Made by a program: the position numbers and the translations under genes. From NCBI GenBank assembly GCA_963728565.1, contig CAVSLC010000010.1, positions 32,001-96,000 on the forward strand: a stretch of 64,000 nucleotides of DNA. Reading direction: 5' to 3'. Shown one piece after another: positions 1 to 64,000 of the stretch. Source of the stretch: an uncultured delta proteobacterium (lineage in GTDB: Bacteria > Desulfobacterota > Binatia > UBA9968). The notes beneath the pieces were generated by a model. The model worked only from the letters and a program-made list of their open reading frames with translations. It did no database searches and was not told the DNA's origin. Within the stretch, counting starts at the first letter, position 1; each line of letters opens with the position of its first letter.

Positions 1-1681
1 GTGACCGGAGGTCGGCGATATTGCCGCTGGCGAGTCCGGATAGTTCGAGGGAACCCGAACCTTGCTGATTTGCTAAAGCGAGCCAGGGCGTCAGATTCGC
101 TGACCGCACAACATAATCGAGCCTGCCGCTTTGTTTTGTCTCCAGACCGACGTCGCCCTTCACTGTAAGAATCGAATCCTCCGTTCTGGCAGTTGCGAGG
201 ATAATCTGAAGCCGCTGCTGCGCCAGACTGGCTACGAGAGAACCTTGTTGCACCTTCACCGGCCCAATCGTAGACGGCAAAATTTTCAGCTCGGTGCGGA
301 CGATGACGTCATGCTGGGTGAGTCCGGCCCCTTTGAGGGTGCCTTTAAAATTGAGGTTTCCCTCGAGGCCAGCTGCACCGCTCACGGTTTTTTGGATATC
401 AAGGTTATCTACCGATAGCGCCAGATCGTACGCCGGTTTATCTTTGAAAGAGATCTCGCCGTTCCATGAGGCGCCGCCGATCTTGCTCTTGAGTCTTCCG
501 GCGATGGTGGCCACGTTTTCGCGCAGGCGGCCGTCGATCGAAATATCTCCCAAGGTCCATCCACCAACCACCGCAGATTGCATCTTGATCACGCCTTTGG
601 CATCGACACCGGAAAGCTCAAGACCACTGGCTTGGCCTTCGATGCTGGCGTTCAGAACCCCCGCCACATCGTTCCTGCCGAGTAACGTCCTTACATCAAA
701 GCCGGTTAAGGTTATCGTTCCACGATAGCGCGGCGTCTCCTGCGCGGTTTCGATCTGGAGGCTCGCCGCCAACCTGGCGCTCGCCGCGGCTAGATTGAGA
801 TCGACGACCAGCGCATCGAGCGGTCCGTTGATGCTGATGGCCCCAGCGACATCTCGTCTAAGCGGCCAGTCGGCAAAGAAACGGCCAATGTCGTGCGGGG
901 CAAGCCTTTCCACGGCGATTTTCGCGTCCACGTTAACGGCCTGGAGATCGGTGAGTTTGCCGCTCACTCTCGCGTGCGACTCTCCCGTGCTTACCAGAAG
1001 ATTCGCTACTTCAAACGTGTCGGTACCGGCGGTCTCATGGTAGACCATCGCTCCATTTACGCTGAGTTCCGGCAGGCCCGGCGTACTAAGGCGCGATGCA
1101 ACGCGGCTGAGGTCGATGGTGACGTTTTTGGGTTGAACATGGATCCGGCCTTCGAGACTCAGGTCATCGAGAGAATAGTTTTGTGGTTTTGGACCCGCAA
1201 GGCTCAGATCGACATGTCCCTCGCGCAAGGCAATTGAATTCAACAGCACCACGAGCCCGGAATCTTCCTCGCTCTGTGGCTGTCTTGGGGAAAAAGCTTG
1301 CACGATGTTCAGCTGATTATCTTCATCACGTCTCAAACGAAGCGTCGGCCGGCTGCCTGTGAGTTGAAAAATGTGCAAGCGACCCCATATCAGTGGGAAT
1401 AGTGAGTAGGAAATCGTCAGTTCGTGCACCTCGAGAATCTCAGCGCCCTCGTGACGTACGACGACATCATGCAGAATAACATTGCCCCAGATAGAGCCGT
1501 CGATTCCGCCTAAACTTATGGAGCCCACGATCGTATCGTTGATCGCCGTCACCAGTTTATCGCGGACAAATTCACGAAACCGATCGGTGTGAGAAATGGC
1601 TGCTACCGCAATGACGAGGATGAGCAGCAAAAACGCGAGCCCAAGACCGATTCGACGGATGATGGCCAGTACCCTTCTCAT
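1..1681 (-). CDS. tamB: TamB/AsmA-like translocation and assembly module protein (5' part; runs off window edge)
   Basis: Manual translation from ATG 1681: MRRVLAIIRRIGLGLAFLLLILVIAVAA (signal anchor), then beta-rich repeats. Frame is open to the edge and starts 2 bp after the TamA-like gene. Confidence 0.8.
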   Translation of the reverse strand, partial: MRRVLAIIRRIGLGLAFLLLILVIAVAAISHTDRFREFVRDKLVTAINDTIVGSISLGGIDGSIWGNVILHDVVVRHEGAEILEVHELTISYSLFPLIWGRLHIFQLTGSRPTLRLRRDEDNQLNIVQAFSPRQPQSEEDSGLVVLLNSIALREGHVDLSLAGPKPQNYSLDDLSLEGRIHVQPKNVTIDLSRVASRLSTPGLPELSVNGAMVYHETAGTDTFEVANLLVSTGESHARVSGKLTDLQAVNVDAKIAVERLAPHDIGRFFADWPLRRDVAGAISINGPLDALVVDLNLAAASARLAASLQIETAQETPRYRGTITLTGFDVRTLLGRNDVAGVLNASIEGQASGLELSGVDAKGVIKMQSAVVGGWTLGDISIDGRLRENVATIAGRLKSKIGGASWNGEISFKDKPAYDLALSVDNLDIQKTVSGAAGLEGNLNFKGTLKGAGLTQHDVIVRTELKILPSTIGPVKVQQGSLVASLAQQRLQIILATARTEDSILTVKGDVGLETKQSGRLDYVVRSANLTPWLALANQQGSGSLELSGLASGNIADLRS

Positions 1682-1683
1682 GG

Positions 1684-3516
1684 TTAGAAGGCAGCTCCTA
1701 CACTGAAGTGAATTTGCCAAGGGCGATCGCCGCGCGGGGGATCGAAAGGAAAACCTATATCTAGCCGCAACGGTCCTATAGGAGTGGTATAACTCAGGCC
1801 GAAGCCGGTTGAGAACCGTAGATCATTGACGGGAATGTCAAAGGTTTTCAACGACACCTGCCCAAAGTCGACAAATACGGCCCCGCCTAGCTCTCGCCAC
1901 ACTGGACGACGTAGCTCCAGCGAACCCTCAATCAGGCTGAGGCCGCCGAGCGGTTCATCGGCGCTGTTGAGCGGGCCGAGCCGGCGTCTTTCAAAACCGC
2001 GGACACTGCTCTGGCCGCCGGCGAAAAAGCGTTCGAACAAAGGATAGTTCTTTTTTGAACCGATCGCATCGGCAACTCCGAGCTTTAAACGTCCGGCCAG
2101 GATCGTTTCCCACCCGATCGCAAGATACTTTTTTGCCTCGCTTCTCAACTTGAAGAATCCATATTGGCCACCCCAGATGGCGCCCCCTTGATCCGCACTT
2201 ATCGACACTATCTCGCCTCGGGTGGGCTGGAACAGGTCATCCGTGCTGTTCCAAACCAGGCCCAAGCTGGGACCCGTCAAAATCCCTTTGGTTCTGATTT
2301 CACCGAGTGCCTGGGACGTCGCTGCTGACACCTCGGTAAGTTTATTATTCTCGATGCGATAGTCCGCAAAACCGAGAAGCCTGCGGGAGAAGCGATGCTC
2401 AAGCCGTCCCGAAAAACGAGTCGCGGTGCGATGGAAGGTTTCTTCTTCTTCATATTCGTGGCGCAGGTTGAGCCCGCCTTGGGTGCGCCGTGTGAGAAAG
2501 TGAGGCTGGATAAAATCGATCGCGCCGCTGGCGATTATCGAAGAGTATTTTCCTCGGATCGACAAACGCCTTCCGTCGCCGAGCCAATTTTGGTGGCGCC
2601 AATCCAGAGAGACTCGGAATTCCTCCTCGGTGCTGTAGCCGATTCCGAAACTGAGTTCCCGGGGCGGTTTTTCACTAACTTGAACTTCCATGGGAACCAC
2701 TGTCGAGGTTCCGGCGCCTTCCTGAGGGTTTATTCGCAGCGCGCTGAACAGGTCCAGTGCCAAGATTTGCTGCCGTGATTCACTGATTTTTGTCAGTGAA
2801 AAGGTTTCTCCGGGCCGGTAGGCGAGTTCTCTTAGAATCAGATACGGCTCGATTTCTTGGATTCCTTTGACTTCGGTTTCACCAAACACCGCCTTGGGTC
2901 CGGGCTGCGCCGAGTAGCGGATACGAACTTGATGTTGATCGAGGTCAACCTCGGCGCGGCGTTGTGTTTGGGCGTGTGCGTGGCCGTTGTCCATTAGATA
3001 ATTGCGCAGCAGTAGTTCCCCATCCTGATATTCCTGCTCCTTGAAAATTTCGCCGAGCGTGACGGGAAGTTTCTCCGGCAAACGCGGATTATCTTGCTCC
3101 GTCGGCCCAGTCTCGATCCTTACCACGACCTGCGAGATGACCACCGGACGATTTTCTTCCACGAAAACCCGCGGGCTGACGAGACCCCGGGTCTCATCCA
3201 CCGCGAGATCGTGAGTAATACGGCTTCGGTAATATCCCTCTGCTTCATAGAACCGGCCCAATCGGGCCAGGTCGGTCGCGAACGTGACAGGGTCGAAGAG
3301 CGGCCGCTCTTCCCAAAATCGATACCAGGGACGTGATTGCGTGATCATTTCCGCCATAAGTTGGCTGTCGGAAAAATGGTCGTTGCCTGAAATCTCGATT
3401 TTATCGACCCGCCATTCGCGGCTCGGGTCGAGCGCTTCGACTTGAATGGCGGAAGCGCGGCACGTCAACAGCAGCCACATCGATATCGCAGAGAACAAAC
3501 AGGGTATGAATTTCAT
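1684..3516 (-). CDS. tamA: Omp85-family outer membrane protein, TamA/BamA-like
   Basis: Signal peptide, POTRA-like segments, FFAGGQSSVRGF motif, YTTPIGPLRLDIG and C-terminal Phe; adjacent to a TamB-like gene. Confidence 0.88.
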   Translation of the reverse strand: MKFIPCLFSAISMWLLLTCRASAIQVEALDPSREWRVDKIEISGNDHFSDSQLMAEMITQSRPWYRFWEERPLFDPVTFATDLARLGRFYEAEGYYRSRITHDLAVDETRGLVSPRVFVEENRPVVISQVVVRIETGPTEQDNPRLPEKLPVTLGEIFKEQEYQDGELLLRNYLMDNGHAHAQTQRRAEVDLDQHQVRIRYSAQPGPKAVFGETEVKGIQEIEPYLILRELAYRPGETFSLTKISESRQQILALDLFSALRINPQEGAGTSTVVPMEVQVSEKPPRELSFGIGYSTEEEFRVSLDWRHQNWLGDGRRLSIRGKYSSIIASGAIDFIQPHFLTRRTQGGLNLRHEYEEEETFHRTATRFSGRLEHRFSRRLLGFADYRIENNKLTEVSAATSQALGEIRTKGILTGPSLGLVWNSTDDLFQPTRGEIVSISADQGGAIWGGQYGFFKLRSEAKKYLAIGWETILAGRLKLGVADAIGSKKNYPLFERFFAGGQSSVRGFERRRLGPLNSADEPLGGLSLIEGSLELRRPVWRELGGAVFVDFGQVSLKTFDIPVNDLRFSTGFGLSYTTPIGPLRLDIGFPFDPPRGDRPWQIHFSVGAAF

Positions 3517-3916
3517 TTCCAGCTAATCTCGAAGCCCAGTTCTCAACAAACACCGTGATCAACCCAGGTGAATTGTTCGCTTTCTTGCCTTGGCTGCTGC
3601 GCGGTTATCGCTCCATCGTTTACAAGCGTTCTCCACGGGCAGATTCGGTTCATTTAAGTTTCCACCCTTTTTTCCCGTGCTCAATAGGCTCGCAGCCGGC
3701 GCACCATGCGCATCCCGACAGAATTGATCCGGCCGTGCCTTTCTCGATCGAGGCTCCGCTGATCATTCCAGTGTGTCCGAATGATTGGAGCTCGAAGCCG
3801 GGTGGGCTGTGAAAGTGCTGACAAAAGGCCGGCAAGGCTGCTGAGAACGCGGTCGTGTGTTCTGACTCTATCGATGCGATCGAGGAATCGGCTTAATCGC
3901 CATCCATGGACATGGC

Positions 3917-4288
3917 CTATTCCCGATAAGCGATCGTGCTGAGTAAAGCGTTTTCTGCTTGACGAGAATCGAGGCGTGTGTGCTGTACCACGATCGGCAC
4001 GTCGGATTCGATGACGCTGGCAAAATCGGTAGCCGGCGGAATGTTTTCCGGATCCCTCAAATCGTTAAATCGCACGTGCTTCGTCCGGCGCGCCGCTACT
4101 GTAATCGCATAGGGGCCGGCAGGTTCGCGATCAGAGAAGAAGACGGTAATGAGGACGTGAGCATCCTGATCCGCGGTGTTGAGCAAGCAGACGGTCTCAT
4201 GGCTGGTGAATTCAGGCTCGGGACCGTTGCTCCAGCCGGGAATATAGCCCTCCGGGATTGCCCAAAGCCTCGCTCCGATTGCCTTCAT
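3917..4288 (-). CDS. Sensory rhodopsin transducer (ASRT)-family protein
   Basis: IGxxxWAIPEGYIP...SHETVCLLN...RRTKHVRFNDL...VPIVVQHTRLDSRQAENALLSTIAY signature; AGGAGA RBS. Confidence 0.9.
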   Translation of the reverse strand: MKAIGARLWAIPEGYIPGWSNGPEPEFTSHETVCLLNTADQDAHVLITVFFSDREPAGPYAITVAARRTKHVRFNDLRDPENIPPATDFASVIESDVPIVVQHTRLDSRQAENALLSTIAYRE

Positions 4289-4313
4289 GTGTCTCTCCTA
4301 AACAGCGCAAAAC

Positions 4314-4328
4314 GCAACCAGCATGCCA
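4314..4328 (-). promoter_or_regulatory. sigma54 -24/-12 promoter (TGGCATGCTGGTTGC)
   Basis: GG-N10-GC, 26 bp upstream of the ASRT start. Confidence 0.75.
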
Positions 4329-4530
4329 GTACGAGTTGCGATTCGTCTTCAAAAAAGTGCTTTGTCCCAGGCGGTATTCACCCTCGCGCGAGACGGCAGC
4401 CCCGTCGTGTGCTAAGCTGAAGTGTCGTATCTTGATTTATCAATAAGATAGTTAAATGATGACCCAGATTAAAGAGATCTAATCGAAATTTGCATCAACC
4501 CGGTGAGTTGACTGCAAAGATAAGGGCGCA

Positions 4531-6141
4531 ATGTCTGCGAACAAACCAGCGATTCAAAGCCACACTTGTCCGCCGCCGCTCGATGAGAAAGTCCTGGTGT
4601 CACTGTACCAAGGGATTCCTGAGGCGATCATCGTTATCGAGTTTAAGTCGCGCTGTATCGTTTATTGGAATGAGGGAGCAACCTTGTTGTTTGGCTATTC
4701 GGCTCAGGAGGTCTTGCAGCAGACCACCGAACGGCTGTATCTCGACAAAAATTGGTTCGATCGTGTCTATCAAACCTCGATTCCCGACCTTGAGCAAAGC
4801 GGCTGCTGGCGCGGTGAATGGCAGTATCGCCGCCGTGACGGATCGCTTTTTGCCGCGGAAGCAACGTGCACGCTTCTGCAAACTGATAAAGGCGTCTACG
4901 TCGTTAAAGTGATTCGAGAAGTTACCGAACGCAACGAGGCTGAGAAGATTATTCTCCAATTGAATCAGCGTTTGGCGCAGCGCGTGATCGAACAAACATC
5001 CGAGTTGATGTCGAAAACAGAGGAGCTTCAGCACGAGGAGGCGCAACGCAAGCAGGTCGAGCAAATCCTCGGGAATTTGCTCCGCAACATCACCAACTAT
5101 GCGGTACTGATATCCGATGCCGATGGCCGCATCGTTGACTGGAACCGCACCGCAACCCGCATTCTGGGCCGCGAGAGTGACGATATGACCGACCAGCGGT
5201 TGTCGGTTTTTTTTGCCGATCAGGAAGGAAGACAGGCGTTAATAAAAAAGGCGCTTGATGAGGCTAGTGATCAAGGAACATTTCGCGACTACCAACTGTT
5301 GGTGCGCAAAGACGGCTCACAGTTTTATGCCAGAGTCATTGTCTTTGCGCTACGTGACGATGCCGACGGTTTGCAGGGCTTCTTGATTTTGTTGCGCGAT
5401 GACTCGCAGGAACGAAATTTGAGGGAGAAATTACGGGAAAAGGAACATCTGGCGGCGATTGGAACCGCGGCATCCATGCTGGCGCATGAGATTGGCAATC
5501 CGCTGAACGGCATTTCCACCACAGTCCAACTGCTGGAGCGATTTATTAGTCGAGAGGGCACCAAAGCTCCGCCGCACATGCTCGCCACGTTGAAGGATTT
5601 GAAGAGTGAGATCGACCGGCTTACTTCTCTGCTGAACGAATTCAAAACCATTGCCCGACCTCAGAAACTTAGTCTTCAGCCGGTGCAACTCGCCAGCGTC
5701 GTTCAAGAAACGATCTCGGGGTTGGATATGGACGGCAAAGAGGACGTTCAGATTGTGTGGGAGTGCTCGCCGGATCTGCCGCCAATACGCGGCGACGGGG
5801 CAAAACTCAAACAGGCGTTACTCAATCTTTTTAAAAATGCCGTAGAGGCGATGCCATACGGCGGTACTTTGTCTGTAAAAGGATACTTGAGCGGCGGCTC
5901 GATCTGCATCGATGTCAGTGACACCGGTATGGGTATTCCCGATGATCTTAAGGTTTTTGATCTGTTCAGCTCGACCAAGCCGCACGGCACCGGGTTAGGG
6001 TTGTTCATTGTGCAGCAAATTATCCTTGCCCACGATGGCGTAGTTTCTTACGCCAGCACAGTAGGCAAGGGCACCACCTTCCACCTGACCTTACCAGCCA
6101 ACGTGACAGCGGAAGCCGCTGCGGACATTCGCCGCAACTAG
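4531..6141 (+). CDS. Cytoplasmic two-PAS sensor histidine kinase
   Basis: Two PAS/PAC regions (WNEGATLLFGY...RRRDGS; WNRTATRILG...VRKDGS), H-box AHEIGNPL, N-box NLFKNAVEA, DTGMGI, GTGLGL. Confidence 0.93.
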   Translation: MSANKPAIQSHTCPPPLDEKVLVSLYQGIPEAIIVIEFKSRCIVYWNEGATLLFGYSAQEVLQQTTERLYLDKNWFDRVYQTSIPDLEQSGCWRGEWQYRRRDGSLFAAEATCTLLQTDKGVYVVKVIREVTERNEAEKIILQLNQRLAQRVIEQTSELMSKTEELQHEEAQRKQVEQILGNLLRNITNYAVLISDADGRIVDWNRTATRILGRESDDMTDQRLSVFFADQEGRQALIKKALDEASDQGTFRDYQLLVRKDGSQFYARVIVFALRDDADGLQGFLILLRDDSQERNLREKLREKEHLAAIGTAASMLAHEIGNPLNGISTTVQLLERFISREGTKAPPHMLATLKDLKSEIDRLTSLLNEFKTIARPQKLSLQPVQLASVVQETISGLDMDGKEDVQIVWECSPDLPPIRGDGAKLKQALLNLFKNAVEAMPYGGTLSVKGYLSGGSICIDVSDTGMGIPDDLKVFDLFSSTKPHGTGLGLFIVQQIILAHDGVVSYASTVGKGTTFHLTLPANVTAEAAADIRRN

Positions 6142-6172
6142 CTTCCGCCGACACGCTGCCAAAATCCTTGGA

Positions 6173-6604
6173 TTACTCGGAGCCGAGGCGACCTTCAAGC
6201 TCTTCGTCTTTGAATGGCAGTCGCTCGACATCTCCATTTGTCCCTAGCATTCGCTGTCTCTTCTCCACGGCGGTGGCGCAATCGATGCAGAGCGCTGCTG
6301 TCGGCATCGCCTTAAGCCGACCGGTACCGATATCATTGCCGCATCGTTCACATTCGCCGAAAGTTCCCGCATCGATTCGTTCAAGAGCATCGTCGATCTG
6401 GCGCAGCAGGGTCTGGCCCCGCTCCGTCAGGCGACTCTCCAAGCGAGTCATGCGATCCTTTTGCGCGCTCTCTTCGAGCTCGCTCTCACGATCTTCTAAC
6501 GATGGTTCGACTTCGTTCTGGCTGCCGACAATTTCTTGCAGCAGCAGAGATGATCGTTTGCGCCGCAAAGTCGCGCCGAGTTCCTTGGCCAATCGGTTGT
6601 TCAT
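6173..6604 (-). CDS. TraR/DksA C4 zinc-finger protein
   Basis: Coiled coil then IDDALERIDAGTFGECERC...RLKAMPTAALCIDC; start chosen at MNNR (GGGAGA RBS). Confidence 0.88.
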   Translation of the reverse strand: MNNRLAKELGATLRRKRSSLLLQEIVGSQNEVEPSLEDRESELEESAQKDRMTRLESRLTERGQTLLRQIDDALERIDAGTFGECERCGNDIGTGRLKAMPTAALCIDCATAVEKRQRMLGTNGDVERLPFKDEELEGRLGSE

Positions 6605-6809
6605 GGAAGTTCTCCCTTGGTTCGCATGATGAAGGATGAGCGCCGAGATGGTAACTGCGACAACGTCACGAGTCATCCTTCTTAGTTATTTTTGCCTCGT
6701 GTCGCCGCTCTCACCGCAAGCCTGATTGCGCGCGCAACGTTAGGCTGCTTCGAGTGCGCGTTACTTGGTTTCAAACGTAAAGCTTCCTCTAAAAGAGGGA
6801 GGTTCGTGT

Positions 6810-6824
6810 GCAAAGCGAGGGCCA
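6810..6824 (-). promoter_or_regulatory. Probable sigma54 promoter (TGGCCCTCGCTTTGC)
   Basis: GG-N10-GC about 200 bp upstream of the DksA-like gene; -24 box less canonical. Confidence 0.55.
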
Positions 6825-7079
6825 AGGATAGGCAGGCGCGCCTTGAAGCTCGTGGTTCATCACTGATGATACAGAAGCACGAAGTGCAGCGCTTAGGGAA
6901 TCAGGCTTACGTGTTTCAACGTCCTAGAGTTGGCATACTAGTCGAGTTCGTCGTCCCACGAGTGGGAAGAGAACATCCGGCGCAGTAATTTGTTTGAGTT
7001 CTCCGTTCTTGTGAAGCTCAACAGAACACAACTGCCTCTAGGCATCAAATGCCTCCACGAAAAAAAATTTTACTCATCG

Positions 7080-7094
7080 TGGCATTTCAATTGC
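7080..7094 (+). promoter_or_regulatory. sigma54 promoter (TGGCATTTCAATTGC)
   Basis: GG-N10-GC about 50 bp upstream of ATG 7145. Confidence 0.78.
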
Positions 7095-7144
7095 GTTTGT
7101 CTATGCCGCAGTACGGTAAAGATAATCAGACAAGGGGCAAACAG

Positions 7145-7906
7145 ATGGGAACGATCGCCGGAATTTTCAATTCGAGTAAGGAAGCCGAACGGGCCTTTTC
7201 GGCGCTGCAAACTGAGGCGGGCTTTAGCAATGAAGAAATTGTGCTGCTGGCTCCCGGAAGCTCCGCAAAAGAGCTCGATGCGGTCCCGACCGATGAAGGT
7301 GAGCAGCCCGGTATGGGACGGGCAATCGGTGGCGTGGTTGGCGGCGCGGTTGGGCTCGCCGCCGGAAGTGTTGTCGCGAACCTGGTTTTGCCGGGTGTCG
7401 GTACCATACTGGCGATTGGGTTAGGTGCCGGAGCGTTTGGAATCGGCGGCGCAGTGGCTGGCGCGGCAACCGGCGGCGCGCTTGAGAACCAGCTTTCATC
7501 GGGGCTGCCCAAGGATGAGCTGTTCTTTTATGAAGATGCTTTGAGGCAGGGCCGCACCGTACTGATTGGCACGTCCACAGACGACGAGGCGATTGAAAAA
7601 GGGCGGTCTGCGATCGAACGAAATGGCGCTGAGAGCATCGATGCTGCGCGTGACAAGTGGTGGATCGGACTGCGTGATGCAGAAGCAGCGCAGTTTGATG
7701 CACCGGACGCCTTTCGAGAAAACGAAGGTCTCTATCGCAGTGGCTTTGAAACAGCTCTCCATCCTGATTACCGCGGTAAAGCCTATGAAGCTGCGGTACC
7801 GAAGCTGCGCGAGTTGCGGCCGGATATTTGTGAGGACGAAACGTTTCGCCGCGGTTACGAGCGCGGTCGCGCCTATTACGCCGCCCGAGAAAAGACTACC
7901 CCATAA
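7145..7906 (+). CDS. General stress protein (YflT/17M-like N-terminus, glycine-zipper membrane segment)
   Basis: TIAGIFNSSKEAERAFSAL...GFSNEEI, long Gly/Ala hydrophobic zipper, GLPKDELFFYEDALRQGRTV. Confidence 0.75.
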   Translation: MGTIAGIFNSSKEAERAFSALQTEAGFSNEEIVLLAPGSSAKELDAVPTDEGEQPGMGRAIGGVVGGAVGLAAGSVVANLVLPGVGTILAIGLGAGAFGIGGAVAGAATGGALENQLSSGLPKDELFFYEDALRQGRTVLIGTSTDDEAIEKGRSAIERNGAESIDAARDKWWIGLRDAEAAQFDAPDAFRENEGLYRSGFETALHPDYRGKAYEAAVPKLRELRPDICEDETFRRGYERGRAYYAAREKTTP

Positions 7907-8153
7907 TACTCGCCGCACGACGATATCGCCAGGAAGTGCGCTGGAAGCCAGTCGTCTCATACATCATCCGATGATCCGCCTTTCTTTGCCGCGTAGAAGC
8001 GCGCTCAGGCCCTGCATGTAGCTGATCTGAGAAAATGTCTCGTTCGCTGTGTCGCAATCGCTACAGCTCGACCGCTATCGTGTCCGTTAGCTGAACTCAG
8101 CGCCCTAAGGTGTTCAATAGGTGAGTCGCCGGAATGCGCTACCTCGGCGGTGC

Positions 8154-8168
8154 TGGCATATCGATTGC
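8154..8168 (+). promoter_or_regulatory. sigma54 promoter (TGGCATATCGATTGC)
   Basis: GG-N10-GC 47 bp upstream of ATG 8215. Confidence 0.8.
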
Positions 8169-8214
8169 TCTACTTACCTCGGTGCGATCGAACACAACCC
8201 GAGGAGGAATCAAT

Positions 8215-8988
8215 ATGAAAGTGCGCTATCTGATGTTAACAGCTGCTGTGCTAATCGCCCCTGCGCCGGTACTGGCCGCAGACGGCGCCGCCAAAAAAGG
8301 CGCTAGCGATCAAAGCCGTTACAGTGATCGTGACATGAGAAAAAATTATGACGATGAAGAGCAGAAACTGGAGCAGGCGCTGAAGGCCGGACAGGACAAG
8401 AACTTTTACCGCCGCGAGCTGGAGAAGATGGGTTATCAAATTACCTCAATTAATTATGACAAACCGGATTATGTCGAATACGAGATCGTCAAAGGCAACA
8501 ATTCCTATGAGGCACAGCTCGATTTTGACAAAAGCGGTAAAGCCACAAAAGTCGACATTGCTCCGAATTTGTGGCGCACGGATTCTACCAAGGCCGCTTT
8601 GCGAGGAAAAAAGGTTTCCGCGCCAAAGGGCGCGATAGCTAACCCTGAACGTTACAGCGACCGGGATCGGCGCAAGGCTTACGACAGCGAGGAGGAGAAG
8701 CTGGAGAAGACACTGAAGACCGGCGAAACCAAGCAGAGCTATCGGAGCCAGCTCGAGAAGATGGGTTACAAGATCACGTCCGTCAATGCTGACAAGCCCG
8801 ATTACGTAGAGTACGAGATCGTCAAAGGCAACGACACCTACGAGGTGCAGATCGATTTTGACAAGAACAGCGGCAAGGCCACCAAAGTCGACGTGACTTC
8901 GAATTTGTGGCAAGCGGAGGCAACGGACAAAGCGCTGAGCCAGAGACGAGAAAAAAGTGACAACCGGCAGGCGAAGCCGGAGAAATAA
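8215..8988 (+). CDS. Secreted protein with two tandem PepSY-like repeats
   Basis: GGAGGA RBS, signal peptide ending VLA, two ~105-aa copies of RYSDRD..YD.EE.KLE..LK.G....LEKMGY.ITS.N.DKPDYVEYEIVKGN..YE.Q.DFDK.GKATKVD. Confidence 0.75.
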   Translation: MKVRYLMLTAAVLIAPAPVLAADGAAKKGASDQSRYSDRDMRKNYDDEEQKLEQALKAGQDKNFYRRELEKMGYQITSINYDKPDYVEYEIVKGNNSYEAQLDFDKSGKATKVDIAPNLWRTDSTKAALRGKKVSAPKGAIANPERYSDRDRRKAYDSEEEKLEKTLKTGETKQSYRSQLEKMGYKITSVNADKPDYVEYEIVKGNDTYEVQIDFDKNSGKATKVDVTSNLWQAEATDKALSQRREKSDNRQAKPEK

Positions 8989-9158
8989 CAAGCTAAGCGG
9001 TGACCAATTGCCAGTCGCGGACGAACGGTTCTGAAAGCGGGAGAGTTGCGCGGCGGGACTTTAACAGAGCGCGCAACGGCGGGTCCGAATTGACGATGGC
9101 ATGAACAGCTATGCCGAAGCGATAGGAGCGTCTGAATCAGCAACCATGGAGGACGAAC

Positions 9159-9311
9159 ATGAGCACTCTTCTAGTCATCATTCTTATACTCTTGCTTATC
9201 GGCGCTCTCCCGACATGGCCGTACAGCGGCGGTTGGGGATATTATCCTAGCGGCGGTCTTGGCCTTATATTATTGATTATCATCATCCTAGCGTTGATGG
9301 GCCGCCTATGA
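9159..9311 (+). CDS. DUF3309 small membrane protein (50 aa; absent from ORF track)
   Basis: MSTLLVIILILLLIGALPTWPYSGGWGYYPSGGLGLILLIIIILALMGRL; GGAGGA RBS. Confidence 0.92.
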   Translation: MSTLLVIILILLLIGALPTWPYSGGWGYYPSGGLGLILLIIIILALMGRL

Positions 9312-9356
9312 TCGCTAACTGAATGCCGCTGGCGACGGTGACGCCATTTTCTGATT

Positions 9357-10934
9357 ATGAAGAGGGTTCTAGTTTGGCTCGTAGCCATTCTCGGTTCGCT
9401 TGTCGTAGTGGTAGTTATCGCCGCCTTCTTCCTTGATGAACCGTTACGCCGCCGGACAGAAGCCAAGATCAATGCGGCATTAAAAGGCTATACCGTCCGA
9501 ATCGAAAAGCTGGATTTTCACCCGATCGGATTTAGTCTGGATCTCGAAAATTCAGTGATTACGCAGGATGCAAACCCCGAGCCCGCCGTTGCCGAAATCC
9601 CGAATTTGACCGCCAGCGTTAACTGGAGAGCTTTGCTCTCCGGCCACGTGGTGGCGGATTTCGAAATAAACAACCCGAAGCTGTTTCTCAACTTCAAGCA
9701 ATCCCAGAACGAAATAAAAGACGAAACTCCGATCAACGAGCGAGGCTGGCAGGATGCCGTGCAGGCTATCTACCCGCTCAAGATCAACGAGTTCGTCATC
9801 ACTGGTGGCGAGCTTACCTATGTCGATCAAGGCCAGTACCGTCCGCTCGAACTCACCAATGTTAACCTCACGGCCTATAATATTCGCAACGTCAGATCTC
9901 AAGAAGGCGAATATCCATCGGAGGTTTATATCGACGGAACCGTATTTAAGAACGGCAAAATTGTTCTGCAGGGAAACGCGGACTTCCTTGCGGAACCGCA
10001 CATTGCCATCAAAGCAGAAATCCAGGCGGAGCAAATCGAGCTGGATTATTTCAGGCCGATAACGGAACGTTACAATTTCTCAGTCCGCCGCGGCGTGCTC
10101 AGCACCGCTGGTACTATCGAATACGCGAAGAACAAAAAAATTCTCAGTGTGCCAACGCTCAACGTCCGGAATCTGTTGGCGGATTACGTGCATACCAAGC
10201 CTGCCACCTCTCCGACCAAGGAACTGTCGAAAAAGGCAGATAAGGTCATCCGAGAGCACAGCAACGAGCCTTCCTTTGAATTGGATGTCAACGACGTCAA
10301 TATCAGCGACAGCGAGTTGGGGATCATCAATAAGGCAAGCGAGCCCCAGTACCGTTTGTTTGTCACTGGCGCCCAGGTCAAAGTTCAAAACCTCAGTAAT
10401 CAAGGAGAGGATGGCGCCGCGACGATCACGGCAAGCGGCAGATTTATGAATTCGGGAAAAACCCGTCTGGTGGCGCGCTTGAGACCCAAAGGGAAGAGTC
10501 CCAACTTCGACCTGCAATTAGCCATCGATCAGTCGGAGCTCAAAGCCCTCAATCCTTTGCTCAGAGCCTATGTTGGCGCCGACGTTGTCGCCGGCCAGTT
10601 CTCCTTTTACTCGGAGATCGCGGTGAGTAATGGATCGATCAACGGCTACGTGAAACCATTGTTCAAGGAAGTCGACGTTTACGATCCGAAACAAGATCGT
10701 AAGAAGGGGATCTTCACCAAACTCTACGAAGGCATTTTAGGCGGGCTCTCATGGATTTTGGAGAATCGCCCGCGCGAGGAGGTCGCTACTACCACCAAAA
10801 TTTCCGGCAAACTTTCAGATCCGCAAACCAGCGTGGCCGACATGATCCTGGGTCTTGTGCAGAACGCTTTCTTCAGAGCGATACTTCCCGGGTTGGAACG
10901 GGAGATCGAAATCGGCGGCAGGAAAGGGCGCTAA
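9357..10934 (+). CDS. DUF748 (AsmA-like) domain protein
   Basis: N-terminal TM anchor, beta-rich body, C-terminal GYVKPLFK...VQNAFFRAILPG motif. Confidence 0.82.
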   Translation: MKRVLVWLVAILGSLVVVVVIAAFFLDEPLRRRTEAKINAALKGYTVRIEKLDFHPIGFSLDLENSVITQDANPEPAVAEIPNLTASVNWRALLSGHVVADFEINNPKLFLNFKQSQNEIKDETPINERGWQDAVQAIYPLKINEFVITGGELTYVDQGQYRPLELTNVNLTAYNIRNVRSQEGEYPSEVYIDGTVFKNGKIVLQGNADFLAEPHIAIKAEIQAEQIELDYFRPITERYNFSVRRGVLSTAGTIEYAKNKKILSVPTLNVRNLLADYVHTKPATSPTKELSKKADKVIREHSNEPSFELDVNDVNISDSELGIINKASEPQYRLFVTGAQVKVQNLSNQGEDGAATITASGRFMNSGKTRLVARLRPKGKSPNFDLQLAIDQSELKALNPLLRAYVGADVVAGQFSFYSEIAVSNGSINGYVKPLFKEVDVYDPKQDRKKGIFTKLYEGILGGLSWILENRPREEVATTTKISGKLSDPQTSVADMILGLVQNAFFRAILPGLEREIEIGGRKGR

Positions 10935-10965
10935 AACAGCTTGGTTACTGAATGAACACCGGTGA

Positions 10966-11763
10966 TTAAGGCTTTTCTTTTTCCTCCGCAGCTTCCGTCC
11001 ATTGCGCTACCTCTTCCGCTGACATGATGTTCAAACGGGCGTCTTTATAGCCCCAATTCTCTGTGTCGACGCGGAATTGTGAACGGGAAAGTAGCGGTCC
11101 CTGGCATATCTGTTCGTCGGCGAACGATTCATCGAACTCCCTTTGAAGCAGAGCGACGAGCCTCTGTTTCACCCAGCGAGGAATTTTTCCCCGTTCGGTG
11201 GGATAGATGAACTCAAACAGGATCACGTGACTCAGAAGCACTCGCCAATGATCGCCAAACAAGCCGATTAACCGTTCCCAGTCTATCGCATCGCTTTGCG
11301 TTCGAATCAGGTGGGCGACATCGGCGCCGTCATAGCGTTCCCGCTCCATGATGAAGGCTTTCTGCCAGATCATTTCTTCGGGAGCGCACAGGAACACCGG
11401 CATGTCGAACACTTCACTGGGGACGGCGCGGTCGAACCAGCTCTCCGTGACTTTGCACAGCCCGTTTCCCGAGCTAAATATCAGATCGACGTACTCGGTC
11501 CGACCGTGGTTGTAAACTTTGCCGAGCCAATGCGAGAATGTCAGCTCGGTGGGATAGCCAGGCTGGGCTAGCGCCTCGAGCGCCGCATGGATGTGTTTTT
11601 CGAGTACAAAGATATCCAGGTCTCTGACTTCTCTCAGGATCCCCGTAAATCGTTGCAGTGCGAACCCGCCGCTGATTAGAAACGGTATTTCCGCCTGCCG
11701 CAGGACATCCAAAACGTCTCGATAAAAGATGTGATTTGATTTCTGTTCAGGCGCGGTTTGCAC
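10966..11763 (-). CDS. Pol-beta-superfamily nucleotidyltransferase of unknown substrate
   Basis: FLISGGFAL...RDLDIFV (GG-x-DxD), VDLIFSSGNG, KAFIMERERYDGAD. Confidence 0.82.
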   Translation of the reverse strand: MQTAPEQKSNHIFYRDVLDVLRQAEIPFLISGGFALQRFTGILREVRDLDIFVLEKHIHAALEALAQPGYPTELTFSHWLGKVYNHGRTEYVDLIFSSGNGLCKVTESWFDRAVPSEVFDMPVFLCAPEEMIWQKAFIMERERYDGADVAHLIRTQSDAIDWERLIGLFGDHWRVLLSHVILFEFIYPTERGKIPRWVKQRLVALLQREFDESFADEQICQGPLLSRSQFRVDTENWGYKDARLNIMSAEEVAQWTEAAEEKEKP

Positions 11764-11767
11764 AATA

Positions 11768-12532
11768 TCAACCTTTCATTTGGGGCGAGCCGTTAACCCG
11801 GGGTAAATTCAAAATGCGGTAGGGAAGTTGGCCGGGAAAAGTGTATTCAAGAAGTTTCATTGCAACGTTATAAACCGGCACGCCGGTTTTAGTTTTTCCT
11901 TCAGGAGCGCCATGATGCGCGTGACCGTGAAAGGCAGCGGTCACGGAAAATCGATTTAACGGCTCCTCCAGCCTACTCGACCCTAAAAAGGGATAAATCT
12001 CCAGCGGTTCTCCCACAACCGTCGCGGCAATCGGCGAGTAGTGCAGCAAAGCGATTCGATGCGTCGTGCGCAGCTTGGCCAAAGCCGATTCGAGCTTTAG
12101 AGCCTCGTCCACAGCCTCATGCACAAATCTCTTCATTATGGCCTCGCCCCAGGGCGCAAGCAGCCGTTCGCCAAAGCCACCAGCGAAACCCTTGACTCCA
12201 GCAAACCCGATCCCCTCTATCTCGCATGCCTCGCCATCAAGCAGCAGAACGCCGCCGTCGGTCAGTATCTTTCGCACCTCGTCGATCTTGCCGGACTCGT
12301 ATTCGTGATTACCCATTACAGCGATGACGGGGATCCGTTTAGTGAGCTCGCTTAATTCTTTTACCAGCACGTGCGCTTCTTCAGGCAGGCCGTAATCCAC
12401 CAAATCACCACACAGCAACAGTATGTTGGCGTTCTCGCTGATCTGGGAAAACAGCGCCCTGAATTTGCCGGAGAAATTACTTTTACAATGGAGGTCGGCG
12501 ATAGCGGCGATGTGAATCAAGTTCTCGGCCAT
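11768..12532 (-). CDS. Calcineurin-like metallophosphoesterase
   Basis: ADLH, CGDL, GNHE, LLHY, HGHAH motifs. Confidence 0.92.
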   Translation of the reverse strand: MAENLIHIAAIADLHCKSNFSGKFRALFSQISENANILLLCGDLVDYGLPEEAHVLVKELSELTKRIPVIAVMGNHEYESGKIDEVRKILTDGGVLLLDGEACEIEGIGFAGVKGFAGGFGERLLAPWGEAIMKRFVHEAVDEALKLESALAKLRTTHRIALLHYSPIAATVVGEPLEIYPFLGSSRLEEPLNRFSVTAAFHGHAHHGAPEGKTKTGVPVYNVAMKLLEYTFPGQLPYRILNLPRVNGSPQMKG

Positions 12533-12663
12533 GCATGCGCCCTTCGTTTACTCGATCGCAGTTGTCTCTGGATCTGATCGCGACAGAACAGCGGCCATCG
12601 AGCTATACCGCCGATGACCGCCGGGGTAGGGGATAACCAAAGAGCCTCTCTGCGCCAGCTTGA

Positions 12664-12861
12664 TTATAGCGTGCGTTCCCAATCGCCGACTTGACGCTCA
12701 GCTTCTTCCTTGCTCAGACCGTATTGCTTCTGAATCTTACCGACCAGCTGGTCGCGCTTGCCCTCCACCTGATCTAACTCGTCATCGGTAAGTTTGCCCC
12801 ACTGTTCTTTAGCCTTTCCTTTGAATTGCTTCCAGTTGCCTTTCAATTGATCCCAGTTCAT
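12664..12861 (-). CDS. csbD: CsbD/YjbJ general stress protein
   Basis: MNWDQLKGNWKQFKGKAKEQWGKLTDDELDQVEGKRDQLVGKIQKQYG; AGGAGG RBS. Confidence 0.96.
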   Translation of the reverse strand: MNWDQLKGNWKQFKGKAKEQWGKLTDDELDQVEGKRDQLVGKIQKQYGLSKEEAERQVGDWERTL

Positions 12862-12905
12862 AGCAGGCCTCCTGTGTAGGTTGATTTCCAATAGGGGCCA
12901 AGTAG

Positions 12906-12920
12906 GCAATCGACATACCA
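12906..12920 (-). promoter_or_regulatory. sigma54 promoter (TGGTATGTCGATTGC)
   Basis: GG-N10-GC 45 bp upstream of csbD. Confidence 0.78.
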
Positions 12921-13071
12921 GGAGCATTTGAGACGATCCGTAAACGGCTGACACAATTTCCCGTCCCGGAAGTGCCGCCGGGAAGTAATTGTATGTCTTG
13001 GAATCGGCACATAGTGTCTCGGAGCCGAATAGAGCAGCGCCGTACCACGCTGTCTTGGAGCCCAGAAAAAC

Positions 13072-13236
13072 TTACTCTGGCGCCGAGGGTTTAGCTCCCG
13101 ACGTTTTTCGGTTGCGACAATCCTTTTCATGCTGCTCTGCTTCCGCCAATGAATTGAATTTCTCGCCGCATGAACGACATGGAAACTCTTTATCCTCGAT
13201 GTCTTTGCGCTCGGGTACACGTGGATCATTTTTCAT
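13072..13236 (-). CDS. 54-aa C2HC zinc-finger microprotein (absent from ORF track)
   Basis: MKNDPRVPERKDIEDKEFPCRSCGEKFNSLAEAEQHEKDCRNRKTSGAKPSAPE; GGAGA RBS; own sigma54 motif. Confidence 0.78.
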   Translation of the reverse strand: MKNDPRVPERKDIEDKEFPCRSCGEKFNSLAEAEQHEKDCRNRKTSGAKPSAPE

Positions 13237-13261
13237 ATTAATCTCCGCGGCTACGTGACGT

Positions 13262-13276
13262 GCAACCGATATGCCA
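13262..13276 (-). promoter_or_regulatory. sigma54 promoter (TGGCATATCGGTTGC)
   Basis: GG-N10-GC 26 bp upstream of ATG 13236. Confidence 0.8.
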
Positions 13277-13310
13277 CGACCGAGGACCGATCCTGCGCTG
13301 GTGCTCGCAT

Positions 13311-13325
13311 TGGAATGGCTTTTGC
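13311..13325 (+). promoter_or_regulatory. sigma54 promoter (TGGAATGGCTTTTGC)
   Basis: GG-N10-GC, divergent from the previous site, upstream of 13496. Confidence 0.65.
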
Positions 13326-13495
13326 GGCGTGTTTATTGAGCCGCTCTCACGACGTGATGTACTACGTAGCCTGTGCTCCTAGGACGGCAGGCCTATGAAG
13401 ACGGCTAGAGGTATGTAATGGTGTGCGCTGGTGATTCCAGTCGAGAGTTTGATAGAAGACATTTAAATGTTTTGAAGTGAAAGGCGGAGGCTAAC

Positions 13496-13864
13496 ATGGA
13501 ACACAACGGCTCAGACAGAGTATCGGACAAAGTAAGAGATCTTGCATCTCAGGTCGGCGAGCGTGCTGGGTCTGCGAAGGAGCAGGCCTCCGAGGCTGCT
13601 CGTCGGACGGCGGCGAAGGTCGGTGATCAGATGAAGACCGCGGCGGAACGAGTAAGGCAAACAGGGCCCCGAGTGGAGGCAGTCGTGCACAGCACGGCAG
13701 AGACTATCGCCGAGAAGCTGGATAGGGGTGGAGCTTATTTTAGAGAGAGGCAGTACGAACAACTTATCGATAAGGCGACAAGGTACATACGTCAAAATCC
13801 GGTAACATCGCTGATCGTCGGCGTAGTCAGTGGTTTATTGCTCGCCCGCAAAGTACGACGATAG
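13496..13864 (+). CDS. ElaB/YqjD/DUF883-like tail-anchored protein
   Basis: Helical Ala/Glu/Lys body, C-terminal YIRQNPVTSLIVGVVSGLLLAR anchor; GGAGG RBS. Confidence 0.78.
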   Translation: MEHNGSDRVSDKVRDLASQVGERAGSAKEQASEAARRTAAKVGDQMKTAAERVRQTGPRVEAVVHSTAETIAEKLDRGGAYFRERQYEQLIDKATRYIRQNPVTSLIVGVVSGLLLARKVRR

Positions 13865-13951
13865 TTGCTACTGTCGCTAGTTCCAGTTTTTGGTTGATGA
13901 TGTTCCGAACAGTGAGAAAGAACGACGAGATCAAAGCGCAAAGGATGTCAG

Positions 13952-14398
13952 ATGGAACCATCGAAGAACGAGATTAGACGAGAAATCGAAGCCACCCGCG
14001 CCGCGATGGCGGAGAAAATCGAGACCCTTGAAGCACGTGTCGGCGATGCCATACAGGAAGCTAAACGCACGGTCGACCCCAAGTACCAGACGCAAAAGCG
14101 ACCGTGGCTGATGGTCGGCCTGGCAGTAGCAACCGGCTATTTGTTTGAAGGCATCATTTTCGGCAAAGCTCCGCCACGGGGACGAGGGCGCAAGTTTGCG
14201 ATCGATCCCGAACGGCGCGCCTACCTGGAAGGCAAACAGAAAGCCGCCGGTGGCGGAATCCTTCGAAGCATAGCGACAGCGGCCGGGGTCGCCCTGGCGC
14301 GAGACTATGCCAACAAAATAATTTCTGGACGCGGTCTGCCTTCGCGCTCTAATCCGAATGACGATCGATCCAAGGTAAGATCGCCGTACGAACTATAA
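13952..14398 (+). CDS. DUF3618-like membrane protein
   Basis: EIRREIEATRAAMAEKIETLEARV, then RPWLMVGLAVATGY. Confidence 0.72.
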   Translation: MEPSKNEIRREIEATRAAMAEKIETLEARVGDAIQEAKRTVDPKYQTQKRPWLMVGLAVATGYLFEGIIFGKAPPRGRGRKFAIDPERRAYLEGKQKAAGGGILRSIATAAGVALARDYANKIISGRGLPSRSNPNDDRSKVRSPYEL

Positions 14399-14545
14399 TC
14401 CTGGTTTAGGTACCTCATCCACGGTGTCTCGAATTTGGCACATCAAGTGACGTTAGTCAGGCGAACCGTGCCAACAATAGTACAGCACTCATTCGAGGAT
14501 GCTCGGTTAGCCAATGTATTTGGTATATTGAAAAAGCGTGTTGTC

Positions 14546-14560
14546 TGGAATATCTTTTGC
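14546..14560 (+). promoter_or_regulatory. sigma54 promoter (TGGAATATCTTTTGC)
   Basis: GG-N10-GC 65 bp upstream of ATG 14625. Confidence 0.7.
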
Positions 14561-14624
14561 CTTTGTTAGCTCATGAGTGACAGTTGCGCAGCTTTAATCT
14601 TGTCGGTGCACAGGAGGTGCGGTC

Positions 14625-14909
14625 ATGAAGTCGCAACGCGTTCGGTGGGAAGAACAGAGTTTTTGGCAACTAGTGTTCGGCCAAAGTAAAGTTAATGGAG
14701 CCCGTTATGATGGCGAGAATTTGACGACATCCCCTTGGCGCTGGCCTACGAACACTTATTTGCAACGGCGTCGGCAATTGTTGAAAAACAGCCAAGCGTT
14801 CAATCAGGCCGACCGAGATGAGAGCGGCGTTTTTTATGACACCCTCTACGATAACGGCAACCAGGCTCTTGCCGATTTTCGCGAATCGAGTTCGTTGCGA
14901 AATAATTGA
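14625..14909 (+). CDS. Hypothetical protein (94 aa)
   Basis: Strong AGGAGG RBS and upstream sigma54 motif; no recognisable domain. Confidence 0.6.
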   Translation: MKSQRVRWEEQSFWQLVFGQSKVNGARYDGENLTTSPWRWPTNTYLQRRRQLLKNSQAFNQADRDESGVFYDTLYDNGNQALADFRESSSLRNN

Positions 14910-15127
14910 GACTTTATCGATTTTCTTTTCTGCCTCTGCTGCAATCTTGCGCTGTTTAGGGATCCTTAGACGGATCAAAACACTCGGCCAGAGTTTCTTT
15001 TTGCTTGTCAATGCGAGCAGCACTCAGAGCACGGCGGCGCTGAGATAGCGGCCTTTTTTTATTGAAACCTGCTTAGGGAATCGTCCTGCGACGCGTCAGT
15101 TGGATGCGGCGCAGGGATGGAACGTCG

Positions 15128-16687
15128 ATGTCGGTCAGACAAATACTACAGCCGGAGAAGAACTGCTGGACCATCAGCGAAGTCACCGAATCGGGCCTAC
15201 TCATTGACGGCAGGGATTATTACCGCGCGTTTTATCAGGCGGCCCGAATTGCCGAGGATTATATTCTCATCTCTGGTTGGCAGTTCGACAGCGACGTGGC
15301 GCTGCTTCGCGGCAGGGATGTCGACGCGGCTGAAGAATCCGTTCAGTTCCTCACGTTCTTGAATAATCTCTGCGAGCAAAACCGGCGTCTGCACATTTAC
15401 ATCCTCGCTTGGGACTTTACAGTGCTCTACAGCCTGGATCGCGAGTGGTTTCAGGATTGGTATTTCAATTGGACTACGAACGAGAGGTTCACGTTTTCCT
15501 TTGACTGCTGCGACTGTTTCGGCGCCGCGCACCATCAGAAATTTGTCGTGATTGACGGCAAGCTAGCCTTTGTCGGTGGCCTGGATATTTGTTCAGGCCG
15601 GTGGGACGATCGCGACCATCCGGTCGACAGTCCGGCTCGTGTGAATTCCGACCAAAACGGCTATGGCCCGTTTCACGACATCCAATCTTACCATGTCGGC
15701 CCGGCGGCTCAGAAGCTGGCCGAGCTGTTTGTCGCCCGCTGGAACTGCGTCACCACGGGGGCTCTTCAGTTGCCGAAATCATCGTCGAATTACCAACTCC
15801 CGTTCCGACCGACCGTGGCGATTCCGGCAGAGTCCATTGCGATAAGCCGAACCCAAGCCGGAACTGCGGCGGAGCAAAAGCCAATTCAGGAAATCCGCAG
15901 TTTATTTCTCGATGCGATCGATGCCGCAGAGGAGTTGATCTATGTCGAGAATCAGTATTTCAGCTCCAACGCGCTGTACAAAGCTCTGGTCGAACGTATG
16001 ATGAATTCGCGGCGCTCTCATTTGGAAATCGTTCTAGTCATCGCCAAAGATGCCGAAGCTTTTGTTGAGCAGCTTTCGATCGGCGTCGTACAGGAAAAAC
16101 TGCTGCGAGAACTGCAGAGCGTCGCAGCCGAGACAGGGCACTCCTTCGGCATTTATTATCCAGCTTCGGTTCGAGGCGACGGTAAGGAAAGCGCCACGTA
16201 TATTCACTCGAAGCTTTTCCTGGTCGATGATCGTTTCCTGAGTGTCGGCTCGGCCAATATGAACAATCGCAGCCTGGGACTCGACACCGAATTGAACGTC
16301 GCATGGGAAGCGCCTGCGGTGGAGAGTGAAGTTGGCCGCGCGATTCGAGCTGTTCGCGTTGACCTTCTGGCCGAACACGTAGGAGCGCGTGAAGCTCAGG
16401 TACTCGAAAATCTAAGCCGAAGCCGCGGTCTGGTAAAATATCTGAACAGCTTGGCAGACAGCGGATCTTACCGGCTCCGGCACCACCCGCTGGATATTGT
16501 CTCTGAAGATTATCTCTGGGTGACCTCTGTGCTCCCGGAGGGGTTGCCGTTCGATCCCGAAGGTCCCTTTTATCAGGAAGACCGCTATGAAGGAATTTCA
16601 GCCACTGAGGATTCGTTTTTTAGTCGTGGCGTGAGCAATTTGAAAAACTGGTTGCTGAGTCTAGGACAGACGTTATCTCCACGTTGA
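15128..16687 (+). CDS. Phospholipase D-family protein
   Basis: Two HKD motifs: HHQKFVVIDG and HSKLFLVDD...GSANMNNRS. Confidence 0.92.
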   Translation: MSVRQILQPEKNCWTISEVTESGLLIDGRDYYRAFYQAARIAEDYILISGWQFDSDVALLRGRDVDAAEESVQFLTFLNNLCEQNRRLHIYILAWDFTVLYSLDREWFQDWYFNWTTNERFTFSFDCCDCFGAAHHQKFVVIDGKLAFVGGLDICSGRWDDRDHPVDSPARVNSDQNGYGPFHDIQSYHVGPAAQKLAELFVARWNCVTTGALQLPKSSSNYQLPFRPTVAIPAESIAISRTQAGTAAEQKPIQEIRSLFLDAIDAAEELIYVENQYFSSNALYKALVERMMNSRRSHLEIVLVIAKDAEAFVEQLSIGVVQEKLLRELQSVAAETGHSFGIYYPASVRGDGKESATYIHSKLFLVDDRFLSVGSANMNNRSLGLDTELNVAWEAPAVESEVGRAIRAVRVDLLAEHVGAREAQVLENLSRSRGLVKYLNSLADSGSYRLRHHPLDIVSEDYLWVTSVLPEGLPFDPEGPFYQEDRYEGISATEDSFFSRGVSNLKNWLLSLGQTLSPR

Positions 16688-16760
16688 CTGGTTGGTCTAG
16701 TCAGGTTCTAAACCTGAACCGTCCAGCAAAGTCAGGGTAAGCTGCCCAGCAGAAAAGATT

Positions 16761-18320
16761 TCAAGAATTCGCCGCCATAGCGGCGCCGACCCCGCACGAT
16801 GACGATGCTGGTTTGATTGCGCCGGAAGCGGTGTCTGTGAATCCGTTTTCCGCGGCTTCCTGGCCCGCGCGGCAGTTATCACAGCGAGTGCAATCGCCGT
16901 CGACCTCCTCGCCAAAATAGTCGAGCAGATAACGCATTCGGCAGGTGGTGATCTGGCCAAAAAGCATCATTGCGTCTAGGCGCTGCCGGTCGCCGTTGTG
17001 GCGCTGCTCGTACTCTTCGAGAAATGAGGCGAACTCCTGATCGGTGTTGAAGTCGCGGATTTTGCTCAAATGAGGTTTGCGCTGTATTATTCCCGTGCTT
17101 TCCAAGAGCGCGAGAATAACCTTGACTCGTTTACCCGTCAGGCCGGTGACCTCGGCCAGCCATTGCTCGGCAGTTCGGTCCCCCAAATCTTCTGGTTGCG
17201 GCATTTGGTCCAATGTCCGATACAGCGCCAAGGACTCGTCTCGACGCGGATATTTGCCGCCGAGAAAGTAGGACTGAACGCGGCGATCCTCAAGCCGATA
17301 AAAAAGGAACGCCCGGGCCGGCTTGCCGTCGCGCCCCGCGCGTCCGGTCTCCTGCACATAAGTTTCGATGGAGTCCGGAACCGCATAGTGAATGACAAAC
17401 CGAATATCCTGCTTATCAATGCCCAAACCGAACGCCTTGGTTGCGACCATCACATCGATCTCGTTGGCCATGAACGCCTGTTGGTTGGTTTCGCGCATGG
17501 GCGTCTTCATCCGGCCATGATACTGGCCAGCGCGAAATCCTTCCTCGATCAACCATTGGCATAGAGCATCGACCTGTTTCACGGTGGGCACATAAATAAT
17601 CCCGGCGCCGCCGGACTGTTCCTGTAGAATTTCTTTGAGCCGATCTCTTTTGACGTCCTCGTTGACGGTACGAACGACCTCGAAAGCGAGATTCTTTCGT
17701 TCGATACCGATGCTGATCACCTCTGCGTCGGCTAACTCAAGCTGCTTTGATATATCGGCGGCGACTTCGTCGGTGGCCGTCGCTGTCAAAGCCAGCACCG
17801 GCGGACGCCCGAGCTCTCGGATCGCATTACGCAGTGACAAATAAGCCGGGCGAAAGTCATGGCCCCATTGCGAAACGCAATGGGCTTCATCGACGACCAC
17901 CAGTGACACACCACTCTTTTTTAGAATCTTGAGATATCCTGCATTCTCCAAACGTTCCGGAGTGACGTAGATCAGCTCTGCTTGTCGGCTTTGAATGGTA
18001 TCGATGTTTTCCTGTTCTTCGTCTGAGCTTAACGTAGAGTTCAACTCAACGGCAGGGATGCTTCGCTCCAAGAGTTTCTCCTGCTGATCCTGCATCAATG
18101 CGATCAGCGGAGATACAACCAAAACGGCACGCGGAAGAAATAGCGCTGGCAACTGATAGCAAAGCGATTTGCCGCCGCCGGTAGGTAATACGCCTAACGC
18201 GTCCCTTCCCTCCAGGACCGCCTGAATAAGCTTGCGCTGGCCGGCGCGATAACGTTTGATGCCAAAACGCCTTTTAGCCTTTTGCTCATTGATATCGTTC
18301 CACTCCCATGCTGCGTTCAT
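16761..18320 (-). CDS. recQ: RecQ-family ATP-dependent DNA helicase (no HRDC domain)
   Basis: PTGGGKSLCYQLP, DEAHCVSQWGHDFRP, QETGRAGRDG, C-terminal CRMRYLLDYFGE..C..CDNC; AGGAGA RBS at MNAA. Confidence 0.92.
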   Translation of the reverse strand: MNAAWEWNDINEQKAKRRFGIKRYRAGQRKLIQAVLEGRDALGVLPTGGGKSLCYQLPALFLPRAVLVVSPLIALMQDQQEKLLERSIPAVELNSTLSSDEEQENIDTIQSRQAELIYVTPERLENAGYLKILKKSGVSLVVVDEAHCVSQWGHDFRPAYLSLRNAIRELGRPPVLALTATATDEVAADISKQLELADAEVISIGIERKNLAFEVVRTVNEDVKRDRLKEILQEQSGGAGIIYVPTVKQVDALCQWLIEEGFRAGQYHGRMKTPMRETNQQAFMANEIDVMVATKAFGLGIDKQDIRFVIHYAVPDSIETYVQETGRAGRDGKPARAFLFYRLEDRRVQSYFLGGKYPRRDESLALYRTLDQMPQPEDLGDRTAEQWLAEVTGLTGKRVKVILALLESTGIIQRKPHLSKIRDFNTDQEFASFLEEYEQRHNGDRQRLDAMMLFGQITTCRMRYLLDYFGEEVDGDCTRCDNCRAGQEAAENGFTDTASGAIKPASSSCGVGAAMAANS

Positions 18321-18391
18321 ACGTGCTTCTCCTGCTTTGAATCCACTCTGATTGATGCTTTTGGCGTTGCGATGGGCGGCCGGAGGTACTT

Positions 18392-19153
18392 TTAGTCGCT
18401 CCAATACCGCGAGCGGCCGTAATGTTGGTAGAGACGCGACTCGTAGTCACGATCGAGAACCGTTGTCTCATCGTACTGCGGACTGGTTTTTATCTGTTCC
18501 TGGCTCAGATCGACGTAGACTCTGGAATCGGTCTCAACCATGTCGTTGACCCATTCCGGCGAGATCAGAACTGTCTTGCCTGGCCACCAATTTGTTGTAT
18601 CAATCAGCAGATAACGGATTACCCAGGTTTGATCATCGATGATGAAATCCTCCAAATGGCCGAGGTCGCCATCGGTGGTTTCAATATAAGATCCGATTAT
18701 GTCCTTGGTGCTACGCAAATGAATGTCTTCGGAAGCAGATTGCTGGCCCATCGCCGCGGCCTCCGGACCGCTTGGGACCGGTGTAGCTGCGTTAGGACCA
18801 AGCGCCGCTGGACTTGTCAGCCCCGCGCCCAACCAATAGTAGGGAAAGTTGTAGTAGTCATAAAAACTGCTCTCCTGTTGGCGCGACACCGGTTTATCGG
18901 TGTCGATGCTCGGGCTATTTTCGATTTGTTGTCGGGTAAGGTTGACGTTGAAAACGTTGCTGCCCCAATCCACCGGCCCGAAGAAGATCGGCGAGATCAG
19001 CACTTTCCTGCCGTTCAGCCAACCTCCGGTGTCGGCAACCAGATATCTGATCGTCCACTTGTCATCATCGAAGTAAAATTCTACCACCCCACCGATCTCG
19101 CCATCCTTAGCGCCGATCGAAAAATTTTTCAGGCTCTCTACCCGTCTCAACAT
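18392..19153 (-). CDS. Tandem PRC-barrel protein
   Basis: Two copies of DG.IG.V..F..DD..W.IRYL..DT..W..G..VLISP. Confidence 0.92.
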   Translation of the reverse strand: MLRRVESLKNFSIGAKDGEIGGVVEFYFDDDKWTIRYLVADTGGWLNGRKVLISPIFFGPVDWGSNVFNVNLTRQQIENSPSIDTDKPVSRQQESSFYDYYNFPYYWLGAGLTSPAALGPNAATPVPSGPEAAAMGQQSASEDIHLRSTKDIIGSYIETTDGDLGHLEDFIIDDQTWVIRYLLIDTTNWWPGKTVLISPEWVNDMVETDSRVYVDLSQEQIKTSPQYDETTVLDRDYESRLYQHYGRSRYWSD

Positions 19154-19194
19154 GCTTCACTTTGTGTAACGTTGCTCGGCGTAACCAGGCTTGT

Positions 19195-19209
19195 GCAACG
19201 AAGATGCCA
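19195..19209 (-). promoter_or_regulatory. sigma54 promoter (TGGCATCTTCGTTGC)
   Basis: GG-N10-GC 42 bp upstream of the PRC-barrel start. Confidence 0.8.
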
Positions 19210-19508
19210 GGATAGCCATAGCCTTCTTACGGGCTGGAGTGTGCATCCGCTGTTGGCAATATGGCTCTCGGGTGGGGCACGCATGGCATTGCCCGTGTGT
19301 CGAAAATGCGACGGACTGAAGAGGCTGTATCTCGCATTCCAACCGCTGTTCTGACCTTTTTTCGGATGCGTCTATTTTAATCACAGCAGAAATACGGAAA
19401 GGCTGTAATCGAACATCAAACGGCACCTTTTGGCGCACGAACCCTGATGTCCGAAACTGCAGCTCATGAATGGAGCGGGTGGAATCATTTTTGCGGTGAC
19501 TAGGTCCT

Positions 19509-19886
19509 ATGGTCGGCAAAATCCTCATCGTCGAAGATGATGCCATCACCCGACGAAACCTCTCGCTGCTGCTCAGCGATGAGGGCTATGACGTAGATCA
19601 GGCAAGCGACGGAGTTCACGCGCTTGAAAAACTAGCCGGGCGAGCGTTTGACTTGGTGTTGTCGGATATCGTCATGCCCCGGATGGACGGCTTGAAGCTG
19701 CTGCAGCAGCTTCAGCTCAGGGCGCCACAGATTCCGGTTATGATCATGACGAGCTATGTATCCGATTCGCTTTCGGCCGTCCCGGCGGGAGCGACCGAGT
19801 TCATTCGAAAGCCGTTCGTGTTGGACGATCTTCTGTTCAAGGTACAGCGGGCGTTGGACAAAGCACCCCAAGCCCCGAGTTTGTGA
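19509..19886 (+). CDS. Single-domain response regulator
   Basis: ILIVEDD, LSDIVMPRMDG, MTS, FIRKPF. Confidence 0.92.
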   Translation: MVGKILIVEDDAITRRNLSLLLSDEGYDVDQASDGVHALEKLAGRAFDLVLSDIVMPRMDGLKLLQQLQLRAPQIPVMIMTSYVSDSLSAVPAGATEFIRKPFVLDDLLFKVQRALDKAPQAPSL

Positions 19887-20084
19887 ATCAATCTGTACGG
19901 AGCTCCCCCCAACACAGTTTTCATCTCGCCGCTGCCGTTACCCGGATGGAGCGTCAGTAACGTCTACTTCACGCCGCACACTTACAACATGGAAGCTGGC
20001 AACCGCGGGGAGACGCGAGTGAACCGCGCATCGACTCATTCAGGAACGTCAACAACGTGAGGAAAAAAACAAACAGGAGATTCC

Positions 20085-20255
20085 ATGTCAAAAGCAAAGA
20101 AAAGAGGCAAACAGGCAGGCCCCCAGAAGAAAACGTCAAAACGTAAAAGACAGCGCGAGATTAGTCCTCAAACGGAGCAACCATTTGAGCAGGATTCCAA
20201 GCGCCGCATCGGGCAGTATGGCGGAGCGGGCGAGCCGCCGATCATGAAAAAGTAG
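20085..20255 (+). CDS. 56-aa basic hydrophilic microprotein (absent from ORF track)
   Basis: MSKAKKRGKQAGPQKKTSKRKRQREISPQTEQPFEQDSKRRIGQYGGAGEPPIMKK; AGGAGA RBS. Confidence 0.7.
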   Translation: MSKAKKRGKQAGPQKKTSKRKRQREISPQTEQPFEQDSKRRIGQYGGAGEPPIMKK

Positions 20256-20768
20256 CCTATTTGTTCTGTCTCGATTCCGAGGGTGGTTGGAAAGGGTCAT
20301 GCATGCTTGTGGCTTGAACCAGTGGAGCATGTTTCCTCCGCGCAGGATTTTCTAAATACAATGGCATCTCGGTCAGTCGGGCGCTGACGGGATGGTTTGC
20401 GATATTGATAGCTCCTCACCACCGATGCTCGCTGGAAATTGATCCATGTTATTTGTCAGCTGCATGTTTTTCAATCCTCCTTTGCTTCTACTGAAAACAG
20501 CGTCTCAGGCTTTCTCGAACAAGAATGATACTGAGTTTTCTTTAGCCATCACTGCCTCCTTTCCGCAATTGACGAGCTTGTGGCACCATTCAGAAGGTAA
20601 ATAATGTGACCCTCAAAAACCCGACGAGAAGGTGGCTGCCGTTACTGTGCCCTGATAGACGGGGTCGCCGCTAGAAGAGTTGGGTTCCGAGACAGCGCTC
20701 TTCGGTCGCTGCACGGTCAACGCGCAAAACATCATAACTCGACGGTTTAACACTTGCTTGGTTTCTGG

Positions 20769-21551
20769 TCACATAGGTTGTGTAGAGTCCCGCGACATAT
20801 TAGCGATTCCGTCAAGCAACTCGCGGACCTCCTGATCGCTTGTCTGCTCAAAATCCGAATACCACGCCCCGACAGCCATGAAGGGCTCAGGGGTTGCGCC
20901 GCAAATCACCTCATCGACTTCGCCGCGCAAATCGTCGCAAGTTTCGGCAGCAGCAACAGGAACCGCAACGATGATCTTAGACGGCTGCATCTTTCGCAGC
21001 GCGGTAGCAGCGGCGCGCATCGTCGATCCGGTTGCCAGGCCGTCATCAATGAGAATCACCGTGCGGCCTTGTACACTGGGTGGCGCCCGATCTCCACGGT
21101 ACAGCCGTTCGCGGCGTTTCAACTCTTCCTCCTCGCGATGGGCTACATCGTCAATTGCCGAACTCGAAACAGGAATTCGGCTAGTGACTTCCTCATTGAG
21201 GACACGAACTCCACCTGTGGCGATCGCGCCCATGGCTAATTCTTCTTGCCCTGGGACGCCAAGCTTACGCACCGAGAAAACATCCAAGGGAGCACGAAGC
21301 GCGCGGGCAACCTCAAAAGCAACCGGCACCCCGCCACGCGGCAGCGCCAGTACCAGAACATCCGAACGATTAGCATAGGGGGCTAGTTGAGTCGCGAGCT
21401 GCTTGCCTGCCTGACGCCGATTGGCAAAAGGAATAATGATCGGTTCGCCCGATCGAGACTTCCTAAGCACGCGGACACCCTCCGTTAACGGCCTGTCCCG
21501 AAAAGGATCCGGACGTTCGTTGTTTGCGGCGGTCAAATCACAGTGCCGCAA
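20769..21551 (-). CDS. Phosphoribosyltransferase-family protein (start uncertain)
   Basis: [38 protein letters not shown] loop [13 protein letters not shown]. Confidence 0.9.
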
Positions 21552-21736
21552 AGCCGATGCCAGAGAAAAATGGCGTGGTCTTCCTTGCCAGCTTGAGAAA
21601 ACTGGGACACCCGACCGAGCGGCAGCCGGACGGTTGCAAATGCCCCACTCTGAGAGCAGCTCGGAGGATGCCGAGACGTTTGCCGGAAATGATCAGCGCG
21701 CGCGCTTGCCGATCGATGAGTTTAGATGGGGGTTGC

Positions 21737-23362
21737 TCAAGCATTTGGATGTTCTACTTCGACGATGACTCCCTCATCAGGGCGCAGTAGAAACTTTTCG
21801 GCAACGGCTTCACCAGCGCGATCAACAGCGGTGGTTAAACTGATACTGCCGCGAAGGGCGACGTGCTCAAATGTTCTAGGCTCGTCGCTGAAATTTAGCG
21901 CGATCAAAAAACTTTCCGACCCGGAGTGGCGGCTGTAACTCAGGACATGATCTTCGCACAAGACTTCGCCATAGCAACCGCTGTGCAGTGCCGTTTTTGC
22001 GGCCCGCAGCGCGATCAAGCGGCGATATAAAGTGAGCACTGAGTCGGGTTCATGGCTCTCACACGCAACATTGAAGCGATTGAAATCACTGGCCACCGGC
22101 AACCACGGAATGGCGGTGCTGAAGCCGGCGTGATTGGTCGAATCCCATTGCATCGGTGAGCGCTCGGGATCTCGCCCCAGGCCGAGGGAGGGAACGTTTA
22201 ACTCCCAGGGATCCTTGACCAGCTCAGCCGGTATCGGAACATCCAGCATCGCAATTTCATCACCGTAATAAAGCGTAGGTGTGCCACGCAAGGTGAGCAG
22301 AAGCATTGCCGCTACGCGCGCCTGTGCCCTGCCGATCCGACTGGCGACCCGGTGACGGTCATGATTTCCCAGCACCCAATTGGGCCACTGATCAGGTCCG
22401 AGCAGTGACTCGTAAGTTGTGATTATGCGATGCACCTCGGGAGCGGTCCAGGGACTGGTGATCAGGGCAAAGTTAAAAGGCAGATGGACTCCGGACTTGT
22501 AATAGGCAACGGTGCGCTCCATGGATAGGTAGGCCTCACCGATGATCACGCAATCCTCGTATTCATCGATGACTTGCCGTATCTGGCGGATGACGTTCGC
22601 GCTGTCCGGATGATCCCGCGAGTGCACCGGCAGATAGCGAAAATACGGACCAGTGGCGGGGTCCCAATCGGGATTCAAGGGGTTGTCTCGAAACTGAGTA
22701 TCTTTCATCAAGTGAGCGATCGAATCTACTCGGAAACCGCTGACGCCTCGATCAAGCCAGAATCTCAGCACGTCGATCATCGCCTGTCGTACGGCAGGAT
22801 TGCGCCAGTTTAGATCGGGCTGCTCTTTAAGGTAGGAGTGCAGGTAGTATTGTCCGGCGTTTTCATCCCACTCCCAAGCGCTGCCGCCGAATGCGCTCAA
22901 CCAATTGTTGGGCGGCCCACCTCCGGGCGCTGGATCGCGCCAAATGTACCAGTCTCGGTAGGGATTGTTCCGGGACGATCTCGACTGAAGAAACCAGAAG
23001 TGTTGGTCCGAGCTGTGATTCGGCACGTAATCCAAAAGGATTTTTAGATTTAAACGCCGCGCCTCGCTGATCAGCGCGTCGAAATCACTGAGGGTGCCAA
23101 ACAGCGGATGAATATCGGTGAAATTTGATATGTCATAGCCGAAATCAATCATCGGCGAAGGATAGATCGGCGATAGCCAGACCGCATTGATCCCGAGCCA
23201 GCGGCAGTAATCAAGCCGACTGATAATTCCCCGCAGGTCACCGCTGCCGTCACCATTGCTGTCTTTGAATGACAGCGGATAAATTTGATAGATCGAACCC
23301 TTTTGCCACCAGGTGGCTTGGGTGGGGTGTGCTGTTGAAACAATCGGTGCGGACGGAATCAT
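21737..23362 (-). CDS. GH13 alpha-glucosidase/oligo-1,6-glucosidase-like hydrolase
   Basis: YQIYPLSFKDSNGDGSGDL, VPNHSS, GFRVD (nucleophile), IGEAY, GNHD. Confidence 0.92.
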   Translation of the reverse strand: MIPSAPIVSTAHPTQATWWQKGSIYQIYPLSFKDSNGDGSGDLRGIISRLDYCRWLGINAVWLSPIYPSPMIDFGYDISNFTDIHPLFGTLSDFDALISEARRLNLKILLDYVPNHSSDQHFWFLQSRSSRNNPYRDWYIWRDPAPGGGPPNNWLSAFGGSAWEWDENAGQYYLHSYLKEQPDLNWRNPAVRQAMIDVLRFWLDRGVSGFRVDSIAHLMKDTQFRDNPLNPDWDPATGPYFRYLPVHSRDHPDSANVIRQIRQVIDEYEDCVIIGEAYLSMERTVAYYKSGVHLPFNFALITSPWTAPEVHRIITTYESLLGPDQWPNWVLGNHDRHRVASRIGRAQARVAAMLLLTLRGTPTLYYGDEIAMLDVPIPAELVKDPWELNVPSLGLGRDPERSPMQWDSTNHAGFSTAIPWLPVASDFNRFNVACESHEPDSVLTLYRRLIALRAAKTALHSGCYGEVLCEDHVLSYSRHSGSESFLIALNFSDEPRTFEHVALRGSISLTTAVDRAGEAVAEKFLLRPDEGVIVEVEHPNA

Positions 23363-24504
23363 CTCATGCGGTTATCTATCATTACTTTGCATGCGCATGC
23401 GCAATCGAGCGCTAGCCTCTCGCTCCATTGCCTCGAGGCTTTTGGCGCTGCTTTACTATCCAAGGTAACTCCGGCTTTCAGCAGCCTCAGCACAGCGGCC
23501 TCTTCCGGTTCGAGGTCATGCGCGTCGTTGATTTCCTTCTTGAGCCGCCGACGCAGAGCGCGCAACAGAGTCCCGTCGGTATAGGACTGAATCACCGCCG
23601 GGTGAATATAGCATTTCCGGCACACCGCTTTGGTATTGCCCAATTTCTTGGCGACGGATTCAATTGCTTGAACTATATTGCGTTTGCTTTCCGCATCAGA
23701 CGCAGCGCTTTGGAACTCCTGCAATGCTCGTGCGGCCAACACCGTTCCTGCCCAGGTGCGGAAATCCTTAGTGCTGAATTCTTCACCGGCAATCTGGCGG
23801 ATGTACTCGTTAACATCAGTGGAGTCGATGGTGCGACGCTCGCCATCATCGTCGATGTACTGAAACAGCTCATAACCCGGCAGATCCTGGCAGCGTTTGA
23901 TGATCTTTGCCAAGCGACGATCATTGATATCCAACGCATGCTCGACGCCGCTCTTGCCGCGAAACTCGAAACTGATCGTCGAACCGGAAACATTGACGTG
24001 GCGATTCCTCAGGGTTGCCAGGCCGAAGGATTTATTTTGCCGAGCGTACTCCTCGTTGCCGACACGAATGTGGCTGGTTTCAAGCAGCCTTACTACCGTT
24101 GCGAGGATTTTATCGCGCGGTAACCCGGGCCGCCGAAGGTCGTTGTCGACTCTTTGACGAATCAGCGGCAGAGCTTTCGCGAAGGCCAGAATACGACCAT
24201 ATTTGTTTTCATCTCTGACCTCGCGCCATCGGGGGTGATAACGATGCTGTTTTCTGCCCTTGGCATCGCGCCCGGTCGCTTGCAGGTGGCCATTGCGTAT
24301 CGGACAGATCCAAACCTCACGCCAGGCCGGCGGTATCGCCAAAGATTTGATGCGTTGCAATTCTTCCGGATCACGGATGACTTTGCCGGAGGGATCAATG
24401 TATTGGAACGCTGCGCCGCTCCTTCGGCGGGAAATACCTGGCTGATCATCCGTCACGTAACGGAGGCTCGCAGCCTTGGCTGATTCGACTGGATCCGGAG
24501 ACAC
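23359..24504 (-). CDS. Bacterial (poxvirus-like) DNA topoisomerase IB
   Basis: IPPAW, GRDAKGRKQ, IRVGNEEY, FRGKSG, KDFRTW, LGNT..VCRKCYIHP. True start may be ATG 24550 with an extra T. Confidence 0.94.
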   Translation of the reverse strand: MSPDPVESAKAASLRYVTDDQPGISRRRSGAAFQYIDPSGKVIRDPEELQRIKSLAIPPAWREVWICPIRNGHLQATGRDAKGRKQHRYHPRWREVRDENKYGRILAFAKALPLIRQRVDNDLRRPGLPRDKILATVVRLLETSHIRVGNEEYARQNKSFGLATLRNRHVNVSGSTISFEFRGKSGVEHALDINDRRLAKIIKRCQDLPGYELFQYIDDDGERRTIDSTDVNEYIRQIAGEEFSTKDFRTWAGTVLAARALQEFQSAASDAESKRNIVQAIESVAKKLGNTKAVCRKCYIHPAVIQSYTDGTLLRALRRRLKKEINDAHDLEPEEAAVLRLLKAGVTLDSKAAPKASRQWSERLALDCACACKVMIDNRMR

Positions 24505-24670
24505 GACCGCGCCGAGCGCTTTGCTGGCCGCTTCCGGATCAAAGCGACATCAGCCTTCATTGTGATAAAGGCTCTGGCAGAGAACTCGTGCAATCGGCCC
24601 TATGAGAGGAGGACGCGTAATCACCGATGCAAAGTTTATCGTGCAGGTCAGCGTTGTACTCGAGTGTTTA

Positions 24671-24700
24671 CGGCCCGGCCCCTGCGAGGGGGCCGAGCCG
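24671..24700. terminator. GC-rich hairpin (terminator or mRNA-stabilising stem)
   Basis: CGGCCCGGCCCC-TGCGA-GGGGGCCGAGCCG just downstream of the 24719 gene; no clear U-tract. Confidence 0.4.
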
Positions 24701-24718
24701 CTGGATATCAGTAGCGGC

Positions 24719-25024
24719 TTAGCTGCTGTAGCGCGAATAGCCATCACCTCGATCGCTCTGATCATGACCCTCAAGCTTCACCAGCTTGTTATAGAGTCCG
24801 ATGATCAACCAGGTGGGGACCCACTGTCCGATGAAGTTCCCCCACTTGCCCCGACCGCCGATCTGCATCGCCAGTGAAAGCGCCATCGCCCCGAGCGCGA
24901 CTCCTAAGAACGCGGAGGATGGTATCGCGCCGGTATATTTTTCAATCGATTTTGTAAACTGATCCTCAGTCCTGCTGGGCTGTTGCGATTGCCCCGTTCC
25001 AAAAGCTCCCTCATAATTTTCCAT
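24719..25024 (-). CDS. Conserved small membrane protein
   Basis: AAGGAGG RBS; IEKYTGAIPSSAFL...FIGQWVPTWLIIGLYNKLVK; two hydrophobic segments. Confidence 0.8.
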   Translation of the reverse strand: MENYEGAFGTGQSQQPSRTEDQFTKSIEKYTGAIPSSAFLGVALGAMALSLAMQIGGRGKWGNFIGQWVPTWLIIGLYNKLVKLEGHDQSDRGDGYSRYSS

Positions 25025-25118
25025 GATAACCTCCTTCAGTTTGCTGACGGTTAGTGAATGCGGACGCGAATCTACGTTACGTGTTTTTAGCAGCCCGGGG
25101 GGTACGCTTATACGGAGA

Positions 25119-25133
25119 GCAAAACACGTACCA
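25119..25133 (-). promoter_or_regulatory. sigma54 promoter (TGGTACGTGTTTTGC)
   Basis: GG-N10-GC 95 bp upstream of ATG 25024. Confidence 0.75.
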
Positions 25134-25341
25134 GCACTTAAAGCACAGGGCATGTCGTGAATGGCTTGAAGATTTTTCGGAACGCCTGCAAGGGCTGATC
25201 TTACGAACGAAGCAGAGCGGCGGATTTAAGTCTTAACTCTGAGACGACCAGGGTTAAATCTACAGCGTGTGGGTAATCGTGAGTTTCAGAATACGTCGAC
25301 GCCGAACCAGCCAGATGATAACACTTGCATGCGACATGCAA

Positions 25342-26778
25342 TCAACTAATGCGCTGGGGCATCCTGGCAGTGCCGGAGGGCGAACTGTGGCTGCGATCTT
25401 TCCCCGACCCTAATCTGATTCTAAAGGGAGCGCCTGCATCACGTAACCAGATGATCGCCTCACCGGCGTTGATCGGGATGGCGGGAGTCTCGAACATTTC
25501 ATCAGGCGACAACCCCGGGAGTTGACTGAAAGCAGCCGCGCCGGAAGGATCGAGCGCCAATACAATATTCACAGATGACCGGATGGAGCGGGCGACGGCG
25601 TTGGGATTACCGGTCGCGCACATCATTCCTTCAAACTGAGAAGGAATATCCAGCGGCGCGGGTTGCCACGATCTGGAAAGGACATCCTGCGCTTCATCGA
25701 CAACGATCCAATGAGGATGGCCGGTCCTGGCGCGAAGTTGTTGAAGCCGGGCGAACAGCTCCTGAATGAAGGAGCTTCGTTGGCGCATGCTCACGCCGCT
25801 CAAGTTAATAATCGCATTCTCCGCCGGATCCTTCAGAAGACGGATGATTTCATCCACCGTGGGCGCTCGTTTAGGACGCCCGAGACCAATTGCGTTGGAC
25901 ACCTCCTCGAAAGCGCCGCGCGGATCAAGCAGGCAGTACTGATAGCGTTGCTTGCAAAGATTCTCGATAAACGCGCTGGCGACGTTTCGTCTCTGATCAT
26001 CAGATGAACCGGCGAGTAAAATGTTTGACGCGAACGGCGAAACGCGAATTTCCCTGCCATCAGCCGCAGTGCCCAGCAGCAGATGATGCCTGGTCAGGCT
26101 GGTGTCACGATCACGAAGATCGCTAACGATGATTTCGTTGATTAGTTCTGCGGCGCCTTCGCCATTGGCAGCCGTGGTAACAAAATCCGCCTTTTCCTGC
26201 AACATCGGCAATGCATTGGCGACCGCGACAGAACATTCGCAAAGCGCCAGAAGAGCATGGTCGTTTTCGGCGTCACCGACCGCCGCGACGTTGTGCGGCG
26301 ACAAATTCATTTCTTTCAGAGCGGCCGCAAGTCCGGTAGCCTTGCTCGTGCCCGAAGGCAGGATCATCACCGCCCCTTTATTGAAAATCAACTGCAGCTC
26401 CAGCCCAAGCTCGCGAATAGTATCGAGGACCAACGTCTCATGGGGATGATGCGTCGAAACAATGACATCGCCTACGGAAATCGGTACGCCTCGTTCCCGA
26501 AGACGGGCCACGAACTTTGCCGGTGGCGGACTCGCTAGAATTTTTTTCTCGCCGGTTGCCGGGTGATACAGCAAAACACCATTTTCCGCGACAACCCGTT
26601 CAAAAATAGTATAATGAGGAAATACCGAGATAAGATCTTCTAACTCACGCCCAGTGACGAGGATCAGCTTCCGGCCCGATGCTATGAAACGTTGCAGGGC
26701 TGCTAATGTGCGGCTCGAGACTTGACCATCGCTAGCCAGAGTTCCATCGTAATCGCAGGCCAAAGCGAGGTAGCGCAT
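25342..26778 (-). CDS. HAD-IIB (Cof/SPP-like) phosphatase fused to a degenerate HerA-like P-loop domain
   Basis: ACDYDGTL, VTGR, SKATG, GDAEND; C-half has LDPRG and IVVDEAQ (Walker B), but the Walker A position reads GSSDDQRR. Confidence 0.82.
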   Translation of the reverse strand: MRYLALACDYDGTLASDGQVSSRTLAALQRFIASGRKLILVTGRELEDLISVFPHYTIFERVVAENGVLLYHPATGEKKILASPPPAKFVARLRERGVPISVGDVIVSTHHPHETLVLDTIRELGLELQLIFNKGAVMILPSGTSKATGLAAALKEMNLSPHNVAAVGDAENDHALLALCECSVAVANALPMLQEKADFVTTAANGEGAAELINEIIVSDLRDRDTSLTRHHLLLGTAADGREIRVSPFASNILLAGSSDDQRRNVASAFIENLCKQRYQYCLLDPRGAFEEVSNAIGLGRPKRAPTVDEIIRLLKDPAENAIINLSGVSMRQRSSFIQELFARLQQLRARTGHPHWIVVDEAQDVLSRSWQPAPLDIPSQFEGMMCATGNPNAVARSIRSSVNIVLALDPSGAAAFSQLPGLSPDEMFETPAIPINAGEAIIWLRDAGAPFRIRLGSGKDRSHSSPSGTARMPQRIS

Positions 26779-26888
26779 GTTTCCGTTTCCTCCGAGCATC
26801 TGGGTTGCATACTTCTAGAATAGGGGATGAACGGGAGCATTTCAAACGTCTTTGCCGCCGACCATTGGTGTATGAAGGATCTGAGATT

Positions 26889-29041
26889 ATGAACGAAATT
26901 ATTCGCTTGCCCGATGAATTCTACATCCTTGCGACAGCATCCGCTGCAGAGGAGTCCCGAGTCCTAAAGATGGGCGAGAGCTTTGGAATTTTCGACCGCT
27001 ACGGCGATATTCTTCAGTATGGCTTAGGCGAACAAGGAATCTATCACGAGGGAACACGGTTCCTCTCTTATCTTGAACTTCGCATGGGAAACATCCGCCC
27101 TTTTCTACTGAGCTCGATGATCAAAGAAGACAACATTCTCTTCACCGTCGATTCGACCAACCCCGATGTTTACGTCGACGGCACGATCGCGCTGCGCCGC
27201 GGTGATGTGCATCTATATCGCTCAAAATTCATCTGGCAGGCAGTCTGTTATGAACGGCTGCAACTGGTCAACTATAGCCTGTTGCCCATCGAAATTTCTT
27301 TTGCGATTCGCTTCGACGCCGATTTTGCCGACATTTTCGAAGTGCGCGGCGTCAAAAGAGAAAAGCGAGGGACGCGCCTGGTGGATGAGACTCGACAAGG
27401 ATCGCGCGATGCTGAGCTATCTTGGCCTGGACGACATCGTTCGCCAAACAATCATCGAGTTTTCTCCAGCCCCGGAGAAGCTGGCGCCTGGTGAAGCGAC
27501 CTTTCACAGAATTCTCGATCCTAAAAAACCCGAGGCGTTTTTAGTCTCGTACGCGTGCAAATCGAAACGCTCTGTTCCGGTTCGCCGCCCCGTAGAGCTG
27601 GCGCTGAAACAAGCCGAACAAGCGCTAGCTGCCTACAAAGCGGAGGAGTGCCAAGTCCGCACGTCGAATCATGAGTTCAACGGCTGGCTCGACCGCTCCT
27701 ACGCCGATATTCATATGATGATTACCGACGGCCAAGATCTTTATCCGTACGCGGGAGTGCCGTGGTTCAGCACGGTGTTCGGCCGGGATGGGATTATTAC
27801 GTCGTGGGAGCTTTTATGGATTTTCCCCCGGGTCGCGCGCGGCGTGCTGCGTTACTTGGCGGAGACGCAAGCGACGGAAGTTATCTCCGAGCGCGACGCC
27901 GAACCCGGAAAGATTCTGCACGAGATGCGCCTGGGAGAAATGGCCAGCTTGGGTGAAATTCCTTTTGACCGCTACTACGGCAGCACCGACAGTACGCCTT
28001 TGTTCGTTATGCTGGCGGGTGCTTACGTCACTCGCACGAACGATGTTGAATTCGCTCGCTGGATCTGGCCGCACGTGAGGCGCGCGCTGCACTGGATTGA
28101 AGAGTACGGTGACGTCGACGGCGATGGCTTTGTCGAAACGTTGCGCCGCTCATCGCATGGGTTGGTGCAGCAAGGCTGGAAAGATTCGTGGGACTCCGTT
28201 TTTCATCAAGACGGAACTCTCACCGAGGCGCCACTGGCGCTGTGTGAGGTTCAGGGTTACGTGTACGCCGCCAAACTTGCGGCGGCAGGAATCGCGACGC
28301 TCCTCGGCCATAGCGACGAAGCCGTGAGGCTTGTCAGTGAGGCCGAGCGACTCAAAGAGCAATTTCAACCAAGTGTTTTGGTGTGACGAGCTTTCGATCT
28401 ACGCGTTGGCGCTCGATCAAGCAAAGCGTCCTTGCAAGGTGCGAGCATCGAACGCCGGCCATTGCCTGTTTGCCGGTATTGCTACGGATGAGTATGCGTT
28501 GCGTACTGCAAGCACGTTGATGAGCGAAGATTTTTTTTCCGGCTGGGGAATCCGGACATTATCGACCAACGAAGTGCGTTACAACCCGATGTCCTACCAT
28601 AATGGATCGATTTGGCCGCACGATAATGCCGTGATCGCAGCCGGCTTTGCTCGTTATGGTTTGAAAGAACCGATATCCACGGTGATCACCGGACTGTTCG
28701 AGGCCAGCCTCTACTTTGAAATGCATCGTTTGCCCGAGCTTTTCTGCGGTTTTCCGAGACGCGAAGGTGAAGGGCCGACCCTGTATCCGGTTGCCTGCGC
28801 GCCGCAAGCGTGGGCGGCCGGCTCGGTCTTTTTAATGCTGCAAGCGTGTTTGGGACTCTCGGTCCATGCGAGCGATGCGAAGATTTACTTCGACTCGCCT
28901 GTGCTGCCCGAGTGCATCAATGAGATATACTTGAAGAACCTGCGGGTCGATTCGTCACTACTCGACTTAGTAGTCGATCGTTCCTTTCAAGGCATTGGAA
29001 TTGAGCGCCGCCAGGGCGACGCCAGCATTGTGATCAGTTGA
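26889..29041 (+). CDS. Amylo-alpha-1,6-glucosidase / glycogen debranching enzyme (two frameshifts, ~27390 and ~28362)
   Basis: Three overlapping ORFs join up: DFADIFEVRG; YAGVPWFSTVFGRD, EPGKILHEMR, QGWKDS; SYHNGSIWPHDN, RLPELFCG, YPVACAPQAWA. Confidence 0.9.
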
Positions 29042-30061
29042 AGCTTTGATCACGCGGCGGTAGACGCTGAGGTAATCTTGCGCCATACGAGAGGCGCTAA
29101 AACGTTCTTCGAAAACCCGGCGACAGCGCCGGCGGTCAAAAGCCGGAATCTTACGAAGCGCCTGAAGGGCGCCTTCGATGTCGTCGACGATGTAACCTGT
29201 GATGCCCTCCTGGATCAACTCCGGTACCGAGCCACGCCGAAACGCAATAATCGGAGTGCCGCATGCCATCGCTTCGATAATCACCAGGCCGAAAGGTTCC
29301 GGCCAATCGATCGGAAACAGCAAGGCATAAGCGTTCGCGAGAAATTCTTTTTTGTCCTTGTCGCCGATCTCGCCGATAAATTCCGCCGACGAATTGCTCA
29401 AGATGGGTCTGATCACCTGTTCCATGTAATTACGATCGGCGGCATCGGTCTTGGCGGCAATGCGAAGTCTCATGCCCGAACGAGCGGCGATTTCGATTGC
29501 GCGATCTAGCCGTTTTTCCGGTGAGATTCGTCCAACGAACGCGAGATAATTCCCGGGTTTCTCACCGCAATCATAAAGCTCCAGAGGCAAGCCATGATAG
29601 ATCGTCTGTTGCCAGTTGGCGCGGGGCAGAGGTGTGCGTTGCGCATTCGAGATCGATACAACTGGCATTTCGCTGAATTTTTTGTACACGGGCATCAGGT
29701 CGGCAAGATCAAGCCGGCCATGCAGGGTGGTCACGTGCGGAACCGAGTATCGACGCGCTAGCGGGAAATGAAGGTAATCGGTATGAAAGTGGATGATGTC
29801 AAAACGGGACGCTCTCTCGAAAACCTCTTCGAGCATAACATAGTGATGAGCAAGCGGGTCGAACACATTGTCGAGACGCAGGGCTCGCTTGCGCGCCGCT
29901 ATGAGTTGCGCCGCAGTGACCGAATCGCCGCTGGCGAAGAGCGTGACCTCGTGTCCCTGCGCCACCAACTCCTCGGTCAGGTAAGAAACGATCCGTTCAG
30001 TGCCGCCATAAGTTCGCGGCGGCACACTTTCATAAAGAGGCGAGACCTGCGCGATTTTCAT
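28967..30061 (-). CDS. GT4 glycosyltransferase
   Basis: VPPRTYGGTERIV, GRISPEK, WPEPFGLVIIEAMACGTP. Confidence 0.93.
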   Translation of the reverse strand: MKIAQVSPLYESVPPRTYGGTERIVSYLTEELVAQGHEVTLFASGDSVTAAQLIAARKRALRLDNVFDPLAHHYVMLEEVFERASRFDIIHFHTDYLHFPLARRYSVPHVTTLHGRLDLADLMPVYKKFSEMPVVSISNAQRTPLPRANWQQTIYHGLPLELYDCGEKPGNYLAFVGRISPEKRLDRAIEIAARSGMRLRIAAKTDAADRNYMEQVIRPILSNSSAEFIGEIGDKDKKEFLANAYALLFPIDWPEPFGLVIIEAMACGTPIIAFRRGSVPELIQEGITGYIVDDIEGALQALRKIPAFDRRRCRRVFEERFSASRMAQDYLSVYRRVIKASTDHNAGVALAALNSNALKGTIDY

Positions 30062-30165
30062 TCGGGATCCTTAAAAAAAGCGCCGACAACGATGCTAGGG
30101 GCAGATTTGATTGCGGCGGAAACTTTAAATCAAGTAAATCGAAGACGCGGATAATTTGTTATTAC

Positions 30166-30180
30166 GCAATGGCGATGCCA
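30166..30180 (-). promoter_or_regulatory. sigma54 promoter (TGGCATCGCCATTGC)
   Basis: GG-N10-GC 105 bp upstream of the GT4 start. Confidence 0.75.
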
Positions 30181-30502
30181 TTTAGAATGCCGAAACTGAA
30201 GAGATGAAAAAAGCAGCAGAGTCGATGCTTAAAGTCTTCAGCAGCAACGATAGTTGCTATCGCATTGCGCGGAACGGAACATTATAACTCCGCTCTTGTA
30301 TCTATTTTGAGACGAAGGCGGTCTTGTGAAGCGAGGCCACATGTCAGAGAATTCAACGCGCCGCTAGGACAGGGAACGGTAAACTTTCGTAAATCAGATG
30401 ACCATCCGGTCTTTTTCTCGGCGACCAAAATGTTAAGCTCAATCCTCTAGCCGGATCGCGTACGGATCCGCGCAGCCGAACTATCTGCGAAGGAGAGGGG
30501 CC

Positions 30503-30974
30503 ATGCGAAAGCGCATTATTAACCGTGAGAGAAACTCCTTACCTCTCGATCAATCCGTGGCTGGACCTGGAATCCCTGGCGCACGTCGAAGTATCCTCTG
30601 AAGAAGCGCAGCACCCGATCGAAGCGGCGTTGGTTCCGGGCGCTTCGCCCGGTTGGCGCGCGGCAGCGCCGGGGCAGCAGATTGTTCGCCTGATGTTCGA
30701 TGACCCGCAGAATCTCCGGCTGATTCATCTGGTGTTCGATGAGCATGAGCAGGAACGGCTGCAGGAGTATACACTGCGATGGTGCTCGGGTGTCGGCCAG
30801 CCTTATCGCGAGATTGTGCGACAGCAATACAACTTTAGCCCGCCAACCACCAGCAGAGAGGTTGAAGATTTCAATGTCAATCTCGACAGCTGCGCCGAAT
30901 TGGAGCTCAGTATTATTCCCGATCTCAAAGGATCGGCAGCTCATGCCTCGATCGCGGAGTTTCGCCTGGCTTGA
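30503..30974 (+). CDS. Conserved beta-sandwich 'carbohydrate-binding'-type protein (frameshift ~30556)
   Basis: RBS AGGAGAGG plus ATG 30503 (MRKRIIN...), joining WLDLESLAHVEVSSEE..PIEAAL..GWRAA.PG.Q...EIVRQQYNFSP. Confidence 0.7.
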
Positions 30975-31040
30975 CCAACGATGCTGATCCGCTGGACGTA
31001 TCGAAATCATACTAAGTTAATCTAAAGGGAGATCTTGCAG

Positions 31041-31208
31041 ATGATTGAAGCCAATACCAATTGCCCAAAATGCGGCGACGGCACGATGGAAATAGTTCCT
31101 GAGCAGAGAGCCCTTGCGCCGGATTTACCCGAGGATAACGAACTTAAGGCGAGGTGCGACAAATGCGGCTATGAGGATCGAGTCGAGGTGGTAGCGACTG
31201 ATGAGTAA
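31041..31208 (+). CDS. 55-aa zinc-ribbon microprotein (absent from ORF track)
   Basis: MIEANTNCPKCGDGTMEIVPEQRALAPDLPEDNELKARCDKCGYEDRVEVVATDE; AGGGAG RBS. Confidence 0.72.
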   Translation: MIEANTNCPKCGDGTMEIVPEQRALAPDLPEDNELKARCDKCGYEDRVEVVATDE

Positions 31209-31420
31209 ACACGAGTCGAAAATGCTTTCGCACAGCGCCGTCCATCATCGTTTGTGAATTAGCACGTCTTTCTCTTCGCGCTTCATAATCTTCGTCACTA
31301 CTCGGACGGTCTGATCTATCCCAGACCGCGCCGGCAAATCCATTATCTCGCGGCCAAAAGCCCGACCGCAGAAACCGATTGACGAATCTCAGCGGATTCG
31401 TATACGATCCCTTACCTCTC

Positions 31421-33347
31421 ATGAATGGCTTAGAACTTCCCACGGTTCTCAACGTCGATGACAACGAAGCGCGGCGCTACGCCAAGAGCCGCATCCTCAA
31501 ACGCGGCGGATATCAGGTGATCGAGTCGGAGACCAGCGCCGAGGCATTGCGGGTTGTCAAGGAGTTTCAACCGAGTCTTGTACTGCTCGATGTCAAGTTG
31601 CCCGATACCAGCGGCTTTGCAGTCTGCGAAGCGATTAAAGCAGACCCGGCAACCGCGCACATTATGGTTCTGCAAATTTCGGCTATGTACCTTAGCCCGG
31701 AGGATCGGGCTATTGGCTTGGAGCGCGGCGCTGACACGTATTTGACCGAGCCGGTTGAACCCGCGGAACTTCTAGGCGCGACAAAGGCGTTGTTGCGTCT
31801 CTACGTACGCGATCAAGAGAAACGCTTTCTCCTTGATCAACTTCGCGAGGCTAATCGTCAAAATGCGGCGCAGCTGGCGGAACTCAATTCTATCTATGCA
31901 ACAGCTCCGGTGGGTCTCGCCGTACTAGATACCGAGTTGCGTTATATCCGGGTAAACGATTTGCTCGCGGAGAAGAATGGTATACCGGCCGACCAACACG
32001 TCGGTCGAACCGTCCGCGAAATAAATCCTAGCATCGCCGGCGCGGTCGAAACAGTGTGCCGGGAATTGATAGTTACAGGAAAACCTCGTCTCAATGTTCA
32101 GATGATAGGCGAGACTGGCGCGCAACCCGGTGTCAAGGGAACATGGCTAAACAGCTATTTCCCATTAAAGGATCTAAATGGCGAGTGTATCGGGGTCAAT
32201 GTAGTGATTCAGGATCTCACCGATCAAAAACAACTGGAAGCGAGATTGCGCGAGGCTGACAAACGGAAGGACAAGTTTTTAGCCGTACTCGGGCATGAGT
32301 GGCGCAATCCTTTAGGCGTCATCATCAATGCCTTTGAGATGCTGCCCGTTTCGGATACACCGGAAGCGCGAGAAATCAGGGCTATCATCAAGCGGCAGAT
32401 CACTCGCATGACACATCTTACTAACGACCTGCTCGACGTTTCGCGGATCTCAGCCGGGCAGATTGAAATTGATAAACAGTCCTGCGATTTCGCGGCGATT
32501 GTGCGCGAAGCAGCGGAGGACTATCGAGGGATCCTAGGCTCCGTCGGCATCCGCCTCGCGCTGCAGCTGCCGCAGGATCCTGTCTGGGTCCTAGGGGATT
32601 GCAGACGTTTGGGACAGGCGGTTGGAAATCTCTTGCACAATAGCCAGAAGTTCACGCCACCGGGACGGCACGGTGACCATGACCCTAGCCATCGTTCCGA
32701 ATCAAGAAACAGCTGTTCTCAAGGTTCGTGATACCGGGATCGGCATGGATGAGAGCACGCTGACCCGATTGTTCGAGCCATTCAGCCAGGTATTGCGAAC
32801 TTTCGATCGTAGCCGCGGCGGACTCGGCTTGGGTCTGACTTTAGTCAAGGCATTCATTGAAATGCACGGTGGGACGGTATCGGCGAGCAGTAAGGGACCT
32901 GGAAAGGGTTCAGAGTTCATCGTTCGGTTGCCGGTCCAGAGGGATCCTACCGCGCCGCGCGATCCCAATCCTGAATCGAGCGCTTCTCAATCGAAGGATC
33001 CAATCTCATGCCGTGTTCTCATTATCGACGACAATCAGGTTGGAGCTCGAGCCATGCAATTGTTCCTTCAAGATGCTGGCCACCTGGTCGAGATAGCCCA
33101 TAACGGAGTCGAAGCGTTCGTGATCGCGAGAAACCTGAGACCCGATGTCGTGCTCTGCGACATTGCGCTACCCTGGATGGATGGCTACGCGATTGCGCGG
33201 ACGATCCGGCAAGACGCCCAGCTCAAAAATGTTTATCTGATCGCGATCTCGGGGTACGCACAGGACGAGGACCAGCAATTGGCGAAACAGGCCGGTTTTG
33301 ACGAATACTGCGTCAAGCCGGTTGATCTAAAATCCTCGACCGGATGA
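31421..33347 (+). CDS. Hybrid histidine kinase REC-PAS-HisKA-HATPase-REC (frameshift ~32662; C-terminus possibly also shifted)
   Basis: VLNVDD..LLDVKLPD, PAS, GHEWRNPL, NLLHNSQKFT / DTGIGM, GLGLGL, second REC CDIALPWMDG..VKP. Confidence 0.88.
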
Positions 33348-33391
33348 TAAAGAATAGTCTGTGTGCTCGGCCGCGCTAGCGTGCGTGCAGT

Positions 33392-33655
33392 TCATCGCTC
33401 CTTCGAGTGCCAATTGTCTTCCGAGTGTAGCTTCAAGTTCAGGGGCGAGCTTGCGGGACTTTTGAGGTTGCTCGTTTTCTTTGCGGCCTCGACTTGATAG
33501 CGCGCGAACATCAAAAACTGCTTGGCGTTGCCGTTTCGGTGATTGGCCTCATGCTTGTCGATTTTTCCTTCTCTAAGAAGCCGGTTGGTTTCTCTTCTAA
33601 GCCTGATGTATTCTCTGGTGTAGTCGCTGAAAGTTTCTCGCAACTCCCTGCTCAT
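33392..33655 (-). CDS. Hypothetical protein (~87 aa)
   Basis: GGAAGGA RBS, helical charged sequence; no known motif. Confidence 0.5.
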   Translation of the reverse strand: MSRELRETFSDYTREYIRLRRETNRLLREGKIDKHEANHRNGNAKQFLMFARYQVEAAKKTSNLKSPASSPLNLKLHSEDNWHSKER

Positions 33656-34033
33656 TATCATCCTTCCATGTGCTCTGAGATCATTGCCCGCGCCGTCAAC
33701 GGATTGGTGTACCACGACGAATCAAAGAAGCGCAGCAAAAAGCTTGCATTCCTTTGATCTGATTCGTCGATTAGGAATTTATACGAGTCTAAATAGGCTT
33801 CGTTATCTGAGTCATACTTCCAACCGGTTGCGCAGTCAAGCGCAATTCCCGTCCAGATGCGGCGTTCCGCGATGCGTCATCTCGCAGTGAAATTGGCGAC
33901 TTTCCAAACTACATGCCGGTTGGTTTCACGAGCATACCTATAAGTTGCTTGGTCCTGACGAGCCATGTAGTCGGAGTACCAAAGTCGGCGACCCTTATTG
34001 CCACCGTGGGTTTTATTGTATACAGCAGAAGTG

Positions 34034-34399
34034 ATGCCCGCGACTATTCTCCTCGTCGAAGACAACCCTTTGGCCCGCCGGAATATGATGCTTTTTTTCA
34101 AGATCCACGGTTACGACGTTGTTGAAGCGCAACGCGGAGAAGAAGCTCTCAAATTGATTCGGGACGTTGACAACTTTGATGTCGTGATTACCGATTTGCG
34201 AATGCCGGGAATGGTCGATGGGCTGGAGGTTCTTCGGGTTCAAAACGAAGTATCTCCACGCTCGAAAACTATTCTGGTAACGGCATATGGTTCTAACCAG
34301 ATAAAATTCCAAGCCGCTGCGCTAGGCGCCATGTATCTTGACAAGCCGGTTCAGCTCGATGACCTGCTGGTGCATGTCCGGCAGCTGACGTCTCCATGA
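34034..34399 (+). CDS. Single-domain response regulator
   Basis: ILLVEDN, ITDLRMPG, VTAY, LDKPV. Confidence 0.92.
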   Translation: MPATILLVEDNPLARRNMMLFFKIHGYDVVEAQRGEEALKLIRDVDNFDVVITDLRMPGMVDGLEVLRVQNEVSPRSKTILVTAYGSNQIKFQAAALGAMYLDKPVQLDDLLVHVRQLTSP

Positions 34400-34495
34400 T
34401 GGAAGGACACCATGAGACTCGATGAGATTGGATACTCCTCTTGAAGCCGGGAAAAGGAACGACTTAGGTCTCCCCGTTGAGATAATCCGCCCTAC

Positions 34496-34642
34496 TTACC
34501 CATTGGTGAAAGCTCGCTCAATCTGACCGATCAATTCACTAATTTCCTGATACTCGCCGTCCTTGAGATCTCCGTCTTCCTTCTGTTTTTGTGCTTCTCG
34601 ACGCAGCTGATCCAGCAGCAGCGTTACGGTAGAATTTTTCAT
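34496..34642 (-). CDS. 48-aa helical microprotein (absent from ORF track)
   Basis: MKNSTVTLLLDQLRREAQKQKEDGDLKDGEYQEISELIGQIERAFTNG; GAAAGGA RBS. Confidence 0.55.
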   Translation of the reverse strand: MKNSTVTLLLDQLRREAQKQKEDGDLKDGEYQEISELIGQIERAFTNG

Positions 34643-35051
34643 TGATTATAAATCCTTTCTTTTGGAGATGGTTGTACCATGGAGAGCGGGTTTTTTTTAA
34701 GCGAGCTCTCCACCTTCATCCATGCCCGCTGCACCGTCGGCCGATCTGAAACCGAATGCATACGTTGAGAGAGCCACGGATGGTTATTCCAACCGTAGGA
34801 CATTGAATGGGCGTATGTCACTCATTCGACACGCGTAATCGAAATTGTTTGGGATAACTTTTGGAACGACATTTGCTGTGAAGCCCTACGCCCTCCTGCG
34901 ATAATCTGCATACAGGTAGCTCCTGTCGCTGAGCGGCATACACGTTTGACTTAATCGAGTTACGCGGGCCGCGAAGCGATCGGTCCTGGTTGGAATGCGC
35001 ACCCTGTCTGATGGGGTGCCGCAAAATCCAGCGCACAGGAATAGGAGAACT

Positions 35052-36396
35052 ATGTCTGAAAAGAACTTGGAACCTTTGATTTCCAACAGAGCCGTTGAAC
35101 CTCCCGCCTTGCGCACGAGCCAGATGCCGCCCAGCAGTGGCTCCGCCTATCTCTCCGGTGCGAATGGATCGTCATGCGGCGACAATGATTCCAGTCTAAA
35201 CGCTCGACAGTTGCCTAGATACCGCGAGGATTTCCCGATCGTCGCGCACTCCCACTTACGTTGGGATTTCGTCTGGCAGCGCCCGCAGCAGATACTCTCG
35301 CGGCTTGCTGCGCGTCATCCGATAACTTTCATGGAAGAGCCGATATGGCAGGGTAGCGAGCACCGGCTCGAGATCAGCGAGCCTTATCCCAATGTTGTGC
35401 GGCTGGTACCTGTTCTGCGCGTCGAGGAAAGAAATCACGAGAGCGATACTCAATATGCGGTCGTCTTACCATTGCTGCGCCGCGCGATCAGTGAGCATCC
35501 AGCTGCTCAGGGGGCGATTTGAATCTCCGATTCAGTGGTTTTATTCACCGATGGTCGCGCCGTACTTCCTCGACCGCTTCGATGCCAACGTTACGGTTTA
35601 TGACTGCATGGATGAACTTGCGCAGTTCCGCTACGCGCCGCCATCCCTGAGAGAGCGCGAGCAGTTGTTGTTTTCCAGAGCTGATGTTGTGTTTACCGGT
35701 GGTTATCAACTCTATCAATCGAAGTCCCGTCATCACAGCAATGTGCACTTTTACGGGTGCGGAGTCGATGCGGAGCATTTCAGTAAAGCACGGCAGCCGG
35801 AGACAGACGCGCCGGTGGAAGTTGCGAAATTGCCGCGGCCGATTTTTGGTTACTTTGGGGTGATCGATGAGCGGCTCGATTATGCTCTGCTGGCGCAGAT
35901 TGCACAGGAAATGCCGGATGCCTCCATCGTTATGGTGGGTCCGCTGGCGAAGGTCGAACAGGAGTCGTTGCCCCATCTTCCGAATATCCACTGGCTCGGG
36001 CAGCGCGCTTACACGGACCTGCCCGCGCTGGTTAAATCTTTTGACGTCTGCCTGATGCCGTTCGCTCTCAATGAGGCGACGCAGTACATCAATCCGACCA
36101 AGACACTGGAGTATATGGCAGCCGGCAAGCCCGTCGTCTCAACAGCTGTGCCTGACGTCTTGCATCACTTCACGCCGATCGTCGATGTCGCTCAAACGGC
36201 CGAGGAATTCATCGCAGCGATTCAGCGCGCCGCTCGGAGCCCCCGCGCCGAGTTAATCGAGCAGGGAATAGATCGCGCCAATCGTGCTTCGTGGGACAGC
36301 ATCGTCGGCGCCATGCGCGATCACATGCTCGACGTCGTGCGAGCCGATTGGCACGCCCAGTGTGGCAGAGCGCGTTTCCATAACGGCGATCAGTAA
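35052..36396 (+). CDS. glf-associated GT-B glycosyltransferase (frameshift ~35500)
   Basis: SHLRWDFVWQRPQ..MEEP / VYDCMDEL, ADVVFTGG, GYFGVIDERLD, PFALNEATQYINPTKTLEYMAAGKP. Confidence 0.88.
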
Positions 36397-36506
36397 CTTT
36401 AATGGTTCGCGTTCCCGCATGTTGAGGCTCCCCTCAATTTCGCAGTGGTCTGTTCGATCATCGCCGGGGGCGCGGGGAGCTCAAGAAATATGAAAGGAAG
36501 AATTCA

Positions 36507-37676
36507 ATGAAATTGGACGTCTTAGTTGTCGGCGCCGGCTTCTCCGGATCGGTGGTCGCGGAAAGGCTCGCCGGGCGCGGCTTGGAGGTGCTGCTCATCG
36601 ACAAGCGGCCACACATCGGCGGTAATGCTTACGATACGCTAGACCGTCACGGCGTCTTGATGCATCCGTACGGACCGCACATTTTTCACACGAATGCTCC
36701 GCGAGTAGCGGAATATCTCTCGCTCTTTACCGACTGGAGACCTTACGAGCACCATGTGCTCGCCAAAGTCGGCGAACAGTTTGTGCCGATTCCGATCAAT
36801 ATCGATACCGTTAATCGAGTTTATGGGCTGAAGCTTACCGAAGAGACCATTCAGGCGTTTTATGATCGCGTACGCCAACCGCGCGCGCAGATCAGGACCA
36901 GCGAGGATGTCGTCATCAACGCGGTCGGGCAGGATCTTTACGAAAAATTCTTCCGCGGCTACACGCGCAAACAATGGGGTCTCGATCCTTCGGAGCTTTC
37001 TGCCTCCGTGGCCGCGCGGATTCCCACCCGCACCAATCATGACGATCGTTATTTTACCGACACTTTTCAGAAGATGCCGCTCGATGGATATACCAAGATG
37101 TTTAGACGGATGCTCGACCACCGCAGGATCCATGTCGAGGTGGGGGTTGATTTCTTCGCGATTCAAAAAAAACTTCGCCCAAGCCACATCGTCTTCACCG
37201 GTCCTCTGGATGCGTACTTCGGGTACTGCTATGGCAAGCTGCCGTATCGCTCGATTCGCTTCGAGCACGAACACCTGGCAAACACCTCTCGCTACCAGCC
37301 GGTGGGCACGGTCAACTTTCCCAACGATTACGATTTTACTCGGATCACAGAGTTCAAACATCTCACCGGACAACAGCATGCCGGGACGTCGATTGTCCGG
37401 GAGTACCCGCAGTCTGACGGCGACCCGTACTATCCGATTCCTCGTCCGGAGAACGAGGTGCTGCTCAAGAAATACCAGGCGCTTGCGGCGAAAGAGTCCA
37501 AAGTGACCTTTGTCGGCCGCCTTGGCCAGTATCGCTACTACAATATGGACCAATGCGTCGGCGCCGCGCTCAAGACGGCCGATGAGATCGCTAATGTCAT
37601 GGTGCCCCGAGCGGCTCTGAAGACGGCTGTGAAGCCAGCGGTGGCAGCGGCGCAACAGGCGCGGGCGGGTAGCTGA
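36507..37676 (+). CDS. glf: UDP-galactopyranose mutase
   Basis: VVGAGFSG, HIGGNAYD, HPYGPHIFHTN, GYTRKQWG, DPYYP, GRLGQYRYYNMD. Confidence 0.96.
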   Translation: MKLDVLVVGAGFSGSVVAERLAGRGLEVLLIDKRPHIGGNAYDTLDRHGVLMHPYGPHIFHTNAPRVAEYLSLFTDWRPYEHHVLAKVGEQFVPIPINIDTVNRVYGLKLTEETIQAFYDRVRQPRAQIRTSEDVVINAVGQDLYEKFFRGYTRKQWGLDPSELSASVAARIPTRTNHDDRYFTDTFQKMPLDGYTKMFRRMLDHRRIHVEVGVDFFAIQKKLRPSHIVFTGPLDAYFGYCYGKLPYRSIRFEHEHLANTSRYQPVGTVNFPNDYDFTRITEFKHLTGQQHAGTSIVREYPQSDGDPYYPIPRPENEVLLKKYQALAAKESKVTFVGRLGQYRYYNMDQCVGAALKTADEIANVMVPRAALKTAVKPAVAAAQQARAGS

Positions 37677-38094
37677 TGAGAGAATATCAACTCTTTATGA
37701 TTCGAGCCGGCCGGCATTGCTTTATCCTGAGCGCCTCGGCAACTGATTGCTCAACTGGCAAGCCTAGCGGTTTAACGATCCGACTCGTTTGTTGCTGATC
37801 GCTGGCATTGCAAACCTCTTTGTCGAACGGAGGTTGCCCCAGCTCATCGCGGCGCCCGCCTATTCGTTTTGAAAACAAATAGCGCCTTCAAGCATTGTCA
37901 GCCCAGGCTCATTTGGGCCGGATGATGACCCTGCGGCCAGGTTGCAATCACGAAATAAAATTCAAACGGCACGTAAAAATCTATGGCGATGTTGATAGTG
38001 CCGGAAGTATAATAGCCCGTTTGCCATCGTTTGTTGTGCCGCCCAAACAGAGCATTGATCGTCGTTAACCAGCGCGCATCGGGAGAAAGTTTCT

Positions 38095-39324
38095 ATGGCT
38101 CTTTTGTTTTCTCCAAGTGGTGATGCTAACTCGGCTCTGCAAGACTCATCGCCGGGCCTCAATGGGAGCGCTGCCCCGAGCGCACAGCGCCAGGAGCCTA
38201 CCTCCAGGCTTTTCGATTCGTTCTGGATGGCTGGTTTTGAATCTTCATCACACATTACTCGAGAGGGCATCCGCCTGGACATGATCGACGCGACCCAACA
38301 CGATCGATTCGTGGCTGAAGACTATCGTCTGCTCCGGCGATTTGGATTTGGCACAATCCGCGATGCTGTGCGCTGGCATTTAATCGAGCGCGGCAGTGGT
38401 TACGATTTCTCTTCATTAGCGCCCATGGTAGAGGCCGCTCAAAAGGAATCTGTTCAGATAATTTGGGACATTTGTCATTACGGCTGGCCCGACGGGGTGG
38501 ATATCTTTTCGCCGGAGTTTGTCGATCGCTTTGAGCGATTTTGCGGTGCGATCGCTAGGTTCATGAAGCAATACAGCGCCCGCACCCCCTTCTATGCACC
38601 GATCAACGAGATTTCGTTTTTTGCTTGGGCCGCCGGCCAAGTAGGGTTCATGCATCCATGTCGGACGGGAGAAGGGGTGGCGCTCAAAGAGCAGTTAGTG
38701 CGCGCTGCAATTGCCGGCATCGAAGCAATCTGGGCAGTTGACAGCCGCGCTCGGATCACACAAATCGATCCCATCATGCACGTTGTCACTCCCCGCCAAC
38801 ATCCCGAACTAGCCACCGCAGCGGCCGCGCAACATGCCAGCCAGTTTGAGGCATGGGACATGCTGTCCGGATTCGTCAAGCCCGAACTTGGTGGCAATCC
38901 GCGTTATCTCGATATAATCGGAGTGAATTATTATCACGCCAACCAGTGGGAATATCCGGACGATCGGTTGCGCTGGGAAGATACACCAAGAGACCAGCGT
39001 TGGATTCCCTTCTCTAACTTGGTGGCGGACGTGTATCGGCGTTACAAGCGGCCGATGTTTGTTGCCGAGACAGGCCATTTCGGCGTCGGGCGCGCCGCTT
39101 GGGCCAGAGAAATTGTTGCTGAGGTTATGCTCGCTAGAGATTCCGGCGTCCCGTTGGAAGGAATATGCTTTTACCCGATCATCGATAGAACGGATTGGGA
39201 AGATCCCAGTCATTGGCATAATTGCGGTCTTTGGGATCTGCAGCGCAATTATGACGGTCGGTTGGAGCGGGTGATTTGCCCGGAGTTTGAGAGCGAGTTG
39301 TCACGTATCATGCACCGAGGATGA
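38095..39324 (+). CDS. GH1-like beta-glycosidase (start uncertain)
   Basis: WMAGFESS, RDAVRWHLIE, CHYGWP, PINEIS (acid/base), GVNYY, VAETG (nucleophile). Confidence 0.8.
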   Translation: MALLFSPSGDANSALQDSSPGLNGSAAPSAQRQEPTSRLFDSFWMAGFESSSHITREGIRLDMIDATQHDRFVAEDYRLLRRFGFGTIRDAVRWHLIERGSGYDFSSLAPMVEAAQKESVQIIWDICHYGWPDGVDIFSPEFVDRFERFCGAIARFMKQYSARTPFYAPINEISFFAWAAGQVGFMHPCRTGEGVALKEQLVRAAIAGIEAIWAVDSRARITQIDPIMHVVTPRQHPELATAAAAQHASQFEAWDMLSGFVKPELGGNPRYLDIIGVNYYHANQWEYPDDRLRWEDTPRDQRWIPFSNLVADVYRRYKRPMFVAETGHFGVGRAAWAREIVAEVMLARDSGVPLEGICFYPIIDRTDWEDPSHWHNCGLWDLQRNYDGRLERVICPEFESELSRIMHRG

Positions 39325-39401
39325 TTCTGCCTCAGTGCCAGGAACGTCCAGGCCTTCGGATCTATAAGATCTACTGTTCAGATGTTTTGCTCACGGATGC
39401 C

Positions 39402-40457
39402 TTAATCAACTTCGAATCGGTAGACGGTAATTTCTCGATACGTCTCGCGAGGCCTTAACATCGTCGTTGGAAAACTGGGATGGTTCGGCGAGTCTGGAAA
39501 ATGCTGCGTTTCCAGGCACAAGCCGGAATGCCGCTGATAGCGCCGGCCCTGTTTGCCTCGAATGCCGCCATCCAAAAAGTTGCCGCTATAAACCTGGATG
39601 CCGGGCTGCGTGGTAAACACGCTAAGCGCTCGGCCGCTGATCGGCTCATGCAATTGCGCGGCGAGCGGGCAAGCGCCGGACTGTTCGGTTAGTACCCAGC
39701 AGTGATCGTAACCGCCGGCCAGTTGCAATTGCGCTTCATCCGAGCTGATGCCCGATCCGATCGCGCGCGCGTCGGTAAAATCGAAAGGGGTGCCGCGGAC
39801 GGAGCGTTGCTCGCCGAGCGGGATCAACTCCGCATCGACAGGCAGATAGCGCTTGGCAGCGAGGCGCAGCAGGTGATCATGAATCGTTCCAGCGCCGGCT
39901 AGGTTGAAATAGCTATGATGAGTCAGATTGATGACCGTTGTCTGATCCGTGCTGGCGCTATAGTCGAGGCGCAGCTCGTTCTGCGCCGTTAATGTGTAAG
40001 TCACTCTAACCGTTAAGTTGCCAGGATAGCCTTCCTCCCCGGCTCGGCTGAAATGGTTTAGAACGAGCTGCGGTCCGTCAGCTGTTTCGGCGGGTTCTGC
40101 GCCCCACAAGATTTTATCGAAGCCAATTCTTCCGCCGTGCAGGTGGTTGCGCCCGTCATTGGCCGAGAAACAGTAGGCCTTTTCATCAATGGTGAAGCGC
40201 GCGCCGGCGATTCGATTGGCGTACCGGCCGATCAAAGCTCCGAAGTAGGGATGCTGCGAGAGATAAGGCGCAAACTCGTCGAAGCCCAGAACTATGTCGG
40301 CCTGAACTCCGTTCCGATCTGGCGCCCGCAGTGAAACCAGAGTTCCGCCATAGTTCATGATCCTCGCTTCGACACCTTGCTCGTTGGCCAAGGTGTAAAG
40401 CTCGACATCGCGGCCATCCGGCATCTCACCGAAGACTTGTTGCTGGATTTTTGCCAT
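39402..40457 (-). CDS. galM: Aldose 1-epimerase (galactose mutarotase)
   Basis: YFGALIGRYANRI, HLHGG, NLTHHSYFNL, CLETQHFPDSPN. Confidence 0.95.
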   Translation of the reverse strand: MAKIQQQVFGEMPDGRDVELYTLANEQGVEARIMNYGGTLVSLRAPDRNGVQADIVLGFDEFAPYLSQHPYFGALIGRYANRIAGARFTIDEKAYCFSANDGRNHLHGGRIGFDKILWGAEPAETADGPQLVLNHFSRAGEEGYPGNLTVRVTYTLTAQNELRLDYSASTDQTTVINLTHHSYFNLAGAGTIHDHLLRLAAKRYLPVDAELIPLGEQRSVRGTPFDFTDARAIGSGISSDEAQLQLAGGYDHCWVLTEQSGACPLAAQLHEPISGRALSVFTTQPGIQVYSGNFLDGGIRGKQGRRYQRHSGLCLETQHFPDSPNHPSFPTTMLRPRETYREITVYRFEVD

Positions 40458-40474
40458 TTGCTGTCGCTGTGCGT

Positions 40475-41453
40475 TTACACGCCCGCGATTTTTCTCTCCC
40501 AATTCCAGGCATGAGACACAATCGTCGAGAGATCCGGGTAAGCCGGTGTCCAACCAAGATGCCTGCGGGCCAGGTTGGCGTCTGCTACCAAACTTGCCGG
40601 GTCGCCGGCGCGTCTGGCGGCATGGATCACTGGCACCGGCTTCATCGTCACCTGACGTACCGTTTCGATCACTTGGCGCACCGAAAACCCGTTGCCGTTG
40701 CCGAGGTTGTAAGCGGCGCTGGGACCGCCGCTCATGAGATGTCTCAGCGCTAAGGAGTGAACCGCGGCTAAATCGAGAACATGAATATAATCTCGAATGC
40801 AGGTGCCATCCGGAGTGTCGTAATCGTCGCCAAAGATCTGCGCCGAATGACGACGCCCCGAGGCAACTTGCAACAGCAATGGGATGAGATGGGTCTCAGG
40901 GTCATGCGTTTCTCCGATGCGGGCTTCGGGATCGGCTCCGGCGGCGTTGAAGTAGCGCAGGCAAACCGACCTTAGCCCGTAGGGGCTGTCGTAGTCTTGC
41001 AGCACCTGTTCGACCATCCATTTGGAGCGGCCGTAGGGATTGATCGGCTGCTTCGGGTGCGCTTCGTCGATCGGAACATATTCCGGCTGGCCGAAGATCG
41101 CGGCGGTGGAAGAGAAAATGAAGTTTTTTAACCTGATGGCGAATCATGGCATCGAGCAGATTGATCGTATGGGTCACGTTGTTACGATAGTACTTGGCCG
41201 GATGCTGAACTGATTCTCCGACTTGAATAAACGATGCGAAGTGCATGACACCATCGAAGTTCTCGTCAGCAAACAAGCGATCGAGCAAACCGGTGTCCTC
41301 GACGCTGCCTTGCACCAGCCTGGCAGACAATACCGCATCGGCATGGCCGGAAGATAGGTCGTCAAGGACGATCACCTGAGCGCCCTGCTGGCCCAACAGC
41401 AATGCCATGTGCGAGCCGATATATCCCGCGCCACCGACAACGAGTACTTTCAT
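40475..41453 (-). CDS. galE: UDP-glucose 4-epimerase (frameshift in homopolymer ~41127)
   Basis: GGAGYIGSH, HFASFIQVGESV..PAKYY / LRYFNAAGA, THLIP, DGTCIRDYIHV. Confidence 0.93.
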
Positions 41454-41642
41454 GTTTGTTCCTTGATATCCTTAGAAATATTACGACGTCTGGATTTGCA
41501 GCTTGCGCCAGTTTTCTCAGGATCCGTCGCTTTGAGGACGAGGATTTACTCGCGCAAAGTCCCCAAGACGAGAAGTTCGGAATCGGTTTTCTTACTTTGG
41601 CGCCTGTGCGTCTCGGCGGGGAAGCAGCCTGGCGGCATAAGA

Positions 41643-42726
41643 TCAAACGCGAGTGTCGCCGGATGGCGCTACCAAGATCCGACCGCGCTGACCCGCAGTG
41701 TTGTACGCGCCCAGGACTCTTTCAGCTATCGCGAGAGTTTCACCTTCGACACACAGCGCCACGCAAGCGCCGCCAAAGCCCGCCCCTGTCAGCCTGGCGC
41801 CGTGCACCGCAGACTGACTCTGCAGGAGCTCGACCAGTTGATCGAGTTGGGCGATGGAGACTTCGTAGTCGTCGCGCAAGCTCCGATGCGAGGCGTTCAT
41901 CAACTGGCCAAATGCCGCGGCATCGATCATTTCCGCCGCGCGCAGCACCCGATCGTTTTCGCTGACTACGTGGCGCACTCGGCGGCGCAAGGGCTGTGGA
42001 AGCTCTTCGATTGCCGCAGTGTCGGTTACGTCGCGCAGAGCCCTGACGCCGAGCAATTGCGCCGCTTGCTCGCACTCGGCTCGGCGTTCATTGTATTTGC
42101 TCGCGGCCAGCGAGCGGGCGACCCCCGAGTCGATCACAAGAATTTCGGCGCGTGCCGGCAGTGGCAAAACCCGGCGCTGCAGTGTTCGAGTGTCGAGAAA
42201 CAACATGCTGCGGGTATCGGCAAGGCTTGATGCCATCTGGTCCATAATGCCGCAGTTGACATTGGCGTACCGGACCTCGGCTCGTTGCGCCAATTGCGCG
42301 ATAGCAACGTCATCCAATGGTAACTTAAAGAGCTGGCGCAATGCCCGCAAGCTGGCGACTTCGAGCGCGGCGCTTGACGACAAACCGACGCCGATGGGAA
42401 TCGACGATGAAATGTGAATGTCTAAAGGCGGCGCCTCGAAAATATGATCCCGGAGCTCGCGCAGGCAGCCATAAACATAGCTTGCAAAATGCTCATGTGG
42501 CGCTGACTCCATGGTGAATTCGGCGGCTTGCGCGAGCTCGGCGGCGTAAAGCGAAAACCGCTTGCCGGCATTTTCCCGCATCGACACGCAGGTGGTCTGC
42601 GCAATCGCCGTTGGCAATACGTAGCCGTCATTGTAGTCGGTGTGCTCGCCCAGAAGATTGACCCGGCCGGGCGCCTGTGCGCTCACCGCCGGCGGGTTTC
42701 CCGAATACCTCGGCAAACGTCTTCAT
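41643..42726 (-). CDS. galK: Galactokinase (frameshift near N-terminus ~42700)
   Basis: [43 protein letters not shown]; ATG 42726 (MKTFAEVFG) is in another frame. Confidence 0.94.
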
Positions 42727-42739
42727 CGCTAATCTAACA

Positions 42740-43828
42740 TCACAACTCAAGAAATATTTGGATCTGTTGCAGCTCCCGCGCCTTTTCCTCGGGCAGGGCG
42801 TCCATCGCAAAAAATCCTGCAGCCAACTCGGTGCCGGCAAGATACTTGAGCTTGTCCGGTGTGCGGTACGGCGGATAGAACTCGGCATGGAGATGCGATT
42901 CCGGATGGGGCTTGCCGTCGGTAGGCGCCTGGTACCAAGCCATCAGGTATGGAAACGGTCGTTTCCACAAACCGTCGAATTTTAGCAGAACCGTCTTCAG
43001 CGCGCGCGCTAAATCGGCGCGCTGCTCTCCGTTCACATGAGCAAAGTTTTCTACCGGCGCGATCGGCGCGACCCACACCTCATACGGATAGCGCGCGCAT
43101 ACCGGAACGAAAGCGACCGCATGTTCGCCGCTATAGAGCATCCGTGGTCCTGTCAATTCCTTGCTGATGAGATCTTGCAGGACCCCGCTTTGATGGATTT
43201 GGTAATGCGTCACGGCAATCTGCTGCATCCGCGCCGGCACGGGAGGAACCACAGGGTAAGCATAAATCTGACCATGCGGATGATGCAGTGTGACGCCGAC
43301 CTCCGCGCCACGGTTCTCAAACGGCAGCACGTACTCGATACCCGCAAGCTTACCCAAATTCTCGGTTCGGTCCGCCCAAACTTTCAGAACCAACTCCAAA
43401 TGATCGAGAGGCAAAGCACCTAAAGATGAGCGCGTGTCCTGAGTGAAGACAACGACTTCGCATTTTCCTGAAGCCGGAGCGGTCGGGACAATTAGCTCCG
43501 GCGGCTCCCTTGATTGTAGAGACAATGAAGGAAAGCGGTTGTCGAAGACGGCAACATCCCAGTCGCCTGACGGGAGCTCGGTTGGATGCGCCGGGTCGAG
43601 GGTGACAGCCAGAGGATTGTACTCCGGCGGCGGCAAGAATGTGCGGTCCTGCCGATAGGCCGCGTAGGTAATCCACTCGCCGCGCAAAGGATGCCAGCGC
43701 AAATGAGGATTGCCATGCAATGGATCGGGAAACGGGCTCGGCGCTTCAACTTTCCCGGCGCTAAGGGCTTTGCGTCCGTAAAGCGTCAGCTCTCTGCCGT
43801 CAGCCTTGGTGAAAGTCGCTCGATGCAT
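42740..43828 (-). CDS. galT: Galactose-1-phosphate uridylyltransferase
   Basis: FDNRFP, CEVVVF, FENRG.EVGVTLHHPHGQIY, KYLAGTE. Confidence 0.94.
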   Translation of the reverse strand: MHRATFTKADGRELTLYGRKALSAGKVEAPSPFPDPLHGNPHLRWHPLRGEWITYAAYRQDRTFLPPPEYNPLAVTLDPAHPTELPSGDWDVAVFDNRFPSLSLQSREPPELIVPTAPASGKCEVVVFTQDTRSSLGALPLDHLELVLKVWADRTENLGKLAGIEYVLPFENRGAEVGVTLHHPHGQIYAYPVVPPVPARMQQIAVTHYQIHQSGVLQDLISKELTGPRMLYSGEHAVAFVPVCARYPYEVWVAPIAPVENFAHVNGEQRADLARALKTVLLKFDGLWKRPFPYLMAWYQAPTDGKPHPESHLHAEFYPPYRTPDKLKYLAGTELAAGFFAMDALPEEKARELQQIQIFLEL

Positions 43829-45670
43829 CTAGACTCCGTGGGCTATGTGGCTCCGCGAAGTTTCCGTCGCCTCCCTGATCTCATGGAGGGGGATTTTTGG
43901 CGTCCGGTCGGCGCAGAGAAGTCCGTTGGCTTCCTGAAATGTATCGGTGAACTGGGTGTAACAAAAACCACTGAAGAGAGCCATGCGCGCCACCACATTC
44001 AAGAGCTCGCGATAACGGCGCGCAAACTCCTCCGCGTCCTCGACGACGGAGTAACCCCAGGCGGTTTTTACTCCTGGAGCGCGGCACTTATCGTAAGCAA
44101 TCCCGCCAAACTCAGTTAAGACAATGGGCTGGCCGCGATGAGGATAGCCGTCAAGAGTGAGGATTCGCCCGGCTGGACGCCGACGGTCGAAGAGCTGCTG
44201 AACCGGAATCTCCGGTCCGTAACGCAGGCGAAGGTGTTCGATATTGGCGTCGTAATCGTGAATGCCGATCATATCCGTGGCGCTACTCTCCCAACCGTCG
44301 TTGCCGATCACCGGACGAGTGGCGTCGAGTGTCTTTGTGAGATGATACAAAGCTTCCACCGCATGCCGTTGCTCTGGTGACGAAGGCAAATCCGGCACGC
44401 CCCATGATTCGTTCAATGGCACCCAGACAACCACGCACGGGTGGCTGTAGTCGCGCTCGATCGCTTCGGTCCACTCGCGCACCGTGCGTTTGATCGCGGT
44501 TCGCGTGAACCGATAGGCAGCCGGCATTTCCTCCCAGACAAGCAGCCCAAGTCTGTCAGCCCAGTAGAGGTAACGCGGGTTTTCGATCTTCTGGTGCTTG
44601 CGGACGCCGTTGAAGCCCATCTGCTTGACCAACTCTACATCGTGGCGTAACGCGTCGTCGTTTGGCGCGGCTAGAATCGTATCGGGCCAGTAGCCCTGGT
44701 CCAATACCAGACGAAGCAAATAGGGTCTGCCGTTCAGCACGAATCGATCGCGCACAATCTCGACCGAGCGTAAGGCAGTATACGACTGGCATTGATCGAC
44801 GACCTGGTCGCCGCGTTTCAGGCGGATCTCGGCGTCGAGCAATGTGGGTTGCTCGGGACTCCACAAAATCTCGTTGCGAAAATCATCGATCCCGGGGTCA
44901 GACAAGACAATTCGCCGATTGGCTTCACCGTCCAGCACCTGGTAAGAGTCGCTGGCTAACACTCGGCCATTGTGGCGCAAGTCGATCTCGATTTTGAGGT
45001 CCGGCACCAATTCTCCGGAAACTCTGGCCTCGAAATCCAGCGCGAAGCCAACCATGTGCGGCGTCCAACGAATCTTGCCGATGTACGTCTGCGAGACCCG
45101 CTCCAACCAAACCGTCTGCCAAATTCCAGTTGTGCGGTGATACCAAATCGAGCGGGGTTCGAGATGCCAATCCTGCTTGCCACGAGGTTTGGTTAGATCC
45201 AGCGGATCGTCTTCCACCTGAACGGCGATAGTTTGCTTTTCGGACGGATTGAGCGCCGCGGTAATATCCGCAGAGAAGGGAGTATGACCGCCCTCATGGG
45301 TCGCAACTTCGCGACCGTTTACCCATACCCGGGCGTGATAATCCACCGCGCCAAAATGCAGGATCGTTCGCCCGCTATCGGGCGCCAAGTGAAAGTCCCT
45401 TTCATACCAACACACGCAATGAAAATTACGATCACCGATTCCGCTTTTCTTTGATTCGGGAGGGAACGGCACCTGAATAGTCAGTGGCCATTCTTGAATT
45501 TCCGCGGGGTGCCTAAATTTCTGATCATCGTCGAAACAAAATCTCCAAGGTCCGTTTAAATTGGTCCAATGCTGTCTCTCCAGCTGAGGGCGGGGGTATC
45601 CGGAATCCAAAATATTTTCCTCCGAGATGAAAATTCCGGAATAGTATAACCCACCGCCAACGCTAAACAC
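43829..45670 (-). CDS. GH2 glycoside hydrolase (beta-galactosidase/furanosidase-like; start uncertain)
   Basis: YPRPQL, LHFGAVDY, RGKQ, LDQGYWP, NGVRKHQK, LNESWG, LTEFGG, GFCYTQFTD..QE.NGL. Confidence 0.9.
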   Translation of the reverse strand: MFSVGGGLYYSGIFISEENILDSGYPRPQLERQHWTNLNGPWRFCFDDDQKFRHPAEIQEWPLTIQVPFPPESKKSGIGDRNFHCVCWYERDFHLAPDSGRTILHFGAVDYHARVWVNGREVATHEGGHTPFSADITAALNPSEKQTIAVQVEDDPLDLTKPRGKQDWHLEPRSIWYHRTTGIWQTVWLERVSQTYIGKIRWTPHMVGFALDFEARVSGELVPDLKIEIDLRHNGRVLASDSYQVLDGEANRRIVLSDPGIDDFRNEILWSPEQPTLLDAEIRLKRGDQVVDQCQSYTALRSVEIVRDRFVLNGRPYLLRLVLDQGYWPDTILAAPNDDALRHDVELVKQMGFNGVRKHQKIENPRYLYWADRLGLLVWEEMPAAYRFTRTAIKRTVREWTEAIERDYSHPCVVVWVPLNESWGVPDLPSSPEQRHAVEALYHLTKTLDATRPVIGNDGWESSATDMIGIHDYDANIEHLRLRYGPEIPVQQLFDRRRPAGRILTLDGYPHRGQPIVLTEFGGIAYDKCRAPGVKTAWGYSVVEDAEEFARRYRELLNVVARMALFSGFCYTQFTDTFQEANGLLCADRTPKIPLHEIREATETSRSHIAHGV

Positions 45671-45841
45671 GAGACAAAAGTTGCGCGCTCCTTAGCGATG
45701 GCGCAGAAGCTCCGAGTAGGAAAAAAGTGTCGCTTCCATCCGAAGAAGTAGTTGAAATGCGGTCCGACGGCAAATGCCGCCCGCCGGCAGATGCTGGGGT
45801 ACTTTTTTACTCGCGGAGCCTTATGATCAATCCCAGGCGCA

Positions 45842-45873
45842 GGGTCGAGCCCGCTGACGAGCAGGCTCGACCC
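45842..45873. other. Strong intergenic hairpin
   Basis: GGGTCGAGCC-CGCTGACGAGCA-GGCTCGACCC, perfect 10-bp stem. Confidence 0.5.
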
Positions 45874-45960
45874 GAAGAACCTTCACACCGGCCGGAGGCG
45901 ATACTCCGATTGAGATCGTCTCAGCTGGTCGCACCTCTCGGTTGATCTCGTCGGTGAGAC

Positions 45961-46112
45961 AGCGCCGAGCCTTTTCCTGCAATTCCACAGCAGATGAAAG
46001 TGATTGAGCTCTTCGCGACAGATCCGCTCCAGCTCTTGAACGGTAGCGCTGCTATCGGCGGTGTCGATGCCTGGGCTTTTTGAATCAAGGTCTCATACAA
46101 ACGCTTGCCGGT
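45961..46112 (-). pseudogene. Fragment of a ferritin-like di-iron protein gene
   Basis: Manual translation TGKRLYETLIQKAQ (shift) ATVQELERICREELNHFHLLWNCRKRLGA with an ExxH motif; no start or full-length frame. Confidence 0.55.
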
Positions 46113-46291
46113 AAGTCGAGAAGCAATTGTATACCAGAAAATACCTTGCGCTAGTGGCGCGCGCGTATTGCTCGCGAAACAAACCGGCTTCAGTCCGTTA
46201 CGCCTGTGACATATACCAGCGCGATTGCCATGCGAATCGGATTTTGTCGAGGTGTATTCCCGTGAGTCGATAGACTTGATAAGCTGATCTC

Positions 46292-46507
46292 ATGACCAAA
46301 ACACCTAAAGCGCTGCGCTCGGATGCTTACTCCGCACCTGTTGACATATGCGAAGTGGATGGCATCGCTCTCTCCGCGGAAGAAGTGAATCTCGCAAAGC
46401 TGCTGGTTGATAAGTTGGCACGGACTGCGAGGGGCAGCGTGATCGATTTCGGTCGGGCTTCGAAACAGCGCCTAAAGCGAACCAGGTCACCAAATCCCAC
46501 CCGGTAA
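46292..46507 (+). pseudogene. Possible remnant of Ku (NHEJ) C-terminal region
   Basis: SAEEVNLAKLLVDKLA...GSVIDF resembles Ku ELxLAxxLI...VIDL; Ku core absent. Confidence 0.35.
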
Positions 46508-46684
46508 GTGTCACGGCCGGTTACGGATAGAGCCTCATAGACCCCGATAGCGACTTCAGACATCTTCGCAGAGTTTCCAGCCTAGCAGAACAATTCGTCC
46601 CTTTGATGCACCTTGCATAGATCGTGTTTCGCAGCCCTGCGACATTGATCGAGCTGCTTCGAGCTAAATGCTTGAGCTAAGCGG

Positions 46685-46699
46685 TGGCACAGCCGTTGC
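46685..46699 (+). promoter_or_regulatory. sigma54 promoter (TGGCACAGCCGTTGC)
   Basis: GG-N10-GC 88 bp upstream of ATG 46787. Confidence 0.8.
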
Positions 46700-46786
46700 G
46701 TTGCTACCTGCATTCCCACCGGGCTAACGCTTAATCTCAGATCTCAGAATTCTTTGATCGAGTATTTAAATAAGGAGTGTTTATTT

Positions 46787-47368
46787 ATGGAGAACCAACC
46801 AAGCCAAAGCGCCACGGGTGTAAGCGACGGCGGCGCCGTCCTTATCAATAAGGCGAAGAGCGAGGCCGCCGGAGTGGCGCAGGATGTGAAGCGGCAGGGT
46901 CAGGAACAATTCGAAGCGCGTAAACGGACGGCGGCGGACCAAACTGAAAAGCTGGCCGGCGTGGTCGACCGAGTCTCCGCGGAACTCAAAAGTCAGAATC
47001 AAGAATCATTGGCTGATTACGCGGGTCAGTTGGCAGGCAGTATGAAGGATTTCGCCGAGAGCTTGAGGCAGCGGAATCTCGACGAGCTGGTCAAAGATAC
47101 CCAACAACTGGCGCGCCGCAATCCCACTCTTTTTCTCATGGGAAGTGTAGCGGTCGGCATAGCGCTTTCGAGGTTTTTCAAGGCATCGAGCCAGCGTAGC
47201 GGCGCCGGCCGGTACGACGAATCTGAGCTCTACGGCTCGAGCCAATCGGCCGTACAACCGATCACCTTTGAGTCGCGGCCGTCGGTAATATCCGAATCAG
47301 CGACGACAACACCCTCGTCAACAGCGGAGAGCCCGTCCTTCGCTGACGATCTGGAGAAAGGAGTTTGA
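46787..47368 (+). CDS. DUF883/ElaB-like helical protein with membrane anchor
   Basis: AAGGAG RBS; ARRNPTLFLMGSVAVGIALSRFFKAS. Confidence 0.75.
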   Translation: MENQPSQSATGVSDGGAVLINKAKSEAAGVAQDVKRQGQEQFEARKRTAADQTEKLAGVVDRVSAELKSQNQESLADYAGQLAGSMKDFAESLRQRNLDELVKDTQQLARRNPTLFLMGSVAVGIALSRFFKASSQRSGAGRYDESELYGSSQSAVQPITFESRPSVISESATTTPSSTAESPSFADDLEKGV

Positions 47369-47370
47369 TC

Positions 47371-47808
47371 ATGGCAAAACAACCGCCATTTCAAGCTACG
47401 CCGGCAAGCGAATCAGCTCGCGTCGACCGGGAACCCGATTCGACAGCCGGCCTGCTAAGTCGTCTCATGGGGGAAGTGTCAACGTTGTTTCGCAAAGAGA
47501 TAGCCCTGGCAAAGGCAGAAGTGTCCGAAGCCGCTTCGGAAGCAAAAGCCGGAGCCGTCAGCCTGGTAGCTGGCGGGGCAATTGTTTTCGCCGCTATTCT
47601 CGTCCTGCTTGGCGCAATTGTCCTGCTGCTGGCCCAAAGGATGGAGCCTTGGTTGGCAGCTCTCATCGTCGCCGTGGTGGTAGGGGTCATTGGCTTTGTG
47701 ACGATCCAAAGCGGCAAGAAGAAGTTAGATCCATTGTCTTTCAAGCCTGAGCGGACTCAGGATGCGCTGCGCAAAGACAAGGAGATGGTTCAAAGGAGGG
47801 CGTCGTGA
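47371..47808 (+). CDS. Holin-like two-TM protein (YqjE/YhjD, phage holin 3_6 family)
   Basis: STLFRKEIALAKAE, two TM helices, KPERTQDALRKDKE. Confidence 0.85.
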   Translation: MAKQPPFQATPASESARVDREPDSTAGLLSRLMGEVSTLFRKEIALAKAEVSEAASEAKAGAVSLVAGGAIVFAAILVLLGAIVLLLAQRMEPWLAALIVAVVVGVIGFVTIQSGKKKLDPLSFKPERTQDALRKDKEMVQRRAS

Positions 47809-48635
47809 GCGACATAAATAACGCAAGCAACCTCAGAGATGATGCGCGAAAAGATCCGGCAACCCTGGAACGAGAGATCGATCAGACCCGGGCTAACATG
47901 GACCGGACGCTCGGCGCATTGGAACGCAAGTTTTCGCCGGGTCAACTGTTGGATCAGGCAATGGAGTTCGCTCGGGAGAATGGCGGAGAGTTCGCAAACA
48001 ATCTCGGCCGCTCCATTAAGGAGAATCCGGTGCCGGCGCTGTTGACCGCAGTGGGACTCGTCTGGATGGTCGCCTCGAGCAATCGCCCGAGATCGCCGGT
48101 CGCCGATGCTTACGATGACCGCTATGCACGGGATGCTGCCAACGCCGTCGATTTCGACGATACAGGCTATGAGGACGATGCCGGCGATCAGAGGGAAGGG
48201 TTGACCGATAAAGCGCAACGACTCAAAGCCTCTGCCGAGGGAACCTTGAGTGAAGCAGGGCAACGGGTAAAGTCCGCCGCCGCGCAAGCTCGACAGAAGC
48301 TGACAGGCACTAAAGATACAGTGTCAGCGGGACTGAGAAGAACTTCGGGCACCGCACAAGTCCAAACGCAACGAGTGCGTGAGAGTTTCAACAGTCTTCT
48401 CACTGAGCAGCCGCTGCTCCTGGGAGCTTTGGGGATTGCTGTCGGAGCCGCCATCGGCGCTGCTTTGCCGGCGACCGAGCAAGAGGATCGGCTGTTCGGT
48501 TCGGCGCGCGACAAAGCCCTCTCCGAGGTCAAGGAGCGTGGGACCGAAACGTATGAGCAGGTGCGCGACAAGGTTAATGCTGTCGGCCAAGAGGCAAAGC
48601 AATCGATCTCCAATGCGGTCCGGGAATCCACTTAA
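47805..48635 (+). CDS. DUF3618 domain protein
   Basis: LEREIDQTRANMDRTLGALERKFSPGQL, ENPVPALL, EQPLLLGALGIAVGAAIGAALP.TEQEDRL.G. Confidence 0.85.
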   Translation: MSDINNASNLRDDARKDPATLEREIDQTRANMDRTLGALERKFSPGQLLDQAMEFARENGGEFANNLGRSIKENPVPALLTAVGLVWMVASSNRPRSPVADAYDDRYARDAANAVDFDDTGYEDDAGDQREGLTDKAQRLKASAEGTLSEAGQRVKSAAAQARQKLTGTKDTVSAGLRRTSGTAQVQTQRVRESFNSLLTEQPLLLGALGIAVGAAIGAALPATEQEDRLFGSARDKALSEVKERGTETYEQVRDKVNAVGQEAKQSISNAVREST

Positions 48636-48764
48636 TTGATGTTATTGGACCAAGCCTCACGTCAGACGGTACGAGGCTGCCGTTGAGTCTTATGTTCTGG
48701 GGTTCCGACCCCGGGATGGGCGTTAGTGCCTCTCGAGCTGAAGAGTTGTTCAGGAGTCCGTTAA

Positions 48765-49667
48765 ATGCAACGTAAGTCTATTTTGCAGTTTCTAAAAACC
48801 ACCATCAACGAGTGGGTCGAAGCAGAACCGTTCCAGCTGGCGGCCGCATTATCGTATTACACTCTATTTTCTCTTGCACCACTGCTGCTTATCGCTATCG
48901 GAGTCGCGGGGTTCGTTTTTGGCAGAGAGGCTGCGCAAAATCAGATCGTTGAAACGCTCCAGGGAATGATTGGGCAAGAGAGCGCCCAGACCGTTCAGGA
49001 AATGATCCAGACCTCAAACGAAAAACCGAAAACCGGAATGATCTCTACCGTCATCGGCTTTATCGCCCTTATGTTCGGCGCCGGCGGGGTCGTGGGTCAG
49101 CTGCAAACTTCGCTGAACAAAATTTGGGAAGTGACACCGAAACCGGGCCAGGGCATCTGGGGCTTCTTGCGGCAGCGGTTCTTCTCTTTTGCGATGGTGC
49201 TAGCAATCGGGTTCTTGCTGTTGGTCTCGCTTGTCGTGACCGCTGTTCTGAGTAGCTTCACGTCAATGCTGAGCAGCTTTTTAGGCGACGCGACATTCGT
49301 GGCTCATGCCATTGATATCCTGGTTTCCTTCGGATTTGTCACGTTACTATTTGCCCTGATTTATAAGTACGTGCCGGATGTAGAGATCCAGTGGAGAGAT
49401 GTCTGGGTCGGCGCCGCGTTAACTTCGATACTGTTCACCATAGGGAAGTATCTCATCGGACTCTACATCGGAACCAGCGGCGTCAGCTCGACCTTCGGCG
49501 CCGCGGGTTCGCTGATTACGATTCTCGTCTGGGTCTATTATTCATCTCTGATCTTTTTTCTTGGCGCCGAATTTACCAGAGTGTATGCGACCCAATATGG
49601 ATCCGGCGTTGCCCCTGCTAAAAACGCTCAACCGATGGATGCTGCGCCTCAGTCCGCGAACGCATGA
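48765..49667 (+). CDS. YihY/BrkB family membrane protein
   Basis: LAAALSYYTLFSLAPLL, LQTSLNKIW, FGAAGSL..ILVWVYYSS.IFFLGAEFT. Confidence 0.93.
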   Translation: MQRKSILQFLKTTINEWVEAEPFQLAAALSYYTLFSLAPLLLIAIGVAGFVFGREAAQNQIVETLQGMIGQESAQTVQEMIQTSNEKPKTGMISTVIGFIALMFGAGGVVGQLQTSLNKIWEVTPKPGQGIWGFLRQRFFSFAMVLAIGFLLLVSLVVTAVLSSFTSMLSSFLGDATFVAHAIDILVSFGFVTLLFALIYKYVPDVEIQWRDVWVGAALTSILFTIGKYLIGLYIGTSGVSSTFGAAGSLITILVWVYYSSLIFFLGAEFTRVYATQYGSGVAPAKNAQPMDAAPQSANA

Positions 49668-49811
49668 GAATGGGGGATTTGGGCTGCTTCAGCGAAGATG
49701 AGAGGGTCTATTTTCGCTCACCTAGTTGCATCCAATTTCGTCTCGTCCTTTATTTAAGACGGGATCGGCTTGGCAGGCATTTCGACCAAGAGGACAGGGA
49801 CGGAACGAAGT

Positions 49812-49949
49812 TCAATATGCCGCGCGCCAGTTTACTACCCAACCGTAAACCGCCAACCAGAAGAGCATGCAGGTTCCGAGAATAACCGCCCAACCGGCGA
49901 GCCACTGCAGAAGTGAAAGCGGGTTTTCCAATTCCTGATGTCCGTCCAT
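49812..49949 (-). CDS. 45-aa single-TM microprotein
   Basis: GGAGG RBS; MDGHQELENPLSLLQWLAGWAVILGTCMLFWLAVYGWVVNWRAAY. Confidence 0.6.
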   Translation of the reverse strand: MDGHQELENPLSLLQWLAGWAVILGTCMLFWLAVYGWVVNWRAAY

Positions 49950-50249
49950 CGTTGACCTCCAGTCATCGTGTGGGAAGGAGCATACATAAAGGGCAGATAT
50001 GTGCCCCGTTGCCTTGTAAATGCAATTGTCACACCTAAACGAAACGACATAGAAGCTCAAAACAGGGCTAGCGCTCAGAGTTTTCGGCAGGATTGCGTGT
50101 AGGATATTGTCGTGATGATCTTCTGAATGCGCAGGGGCAAGAAATTTCCGCTGGGGGGCAGGAGTCAGCGGTCATCAGTAACGGGTCGAGCTTCCTCCCG
50201 CTGAAGCCAACCGCCTGAATGCTATTCCAATATTAATTCAAGAAGCTGA

Positions 50250-50489
50250 TCAGCCCATCGGGATCAGGAATATTTTCCTGCCATCCCTTTGAGCATACTG
50301 TCGTCCAATTTTAGGGCAGTGCACCCGTTTTTCCCTTAACTCTGCAATAATTGCGGGAGGATCTTTATTGGCAAAAGCCTCCTCGATGCTTTGTTTGCTG
50401 GCCGGCCCTCCATTTAAGCTGACAGTAATGCCAGTCGTATGCAGATCACCACATGCATTGCACACGGCACAGACGTTATACATAGCCAT
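50250..50489 (-). CDS. Small Cys/His-rich putative metal-binding protein (79 aa)
   Basis: GGAGG RBS; CAVCNACGDLH...VHCPK. Confidence 0.7.
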   Translation of the reverse strand: MAMYNVCAVCNACGDLHTTGITVSLNGGPASKQSIEEAFANKDPPAIIAELREKRVHCPKIGRQYAQRDGRKIFLIPMG

Positions 50490-50577
50490 GCTGATACCCT
50501 CCGGTTCGCAGTTCCAGCTAAGAAAACCAATCGCCTGTTACTTCGCCGCGTTTGTTTATTCCAGGTTTGCTGCTCAG

Positions 50578-50769
50578 CTACCCCCTTTTAAGTTGAAGTT
50601 CGTCTAAATTAATCTCGCGCGTTTCGAGCCCAAGTTCTCGCGCCTTCTGATTGCATGGATGACACACAAGCATATTGAGCAGTACGCCACCCGGATCCTC
50701 GCTGATCACACGGTAGGCTTTGCCCGTAAGCGTTCGCTCGCAGTGATCGCAAAATAATTCCCTGGCCAT
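50578..50769 (-). CDS. 63-aa CxxC...CxxC zinc-finger microprotein
   Basis: MARELFCDHCERTL...MLVCHPCNQKARELGL. Confidence 0.7.
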   Translation of the reverse strand: MARELFCDHCERTLTGKAYRVISEDPGGVLLNMLVCHPCNQKARELGLETREINLDELQLKRG

Positions 50770-50783
50770 GATGAATACGGCGA

Positions 50784-50798
50784 GCAAGGCATATGCCA
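50784..50798 (-). promoter_or_regulatory. sigma54 promoter (TGGCATATGCCTTGC)
   Basis: GG-N10-GC only 15 bp upstream of ATG 50769. Confidence 0.72.
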
Positions 50799-51184
50799 TC
50801 TACTAACAAGAAAAAAGATTCTACTTTTGTCGATGATTTCTTCCTCCGCTCAAGAAAAATCGCACTGCTAACAGTTTCCTGAGGGCTCGGCGTCGCGTTG
50901 TTGCGAATGGAATCCCCATTCTGAACTGTAGGCTCGAGCTTCACCAGTTCGCGAGATCACAAACGAGACACTATTGGCCGATCAGAGGAGAAACCCCGCA
51001 AGGAACAGCTAAGTTGATGGGATCGTCGCTGGCTGCTGTACCAATTGTCAGCGAACCACGTCGTACGGCTAAACTGCGGGTCAAGCTGCTATAAGGGGAT
51101 AGCCCGGAACAATATTGACCAAACGGACGAGCTATGATTCGCCACAGGCGCTGATCAGCTGACTGTCATAACTATGCTAACCAA

Positions 51185-52156
51185 CTACACTGATAACCGA
51201 AAGGTAAATTCATGTGAGCGATCTTCACTGGTTTTTCCGCGGGTCTGGTCGTTCACGTATCGATATTTCGACAGTGGGAATTTGCGAGAGGGGACGACCG
51301 GCCAGGCAACTACTTCCTGGAGCCGCGCGAAGTGAGCCAACGGTCTTTGTTCCGGTAGCTCGATTCCGGTCGACTGCGTCATCGTGTTCACGTCCAACTT
51401 CACTTCGGCATGTTGGAGAGCCCAGGGGGGATGATGAATCTCGCCAAAAACCACTCGATCCGGATTCAATGCGGTGAACAGGCAGTACCTCTCGGTGAGC
51501 CAATAATCGAGCGTGCCTGGAGTAGCTCGATACATCGGTCCGGCAGGCGCATAATCGGCGCGGAACTCCGCGCGTGCAGAGTTCTTGTGCTTGCGGACGC
51601 TGTCATAACGAATAATGTCCGCGACAGATTCGACTTTCATGCGCGCGTCGTAATAGGGCAAGCCAAGCCACCGCGCCACTCTAACGGCAACCCAACTCGC
51701 CGCATCGAGACTGAAAAACCATACGCCGCTTTTCCCCGCTGTTTTTACATAGGTTCGGACGTTGAGCTCCGCTAATGACAGTGGCAGCGGAACGTAACGG
51801 GGCCTAACGCCACTCATGTGGAACGGAACGATTCCGATCCAGGACCATCCGTCAAAGGTATCGAGCTCGACCGCTTTGGGGATCAGCGGTCTGATGTATT
51901 CAGGTCGAATCGGCCAATGAAGGAACAGCACATCATGCCAGCGCATGAACATCACCCAGGGGGATTTTGGTAGCGGCCAAGGCCGGTGCGAAGATTGGTC
52001 CGTCACCGGCGGCAGGCGCAAACTGCAACTCGAACTCATTGTAGTTGCGCCCGCTGCGAACGCGCCATCAATAACTCCCGTCGATTCACAGCTTGGAAGG
52101 TCATAGGGCTGGTAACGCCACGGCGCGTTGATCGGTGAACATTTACTCGCGCGCAT
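51185..52156 (-). CDS. DUF2071 (YqjF-like) protein (start probably ~52039)
   Basis: HRPWPLP, W.DVLFLHW, ELNVRTYV, GVWFFSLDA, WLTERYCLF, IHHPPW. Confidence 0.88.
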   Translation of the reverse strand: MRASKCSPINAPWRYQPYDLPSCESTGVIDGAFAAGATTMSSSCSLRLPPVTDQSSHRPWPLPKSPWVMFMRWHDVLFLHWPIRPEYIRPLIPKAVELDTFDGWSWIGIVPFHMSGVRPRYVPLPLSLAELNVRTYVKTAGKSGVWFFSLDAASWVAVRVARWLGLPYYDARMKVESVADIIRYDSVRKHKNSARAEFRADYAPAGPMYRATPGTLDYWLTERYCLFTALNPDRVVFGEIHHPPWALQHAEVKLDVNTMTQSTGIELPEQRPLAHFARLQEVVAWPVVPSRKFPLSKYRYVNDQTRGKTSEDRSHEFTFRLSV

Positions 52157-52904
52157 CAGTCGCGCCGGCGCTTGCGCCGATGATCCGATCGGTAATCCAC
52201 TGTAGTAGGAATGATGTAGAAGTTCGCTGCCACGACACGTCGGATAGGCCGTGATCTGCGTCTTTAATCAAACGATGCGTTACCGACCGTGCCCGGGTGA
52301 AAGCGGCCAAGTAATTAGCGATCACCGGATGCGGCACGGTATTGTCCCGCTCGGACTCGACGATCAGCACATCACCGGGAAACGCCGCGCACGCGCGCAG
52401 CGCCCGATTTTCCTCCGGAGCCACGGCCCGCCTGCGGTATGCGCAAAAGTCCGGATCTTCATGAAGCTTGCGCTTGGGCAACTCCCAGCCGGCATCGTTG
52501 TAGAGGGCCGGCGCGCGCAGCGCGACCCAGCGCACCGCTCGCCGAGAGGTCATTATGGCTGCGAGATACGCGCCATAACTGCTGCCGACAACTCCTAGAT
52601 CTGTGGGGTCCAAGCCAGGTTGGCTCGCCAATACATCATAGGCGGCCAAGAGGTCCCTTAGATTGTCTTCACGCGAAACGACCTCTCGTTGTCCATCGCT
52701 ACGCGCGTGACCGCGCAGATCGAAGGTCAAGCAGATAAAACCCAGCTCGGCGACGGCGCGCGCCCGATTGAGGTATTGCTGTTGATTGCCGCCCCAGCCG
52801 TGGACAAACAGCACGGCGGGTCCCGCGCTGACGCCGGCGATCAGCCGGCCCTCGATCCGTTGATCGTCAACCGCGATCTCGATCGGTTCATCATGAATTG
52901 TCAT
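52143..52904 (-). CDS. Alpha/beta hydrolase
   Basis: FVHGWGG, FDLRGH, GSSYG nucleophile elbow, ESERD, ADHGL. Confidence 0.9.
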   Translation of the reverse strand: MTIHDEPIEIAVDDQRIEGRLIAGVSAGPAVLFVHGWGGNQQQYLNRARAVAELGFICLTFDLRGHARSDGQREVVSREDNLRDLLAAYDVLASQPGLDPTDLGVVGSSYGAYLAAIMTSRRAVRWVALRAPALYNDAGWELPKRKLHEDPDFCAYRRRAVAPEENRALRACAAFPGDVLIVESERDNTVPHPVIANYLAAFTRARSVTHRLIKDADHGLSDVSWQRTSTSFLLQWITDRIIGASAGATDARE

Positions 52905-54039
52905 ACGGCTTGACCTGAGAATATTTGGTGATCGGTCCGACCCGATCATCGATTCCACGGAAATACACCACCGCATCCGGCGGCGCTTGGTTATCGCCAT
53001 AGACTTCGACACATGCTGCGCGCACCGCGCATAGGCTCGGGTCTGCGCGAAAAGCTTCAAGGGCGGCAATCTCCGCAGCGCTGGCACCGCCGATGCGCCA
53101 AGATTGTTCGAGTACGCCGCACGAGCGGCGCCCGTCATCTGCGACGACCTGAGCAACATCGTAGTTGCGCCGGGAGGCTAGCCATCCCGCAAAGGCCCGT
53201 GACGCGGCGGCTTCGTAGGTGCGCGCGTTGTTTATCGCCCATCGCGCCTGTGGCGGCAGCTCGAGTCTGAGCAGATCATCGTAGTCGCCGCGCACTACAA
53301 TTAAATCCGAGCCGCCGTAAACTGTGACGTCGCGGTTGTCTCTGGTCAACAACTGCCTGCCATAGTAGGTCGCCAACAGGTCCGCTACAGAAGTCTGGCC
53401 GACGCTGTAGGTTTCAATCCGATCGAAATTTTGTTCGATCACCGCCCCATAAAGGGCGAGTTCCGCTGGATCGATGTTGTCGAGAAGCGCCTCCAGATCC
53501 GCAGCGGACGTGATCACGGTCTGGCCGCGCCCGCCGATGCCACACGCCGGTTTAAAACGGGCGCGGCCGCGCGCCAGCACCCGTGCCGTTGCGAGGCGCA
53601 GGTCAGCAGGTGCGAATGCGGAAAAGCCAAAAAGAACCACACCCTGAACGCTGCGCGCGAACTCATCTGACCAACCTTCGGGAGCGAACGCGTCGCTCGA
53701 CACTAACGGGTGTGTGATGGTTTTGGTTGCAGCGAACGGATACGGAACGACGCCGCCAAACAAGTCATGATGATCGCGAATACCGAGTTTTCGGATTGAC
53801 TCAGATCCTGTGAGAGTGTCACTCGGAACGAAATACAACGGACCGGCGTAGCGGCGCGCCGCGTCGTAATCTCCGGCGAACTCATAATCCTTCAATGCCG
53901 CGAGCTTTGCCGCAATCATCGAGCGTGTGACGCTCTCGTGTTGAGCCGGCGGCTCGCAGGCACGTTCGGTATATTGAACCACTGCGCCTCGCGGGCACGA
54001 CGAACGAGTCCCGATGTCATCTTTTGTGAGAATCGTCAT
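52891..54039 (-). CDS. DUF3182 family protein (ATP-grasp-like)
   Basis: DLFGGVVP..FAATKTITHPL, RFKP..GIGGRGQ, TYSVGQ, YGGSDL, SRRNYDV, VLEQSWRIGGAS. Confidence 0.82.
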   Translation of the reverse strand: MTILTKDDIGTRSSCPRGAVVQYTERACEPPAQHESVTRSMIAAKLAALKDYEFAGDYDAARRYAGPLYFVPSDTLTGSESIRKLGIRDHHDLFGGVVPYPFAATKTITHPLVSSDAFAPEGWSDEFARSVQGVVLFGFSAFAPADLRLATARVLARGRARFKPACGIGGRGQTVITSAADLEALLDNIDPAELALYGAVIEQNFDRIETYSVGQTSVADLLATYYGRQLLTRDNRDVTVYGGSDLIVVRGDYDDLLRLELPPQARWAINNARTYEAAASRAFAGWLASRRNYDVAQVVADDGRRSCGVLEQSWRIGGASAAEIAALEAFRADPSLCAVRAACVEVYGDNQAPPDAVVYFRGIDDRVGPITKYSQVKPYDNS

Positions 54040-54478
54040 TTTTCTTTGCAGCGCTTGTGAATGGTCCGCAGCAATCGCATGCCTCTTCTGCGCCGCAAGC
54101 GCACGCCGGCTAAACTGATCGAGTGTCCTAATGTCGGCGCAAAACGAGGGCCATCACAATACTCACGACGCCGCTTCGAATCACCAGGGCCGTGTCCTTA
54201 AATCGGCACACGCCGCATCGGCGTGATCGATCGCGTAATTGAAACATGATTGGTGGTTAATAGTTTCTCCTTTGGGACGATCGAGTAGAAGATGATCTTG
54301 ATCAAGGATCGCTACGCGTAGCAGCATCATTGTTGTTAGTGCTTCGGCATCATCGCGGTCGCAGACAAATCCCGAACGATTGTATGTACCTTCACCAGCA
54401 GCCCGCTTGCGCGTGAGGCGCACACGTCAGATGATCATTGATTCGCCATGTCCGATGTGTGTGCGCGATGTATCCCAG

Positions 54479-54493
54479 TGGCATATTTGTTGC
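54479..54493 (+). promoter_or_regulatory. sigma54 promoter (TGGCATATTTGTTGC)
   Basis: GG-N10-GC 137 bp upstream of the glycan operon start. Confidence 0.78.
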
Positions 54494-54629
54494 TGCCGCA
54501 CTCCTTCAGCTGACACCAGCGCACGCTGAACAGAACATTATTCAATCACTTTCGAGTTATCAAAAACTTGGTTCTGTCCCGAGAGTAGCCACACCAGGGA
54601 TAAGAATCCGAGAGGAACTGAGTTGTTGA

Positions 54630-55743
54630 ATGGCTAGAATCCTCATCACCGGCGGAGCTGGATTTATTGGATCTCATTTAGCCGACGAGCTTCTGCACCA
54701 TGGTCATGCCGTCAAAGTACTTCGATCTCCTGTGCTCGCAAGTGCATGGCGCGGGAAAGCAAACGCCTGAATATTTGAATTCTGGTGTCGAACTCGTGCT
54801 TGGCGATGTGCGCGACCGCGCTGCGGTTCAGCGGGCGTTGCAGGGAGTTGACGCGGTCTATCATTTTGCCGCGGCGGTCGGCGTCGGCCAGAGCATGTAC
54901 GAGATCGAGCATTATGCCAGTATCAACGATATCGGCACCGCGGTGCTCCTCGAAGCGCTCATCAAACGTCCAGTCGAACGGCTGATCGTCGCGTCGAGTA
55001 TGAGCGTCTACGGCGAAGGACTTTATCGTTCGCGCCGTGGAAATATTCATAGTGCCGTCGAGCGCAGCCCGACGCAGCTGCGTTCCGCTCGTTGGGATCC
55101 GTTGGATGACGAAGGCGCGGCTCTAGAACCGATCCCCACGCCGGAGACCAAGACGCCGGCGCTCAGTTCGGTTTATGCGCTGTCGAAGTATGTTCAGGAA
55201 CGGATGTGCCTGATGATCGGCCGCGCCTACAATATTTCCACCGTCGCCCTGCGTTTTTTCAACGTGTACGGACCACGCCAGGCGCTATCGAACCCGTATA
55301 CCGGTGTTCTGGCAATTTTCGCCTCTCGTTTGCTCAACGGCAAAGCGCCACTGATTTTTGAGGATGGCGAACAACAACGGGACTTCGTCAATGTCAGAGA
55401 TGTGGTGCAGGCCTGCCGATTGTCTCTCGACGCCGCGGCAGCGCCGGACAACGTTTTCAACATCGGCAGCGGTCAGGCCTTTACTATTTCCGAGTTAGCT
55501 GAACGGATGGCCGACGCACTCGGGAAAAATCTCGAGCCGCAAATCACCGGTAAATATCGCATGGGTGACATACGCCACTGTTTTGCCGATATCGCGCTTG
55601 CCAGGTCGATCCTCGGCTACGCACCCCGGGTAGCGCTCGAAGATGGTGTCATGGAGCTTGCCGAGTGGCTCGAAGGGCAGATTGCCAACGATCACGTCGA
55701 TAGCGCCAGCGCCGAACTGGCAGCTCGAGGATTGACTCTGTGA
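54630..55743 (+). CDS. NAD-dependent sugar epimerase/dehydratase (frameshift ~54722)
   Basis: ATG 54630 [16 protein letters not shown] joins the ORF with [20 protein letters not shown]. Confidence 0.9.
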
Positions 55744-57932
55744 AGAAGGCGAGGGCCGGTCGAAACGGAGCGGCAGGCATCAAGGCAGATGTCTGCAAGC
55801 ATCCCAGTTTGCGCGCCCAAATCGCCGAAGCCGACAGTGGCGCCGGCGTCCGGATCGGAGTCGTCGAAAGCTTTCGCATCGGCGATCGCGCCGGGGTGGA
55901 AAACGTTCTTGCCGATCTACACGCATTGAGAGTCGCCGACCTCCGTACCACGATATCGTGGGCCGATTGGGACAGCGCCGAAGGCGCAGCCTGGTACAGC
56001 TGGCTCTTGCCGTATTTAGCTAGGCAAGTGAATGTGATTCCGTGCGTGCTCTACACGCCGTTATCGCAGGCGGTGGCGCCGCGTGTGTCCGCGCCGCCTT
56101 GGGATCCCAAGGCCTACGGCGACTTTATCGACGTGCTGATCACCCGTTTGGGCAGCTGTTTTGAATGGATCGAGCTATGGAACGAGCCCGATCGATTGAG
56201 CGAATGGGATCGCACCCTCGATCCGCACTGGCAAACATTCTGCGCCATGATCGGCGGCGCCGCTTATTGGGCGCAGCGCCGCGGCAAGCGCACATTGCTT
56301 GCCGGGCTCAATGCGTTCGACCCTAACTGGCTCGAATTGATGTTCCGGCGCGGCGTGATGCAGTACATCGATGCCGTCGGCATCCATGGATTTCCGGGCA
56401 CCTCTGAAGCCAATTGGGAGAGTTGGCCGGGGGTGGTTCAGAGCGTGCAGCAGATTTTGACGCAGCACCGTTCCGGCGCTGAAATCTGGATCAGCGCCAC
56501 CGGATATTCCACTTGGCGCCACGACGAGTACGAGCAATTGCGCGCCTTCGCCCGGGCTCTGGAAGCGCCGGTGGAGCGACTTTACTGGCTCGGGGCGCGC
56601 GATCTCGACCCGGAATTTTCCACACGCGATGGCTTTCATGCCGACGATCGGGATTATCATTTCGGGCTGCGCCGCAGCGACGGTAGCGAGAAATTACTGG
56701 CGCGACTGTGGGGTGAGGGCGGACTGGACGCGGTCTGTGAAGCGCTCGAACCGCATTCGGGCGCGCGCCGCAGCGCCGCCAAGCCGACACAACCGGTGGT
56801 CATCACCGGCGGCGCCGGTTTTATCGGCACCAATTTGGCGCATCGCCTGGCGAGCGACGGCGAGCGGGTTTTGGTGTTCGATAACTTGTCACGCCCAGGT
56901 GTTGAGCGCAATTTGAGATGGTTGTTGGAAACCCACGCAAAGCGAGTCCAGGTGGAGTTTGCCGACGTGCGCAATCCTTACGCGCTGCGCCGCGCGGTGC
57001 GTAATGCCAAACAGGTATTTCATTTCGCGGCGCAAGTCGCGGTCACCACCAGCTTGGCCAACCCGCGCCACGATTTTGACGTCAACGCGCTTGGAACACT
57101 CAACTTGCTCGAAGCGTTACGCGGCGCCGATGACCCGGCGCCGCTAATATTTACCTCGACCAATAAAGTCTATGGCGGCCTGGACGATGTCCGACTGAGC
57201 TGTGAAGAAGGCGCTTATCACCCGCTCGATCCGTTTTTGCGCGAGCATGGGATCAACGAATCGCGGCCGCTGGATCTGCACAGCCCTTACGGCTGCTCCA
57301 AGGGAGCCGCCGACGAGTACGTCATCGACTACGCCCGAACCTTCGGACTCCCTGCGGCGGTGTTTCGCATGAGCTGCATCTATGGCCCGCATCAAATGGG
57401 CAACGAAGATCAGGGATGGGTGGCGCACTTCTTAATCTGCGCGCTCGAAGACCGCCCGCTGACGCTCTACGGCGACGGCATGCAGGTGCGTGACGTGCTT
57501 TATATCGACGACTTGGTAGAAGCCTTTTTGGCGGCGCGCTCGCAGATGCGCAACATTTCCGGGCAGGCTTTCAACATGGGCGGCGGGCCGCGGCGCGCGC
57601 TGAGCCTTTTAGAGCTCATCGACATGATCGTCGAGCTTCATGGCGAAAGCCCGGCCTGCGAAAGCAGCGACTGGCGCGCCGGAGACCAGCGTTACTATGT
57701 TTCCGATACCCGCAAGTTTCAGAACGCAACCGGTTGGGCGCCGCGCGTCGATCCCGAAGAAGGCGTGCAGAAACTTTATGAATGGTTGCGCCGCGCCCGC
57801 GGCCTGGAACAAGTTCGCGCTCTCGGCGGCGCCTCCCGCAACGGCTCGTTCAGACGGAAAACTGGAATGAGAAGCGGCCTGGTCGCGCAAGATCGACAAG
57901 AACGAGCGGGCAAGGCCTCGCAGCCCTATTGA
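55740..57932 (+). CDS. Fusion of GH-A clan barrel and CDP-tyvelose-epimerase-like extended SDR
   Basis: N-half ELWNEP, DAVGIHGFP, IWISATG; C-half [36 protein letters not shown]. Confidence 0.85.
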   Translation: MKKARAGRNGAAGIKADVCKHPSLRAQIAEADSGAGVRIGVVESFRIGDRAGVENVLADLHALRVADLRTTISWADWDSAEGAAWYSWLLPYLARQVNVIPCVLYTPLSQAVAPRVSAPPWDPKAYGDFIDVLITRLGSCFEWIELWNEPDRLSEWDRTLDPHWQTFCAMIGGAAYWAQRRGKRTLLAGLNAFDPNWLELMFRRGVMQYIDAVGIHGFPGTSEANWESWPGVVQSVQQILTQHRSGAEIWISATGYSTWRHDEYEQLRAFARALEAPVERLYWLGARDLDPEFSTRDGFHADDRDYHFGLRRSDGSEKLLARLWGEGGLDAVCEALEPHSGARRSAAKPTQPVVITGGAGFIGTNLAHRLASDGERVLVFDNLSRPGVERNLRWLLETHAKRVQVEFADVRNPYALRRAVRNAKQVFHFAAQVAVTTSLANPRHDFDVNALGTLNLLEALRGADDPAPLIFTSTNKVYGGLDDVRLSCEEGAYHPLDPFLREHGINESRPLDLHSPYGCSKGAADEYVIDYARTFGLPAAVFRMSCIYGPHQMGNEDQGWVAHFLICALEDRPLTLYGDGMQVRDVLYIDDLVEAFLAARSQMRNISGQAFNMGGGPRRALSLLELIDMIVELHGESPACESSDWRAGDQRYYVSDTRKFQNATGWAPRVDPEEGVQKLYEWLRRARGLEQVRALGGASRNGSFRRKTGMRSGLVAQDRQERAGKASQPY

Positions 57933-57935
57933 CCC

Positions 57936-58940
57936 ATGACGCTCGACCATTCTAATCGCCGGACCATGCGCGCGGCACGAATCGTCGCGCCGCGGCAGGT
58001 CGAAATCGATGAAATCGCGGTGCCCGAACCGGGTGCCGGCGAAGTGCGGATTCAAGTGGATGGTTGCGGCGTCTGCGGATCGAACTTATCGCTGTGGCGC
58101 GGCCAGCCCTGGTTTCACTACCCGATCGAACCGGGCGCGCCCGGTCACGAGGGATGGGGGCGGGTTGATCAGGTCGGGGAGCAGGTCGATAGCGTCCGGC
58201 CCGGAGAGCGGGTTGCATTCGTATCCAACCGAGCTTACGCCGAGTACGACATCGCCCGCGCCGACAGCCTGGTGCGCGTTCCTGCAAGCACTGAAATATT
58301 CCCGGGCGAGGCATTGGGCTGCGCGATGAATATTTTTCAGCGCTGCGGCATCGAGCCGGAGCAGACGGTCGCGGTTGTCGGGATCGGATTTTTGGGCGCG
58401 CTCCTGATCCAGCTTGCGGTTGCTGCGGGCGCGCAGGTTCTCGCTATTTCGCGCCGCCCGTTCGCGTTGCAGGTGGCGCGCCGCTACGGCGCTGCAGAGG
58501 CGCTGGCTAGTAGCGATTCGACGGCGGTGATTGCGCGGATCATGGAACGGACCGATGGATCGGGCTGCCCGCGTGTCATCGAAGCCGCCGGCCAGCAGGA
58601 GACGCTCGACCTGGCAAGCGAGCTCGTCGGTATTCGCGGCCGGCTGGTGATTGCGGGCTATCATCAGGACGCGCCGCGCCGGGTGAATATGCAGCTTTGG
58701 AACTGGCGCGGCATCGATGTCATCAACGCTCACGAGCGCGATCCGGGCCGCTATGTCGCAGGGATGAAAGCGGCGGCCGAGCGGGTGGCGCAAGGGGCGC
58801 TGAAGACCGAATCTCTCTACACTCACGGTTTTCCACTCGAGAACATCAGCGCCGCATTTGCCGCGCTCGACGAGCGGCCGGAAGGATTTCTAAAAGCATG
58901 GATACAACCGCGCCCCAATCAGGCGAGCGTCCAAGAATGA
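57936..58940 (+). CDS. Zinc-binding (MDR) sugar/polyol dehydrogenase
   Basis: [22 protein letters not shown]. Confidence 0.9.
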
Positions 58941-60061
58941 GCAACAGAAAAGTGAGAGTGGCCGTCATCGGCGTCGGAAACTGCGCCTCGTCCCTGGTTC
59001 AGGGAGTGCAATTTTACAAAAGCGCCGATCCCAATCAATTTGTGCCCGGGCTGATGCACGTGAGCCTGGGCGGCTATCACGTGCGCGATGTCGAATTCAG
59101 CGCCGCGTTCGATATCGATAGCAACAAAGTGGGCAAGGACCTGTCGGAGGCGATTTTCGCCGAACCGAACAACACCTACCGCTTTAGCGATGTGCCGCGC
59201 AGCGGCGTAGAAGTTCGGCGCGGCATGACCCATGACGGTCTCGGCAAATACCTGAGCCAAAAAATCCGCAAGGCGCCGGGCTCGACCAGCGATATCGTCG
59301 GAACGCTGCGTTCCACACGCACTGACGTGGTTGTCTCTTACCTGCCGGTGGGTTCCGAGATGGCGACCAAGTGGTACGTCGAGCAGATCCTCGAAGCCGG
59401 ATGCGCGTTCGTCAATTGCATACCGGTATTCATCGCCTCACAGCCCTATTGGCGCAAGCGCTTTAAAGAACGCGGCCTGCCGATCATCGGCGACGACATC
59501 AAATCGCAACTCGGCGCGACGATTACGCACCGGATGCTGGCGAACCTGTTTCGCGAGCGCGGCGTACGCCTGGACCGAACCTATCAACTGAATTTCGGCG
59601 GCAACACCGACTTCCTCAACATGCTCGAACGCGAGCGGCTGGAATCGAAAAAAATTTCCAAAACCAACGCGGTGACCAGCCAGCTCGATTACCCGATGTC
59701 GAGCGATGATGCGCATGTCGGTCCGAGCGACTACGTGCCGTGGCTGCACGACCGCAAGTGGTGCTACATCCGCTTGGAAGGCACCACCTTCGGCAACGTG
59801 CCGCTCAACTGCGAGGTGAAGCTCGAAGTTTGGGATTCGCCCAATTCTGCGGGCGTCGTGATCGACGCGGTGCGCTGCGCCAAACTGGCCCTCGACCGCG
59901 GTATGGGCGGCGCCGTGATCGGCCCGTCGAGTTACTTTATGAAATCGCCGCCGCAGCAATTTACCGATAATGAAGCGCGCGAGCGCACCGAAGCATTCAT
60001 TCGCAATCATCAATCGACGACCGTCAGAGCAACGCCGCGGCCGGTCAGAAAGCGAGCTTGA
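58937..60061 (+). CDS. ino1: myo-inositol-1(3)-phosphate synthase
   Basis: [58 protein letters not shown]. Confidence 0.95.
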
Positions 60062-60120
60062 CGACGCCGCATGAGCGAATCCTCAAGCGTGCGATCCGGA
60101 ATACTGGGAATGGCGGAGAC

Positions 60121-61245
60121 ATGAAGCTGGTTATTTTTGGCCTGACGATCAGCTCGTCTTGGGGCAACGGCCATGCTACGGTTTGGCGCGGCTTGTGTCG
60201 GGAGTTGGCGCGCCTGGGGCACCAGGTGATTTTTTTCGAAAAGAACGTTGCCTATTATGCGGCGCACCGCGATTTTCACGACATTCCCGGCGGCAAGCTC
60301 ATTCTTTATGAGACCTGGAGCGAAGCGCTCTCCCACGCCCGGCAGCATCTGGCCGATGCGGAGGTGGCGATCGTCACGTCCTATTGCCCCGACGGGATGG
60401 CCGCTACCGAGGTCGTTGTCAGCTCGCGGCCGTTGAGGGTCTTCTATGATCTCGACACCCCGGTGACTTTGGAACGGATCGCAGCCGGCCATGGCGTCGG
60501 TTACATCGGCGCTTCGGGATTGCGCGATTTTGACATCGTCTTGAGTTTTACCGGCGGGCGCGCGCTGCTGGACCTCCGGAGCCGGCTCGGCGCCAAGCGG
60601 GCGGTGGCGCTTTACGGCAGTGTTGATCCCGCTGTCCATCGACCGGTAATGGCGCGGGAAAGCTACCGCGCCGACTTGTCGTATATCGGCACTTACGCCG
60701 ATGATCGCCAAGCAATGCTCGACGCGCTCTTTCTCGAGCCGGCGCGGCGCCTGCCGGAGCGGCGTTTTTTAATCGCCGGAGCGCAATACCCGCCGGCCTT
60801 CGCTTGGCTGCAAAACCTTTTTTTCGTGCGCCACATCGCGCCGCCGGATCATCCGGCGCTTTACTCGTCATCACGCCTGACTCTCAACGTCACCCGTCGC
60901 GCCATGGCGCAGTCAGGCTATTGCCCGTCCGGGCGACTCTTCGAAGCTGCGGCATGCGGCACGCCCATCGTCACCGACTGTTGGGCCGGTCTGGAAAGCT
61001 TTTTTCAACCGGGCGAAGAGATCCTCGTAGCGACTCAAACTGCCGATGTTATGGCAGCGTTGGAATTGAGCGATGATCAACTGGCGCGCATTGCCGGGCG
61101 CGCGCGGCAACGCGCTATCGAGGAGCATTGCGCCGCCAGAAGGGCGCGGCAACTCGAAGCCATCCTCGATAGCGTTGCGGCTGATGGGCCGGAGCCGCTT
61201 GCGGGCGCAGCAGAAAATTGCCGTGTCCTGCGGGGAGAAGCCTGA
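60121..61245 (+). CDS. CgeB-family glycosyltransferase
   Basis: SSSWGNGHATVWRGL, YDLDTPVT, LNVTR..M..SGYCPSGRLFEAAACG. Confidence 0.88.
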   Translation: MKLVIFGLTISSSWGNGHATVWRGLCRELARLGHQVIFFEKNVAYYAAHRDFHDIPGGKLILYETWSEALSHARQHLADAEVAIVTSYCPDGMAATEVVVSSRPLRVFYDLDTPVTLERIAAGHGVGYIGASGLRDFDIVLSFTGGRALLDLRSRLGAKRAVALYGSVDPAVHRPVMARESYRADLSYIGTYADDRQAMLDALFLEPARRLPERRFLIAGAQYPPAFAWLQNLFFVRHIAPPDHPALYSSSRLTLNVTRRAMAQSGYCPSGRLFEAAACGTPIVTDCWAGLESFFQPGEEILVATQTADVMAALELSDDQLARIAGRARQRAIEEHCAARRARQLEAILDSVAADGPEPLAGAAENCRVLRGEA

Positions 61246-61247
61246 GA

Positions 61248-62003
61248 ATGTGGGGAATCATTCCGGCCGCCGGTGCCGGCCGCCGAATTCAACCGCTGGC
61301 GTTTTCTAAAGAACTGCTGCCGGTAGGGAGCCGCTTCGATGGCGAGACCGAGCGGCCTCGGGCGGTCAGCGAATACATTATGGAACGCATGGTTCGGGCC
61401 GGCGCCAGCCGAATCTGCTTCATTATCTCGCCCGGCAAATGTGACATTCTCGAATACTACGGCGCCAGCTTCGGGCCTGCGCGTTTGTGTTATGTTGTGC
61501 AGCCCCAGGCGTCGGGTTTGTGCGACGCGCTGTTCTGCGCGCTGCCGCTAATCGGCGCCGATGACCCGGTGATGATCGGCCTGCCCGATACCATCTGGTT
61601 TCCAGAAGATGGTTTCTGCTCACTACCGCGCGATGCTTTAGCGTTTCTGCTTTTTCCCGTGAGCCGTCCAGAATTGTTCGACGCCGTTCTGACCGACGAA
61701 GTGGGTCGCGTGCGCCAGATTCGGGTCAAGTCGCGTGAGCCGTTATCGCAGTGGGTGTGGGGCGCCTTCCAGATGCCCGGTTCTGTCATGATCAAGCTGC
61801 ATGAGTTGTGGTGCCGGCGCGGTCGCGCCGACGAGTACGTAGGCACTCTGGTCAATGCCTATCTCGGCGAAGGCGGTCAGGCATGGGGCATCCGCGCCGG
61901 CAGCGCTTATGTCGATGTTGGCACTCTGTACGGTTACCGGGAAGCGATCCGGCTGCTCAGCGGTTCCGAGCAGCGCTCAGAACTTCAGGAGATCAAAGCG
62001 TGA
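61248..62003 (+). CDS. Sugar-phosphate nucleotidyltransferase (RmlA-like)
   Basis: GIIPAAGAGRRIQPLAFSKELLPVG, GLPDTIW, YVDVGT. Confidence 0.9.
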   Translation: MWGIIPAAGAGRRIQPLAFSKELLPVGSRFDGETERPRAVSEYIMERMVRAGASRICFIISPGKCDILEYYGASFGPARLCYVVQPQASGLCDALFCALPLIGADDPVMIGLPDTIWFPEDGFCSLPRDALAFLLFPVSRPELFDAVLTDEVGRVRQIRVKSREPLSQWVWGAFQMPGSVMIKLHELWCRRGRADEYVGTLVNAYLGEGGQAWGIRAGSAYVDVGTLYGYREAIRLLSGSEQRSELQEIKA

Positions 62004-62779
62004 ATCGGCTTGCGGTTCCTCGGCGGAAGATGACCCGCGATGAAATCGAAACTCAAGTGCGCCGGCTCGGCCCCTGGTTTCACAACCTCGATCTGGCGGG
62101 CGTGCAGACCGCCCCGGAGCATTTTCTTGGAGATTACCCGCGCGTGAAGTGGCAACGCTTTGCCCACGCGATCCCCGACAATCTCGCGGACAAAACGGTT
62201 CTCGACATCGGTTGCAATGGCGGCTTTTACTCCATCGAGATGAAACGCCGTGGCGCGGCGCGGGTGGTCGGCATCGATTCGGACGATGACTATTTGCTTC
62301 AGGCGCGCCTGGCCGCGGAGATCTGCGGCGTTGACATCGAGCTCCGCAAGCTTTCGGTCTACGATGTCGGCGCGCTGGCGGAGAAGTTCGATGTCGTGCT
62401 CTTCATGGGCGTTCTCTATCATCTGCGCCACCCGCTGCTGGCTCTGGATTTGATTCGCCGACATGTGGCCAAGGATTTGTTCGTCTTTCAATCGATGCAA
62501 CGTGGCAGCAATGAAGTCGCCTCTCTGGAGGACGACTATGAATTCTGGAACGAGGATATTTTCGAGAAGCCCGGGTTCCCGCGCTTGTGCTTCATCGAAA
62601 AAAAATACTCCGGCGATCCGACCAACTGGTGGGTGCCCAATCGCGCCTGCAGCGAGGCGATGCTGCGCAGCGCCGGTTTCACCATCGAAGCCAATCCCGA
62701 AGCCGAAGTGTACGTCTGCCGGTGCGCGGCAATCACTGCTGGCGGCCGTCACTGGCCCGGCGAAATAAAGGAGCCCTAA
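62000..62779 (+). CDS. SAM-dependent methyltransferase (TIGR04290-like)
   Basis: LGPWFHN, HFLGDYP, VLDIGCNGG, FMGVLYHLRHP, DPTNWW; start at GTG 62000 or ATG 62030. Confidence 0.88.
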   Translation: MNRLAVPRRKMTRDEIETQVRRLGPWFHNLDLAGVQTAPEHFLGDYPRVKWQRFAHAIPDNLADKTVLDIGCNGGFYSIEMKRRGAARVVGIDSDDDYLLQARLAAEICGVDIELRKLSVYDVGALAEKFDVVLFMGVLYHLRHPLLALDLIRRHVAKDLFVFQSMQRGSNEVASLEDDYEFWNEDIFEKPGFPRLCFIEKKYSGDPTNWWVPNRACSEAMLRSAGFTIEANPEAEVYVCRCAAITAGGRHWPGEIKEP

Positions 62780-63810
62780 TGGTCGAAGCGGTAATGTTTT
62801 GGAACGAGCCTAACAACAAATCACATTGGGATTTTTCGCTCGATCCGGAGTGGCGTGTCTATGGCGAAATGGTCAAGCTGGCGGCGGCCGCCGTAACGGC
62901 TGAAAATCCCCGGCTTGTCCGGGTGCTCGGCGGCATTTCTCCCATAGACGCCGCTTTCATCCTCAATATGCAGTCACAGCACGTGCTCGAAAGTCTCGAC
63001 GCAGTGGCGGTTCATGGTTTTCCGCTGGATTGGAATCACTGGAATATTCATGAGTGGCCGGCAAAGCTCGATGAGATTCGCGCGGTGACGGATTTGCCGA
63101 TCTGGGTTTCAGAAGTCGGCGTCTCGAGCTTCGGCGCCGAAGAAGTTCAGGAGTGGGGCTTGCAGCGCACCGCCGATCTGCTGATCGGCCGCGCCCCGCG
63201 GATACACTGGTATAGCCTTTATGATCTGCCGCGCGCGTGGCCGGCCACGACACGCCATCGCGAGGCCGAGGGCTCATCATACTACCGCCACTTTTACATG
63301 GGACTGCTTCATGAGGACGGCACGCCCAAGCTGGCGCTCAAACATTTTCCGCCGTACACGCCCGAGCTCGGCATCTGCCAATGGTTTCATTTCGAGGATT
63401 ACCGGCTGGATCAAGCGGTGCGCTGGCTGCGCACACTGAATGTTCGTTATCTACGTACCGGCTTGAGCTGGTCAGACAGCCTGCGCCCGGGAGCCATGGA
63501 ATGGTTTGACCGGCAGATGCGCGCTCTCGAGGAGTTCGATGTCACTTTGACGATGTGCTTTACGCCGGAATCGCGCGGGGTCCAGCCGCACCATACCAGC
63601 CCGCCGCAGCGCGCCGAGGAGTTCGCCGATTTCTGCGCGCGTATGGTGCATCGTTACAGCTCGGCAGCAACGGCAACGAATGAATCGACCAGAAAGAAAT
63701 CCACTGCGGAGGGTGACTCATGGCCAGTAGAAGCCAATCCAGAACCGCCACCGACCACGACGAAATCCGTCAATGGGTCGAAGCCCGCGGCGGACGCCCC
63801 GCGGTCGTGA
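62779..63810 (+). CDS. GH39-like ('beta-xylosidase') barrel, circularly permuted
   Basis: AAGGAG RBS; begins [13 protein letters not shown]; has HGFP, WVSEVG, HWYSLYD; ends with LRTGLSW..CFTP..SPP segment. Confidence 0.82.
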
Positions 63811-64000
63811 AAAGCACCCGCGGCCGAGGGAATGATAGCGGAATTCTGGGCAGCGATTTTCCCGGTTACAGCGGCTCCGTTCCGGGGAGGAAATCTCGTG
63901 GGAGGAATTCTTCGAACAATTCCATCAAGAAAAACTCGCCCGGTGTATCAGGACACCACCGCGCGGGGGCAGAAGAGTAGTTTCCACAAGATCGTCAGCC
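63720..64000 (+). CDS. Conserved small stress-cluster protein (frameshifted, truncated at edge)
   Basis: [26 protein letters not shown], then in other frames [33 protein letters not shown]. Confidence 0.7.

Follow-up and report, generated by a model that had tools for sequence, protein, structure and literature searches.

Dense sigma-54-type promoter motifs before stress-type genes in a Binatia genome suggest a network of activator-controlled stress modules

Results

Layout of the sites and their genes

The window analysed here is a 64-kb stretch of a soil Binatia/Binatota metagenome-assembled genome (the source assembly, G000; 80.55% complete). Using gene positions from our own crude gene caller, with an annotation that is not curated, we found in it 16 matches to the strict -24/-12 motif TGG-H-A-Y-N5-TTGC and two weaker -24/-12 sites, each before a short operon. 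The site consensus is TGGCA(T/C)-N5-TTGC-(G/T)-C, and the target products are small stress-type proteins, sugar or envelope enzymes and a receiver-only regulator.

The leftmost strict site, TGGCATGCTGGTTGC (4314..4328(-)), lies 25 nt from the ATG of an ASRT-family gene (3917-4288(-)). Two histidine kinases are possible sensors with a hypothetical link to the promoters: a PAS kinase adjoining the ASRT gene (4531..6141(+)) and a hybrid kinase in two frames, REC-PAS-HisKA and HATPase-REC (31421..33347(+)). The variant site TGGCCCTCGCTTTGC (6810..6824(-)) is divergent to the strict site TGGCATTTCAATTGC (7080..7094(+)). Downstream of the variant is a DksA/TraR-type zinc-finger gene (6173-6604/6676(-)), at a gap of 133 nt with ATG 6676 or 205 nt with ATG 6604, and at the position corresponding to 6810(-) the loci L029, L030 and L039 have a perfect antisense-strand TGGCAT-N5-TTGC. 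The 7080 site stands 50 nt before a conserved 253-aa hypothetical gene (7145-7906(+)), and 113-159 nt upstream of it is a candidate enhancer (UAS; 6921..6967(+)) made up of GTCCTAGAGTTGGCA (6921-6935) and GTCCCACGAGTGGGA (6953-6967). A further strict site (8154..8168(+)) is found 46 nt before a 257-aa gene (8215-8988(+)) that has no significant family and, judged by eye, a hydrophobic N-terminus forming a putative signal peptide.

The site TGGTATGTCGATTGC (12906..12920(-)) precedes by 44 nt a CsbD gene (12664-12861(-)), which is followed on the same strand by a metallophosphoesterase (11768-12532) and a nucleotidyltransferase (10966-11763). The mechanical ORF list has a 123-aa ORF spanning 12906(-); we set it aside and counted the site as intergenic, because the ORF overlaps a 54-aa zinc-finger gene (13072-13236(-); DUF7128 match weak, below cut-off) that is better supported and has a Shine-Dalgarno sequence. 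This gene has its own strict site 25 nt upstream (13262..13276(-)), back to back with TGGAATGGCTTTTGC (13311..13325(+)). The latter lies 170 nt before a gene with weak YtxH and apolipoprotein-like matches (13496-13864(+)), followed by one with a weak DUF3618 match (13952-14398(+)), all below cut-off. At 14546..14560(+) a strict site precedes by 64 nt a 94-aa ORF (14625-14909(+)) and then a PLD-family gene (15128-16687(+)); the first gene is uncertain here, the gene caller having favoured an antisense ORF. A PRC-barrel gene (18392-19153(-)) follows the site at 19195..19209(-) by 41 nt.

Two sites lie only 14 nt from their genes, and both transcripts are possibly near-leaderless. They are TGGAATCATTTTTGC (19480..19494(+)), before a receiver-only response regulator without a Shine-Dalgarno sequence (19509-19886(+)), and the site at 50784..50798(-), before a 63-aa cysteine-rich gene (50578-50769(-)). 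A comparable small cysteine-rich gene, recognised by eye elsewhere in the assembly (G000:C5:35196), shows the same geometry as the latter, at 13 nt.

The remaining strict sites stand further from their genes. A phosphoribosyltransferase-family gene (20769-21470(-)) lies 77 nt from the site at 21548..21562(-), and TGGTACGTGTTTTGC (25119..25133(-)) is 94 nt before a 101-aa gene (24719-25024(-)), behind which topoisomerase IB (23359-24504) and an alpha-amylase-family gene (21737-23362) lie on the same strand. The site at 30166..30180(-) precedes a GT4/GT1 glycosyltransferase (28967-30061(-)) by 104 nt, while TGGAACGACATTTGC (34862..34876(+)) is 175 nt before 35052-35522(+), a GT1 gene (35551-36396) and a UDP-galactopyranose mutase (36507-37676). 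The site TGGCACAGCCGTTGC (46685..46699(+)), with the candidate enhancer TCGCA-N4-TGCGA (46629..46642(+)) 56 nt upstream, lies 87 nt before an operon of a 193-aa gene (46787-47368), Holin-X (47371-47808), DUF3618 (47805-48635) and BrkB (48765-49667). The last strict site (54479..54493(+)) is 136 nt before the ATG at 54630 of a frameshift-split epimerase (54630-54770 and 54700-55743), with sugar-nucleotide genes behind it (55740-57932, 57966-58940); an ATG 206 nt away, evidently the choice of the sequence-only reading, was set aside. Divergent to it is the weak variant TGGCCCTCGTTTTGC (54139..54153(-)), 99 nt before a DUF3182 gene (52891-54039(-)). The variants 54139(-) and 6810(-) are alike in that each is divergent to a strict site.

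Motif statistics and geometry

The looser pattern TGG-N8-TTGC has 27 matches in the window against 10.09 expected, a number reached by 0/100 shuffles. For the strict motif the expectation is 1.02, and the shuffled window never gave more than 4 (0/100 shuffles reaching 16). The sequence-only reading had put the chance expectation at under 1, close to this shuffle mean, and had listed 14 sites. We found all of these on the strands and at the coordinates reported, and 13 of them match the strict motif, the exception being 6810(-); with 16 strict matches in the window, three had been overlooked, 19480(+), 21548(-) and 34862(+). Their intergenic, gene-facing placement held for all 16 strict sites when the best start codons were used, with 14-175 nt between the end of TTGC and the start codon. 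We conclude that the dense set of motifs is real and stronger than first reported.

The window makes up 1.4% of the genome yet contains 12% of its 135 strict matches. Under two classifications, 93-96 of the matches are intergenic and gene-facing, 12-13 are intergenic and face away, and 27-29 are coding; the motif is accordingly far from equally frequent in coding or antisense positions (96 gene-facing against 12 facing away and 27 coding), as the promoter interpretation had implied. The median start-codon gap of the gene-facing sites is 62.5 nt. When the spacing was shortened or lengthened by one base as a control, the motif gave 47 and 49 matches, of which just 6 and 5 were gene-facing, and TGGCAT-N5-TTGC occurs 69 times in the genome, compared with 8 for N4 and 12 for N6. 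The two positions 3' of TTGC, which were outside the search pattern, are non-random (A in 2/79 and 1/79). The remaining flanking positions hold about 0.1 bit each, which rules out a repeat element as the source of the motif.

Conservation among relatives

In all 40 family relatives TGGCAY-N5-TTGC (29-170 matches) outnumbers the reversed pattern (6-34). Conservation before individual orthologues was clear for some genes and partial for others. The motif is upstream of the 193-aa gene in 4/4 homologue loci examined, and of the 19 loci with the 253-aa gene, 10, including loci in assemblies titled Rokuibacteriota and Methylomirabilota, score at least 15/16 at positions -29 to -67 relative to the ATG, with a strong site absent in the other nine. 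Among CsbD homologues a sense motif is present in 9/29 loci and an antisense one in 0/30, leaving 20/29 loci without a strong site; the PRC-barrel gene has a strict motif before 2/4 orthologues and no strong site before the other two.

Target genes

Four stress families (CsbD, BON, Hsp20 and PRC-barrel) carry the motif before 10 of 22 genes, compared with 94/4067 confident genes overall (2.3%; Fisher 3.7e-11), in keeping with the proposed enrichment before SigB/RpoS/EcfG-type families. By family the counts are CsbD 2/2, BON 5/9, Hsp20 2/9 and PRC-barrel 1/2, so that 7/9 Hsp20 genes, 4/9 BON genes and 12/22 genes in all are without it. The small stress-type set of the window comprises CsbD, PRC-barrel, weak YtxH- and DUF3618-like, zinc-finger and ASRT-family genes and the Holin-X/DUF3618/BrkB operon. 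The island also has a HAD phosphatase, the alpha-amylase family, GlgE and, below cut-off, a weak mannosylglycerate-hydrolase-like match. The 'stress' label rests on a subset, many targets being without an assigned family; classical sigma-54 targets, namely P-II, Flp pilin and 2-oxoglutarate dehydrogenase E1, lie under the same motif.

Sigma factors, activators and enhancers

The source assembly encodes 18 enhancer-binding proteins (bEBPs), 16 of which keep the sigma-54 contact loop G(A/S)(F/Y)TGA (GAFTGA-type). Two Pfam models did not find rpoN in this 80.55% complete assembly, although it is present in 20/20 relatives searched, including 7/7 of the same genus. One congener (G007) has an lptB-rpoN-ptsN-rapZ neighbourhood (gene names assigned by eye from translations), and no counterpart of it was found in the source assembly; loss of the whole neighbourhood fits a missing piece of assembly. 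The expected sigma-54 machinery is thus borne out by the activators and the relatives, but not by rpoN in this assembly itself.

No sigma factor in the assembly passes the RpoS equivalog cut-off, as the idea of sigma-54 in place of RpoS would have it. There are, however, two RpoD-like factors, which reach neither the RpoD nor the RpoS equivalog cut-off, along with one RpoH-like factor and 9 other Sigma70_r2 matches that lack a region-3 match. A strict sigma-54 site lies 60 nt upstream of one RpoD-like gene (C10:127699-129261) and is not conserved (1/29 relatives' paralogue loci).

Searches by k-mer and by dyad gave no enhancer common to all promoters, and the candidate enhancer motifs are of at least two kinds. 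The TCGCA-N4-TGCGA dyad occurs in 3/79 sigma-54 upstream regions and 0/3941 background regions. GTCCCA occurs in 18/79 against 284/3941; this box is found at a minority of promoters and is mostly not palindromic. Alignment of orthologous upstream regions shows the box block before the 253-aa gene to be conserved, and (C/T)GTCC(C/T)A boxes precede both the 7080 promoter and the own operon of the activator G000:C10:132847-134199. Among activator loci with at least 70% identity, counting the activator's own, a strict site is upstream in 8/10 and boxes lie within 200 nt of a strict site in 6/10. Neither of the orthologues of the activator in another genus, g15 (G030 and G050), has a strict site within 1.5 kb; in the 40 kb around them are 14 strict sites with orthologues of island genes in G030, and 1 strict site in G050. 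An activator-box pairing can be proposed as one module, in which this activator would recognise the (C/T)GTCC(C/T)A boxes.

Discussion

Exact spacing, orientation, position, orthologue conservation, the large number of bEBPs and the presence of rpoN in all relatives searched indicate that the motifs behave as sigma-54 (-24/-12) promoters, as first claimed. From motif statistics, geometry, conservation and gene content we infer that the promoters depend on sigma-54, that activator and boxes pair and that the genes are induced by stress. This suggests that the Binatia lineage turns on much of its stress defence through sigma-54 and activator proteins. Sigma-54 RNA polymerase would wait at the promoters as a silent closed complex, and sensor kinases would phosphorylate NtrC-type activators (receiver, AAA+ ATPase and Fis-type HTH domains), which would then bind enhancers some 50-160 nt upstream and use ATP to open the complex. 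With the work divided among several activators, the system would be a network of stress modules rather than one regulon under one switch. We favour such a multi-activator sigma-54 network, with the window as part of a promoter hot spot, at a probability of roughly 0.68.

Another way to view the data is that sigma-54 is master of a single general stress or dormancy regulon, in the place of RpoS, SigB or EcfG and probably with one dedicated activator. The high density of promoters in front of CsbD, BON, PRC-barrel and similar genes would fit this, as would the occurrence of island and activator gene together in G000 and G030, the family-wide nature of the trait and the lack of a factor reaching the RpoS cut-off. 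We nevertheless consider it unlikely: the RpoD-like and RpoH-like factors, the number of bEBPs, the lack of a shared enhancer, the at least two different candidate enhancers, the classical targets and the stress-family genes without the motif all speak against it. Of the original proposal of a sigma-54-run general stress programme, the promoter type and the stress-family enrichment are supported, and the single regulon and the replacement of a general-stress sigma factor are not.

Less probable still is that these are true sigma-54 promoters without a common stress function. The region would then simply hold many accessory genes kept tightly silent, and a handful of recognisable families among the many unassigned genes would give the set its 'stress' flavour. 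In a tally of 82 first genes no family exceeds the 4 members of BON; seven others have 2 apiece and the remainder 1. Sugar-nucleotide enzymes, HTH_17 proteins, NusG paralogues, P-II and pilin are among the targets, and six window targets lack any family. A 35-fold enrichment in four independently chosen stress families and the co-occurrence of compatible-solute-type and glycan genes in the island argue otherwise. That the motif instead serves a different DNA-binding factor, or arose by chance or from base composition, seems highly improbable. The textbook sigma-54 consensus has A or T directly after TTGC, where G or T is found here, and rpoN was not found in the source assembly. Against this, the excess is lost on a one-base change in spacing, the gene-facing orientation is strong, the contact loop is kept in most bEBPs and rpoN is universal among the relatives searched; moreover, GG-N10-GC is too short for a -35/-10 pair of the sigma-70 family.

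Comparison with known systems

In its sigma-54 regulome (PMC4641369), Desulfovibrio vulgaris Hildenborough has many NtrC-type activators, each with few -24/-12 promoters and some with stress operons; its activator DVU3305 is labelled 'general stress response', but stress accounts for just 5 operons in a set dominated by metabolism and transport. The Binatia genome is similar in its many activators and in having stress operons in a sigma-54 set, here predicted from sequence, and differs in that CsbD-, BON- and PRC-type small genes are a major class, packed in an island. Sigma-54 and many bEBPs also govern entry of Myxococcus xanthus into a resistant resting state, through a developmental cascade. 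The two share many bEBPs with sigma-54 and a delta-proteobacterium-like lineage, whereas no fruiting-body or spore genes were identified in G000. In Borrelia burgdorferi (PMC1976401 and PMC4014564), sigma-54 and one bEBP stand above a stress and adaptation programme, mainly via rpoS. The RpoD-like gene behind a strict site recalls this cascade; however, most stress genes in G000 have their own sigma-54 site, and the sigma-gene site is kept in 1/29 relatives' loci.

The SigB, RpoS and EcfG regulons use sigma-70-family factors under partner switching or proteolysis. Their gene content overlaps with that of the G000 set (CsbD, BON/OsmY-type, Hsp20, PRC-barrel; background in Francke 2011). The G000 promoter class, by contrast, is predicted to require an ATP-driven activator and to have no basal transcription. 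Enterobacterial PspF/psp and other single sigma-54 stress operons are tightly off and stress-induced. Operons of this type are mentioned in PMC4641369; the G000 promoters would likewise serve tightly off, stress-induced genes, but number dozens, and no PspA or PspF pair was identified. Finally, according to PMC3196706 and PMC3755968, RpoN aids stress survival in Campylobacter jejuni and Helicobacter pylori, bacteria that are said to be without dedicated stress sigma factors. Evidence there comes from rpoN-mutant phenotypes, in small genomes with few sigma factors and with different gene content and activator number, while in G000 it is the sequence that implicates sigma-54 in general stress resistance.

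Promoter-like sites in the window and across the genome

We counted matches to two forms of the motif in the window. The loose pattern TGG-N8-TTGC gave 27 matches against 10.09 expected, and the strict pattern TGG-H-A-Y-N5-TTGC gave 16 against 1.02, the largest count among 100 shuffles being 4. All 14 sites listed as sigma-54 promoters in the sequence-only reading are present and 13 are strict, but three strict sites, 19480(+), 21548(-) and 34862(+), had been overlooked. In a relaxed scan all 16 strict sites fell in intergenic DNA, and reading the downstream sequence placed a start codon 14-175 nt beyond each, in most cases with a Shine-Dalgarno sequence. The relaxed scan also returned 6810(-) and 54139(-), weaker matches that share the form TGGCCCTCG-Y-TTTGC. 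They are near-identical over 6810-6824 and 54139-54153 (TGGCCCTCG(C/T)TTTGC), and each stands divergent to a strict site at a distance of 270-340 nt; the two could belong to a less strong class of promoter or have paired by chance. Apart from these two, the 11 loose matches that are not strict (27 minus 16) were rejected as promoters and treated as chance, since they are coding or face no gene and their number fits the chance expectation of about 10. Three strict sites, at 19480-19511, at 50767-50798 and on another contig at C5:35168-35198, lie only 13-14 nt before an ATG that has no Shine-Dalgarno sequence, so that a sigma-54 start about 12 nt past the GC would yield nearly leaderless mRNAs; two of the three genes encode similar small cysteine-rich proteins, as judged by eye.

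The same pattern was followed through the whole assembly (4.53 Mb in 28 contigs, rated 80.55% complete), with genes called by a crude custom dicodon model (5128 calls, 84% coding). Of 135 strict matches, 93 were intergenic and gene-facing, 13 intergenic and facing away and 29 coding; a second classification gave 96, 12 and 27. An equal frequency in coding or antisense positions, which the sequence-only reading had named as counting against it, was thus not what we found, with 93-96 of the 135 facing a gene and 12-13 facing away. The excess vanishes when the spacing is changed by a single base: one base shorter gave 47 matches (6 gene-facing, 4 facing away, 37 coding) and one base longer 49 (5, 4 and 40), and TGGCAT-N5-TTGC occurs 69 times compared with 8 for N4 and 12 for N6. 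The consensus is TGGCA(T, more commonly than C)-N5-TTGC, with a median gap to the start codon of 62.5 nt. Among 79 gene-facing sites, the two bases 3' of TTGC, which lie outside the search pattern, are A in only 2 and 1 cases, respectively, and the remaining flanking positions carry about 0.1 bit each, which sets them apart from copies of a repeat. Sixteen of the 135 matches fall in the window (C10:32001-96000), which makes up 1.4% of the genome (Poisson 2.5e-10); contig C10 as a whole holds 29, of which 27 lie at 24.5-181.5 kb.

The sites thus lie upstream of genes, face them, and have GG and GC exactly 10 bases apart in a TGGCAC-N5-TTGC-like element. GG-N10-GC is the geometry of sigma-54 promoters and is too compact for the -35/-10 pair of the sigma-70 family.

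Genes behind the sites

Site 4314(-) precedes a gene for an ASRT-family protein adjoining a PAS histidine kinase, and we note that the two genes, the first of the Anabaena sensory rhodopsin transducer family, are divergent within 3917-6141. Behind 6810(-) is a DksA/TraR-type zinc finger, behind 7080(+) a conserved hypothetical protein of 253 aa, and behind 8154(+) a 257-aa protein with a hydrophobic N-terminus. CsbD, metallophosphoesterase and nucleotidyltransferase genes follow 12906(-); 13262(-) serves a 54-aa zinc finger, 13311(+) two proteins with weak, below-cut-off YtxH/apolipoprotein-like and DUF3618-like matches, and 14546(+) a small ORF and then a PLD-family enzyme. Further along are a PRC-barrel protein (19195(-)), a receiver-only regulator (19480(+)), a phosphoribosyltransferase-family protein (21548(-)) and, behind 25119(-), a 101-aa protein followed by topoisomerase IB and an alpha-amylase-family enzyme, the bacterial type IB topoisomerase gene lying at 23359-24504. 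A GT4 glycosyltransferase follows 30166(-); 34862(+) leads into a 156-aa protein, GT1 and UDP-galactopyranose mutase, and 46685(+) into a 193-aa protein, Holin-X, DUF3618 and BrkB. The last three sites precede a 63-aa cysteine-rich protein (50784(-)), a DUF3182 protein (54139(-)) and sugar-nucleotide epimerases (54479(+)). Six first genes in the window had no family match. For the 253-aa gene the designation 'YflT-like' was considered and dropped, nothing being significant in Pfam or NCBIfam; in the Atlas YflT reached only 0.87 (line 0.9) and the nearest clusters are unnamed.

Genome-wide, 82 first genes behind strict sites were aligned solely for a joint family scan. BON was the commonest Pfam family, with 4 genes, followed by HSP20, CsbD, HTH_17, SRPBCC, NusG-like, DksA/TraR and PG_binding with 2 each. 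Classical sigma-54 targets occur once each: P-II, 2-oxoglutarate dehydrogenase E1 and, by its N-terminal sequence, a Flp-type pilin. At C18:40813-43657, two identical 61-aa genes with identical strict sites (TGGCATTAGAGTTGC) and N-termini read as Flp-pilin-like flank an activator gene (C18:41523-43004) that is in the opposite orientation. Glycan and possible compatible-solute genes also cluster with the promoters (window 21737-30061, C10:134408-136489 and C19:127671-129776); they include an alpha-amylase-family enzyme, a HAD phosphatase, a GT4 enzyme and GlgE, together with a weak, below-cut-off mannosylglycerate-hydrolase-like match and a gene read from its N-terminus as GlgX-like.

We then listed all CsbD, BON, HSP20 and PRC genes of the genome and scored a gene as positive if a site of at least 15/16 lay within 300 nt upstream of it or of its operon's first gene. 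By this measure 2/2 CsbD, 5/9 BON, 2/9 HSP20 and 1/2 PRC-barrel genes were positive, giving 10/22 for the four families compared with 94/4067 for all confident genes (Fisher 3.7e-11). The enrichment of stress families behind such sites is real, the gene content typical of a general stress regulon (CsbD, BON/OsmY, small heat-shock and PRC-barrel proteins) is present, and the cargo of these promoters is clearly biased towards stress protection. Twelve of the 22 stress-family genes are without the motif.

Conservation in relatives

Among public records, a window protein has its nearest matches in MAGs titled Candidatus Binatia bacterium or uncultured delta proteobacterium, and more distant matches are titled Rokuibacteriota, Methylomirabilota, Thermodesulfobacteriota and Acidobacteriaceae. 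The expectation in the sequence-only reading that the motif would be conserved before orthologues was borne out in part. A site of at least 15 precedes the 253-aa gene in 10/19 public loci, -29 to -67 from the ATG (one further locus scores 14.5), including records titled Rokuibacteriota (L041) and Methylomirabilota (L045); four of its loci also carry a perfect site on the opposite strand, which indicates divergent promoters. In an order-level sample sharing five records with that set, 4/11 orthologues had the strict motif. The motif was found at 4/4 relatives' loci of the 193-aa gene, before 2/4 orthologues of the PRC-barrel gene and, for CsbD homologues in the family, at 9/29 relatives' loci in sense compared with 0/30 in antisense; the other 20 CsbD loci have no strong site. 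A further record, L035, is titled Verrucomicrobiia bacterium and has coordinates identical to those of L015, a locus of G046, a genome placed in the window's own family; the taxon in its title may be wrong.

At the level of whole genomes, TGGCAY-N5-TTGC had 29-170 matches in 40/40 relatives compared with 6-34 for a reversed control pattern, and 95 compared with 13 in the genome under study. For TGGCAT-N5-TTGC among 61 genomes at phylum level, this genome was highest with 69 and the next had 40, a loose comparison since others may prefer TGGCAC. In G030, a genome of another genus, 14 strict sites lie in the 40 kb around the orthologue of an NtrC-type activator (C10:132847-134199 in our genome), together with orthologues of nine or more genes of the C10 hot spot (24-135 kb); the counterpart of this region in G050 has only one strict site. 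Taken together, the motif cluster is genuine, extends across the lineage and is most readily understood as a set of sigma-54 promoters.

The sigma-54 machinery

The sigma-54 interaction domain gave 22 matches, which we counted as 18 genes for enhancer-binding proteins (bEBPs), two genes each being split over two matches and the two weakest matches being omitted. The G(A/S)(F/Y)TGA loop that contacts sigma-54 is present in 16/18. Most are about 450 aa long, their AAA+ domain beginning at about residue 142, and the single one examined in full has receiver, AAA+ and HTH_8 domains. Searches with PF04552 and PF04963 (the DNA-binding and core-binding models) found no rpoN in the assembly, which is 80.55% complete. 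The identical search found rpoN in 20/20 relatives, including 7/7 of the same genus and 12/12 high-quality genomes. The 3.5-kb rpoN locus of two congeners (L002 and L003) had no DNA match in our assembly, and the rpoN neighbours in the first of these (G007), read by eye as LptB-, PtsN- and RapZ-like, found only distant paralogues or nothing. Since rpoN and its whole neighbourhood are missing together, yet rpoN is in all 20 relatives, absence from the organism is not implied; we infer that part of the genome, including the rpoN region, is missing from the assembly.

A bEBP without a DNA-binding domain could have acted from solution on all promoters. The sole candidate, C21:100764-101849 (361 aa), was rejected as a frameshifted normal NtrC-type gene whose lid and HTH continue in another frame. 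This activator (C21:100200-101849) is one of three genes each split over two overlapping frames, alongside a NAD-dependent epimerase (window 54630-54770 and 54700-55743) and a hybrid histidine kinase (31421-32731 and 32679-33347). Given the mere 28 long contigs, the splits may be single-base indel errors of assembly rather than true pseudogenes.

Of the soil metatranscriptome runs, 24 matched at 7-11% of sampled words, and four were compared (X1, X2, X3 and X5). Their contigs are 93-99% alike to the window, and so come from relatives, and cover parts of several genes in 4201-14200; several promoter-containing bins have little or no cover, and such uncovered parts are uninformative. One contig starts at 7120, about 14 nt past the start predicted for 7080, although contigs cannot show starts. 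RNA contigs carry no information on strand or level, and DNA can occur in RNA libraries.

Candidate enhancers and activators

Sigma-54 enhancers are bound by activators, typically roughly 80-150 nt upstream. K-mer enrichment and inverted-dyad enumeration found no enhancer common to all promoters, only subset motifs, and a single shared enhancer was thus not supported by these searches. GTCCCA is present in 18/79 sigma-54 upstream regions compared with 284/3941 background regions (p 1.4e-5); together with GTCCTA it lies mostly on the promoter's strand, with seven boxes between -119 and -137. The dyad TCGCA-N4-TGCGA precedes three sites, window 46685, C23:242919 (an Hsp20 gene) and C23:256629, and occurs in 0/3941 background regions. 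Each of these candidate enhancers would serve a subset, and for most promoters we found no enhancer motif. For the GTCCCA box, the block CGTCCCACGAGTGGGAAG (6953-6967) before the 253-aa gene persists among upstream regions of orthologues that are dissimilar elsewhere.

The activator at C10:132847-134199 lies behind a strict site of its own (C10:131622) with two GTCCCA-type boxes, at -89 and -58. Among ten loci of at least 70% identity, its own included, a strict site lies within 1.5 kb upstream in 8/10 and GTCC(C/T)(A/G) boxes lie within 200 nt of that site in 6/10; some 2,000 nt thus hold 10 boxes, compared with about 1.5 expected at uniform composition. This activator would, we propose, recognise the GTCCCA-type box and regulate its own expression. 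By coordinates, a paralogue of it stands tail to tail with a gene for an RpoD-like sigma factor of about 520-550 aa, no more than about 100 nt apart, in seven or more genomes of the family (G133:C124, G141:C132, G134:C59, G010:C163, G130:C30, G147:C98 and G028:C38); in our genome the activator and the RpoD-like gene are 3.6 kb apart on C10.

A general switch or separate modules

The sequence-only reading held that this lineage runs its stress programme through sigma-54. The promoters and their bias towards stress genes stand, but the wider claim is weakened by other sigma factors, by the want of a shared enhancer and by the 12 of 22 stress-family genes without the motif. A genome free of RpoS-, SigB- or EcfG-type factors, as sigma-54 in the role of a replacement would call for, is not what we found. 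Alongside an RpoD that passes its own equivalog cut-off, there are two RpoD-like factors that reach neither the RpoD nor the RpoS cut-off (C5:115317-116111 and C10:127699-129261), an RpoH-like factor that passes the sigma-32 subfamily cut-off (C13:69215-70279) and nine further Sigma70_r2 matches without a region-3 match; sigma-54 is therefore not the sole candidate for a stress sigma factor. One of the two RpoD-like genes, C10:127699, is preceded at 60 nt by a strict sigma-54 site, which we keep as no more than a lead. We rejected a conserved cascade from sigma-54 to a sigma factor, as only 1/29 paralogue loci in relatives has a site of at least 15, at -302; TGGCAY-N5-TCGC near-misses occur at three of the relatives' sigma paralogue loci.

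On the question of a single master activator, we have no shared enhancer, 18 bEBPs and at least two candidate enhancer classes. Activator-specific modules operating beside sigma-70-family stress factors would fit better than a sigma-54 general stress switch. To the bolder reading we give a probability of about one in four: that in Binatia, and perhaps Rokubacteriota and Methylomirabilota, a general stress/dormancy programme is wired through sigma-54, with a -24/-12 promoter before each of dozens of genes of CsbD, BON and PRC type, and a few NtrC-type activators integrating the signals, one of them autoregulated through GTCCCA and genomically linked with the gene for an RpoD-like sigma factor.

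Individual stress operons under sigma-54 are already known. Desulfovibrio vulgaris has five of them, with one activator labelled 'general stress response' (PMC4641369), rpoN-dependent stress survival is known in Campylobacter and Helicobacter, and a 2025 survey of sigma-54 regulons predicted UspA-type targets in Planctomycetia (PMC12316311); general stress regulons are treated in PMC3162934. CsbD and Hsp20 do not occur in the main text of the survey, nor do Binatota, Rokubacteria or Methylomirabilota. The words 'sigma' and 'regulat' have 0 occurrences in the preprint describing Binatota; we came across no publication on regulation in this phylum, and no literature linking Binatota, Rokubacteria or Methylomirabilota with sigma-54. 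Nor did we find a large CsbD/BON/PRC-type set described behind sigma-54 promoters, a statement to be read with the supplementary tables of PMC12316311 and PMC4641369, which may list CsbD-, Hsp20- or BON-type targets.

Concrete promoter, enhancer and activator candidates are now in hand for an uncultured phylum. Sigma-54 promoters are fully off until fired by an ATP-driven activator. If a large share of stress genes sits behind them, a broad protective programme can be run on such all-or-none logic, and this kind of control may be of advantage to soil bacteria that grow slowly and alternate between active and dormant phases. The three well-studied general stress responses, RpoS, SigB and EcfG, are all of the sigma-70 family; a programme wired through sigma-54, if true, would be a fourth architecture beside them.

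Follow-up and report, generated by a model that had tools for sequence, protein, structure and literature searches.

Here, we provide evidence from sequence comparison and structure prediction that a gene in the analysed window (the whole stretch of 64,000 nucleotides), cpGH, very probably encodes a complete single-chain (β/α)8 barrel of the glycoside hydrolase clan GH-A type in circularly permuted order, with the anatomy given in Table 1. The barrel would run from β4-α4 to β8-α8, continue through a linker of about ten residues from the old C-terminus to the old N-terminus and end with β1-α1-β2-α2-β3-α3, which would place the new termini in the α3/β4 loop. All eight β-α units are recovered in cpGH, cyclically shifted (β4-β8, then β1-β3) relative to its homologues and in an order that is fixed in its family, whereas the canonical order from β1 to β8 is present in the glycoside hydrolase-like domain of a fusion protein encoded in the same operon. 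A first-pass annotation of this DNA had proposed a natural circularly permuted GH-A-type barrel beside its unpermuted paralogue, cut just before the WNEP strand. Both the proposal and the coordinates and sequence strings given with it held up, as judged by swapped diagonals, a swapped match to PslG, the predicted model, and a homologue survey in which segment B starts at the N-terminus (median of 0 residues ahead of it in 198 permuted proteins).

In a BLASTP comparison of the two proteins, the two offset diagonals predicted for a dot-plot were obtained. Residues 3-185 of cpGH align with residues 142-319 of the fusion protein (27% identity, E 1e-17), and residues 197-296 align with residues 39-140 (25% identity, E 6e-7). 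Lack of a significant alignment for segment A had been named as grounds for abandoning the permutation, yet this segment also matches the fusion protein with its L002 orthologue (E ~2e-7) and 18 further unpermuted relatives (E 1e-14 to 6e-22). The closest PDB relatives by profile are GH39 proteins, led by PslG. The cpGH-homologue profile aligns with PslG as two pieces in exchanged order (profile 200-296 to chain residues 25-131, profile 3-190 to 132-328), with the break at chain residue 131/132, in a match that is weak overall (E 3e-4; i-E 0.47 and 5.4 for the separate pieces). The control profile, built from unpermuted relatives, is colinear with PslG in one stretch (6-300 to 21-330, E 6e-14); GH39 and GH1 enzymes follow below PslG in that search, the GH39 xylosidases at about 1e-3.

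The other ground for rejection, a true start of cpGH further upstream, does not apply, as the start codon is secure. The ATG at 62779 is preceded by an AAGGAG box at a distance of 5 nt and shares one base with the stop codon of the methyltransferase gene (TAATG), while the in-frame extension upstream, to 62587, comprises 64 Arg-rich residues and overlaps the methyltransferase gene in another frame. Among 18 aligned homologues, 15 begin with M-[IV]-E-A-[VI]-M-[FL]-W-N-E-P and three with MFWNEP. At the other end, the C-terminal tail overlaps the next small gene, which is frameshifted. As no signal peptide was found in cpGH, the protein is probably cytoplasmic.

Table 1. Features of the operon and of the two paralogous barrels (window positions; aa, residues of the respective protein)
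Feature	Position	Strand	Remarks
SDR epimerase gene, first of the operon	54632..55743	+	frameshifted ~30 codons in
Fusion gene (P0002), unpermuted GH-like barrel + SDR sugar-nucleotide epimerase/dehydratase	55740..57932	+	730 aa
Fusion segment A	55854..56159	+	aa 39-140
Fusion segment B	56163..56696	+	aa 142-319; WNEP = aa 147-150; Glu149 codon 56184-56186
Fusion Ala253 codon (GCC) at nucleophile position	56496..56498	+	W-I-S-A-T-G versus W-I-T-E-A-G of relatives
Fusion SDR domain	56796..57794	+	aa 353-685; PF01370 4.9e-48, PF16363 4.3e-47
Zn-dependent alcohol dehydrogenase family gene	57936..58940	+	best NCBIfam match weak: scyllo-inosose 3-dehydrogenase IolM, far below cut-off
myo-Inositol-3-phosphate synthase gene	58937..60061	+	PF01658 7.6e-37; TIGR03450 549 bits, cut-off 638
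Glyco_trans_1_2 glycosyltransferase-like gene	60058..61245	+	PF13524 7e-38; likely start ATG 60121
Sugar-phosphate nucleotidyltransferase family gene	61248..62003	+	
TIGR04290-family methyltransferase gene	62030..62779	+	383 bits, cut-off 300
cpGH (P0001), circularly permuted GH-A/GH39-like (β/α)8 barrel	62779..63810	+	343 aa; barrel = residues 1-296
cpGH segment B (β4-α4 to β8-α8 of unpermuted barrel; model)	62779..63348	+	aa 1-190; matches fusion 142-319, PslG chain 132-328; model strands 2-7, 47-53, 75-80, 108-113, 142-145
Glu10 codon (W-N-E-P), predicted acid/base	62806..62808	+	aligns with PslG WNEPN Glu (E165)
Glu112 codon (W-V-S-E-V-G), predicted nucleophile	63112..63114	+	aligns with PslG WSTEWG Glu (E276)
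cpGH linker	63334..63366	+	~aa 186-196; ancestral C-terminus (after α8) to ancestral N-terminus (before β1, LGICQWF)
cpGH segment A (β1-α1-β2-α2-β3-α3; model)	63355..63666	+	aa 193-296; matches fusion 39-140, PslG chain 25-131; model strands 197-200, 224-230, 254-260; final helix 279-294
cpGH low-complexity C-terminal tail	63667..63807	+	aa 297-343; outside barrel; pLDDT <50; variable among homologues

The AlphaFold2 model of cpGH (29 sequences; mean pLDDT 84.0, pTM 0.80, 227 residues with pLDDT ≥90) contains eight strands that alternate with helices in the order β4-β8, β1-β3, and a shallower run gave the identical topology (pLDDT 69.6). The model and its order of secondary-structure elements predict a closed, eight-stranded barrel, in which a highly conserved loop (residues 156-167) has pLDDT <50. 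Foldseek returned TIM barrels only among the matches inspected; the two clan GH-A matches inspected (GH39 5jvk and GH2 6lej) extend over only 205-208 columns (rmsd 4.7-4.9), roughly as long as segment B, and the full-length matches are unrelated barrels with an rmsd of ~10. Because the cut and the new joint lie on the barrel face opposite the active site, the catalytic face would be unchanged. Part-barrels can assemble between chains, as known from half-barrel studies, and the structure of the cpGH family is so far a predicted one; the permuted order might reflect two part-barrels, of five and three β-α units, that pair across the subunits of a swapped oligomer to form whole barrels. We consider this very improbable, given the confident monomer model with its eight consecutive β-α units and a linker that is short and conserved (Y-T-P-x-L-G), as expected of an intramolecular joint.

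The permuted family is large. All of the 8000 cpGH candidates scored reached E ≤1e-3 (71-95% identity among the best 120 of the 8000), and at least 597 genome loci encode a member (597 of the 600 matched genome stretches were confirmed). Among 299 retrieved proteins, 198 have the segment order B-A and 19 the order A-B, while 74 contain only segment B and eight only segment A; every one of the 198 members of cpGH's own family that have both segments is permuted. No tandem or partial-tandem architecture occurs among these 299 proteins and no tandem form among 27 longer cpGH hits. In a tree of 40 rows, from which four fragmentary rows (P0125, P0160, P0201, P0246) were left out, one branch (100/100) separates 21 permuted from 19 unpermuted proteins, which corresponds to one change. 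The tree is unrooted; that the unpermuted form came first is inferred from PslG and other GH-A enzymes, which have this order. So read, the tree indicates a single origin of the permutation, which arose once, long ago, and is now fixed in a very large, unusually conserved family. The small gene after cpGH and the first epimerase gene are both frameshifted, and in such an error-prone assembly cpGH, too, might be a mis-assembled, truncated or wrongly called gene. The probability of this is negligible, as cpGH is uninterrupted in the window and shares 96% identity with L001. The artefact reading is refuted by the recurrence of architecture, termini and length across hundreds of independent assemblies, some of them complete genomes, e.g., that of Sorangium cellulosum So ce56.

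Tandem duplication followed by trimming is the textbook route to circular permutation. Both genes lie in one operon and are homologous over both segments, and it had been proposed that cpGH probably arose in this way from its unpermuted neighbour and that the two products may form a heterodimer. This scenario was not sustained and now has very little probability. The two copies are only 25-27% identical, whereas other unpermuted proteins are nearer to cpGH (34-41%), and the fusion domain is embedded in a distinct clade of glycosidase-epimerase proteins (98/92), with every permuted form on the far side of the 100/100 branch. The lack of tandem forms in the protein sets described above also argues against a duplication. 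For the heterodimer we found no positive evidence, and an unpermuted paralogue lies near cpGH in only three of the 80 loci that were kept for context, which span many phyla and many of which are on short contigs. Judged from their divergence and tree positions, cpGH and the fusion domain are old paralogues and not products of a local duplication.

Clan GH-A (4/7 superfamily) is characterized by a (β/α)8 fold, here seen in the predicted model, by an Asn-Glu motif at the end of strand 4 whose Glu is the acid/base (N9-E10-P11 in cpGH), and by a Glu that ends strand 7 as the nucleophile (E112 in cpGH, replaced by Ala253 in the fusion domain). In 132 full-length permuted proteins, N9, E112, and W144 are invariant and E10, H79, and R226 are conserved in 131. 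As Glu10 and Glu112 are retained, cpGH is most likely still a retaining glycosidase or transglycosidase. Assignment to a described family is less straightforward. Pfam PF11790 (Glyco_hydro_cc) scored 17.6 bits, below its cut-off of 21, over residues 3-121 only, PF01229 (GH39) did not match at E ≤0.01, and NCBIfam gave no match. Some homologues carry a precomputed PF11790 label.

The fusion protein is a member of a glycosidase-epimerase fusion family (P0286-P0297, P0259; 46-62% identity, shared domain order) with the public names 'GDP-mannose 4,6-dehydratase' and 'CDP-paratose 2-epimerase'. Its SDR domain was recognized by PF01370 and PF16363 and has a Rossmann GxxGxxG motif (TGGAGFIG, invariant in the alignment), although no NCBIfam equivalog cut-off was reached. 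The acid/base motif of the GH-like domain is present (N148-E149-P150). The nucleophile position, however, is Glu in ten of 13 fusions, Gln in one, and Ala in the window protein and its 85% identical L002 orthologue, a loss that had been missed in the first-pass annotation; the L065 copy has WNRP and ITATG. The window and L002 fusions differ from most of the family in this Ala and sit on a long stem (0.58 changes per column). Between the window and L002, dN/dS is 0.057 for the GH-like domain, 0.076 for the SDR domain and 0.059 for cpGH, which indicates that the GH-like domain, having lost its nucleophile in this lineage, is still under purifying selection. Given the Ala, the fusion domain and cpGH are not two equivalent hydrolases, and the former is probably a non-hydrolytic sugar-binding or otherwise altered module. 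Of the two forms, it is the permuted one that is widespread and highly conserved.

Genes around cpGH point to its possible function. The gene directly upstream encodes a methyltransferase in 48 of the 80 loci, a nucleotidyltransferase in 15, MIPS in eight, a glycosyltransferase in one, and none of the tested proteins in the remaining eight; in 56 loci, the 4 kb upstream include a glycosyltransferase gene of the same strand. A PIG-L gene follows directly downstream in 23 of the 70 loci with room for it, and seven of the 27 longer hits are cpGH-PIG-L fusions, with fusions to methyltransferase and MIPS found too. The usual neighbours of cpGH are genes for a TIGR04290 methyltransferase, a nucleotidyltransferase, Glyco_trans_1_2 glycosyltransferases and inositol-3-phosphate synthase; a PIG-L/LmbE deacetylase gene is a frequent one. 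In related clusters, inositol-3-phosphate synthase and a GT4 glycosyltransferase occur together with a PIG-L/LmbE deacetylase, GNAT and a histidine phosphatase. The window has none of the last three genes, which makes the pathway less certain in this organism. In its gene content, the cluster appears to serve the synthesis of an inositol or sugar-nucleotide glycoconjugate. By analogy with the service of PslG to Psl synthesis, we tentatively suggest, at somewhat less than even confidence, that cpGH trims or transfers during the making of an inositol-containing glycoconjugate. An ordinary catabolic β-xylosidase in an incidental neighbourhood would agree with the automatic public name 'beta-xylosidase' and with the GH39 β-xylosidases in the PDB search with unpermuted forms. 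It is highly unlikely, though, as cpGH has neither a signal peptide nor a carbohydrate-uptake context, its neighbourhood is consistently biosynthetic (glycosyltransferases, nucleotidyltransferase, methyltransferase, MIPS), it occurs fused to PIG-L deacetylase, methyltransferase and MIPS, and among solved structures it is closest to PslG, an enzyme associated with biosynthesis, and not to XynB, with the GH39 Pfam model unmatched.

No published description of this permuted family was found in the literature. It is intriguing, if rather unlikely in its entirety, that cpGH founds a new CAZy-level family with the first circularly permuted clan GH-A barrel, acts as a cytoplasmic biosynthetic transglycosidase or trimming enzyme on a methylated inositol glycoconjugate of many soil and freshwater bacterial phyla, and is accompanied by a nucleophile-less fusion paralogue, a pseudo-glycosidase that would bind and present the sugar substrate like a natural glycosynthase or binding module. 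Domain models, like structure aligners that follow the sequence order, tend to miss the family, as is apparent from the lack of a Pfam or NCBIfam assignment and from the half-length Foldseek matches to GH-A, and thousands of genes consequently carry a doubtful 'beta-xylosidase' label. The large conserved permuted set and its unpermuted relatives provide a ready-made system for studying barrel folding and the tolerance of new termini, and the conserved gene cluster is widespread and worth characterizing.

PslG from Pseudomonas aeruginosa (CAZy GH39, PDB 5bx9/4zn2), a clan GH-A barrel, is the best solved-structure sequence match for the permuted and unpermuted profiles alike, and the Glu residues of its WNEPN and WSTEWG motifs align with those of cpGH. 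According to PMC6813494, E165 and E276 are catalytic and required for Psl production, the gene of the enzyme is part of an operon for glycan biosynthesis, a process that is supported by its hydrolytic activity, and the enzyme is located at the inner membrane and in the periplasm; it has an N-terminal transmembrane domain (PMC10485009). In contrast to cpGH, PslG has the canonical order, and its similarity to the permuted profile is remote. Stand-alone unpermuted relatives (e.g., P0192, P0207, P0241, P0260, P0269, P0270) are closer, with 34-41% identity to cpGH over segment B, both segments recognizable and NEP and TE[VT]G motifs in common; they differ in their A-B order and much longer branches. 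The gene content of related cpGH clusters resembles GlcN-inositol pathways (mycothiol MshA/MshB, GPI PIG-L), although no glycosidase is known to take part in mycothiol synthesis and the window differs from such clusters in the three genes it lacks.

Few TIM barrels are circularly permuted in nature, and the standard example among glycosidases is that of GH70 glucansucrases versus GH13 (clan GH-H), in which the catalytic motifs were likewise kept; cpGH would add a case in the second large clan of glycosidases. GH70 comprises large, extracellular enzymes of several domains with an Asp/Glu/Asp machinery, whereas cpGH, a single domain of ~295 residues, is not a GH70 member. According to PMC11046441, the GH70 barrel has the order α3-β4...β8-α8-β1...β3. 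It is cut between β3 and α3 and cpGH between α3 and β4, at almost one place; that cpGH is cut only one element later may point to a favoured site for such breaks in barrels.

The 343-aa protein P0001 (hereafter cpGH) contains the two parts of a clan GH-A, GH39-like (beta/alpha)8 barrel in swapped order. The 730-aa fusion protein P0002, encoded in the same operon, runs from segment A (b1-b3) to segment B (b4-b8), and cpGH runs from B to A. BLASTP comparison of the two proteins returned exactly the two offset diagonals that the first-pass annotation had predicted: cpGH residues 3-185 align with P0002 142-319 (27% identity, E 1e-17) and residues 197-296 with P0002 39-140 (25% identity, E 6e-7). 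The best PDB match of a profile of 18 cpGH homologues is the solved GH39 enzyme PslG, again in two swapped pieces, with profile positions 200-296 pairing with chain positions 25-131 and 3-190 with 132-328. A control profile of nine unpermuted relatives matched PslG colinearly (6-300 with 21-330, E 6e-14), followed in its PDB matches by GH39 xylosidases and GH1 enzymes. Glu10 (W-N-E-P) and Glu112 (S-E-V-G) of cpGH align with the glutamates of PslG WNEPN and WSTEWG. Given a chain numbering offset of 26, the facing PslG residues are E165 and E276, which are described as catalytic (PMC6813494). The swapped matches to both P0002 and PslG bear out the reading of cpGH as a circularly permuted barrel.

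An apparent permutation could also arise if the true start of the gene lay upstream and supplied b1-b3. The ATG at 62779 has an AAGGAG box 5 nt before it and overlaps the methyltransferase stop codon (TAATG). The sole in-frame extension reaches 62587 and adds 64 Arg-rich residues, which are an out-of-frame reading of the methyltransferase gene; we rejected this start, since the extension has neither the length nor the character of b1-b3. Among the 18 homologues, which derive from several phyla, 15 begin with M-[IV]-E-A-[VI]-M-[FL]-W-N-E-P and three with MFWNEP, and in all 18 the conserved part ends with M-[VT]-R-R-Y-A. Since the A-segment alignment is significant and the start is secure, the two objections to a permutation, a missing A-segment match and an upstream start that provides b1-b3, do not hold. 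Comparison of the cpGH ends with the unpermuted consensus around the cut (Y-A-D-F-I-D-x-M-I-T-R-F-G-x-x-F-E-W-x-E-L-W-N-E-P) places the cut in the a3/b4 loop, where no secondary-structure element is severed, and the old termini are joined by about ten residues. In TIM barrels, this cut site and the new joint both belong to the barrel face that points away from the active site.

The AlphaFold2 model of cpGH, based on a 29-row alignment (mean pLDDT 84.0, pTM 0.80, 227 residues at 90 or above), has its strands in the order b4 (2-7), b5 (47-53), b6 (75-80), b7 (108-113), b8 (142-145), b1 (197-200), b2 (224-230), and b3 (254-260). A helix follows every strand, the final one at 279-294, and residues 297-343 form a disordered, variable tail. 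A first model from a low-diversity 18-row alignment had the same strand order at a pLDDT of 69.6, which rose to 84.0 when diverged members were added. Whole-length Foldseek matches in the PDB were unrelated barrels only (rmsd about 10), and the two clan GH-A matches inspected, GH39 5jvk and GH2 6lej, spanned only 205-208 columns (rmsd 4.7-4.9). As its alignment is sequential, Foldseek cannot reveal a permutation; for the predicted model, this pattern would be the one expected of a permuted barrel, short of proof.

The cpGH family is large and widespread. In a word-indexed search, all 8000 scored candidates, and hence at least 8000 proteins, had E<=1e-3; the best 120 of these 8000 have lengths of 279-368 aa and identities of 71-95%. 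At least 600 genome stretches matched, with 597 of 600 confirmed. The 80 retained loci (66-96% identity) belong to Binatia, Verrucomicrobiota, Acidobacteriota, Myxococcota (including complete Sorangium genomes), Gemmatimonadota, Bacteroidota, Nitrospirota, Proteobacteria, and others. By separate searches with the A and B segments, 198 of 299 retrieved proteins are B-A and 19 are A-B, while 74 show B alone and 8 show A alone (fragments). N9, E112, and W144 are present in all 132 full-length permuted proteins and E10, H79, and R226 in 131 each. Mean column identity over the 18 cpGH sequences from several phyla (alignment A1) is 71%, unusually high for an accessory enzyme. The loops 149-172, which is the lowest-confidence part of the model, and 262-276 (TPESRGxxPHHTSPP) are nearly invariant. 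Neither Pfam nor NCBIfam assigns cpGH: PF11790 scored 17.6 bits against a cut-off of 21, and PF01229 (GH39) gave no match in the Pfam scan. Public names of homologues are automatic, and those in the ESM Atlas are generic.

How the permutation arose is addressed by the relatives outside the operon. An exhaustive search of representatives found stand-alone unpermuted proteins (P0192, P0207, P0241, P0246, P0260, P0269, P0270) that are 34-41% identical to cpGH and thus closer to it than the in-operon paralogue. For an IQ-TREE phylogeny of 40 rows, A and B segments were aligned separately and the fragmentary P0125, P0160, P0201, and P0246 were left out. In this unrooted tree the 21 permuted and the 19 unpermuted rows lie on opposite sides of one branch (100/100), implying a single permutation change; the fusion domain of the window and its orthologue in the related locus L002 share a long stem (0.58) and nest among 13 glycosidase-epimerase fusions that form one clade (98/92). 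The proposal that cpGH originated by local duplication of its operon neighbour is therefore not borne out, and the tree points to one ancient event. Since PslG and other GH-A enzymes have the canonical order, the change probably proceeded from canonical to permuted. Duplication and trimming would, on general grounds, be the likeliest route. No tandem A-B-A-B or partial-tandem intermediates occurred among 27 longer search matches or the 299 surveyed proteins. The 444-505 aa representatives P0124, P0134, and P0142 appear to have arisen by read-through, with a frameshift, out of the methyltransferase gene that lies upstream.

The unpermuted neighbour P0002 belongs to a recurring fusion family of 655-703 aa, found for example in Microcoleus and Balneolaceae, with public names such as 'GDP-mannose 4,6-dehydratase' and 'CDP-paratose 2-epimerase'. 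All 13 aligned members keep W-N-E-P. The nucleophile position is Glu in ten, Gln in one, and Ala in the copies from the window (W-I-S-A-T-G; Ala253, codon 56496-56498) and L002 (3622-5814). A partial copy in locus L065 (1-720) reads WNRP and ITATG and has lost the acid/base as well. Between the window and L002, the glycosidase-like domain has a dN/dS of 0.057; the corresponding values are 0.076 (SDR domain) and 0.059 (cpGH, whose dS is near saturation). Despite its lost nucleophile the domain is thus under purifying selection, which makes it a maintained, probably non-hydrolytic pseudo-glycosidase fused to an epimerase. The idea that cpGH and its unpermuted paralogue form a heterodimer is unsupported. 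A complex prediction with cpGH 1-298 and fusion domain 30-335, using alignments and run without controls, gave a score of 0.00 and a mark of 0.32 and speaks neither for nor against binding. The paralogue lies beside cpGH in only three of 80 loci: L002, L029, and L065, where the copy is truncated at the end of the contig. In the remaining 77 the top match to the fusion query is cpGH itself; many loci are short, so that absence is not always certain.

Genes of the cpGH operon and further features of the window
Feature	Position	Strand	Basis
GT4-type glycosyltransferase homologue, far from the operon	29024-30064	-	30% identical to the GT4 following PIG-L in locus L009
Tightly packed single operon	54.6-63.8 kb	+	
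SDR epimerase, frameshifted	54632-55743	+	Pfam/NCBIfam family matches
Glycosidase-like domain + SDR epimerase/dehydratase fusion, 730 aa (P0002)	55740-57932	+	Family matches
Zn-dependent dehydrogenase	57936-58940	+	Family matches
Inositol-3-phosphate synthase (MIPS)	58937-60061	+	TIGR03450, 549 bits, below cut-off of 638
Glyco_trans_1_2 glycosyltransferase-like gene	60058-61245	+	Family matches
Nucleotidyltransferase	61248-62003	+	Family matches
TIGR04290 methyltransferase	about 62030-62779	+	383 bits, cut-off 300
cpGH (P0001), 343 aa	62779-63810	+	
Small conserved gene 3' of cpGH	63720-64000		No match in Pfam or NCBIfam

The closest of the retained genome records is L001, a Candidatus Binatia MAG contig whose cpGH is 96% and whose neighbouring genes are 94-99% identical. 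G+C is 0.59-0.62 over 52-64 kb versus 0.52-0.58 farther upstream (1-52000), and cluster proteins share 55-80% identity between different phyla; both are compatible with horizontal spread of the cluster. The first epimerase gene has its Rossmann N-terminus in the frame of 54632 (54632-54760) and the remainder in that of 54700. Compared with the L002 orthologue, which is intact and 371 aa long, it has an additional base near 54724-54727; the gene is a pseudogene, or else the indel is a sequencing artefact. The small gene after cpGH has its conserved pieces spread over three frames, with indels of +1, +2, and -1 bases relative to the intact L001 copy, and its start overlaps the disordered cpGH tail by 90 nt.

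Directly upstream of cpGH lies a methyltransferase in 48 of 80 loci, a nucleotidyltransferase in 15, MIPS in eight, a glycosyltransferase in one, and none of the tested genes in eight. Within 4 kb upstream on the same strand, Glyco_trans_1_2 genes occur in 56 of the 80, nucleotidyltransferases in 50, and MIPS in 26. Pfam scans of four loci revealed fuller clusters with several Glyco_trans_1_2 and GT4 genes and a PIG-L/LmbE deacetylase downstream of cpGH. Beyond PIG-L, genes for GT4, a histidine phosphatase, and a GNAT of the Acetyltransf_6 family occur in both L009 (11225-15744) and L015 (11093-16962); L009 also encodes a GFO/IDH/MocA oxidoreductase. In L069 (10761-13494) PIG-L/LmbE follows cpGH and a histidine phosphatase lies farther downstream. 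At E<=1e-3, the window has no homologue of PIG-L, GNAT, the phosphatase, or GFO. Of the 70 loci with enough downstream sequence, 23 have PIG-L immediately 3' of cpGH. The 27 longer matches are fusions to PIG-L (seven), methyltransferase, MIPS, pyruvyl transferase, or epimerase; P0273-P0277, P0280, P0281, P0278, P0283, P0284, and P0279 join cpGH to a PIG-L (C-terminal), TIGR04290-type methyltransferase (N-terminal), MIPS, or pyruvyl transferase domain.

The gene set of these fuller clusters, with MIPS upstream of cpGH and PIG-L, GT4, GNAT, and histidine phosphatase downstream, recalls the GlcN-inositol chemistry of mycothiol and GPI. This resemblance, together with the lack of a signal peptide in cpGH, suggests a cytoplasmic glycosidase or transglycosidase. 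Tentatively, this putative enzyme might serve synthesis of an inositol-containing glycoconjugate, by analogy with PslG, whose hydrolytic activity serves Psl synthesis (PMC6813494).

The observation of a permuted barrel is confirmed and its core interpretation supported, but neither local duplication nor a heterodimer finds support. The finding bears on protein evolution and carbohydrate-enzyme classification. In full-text literature, mostly without subscription journals, we found no published permuted GH-A/GH39 barrel and no account of TIGR04290 or this cluster; the lone match for 'circularly permuted' and 'GH39' was set aside, as it stands in a reference list and concerns PgaB (CE4). Among glycosidases, the classic permuted barrels are those of the GH70 glucansucrases, whose permuted order was reportedly described by MacGregor in 1996. 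This order is a3-b4...a8-b1...b3 (PMC11046441). The cpGH family differs from GH70 in its clan, in its Glu/Glu machinery, and in the position of its cut, which follows a3 and so comes one element later.
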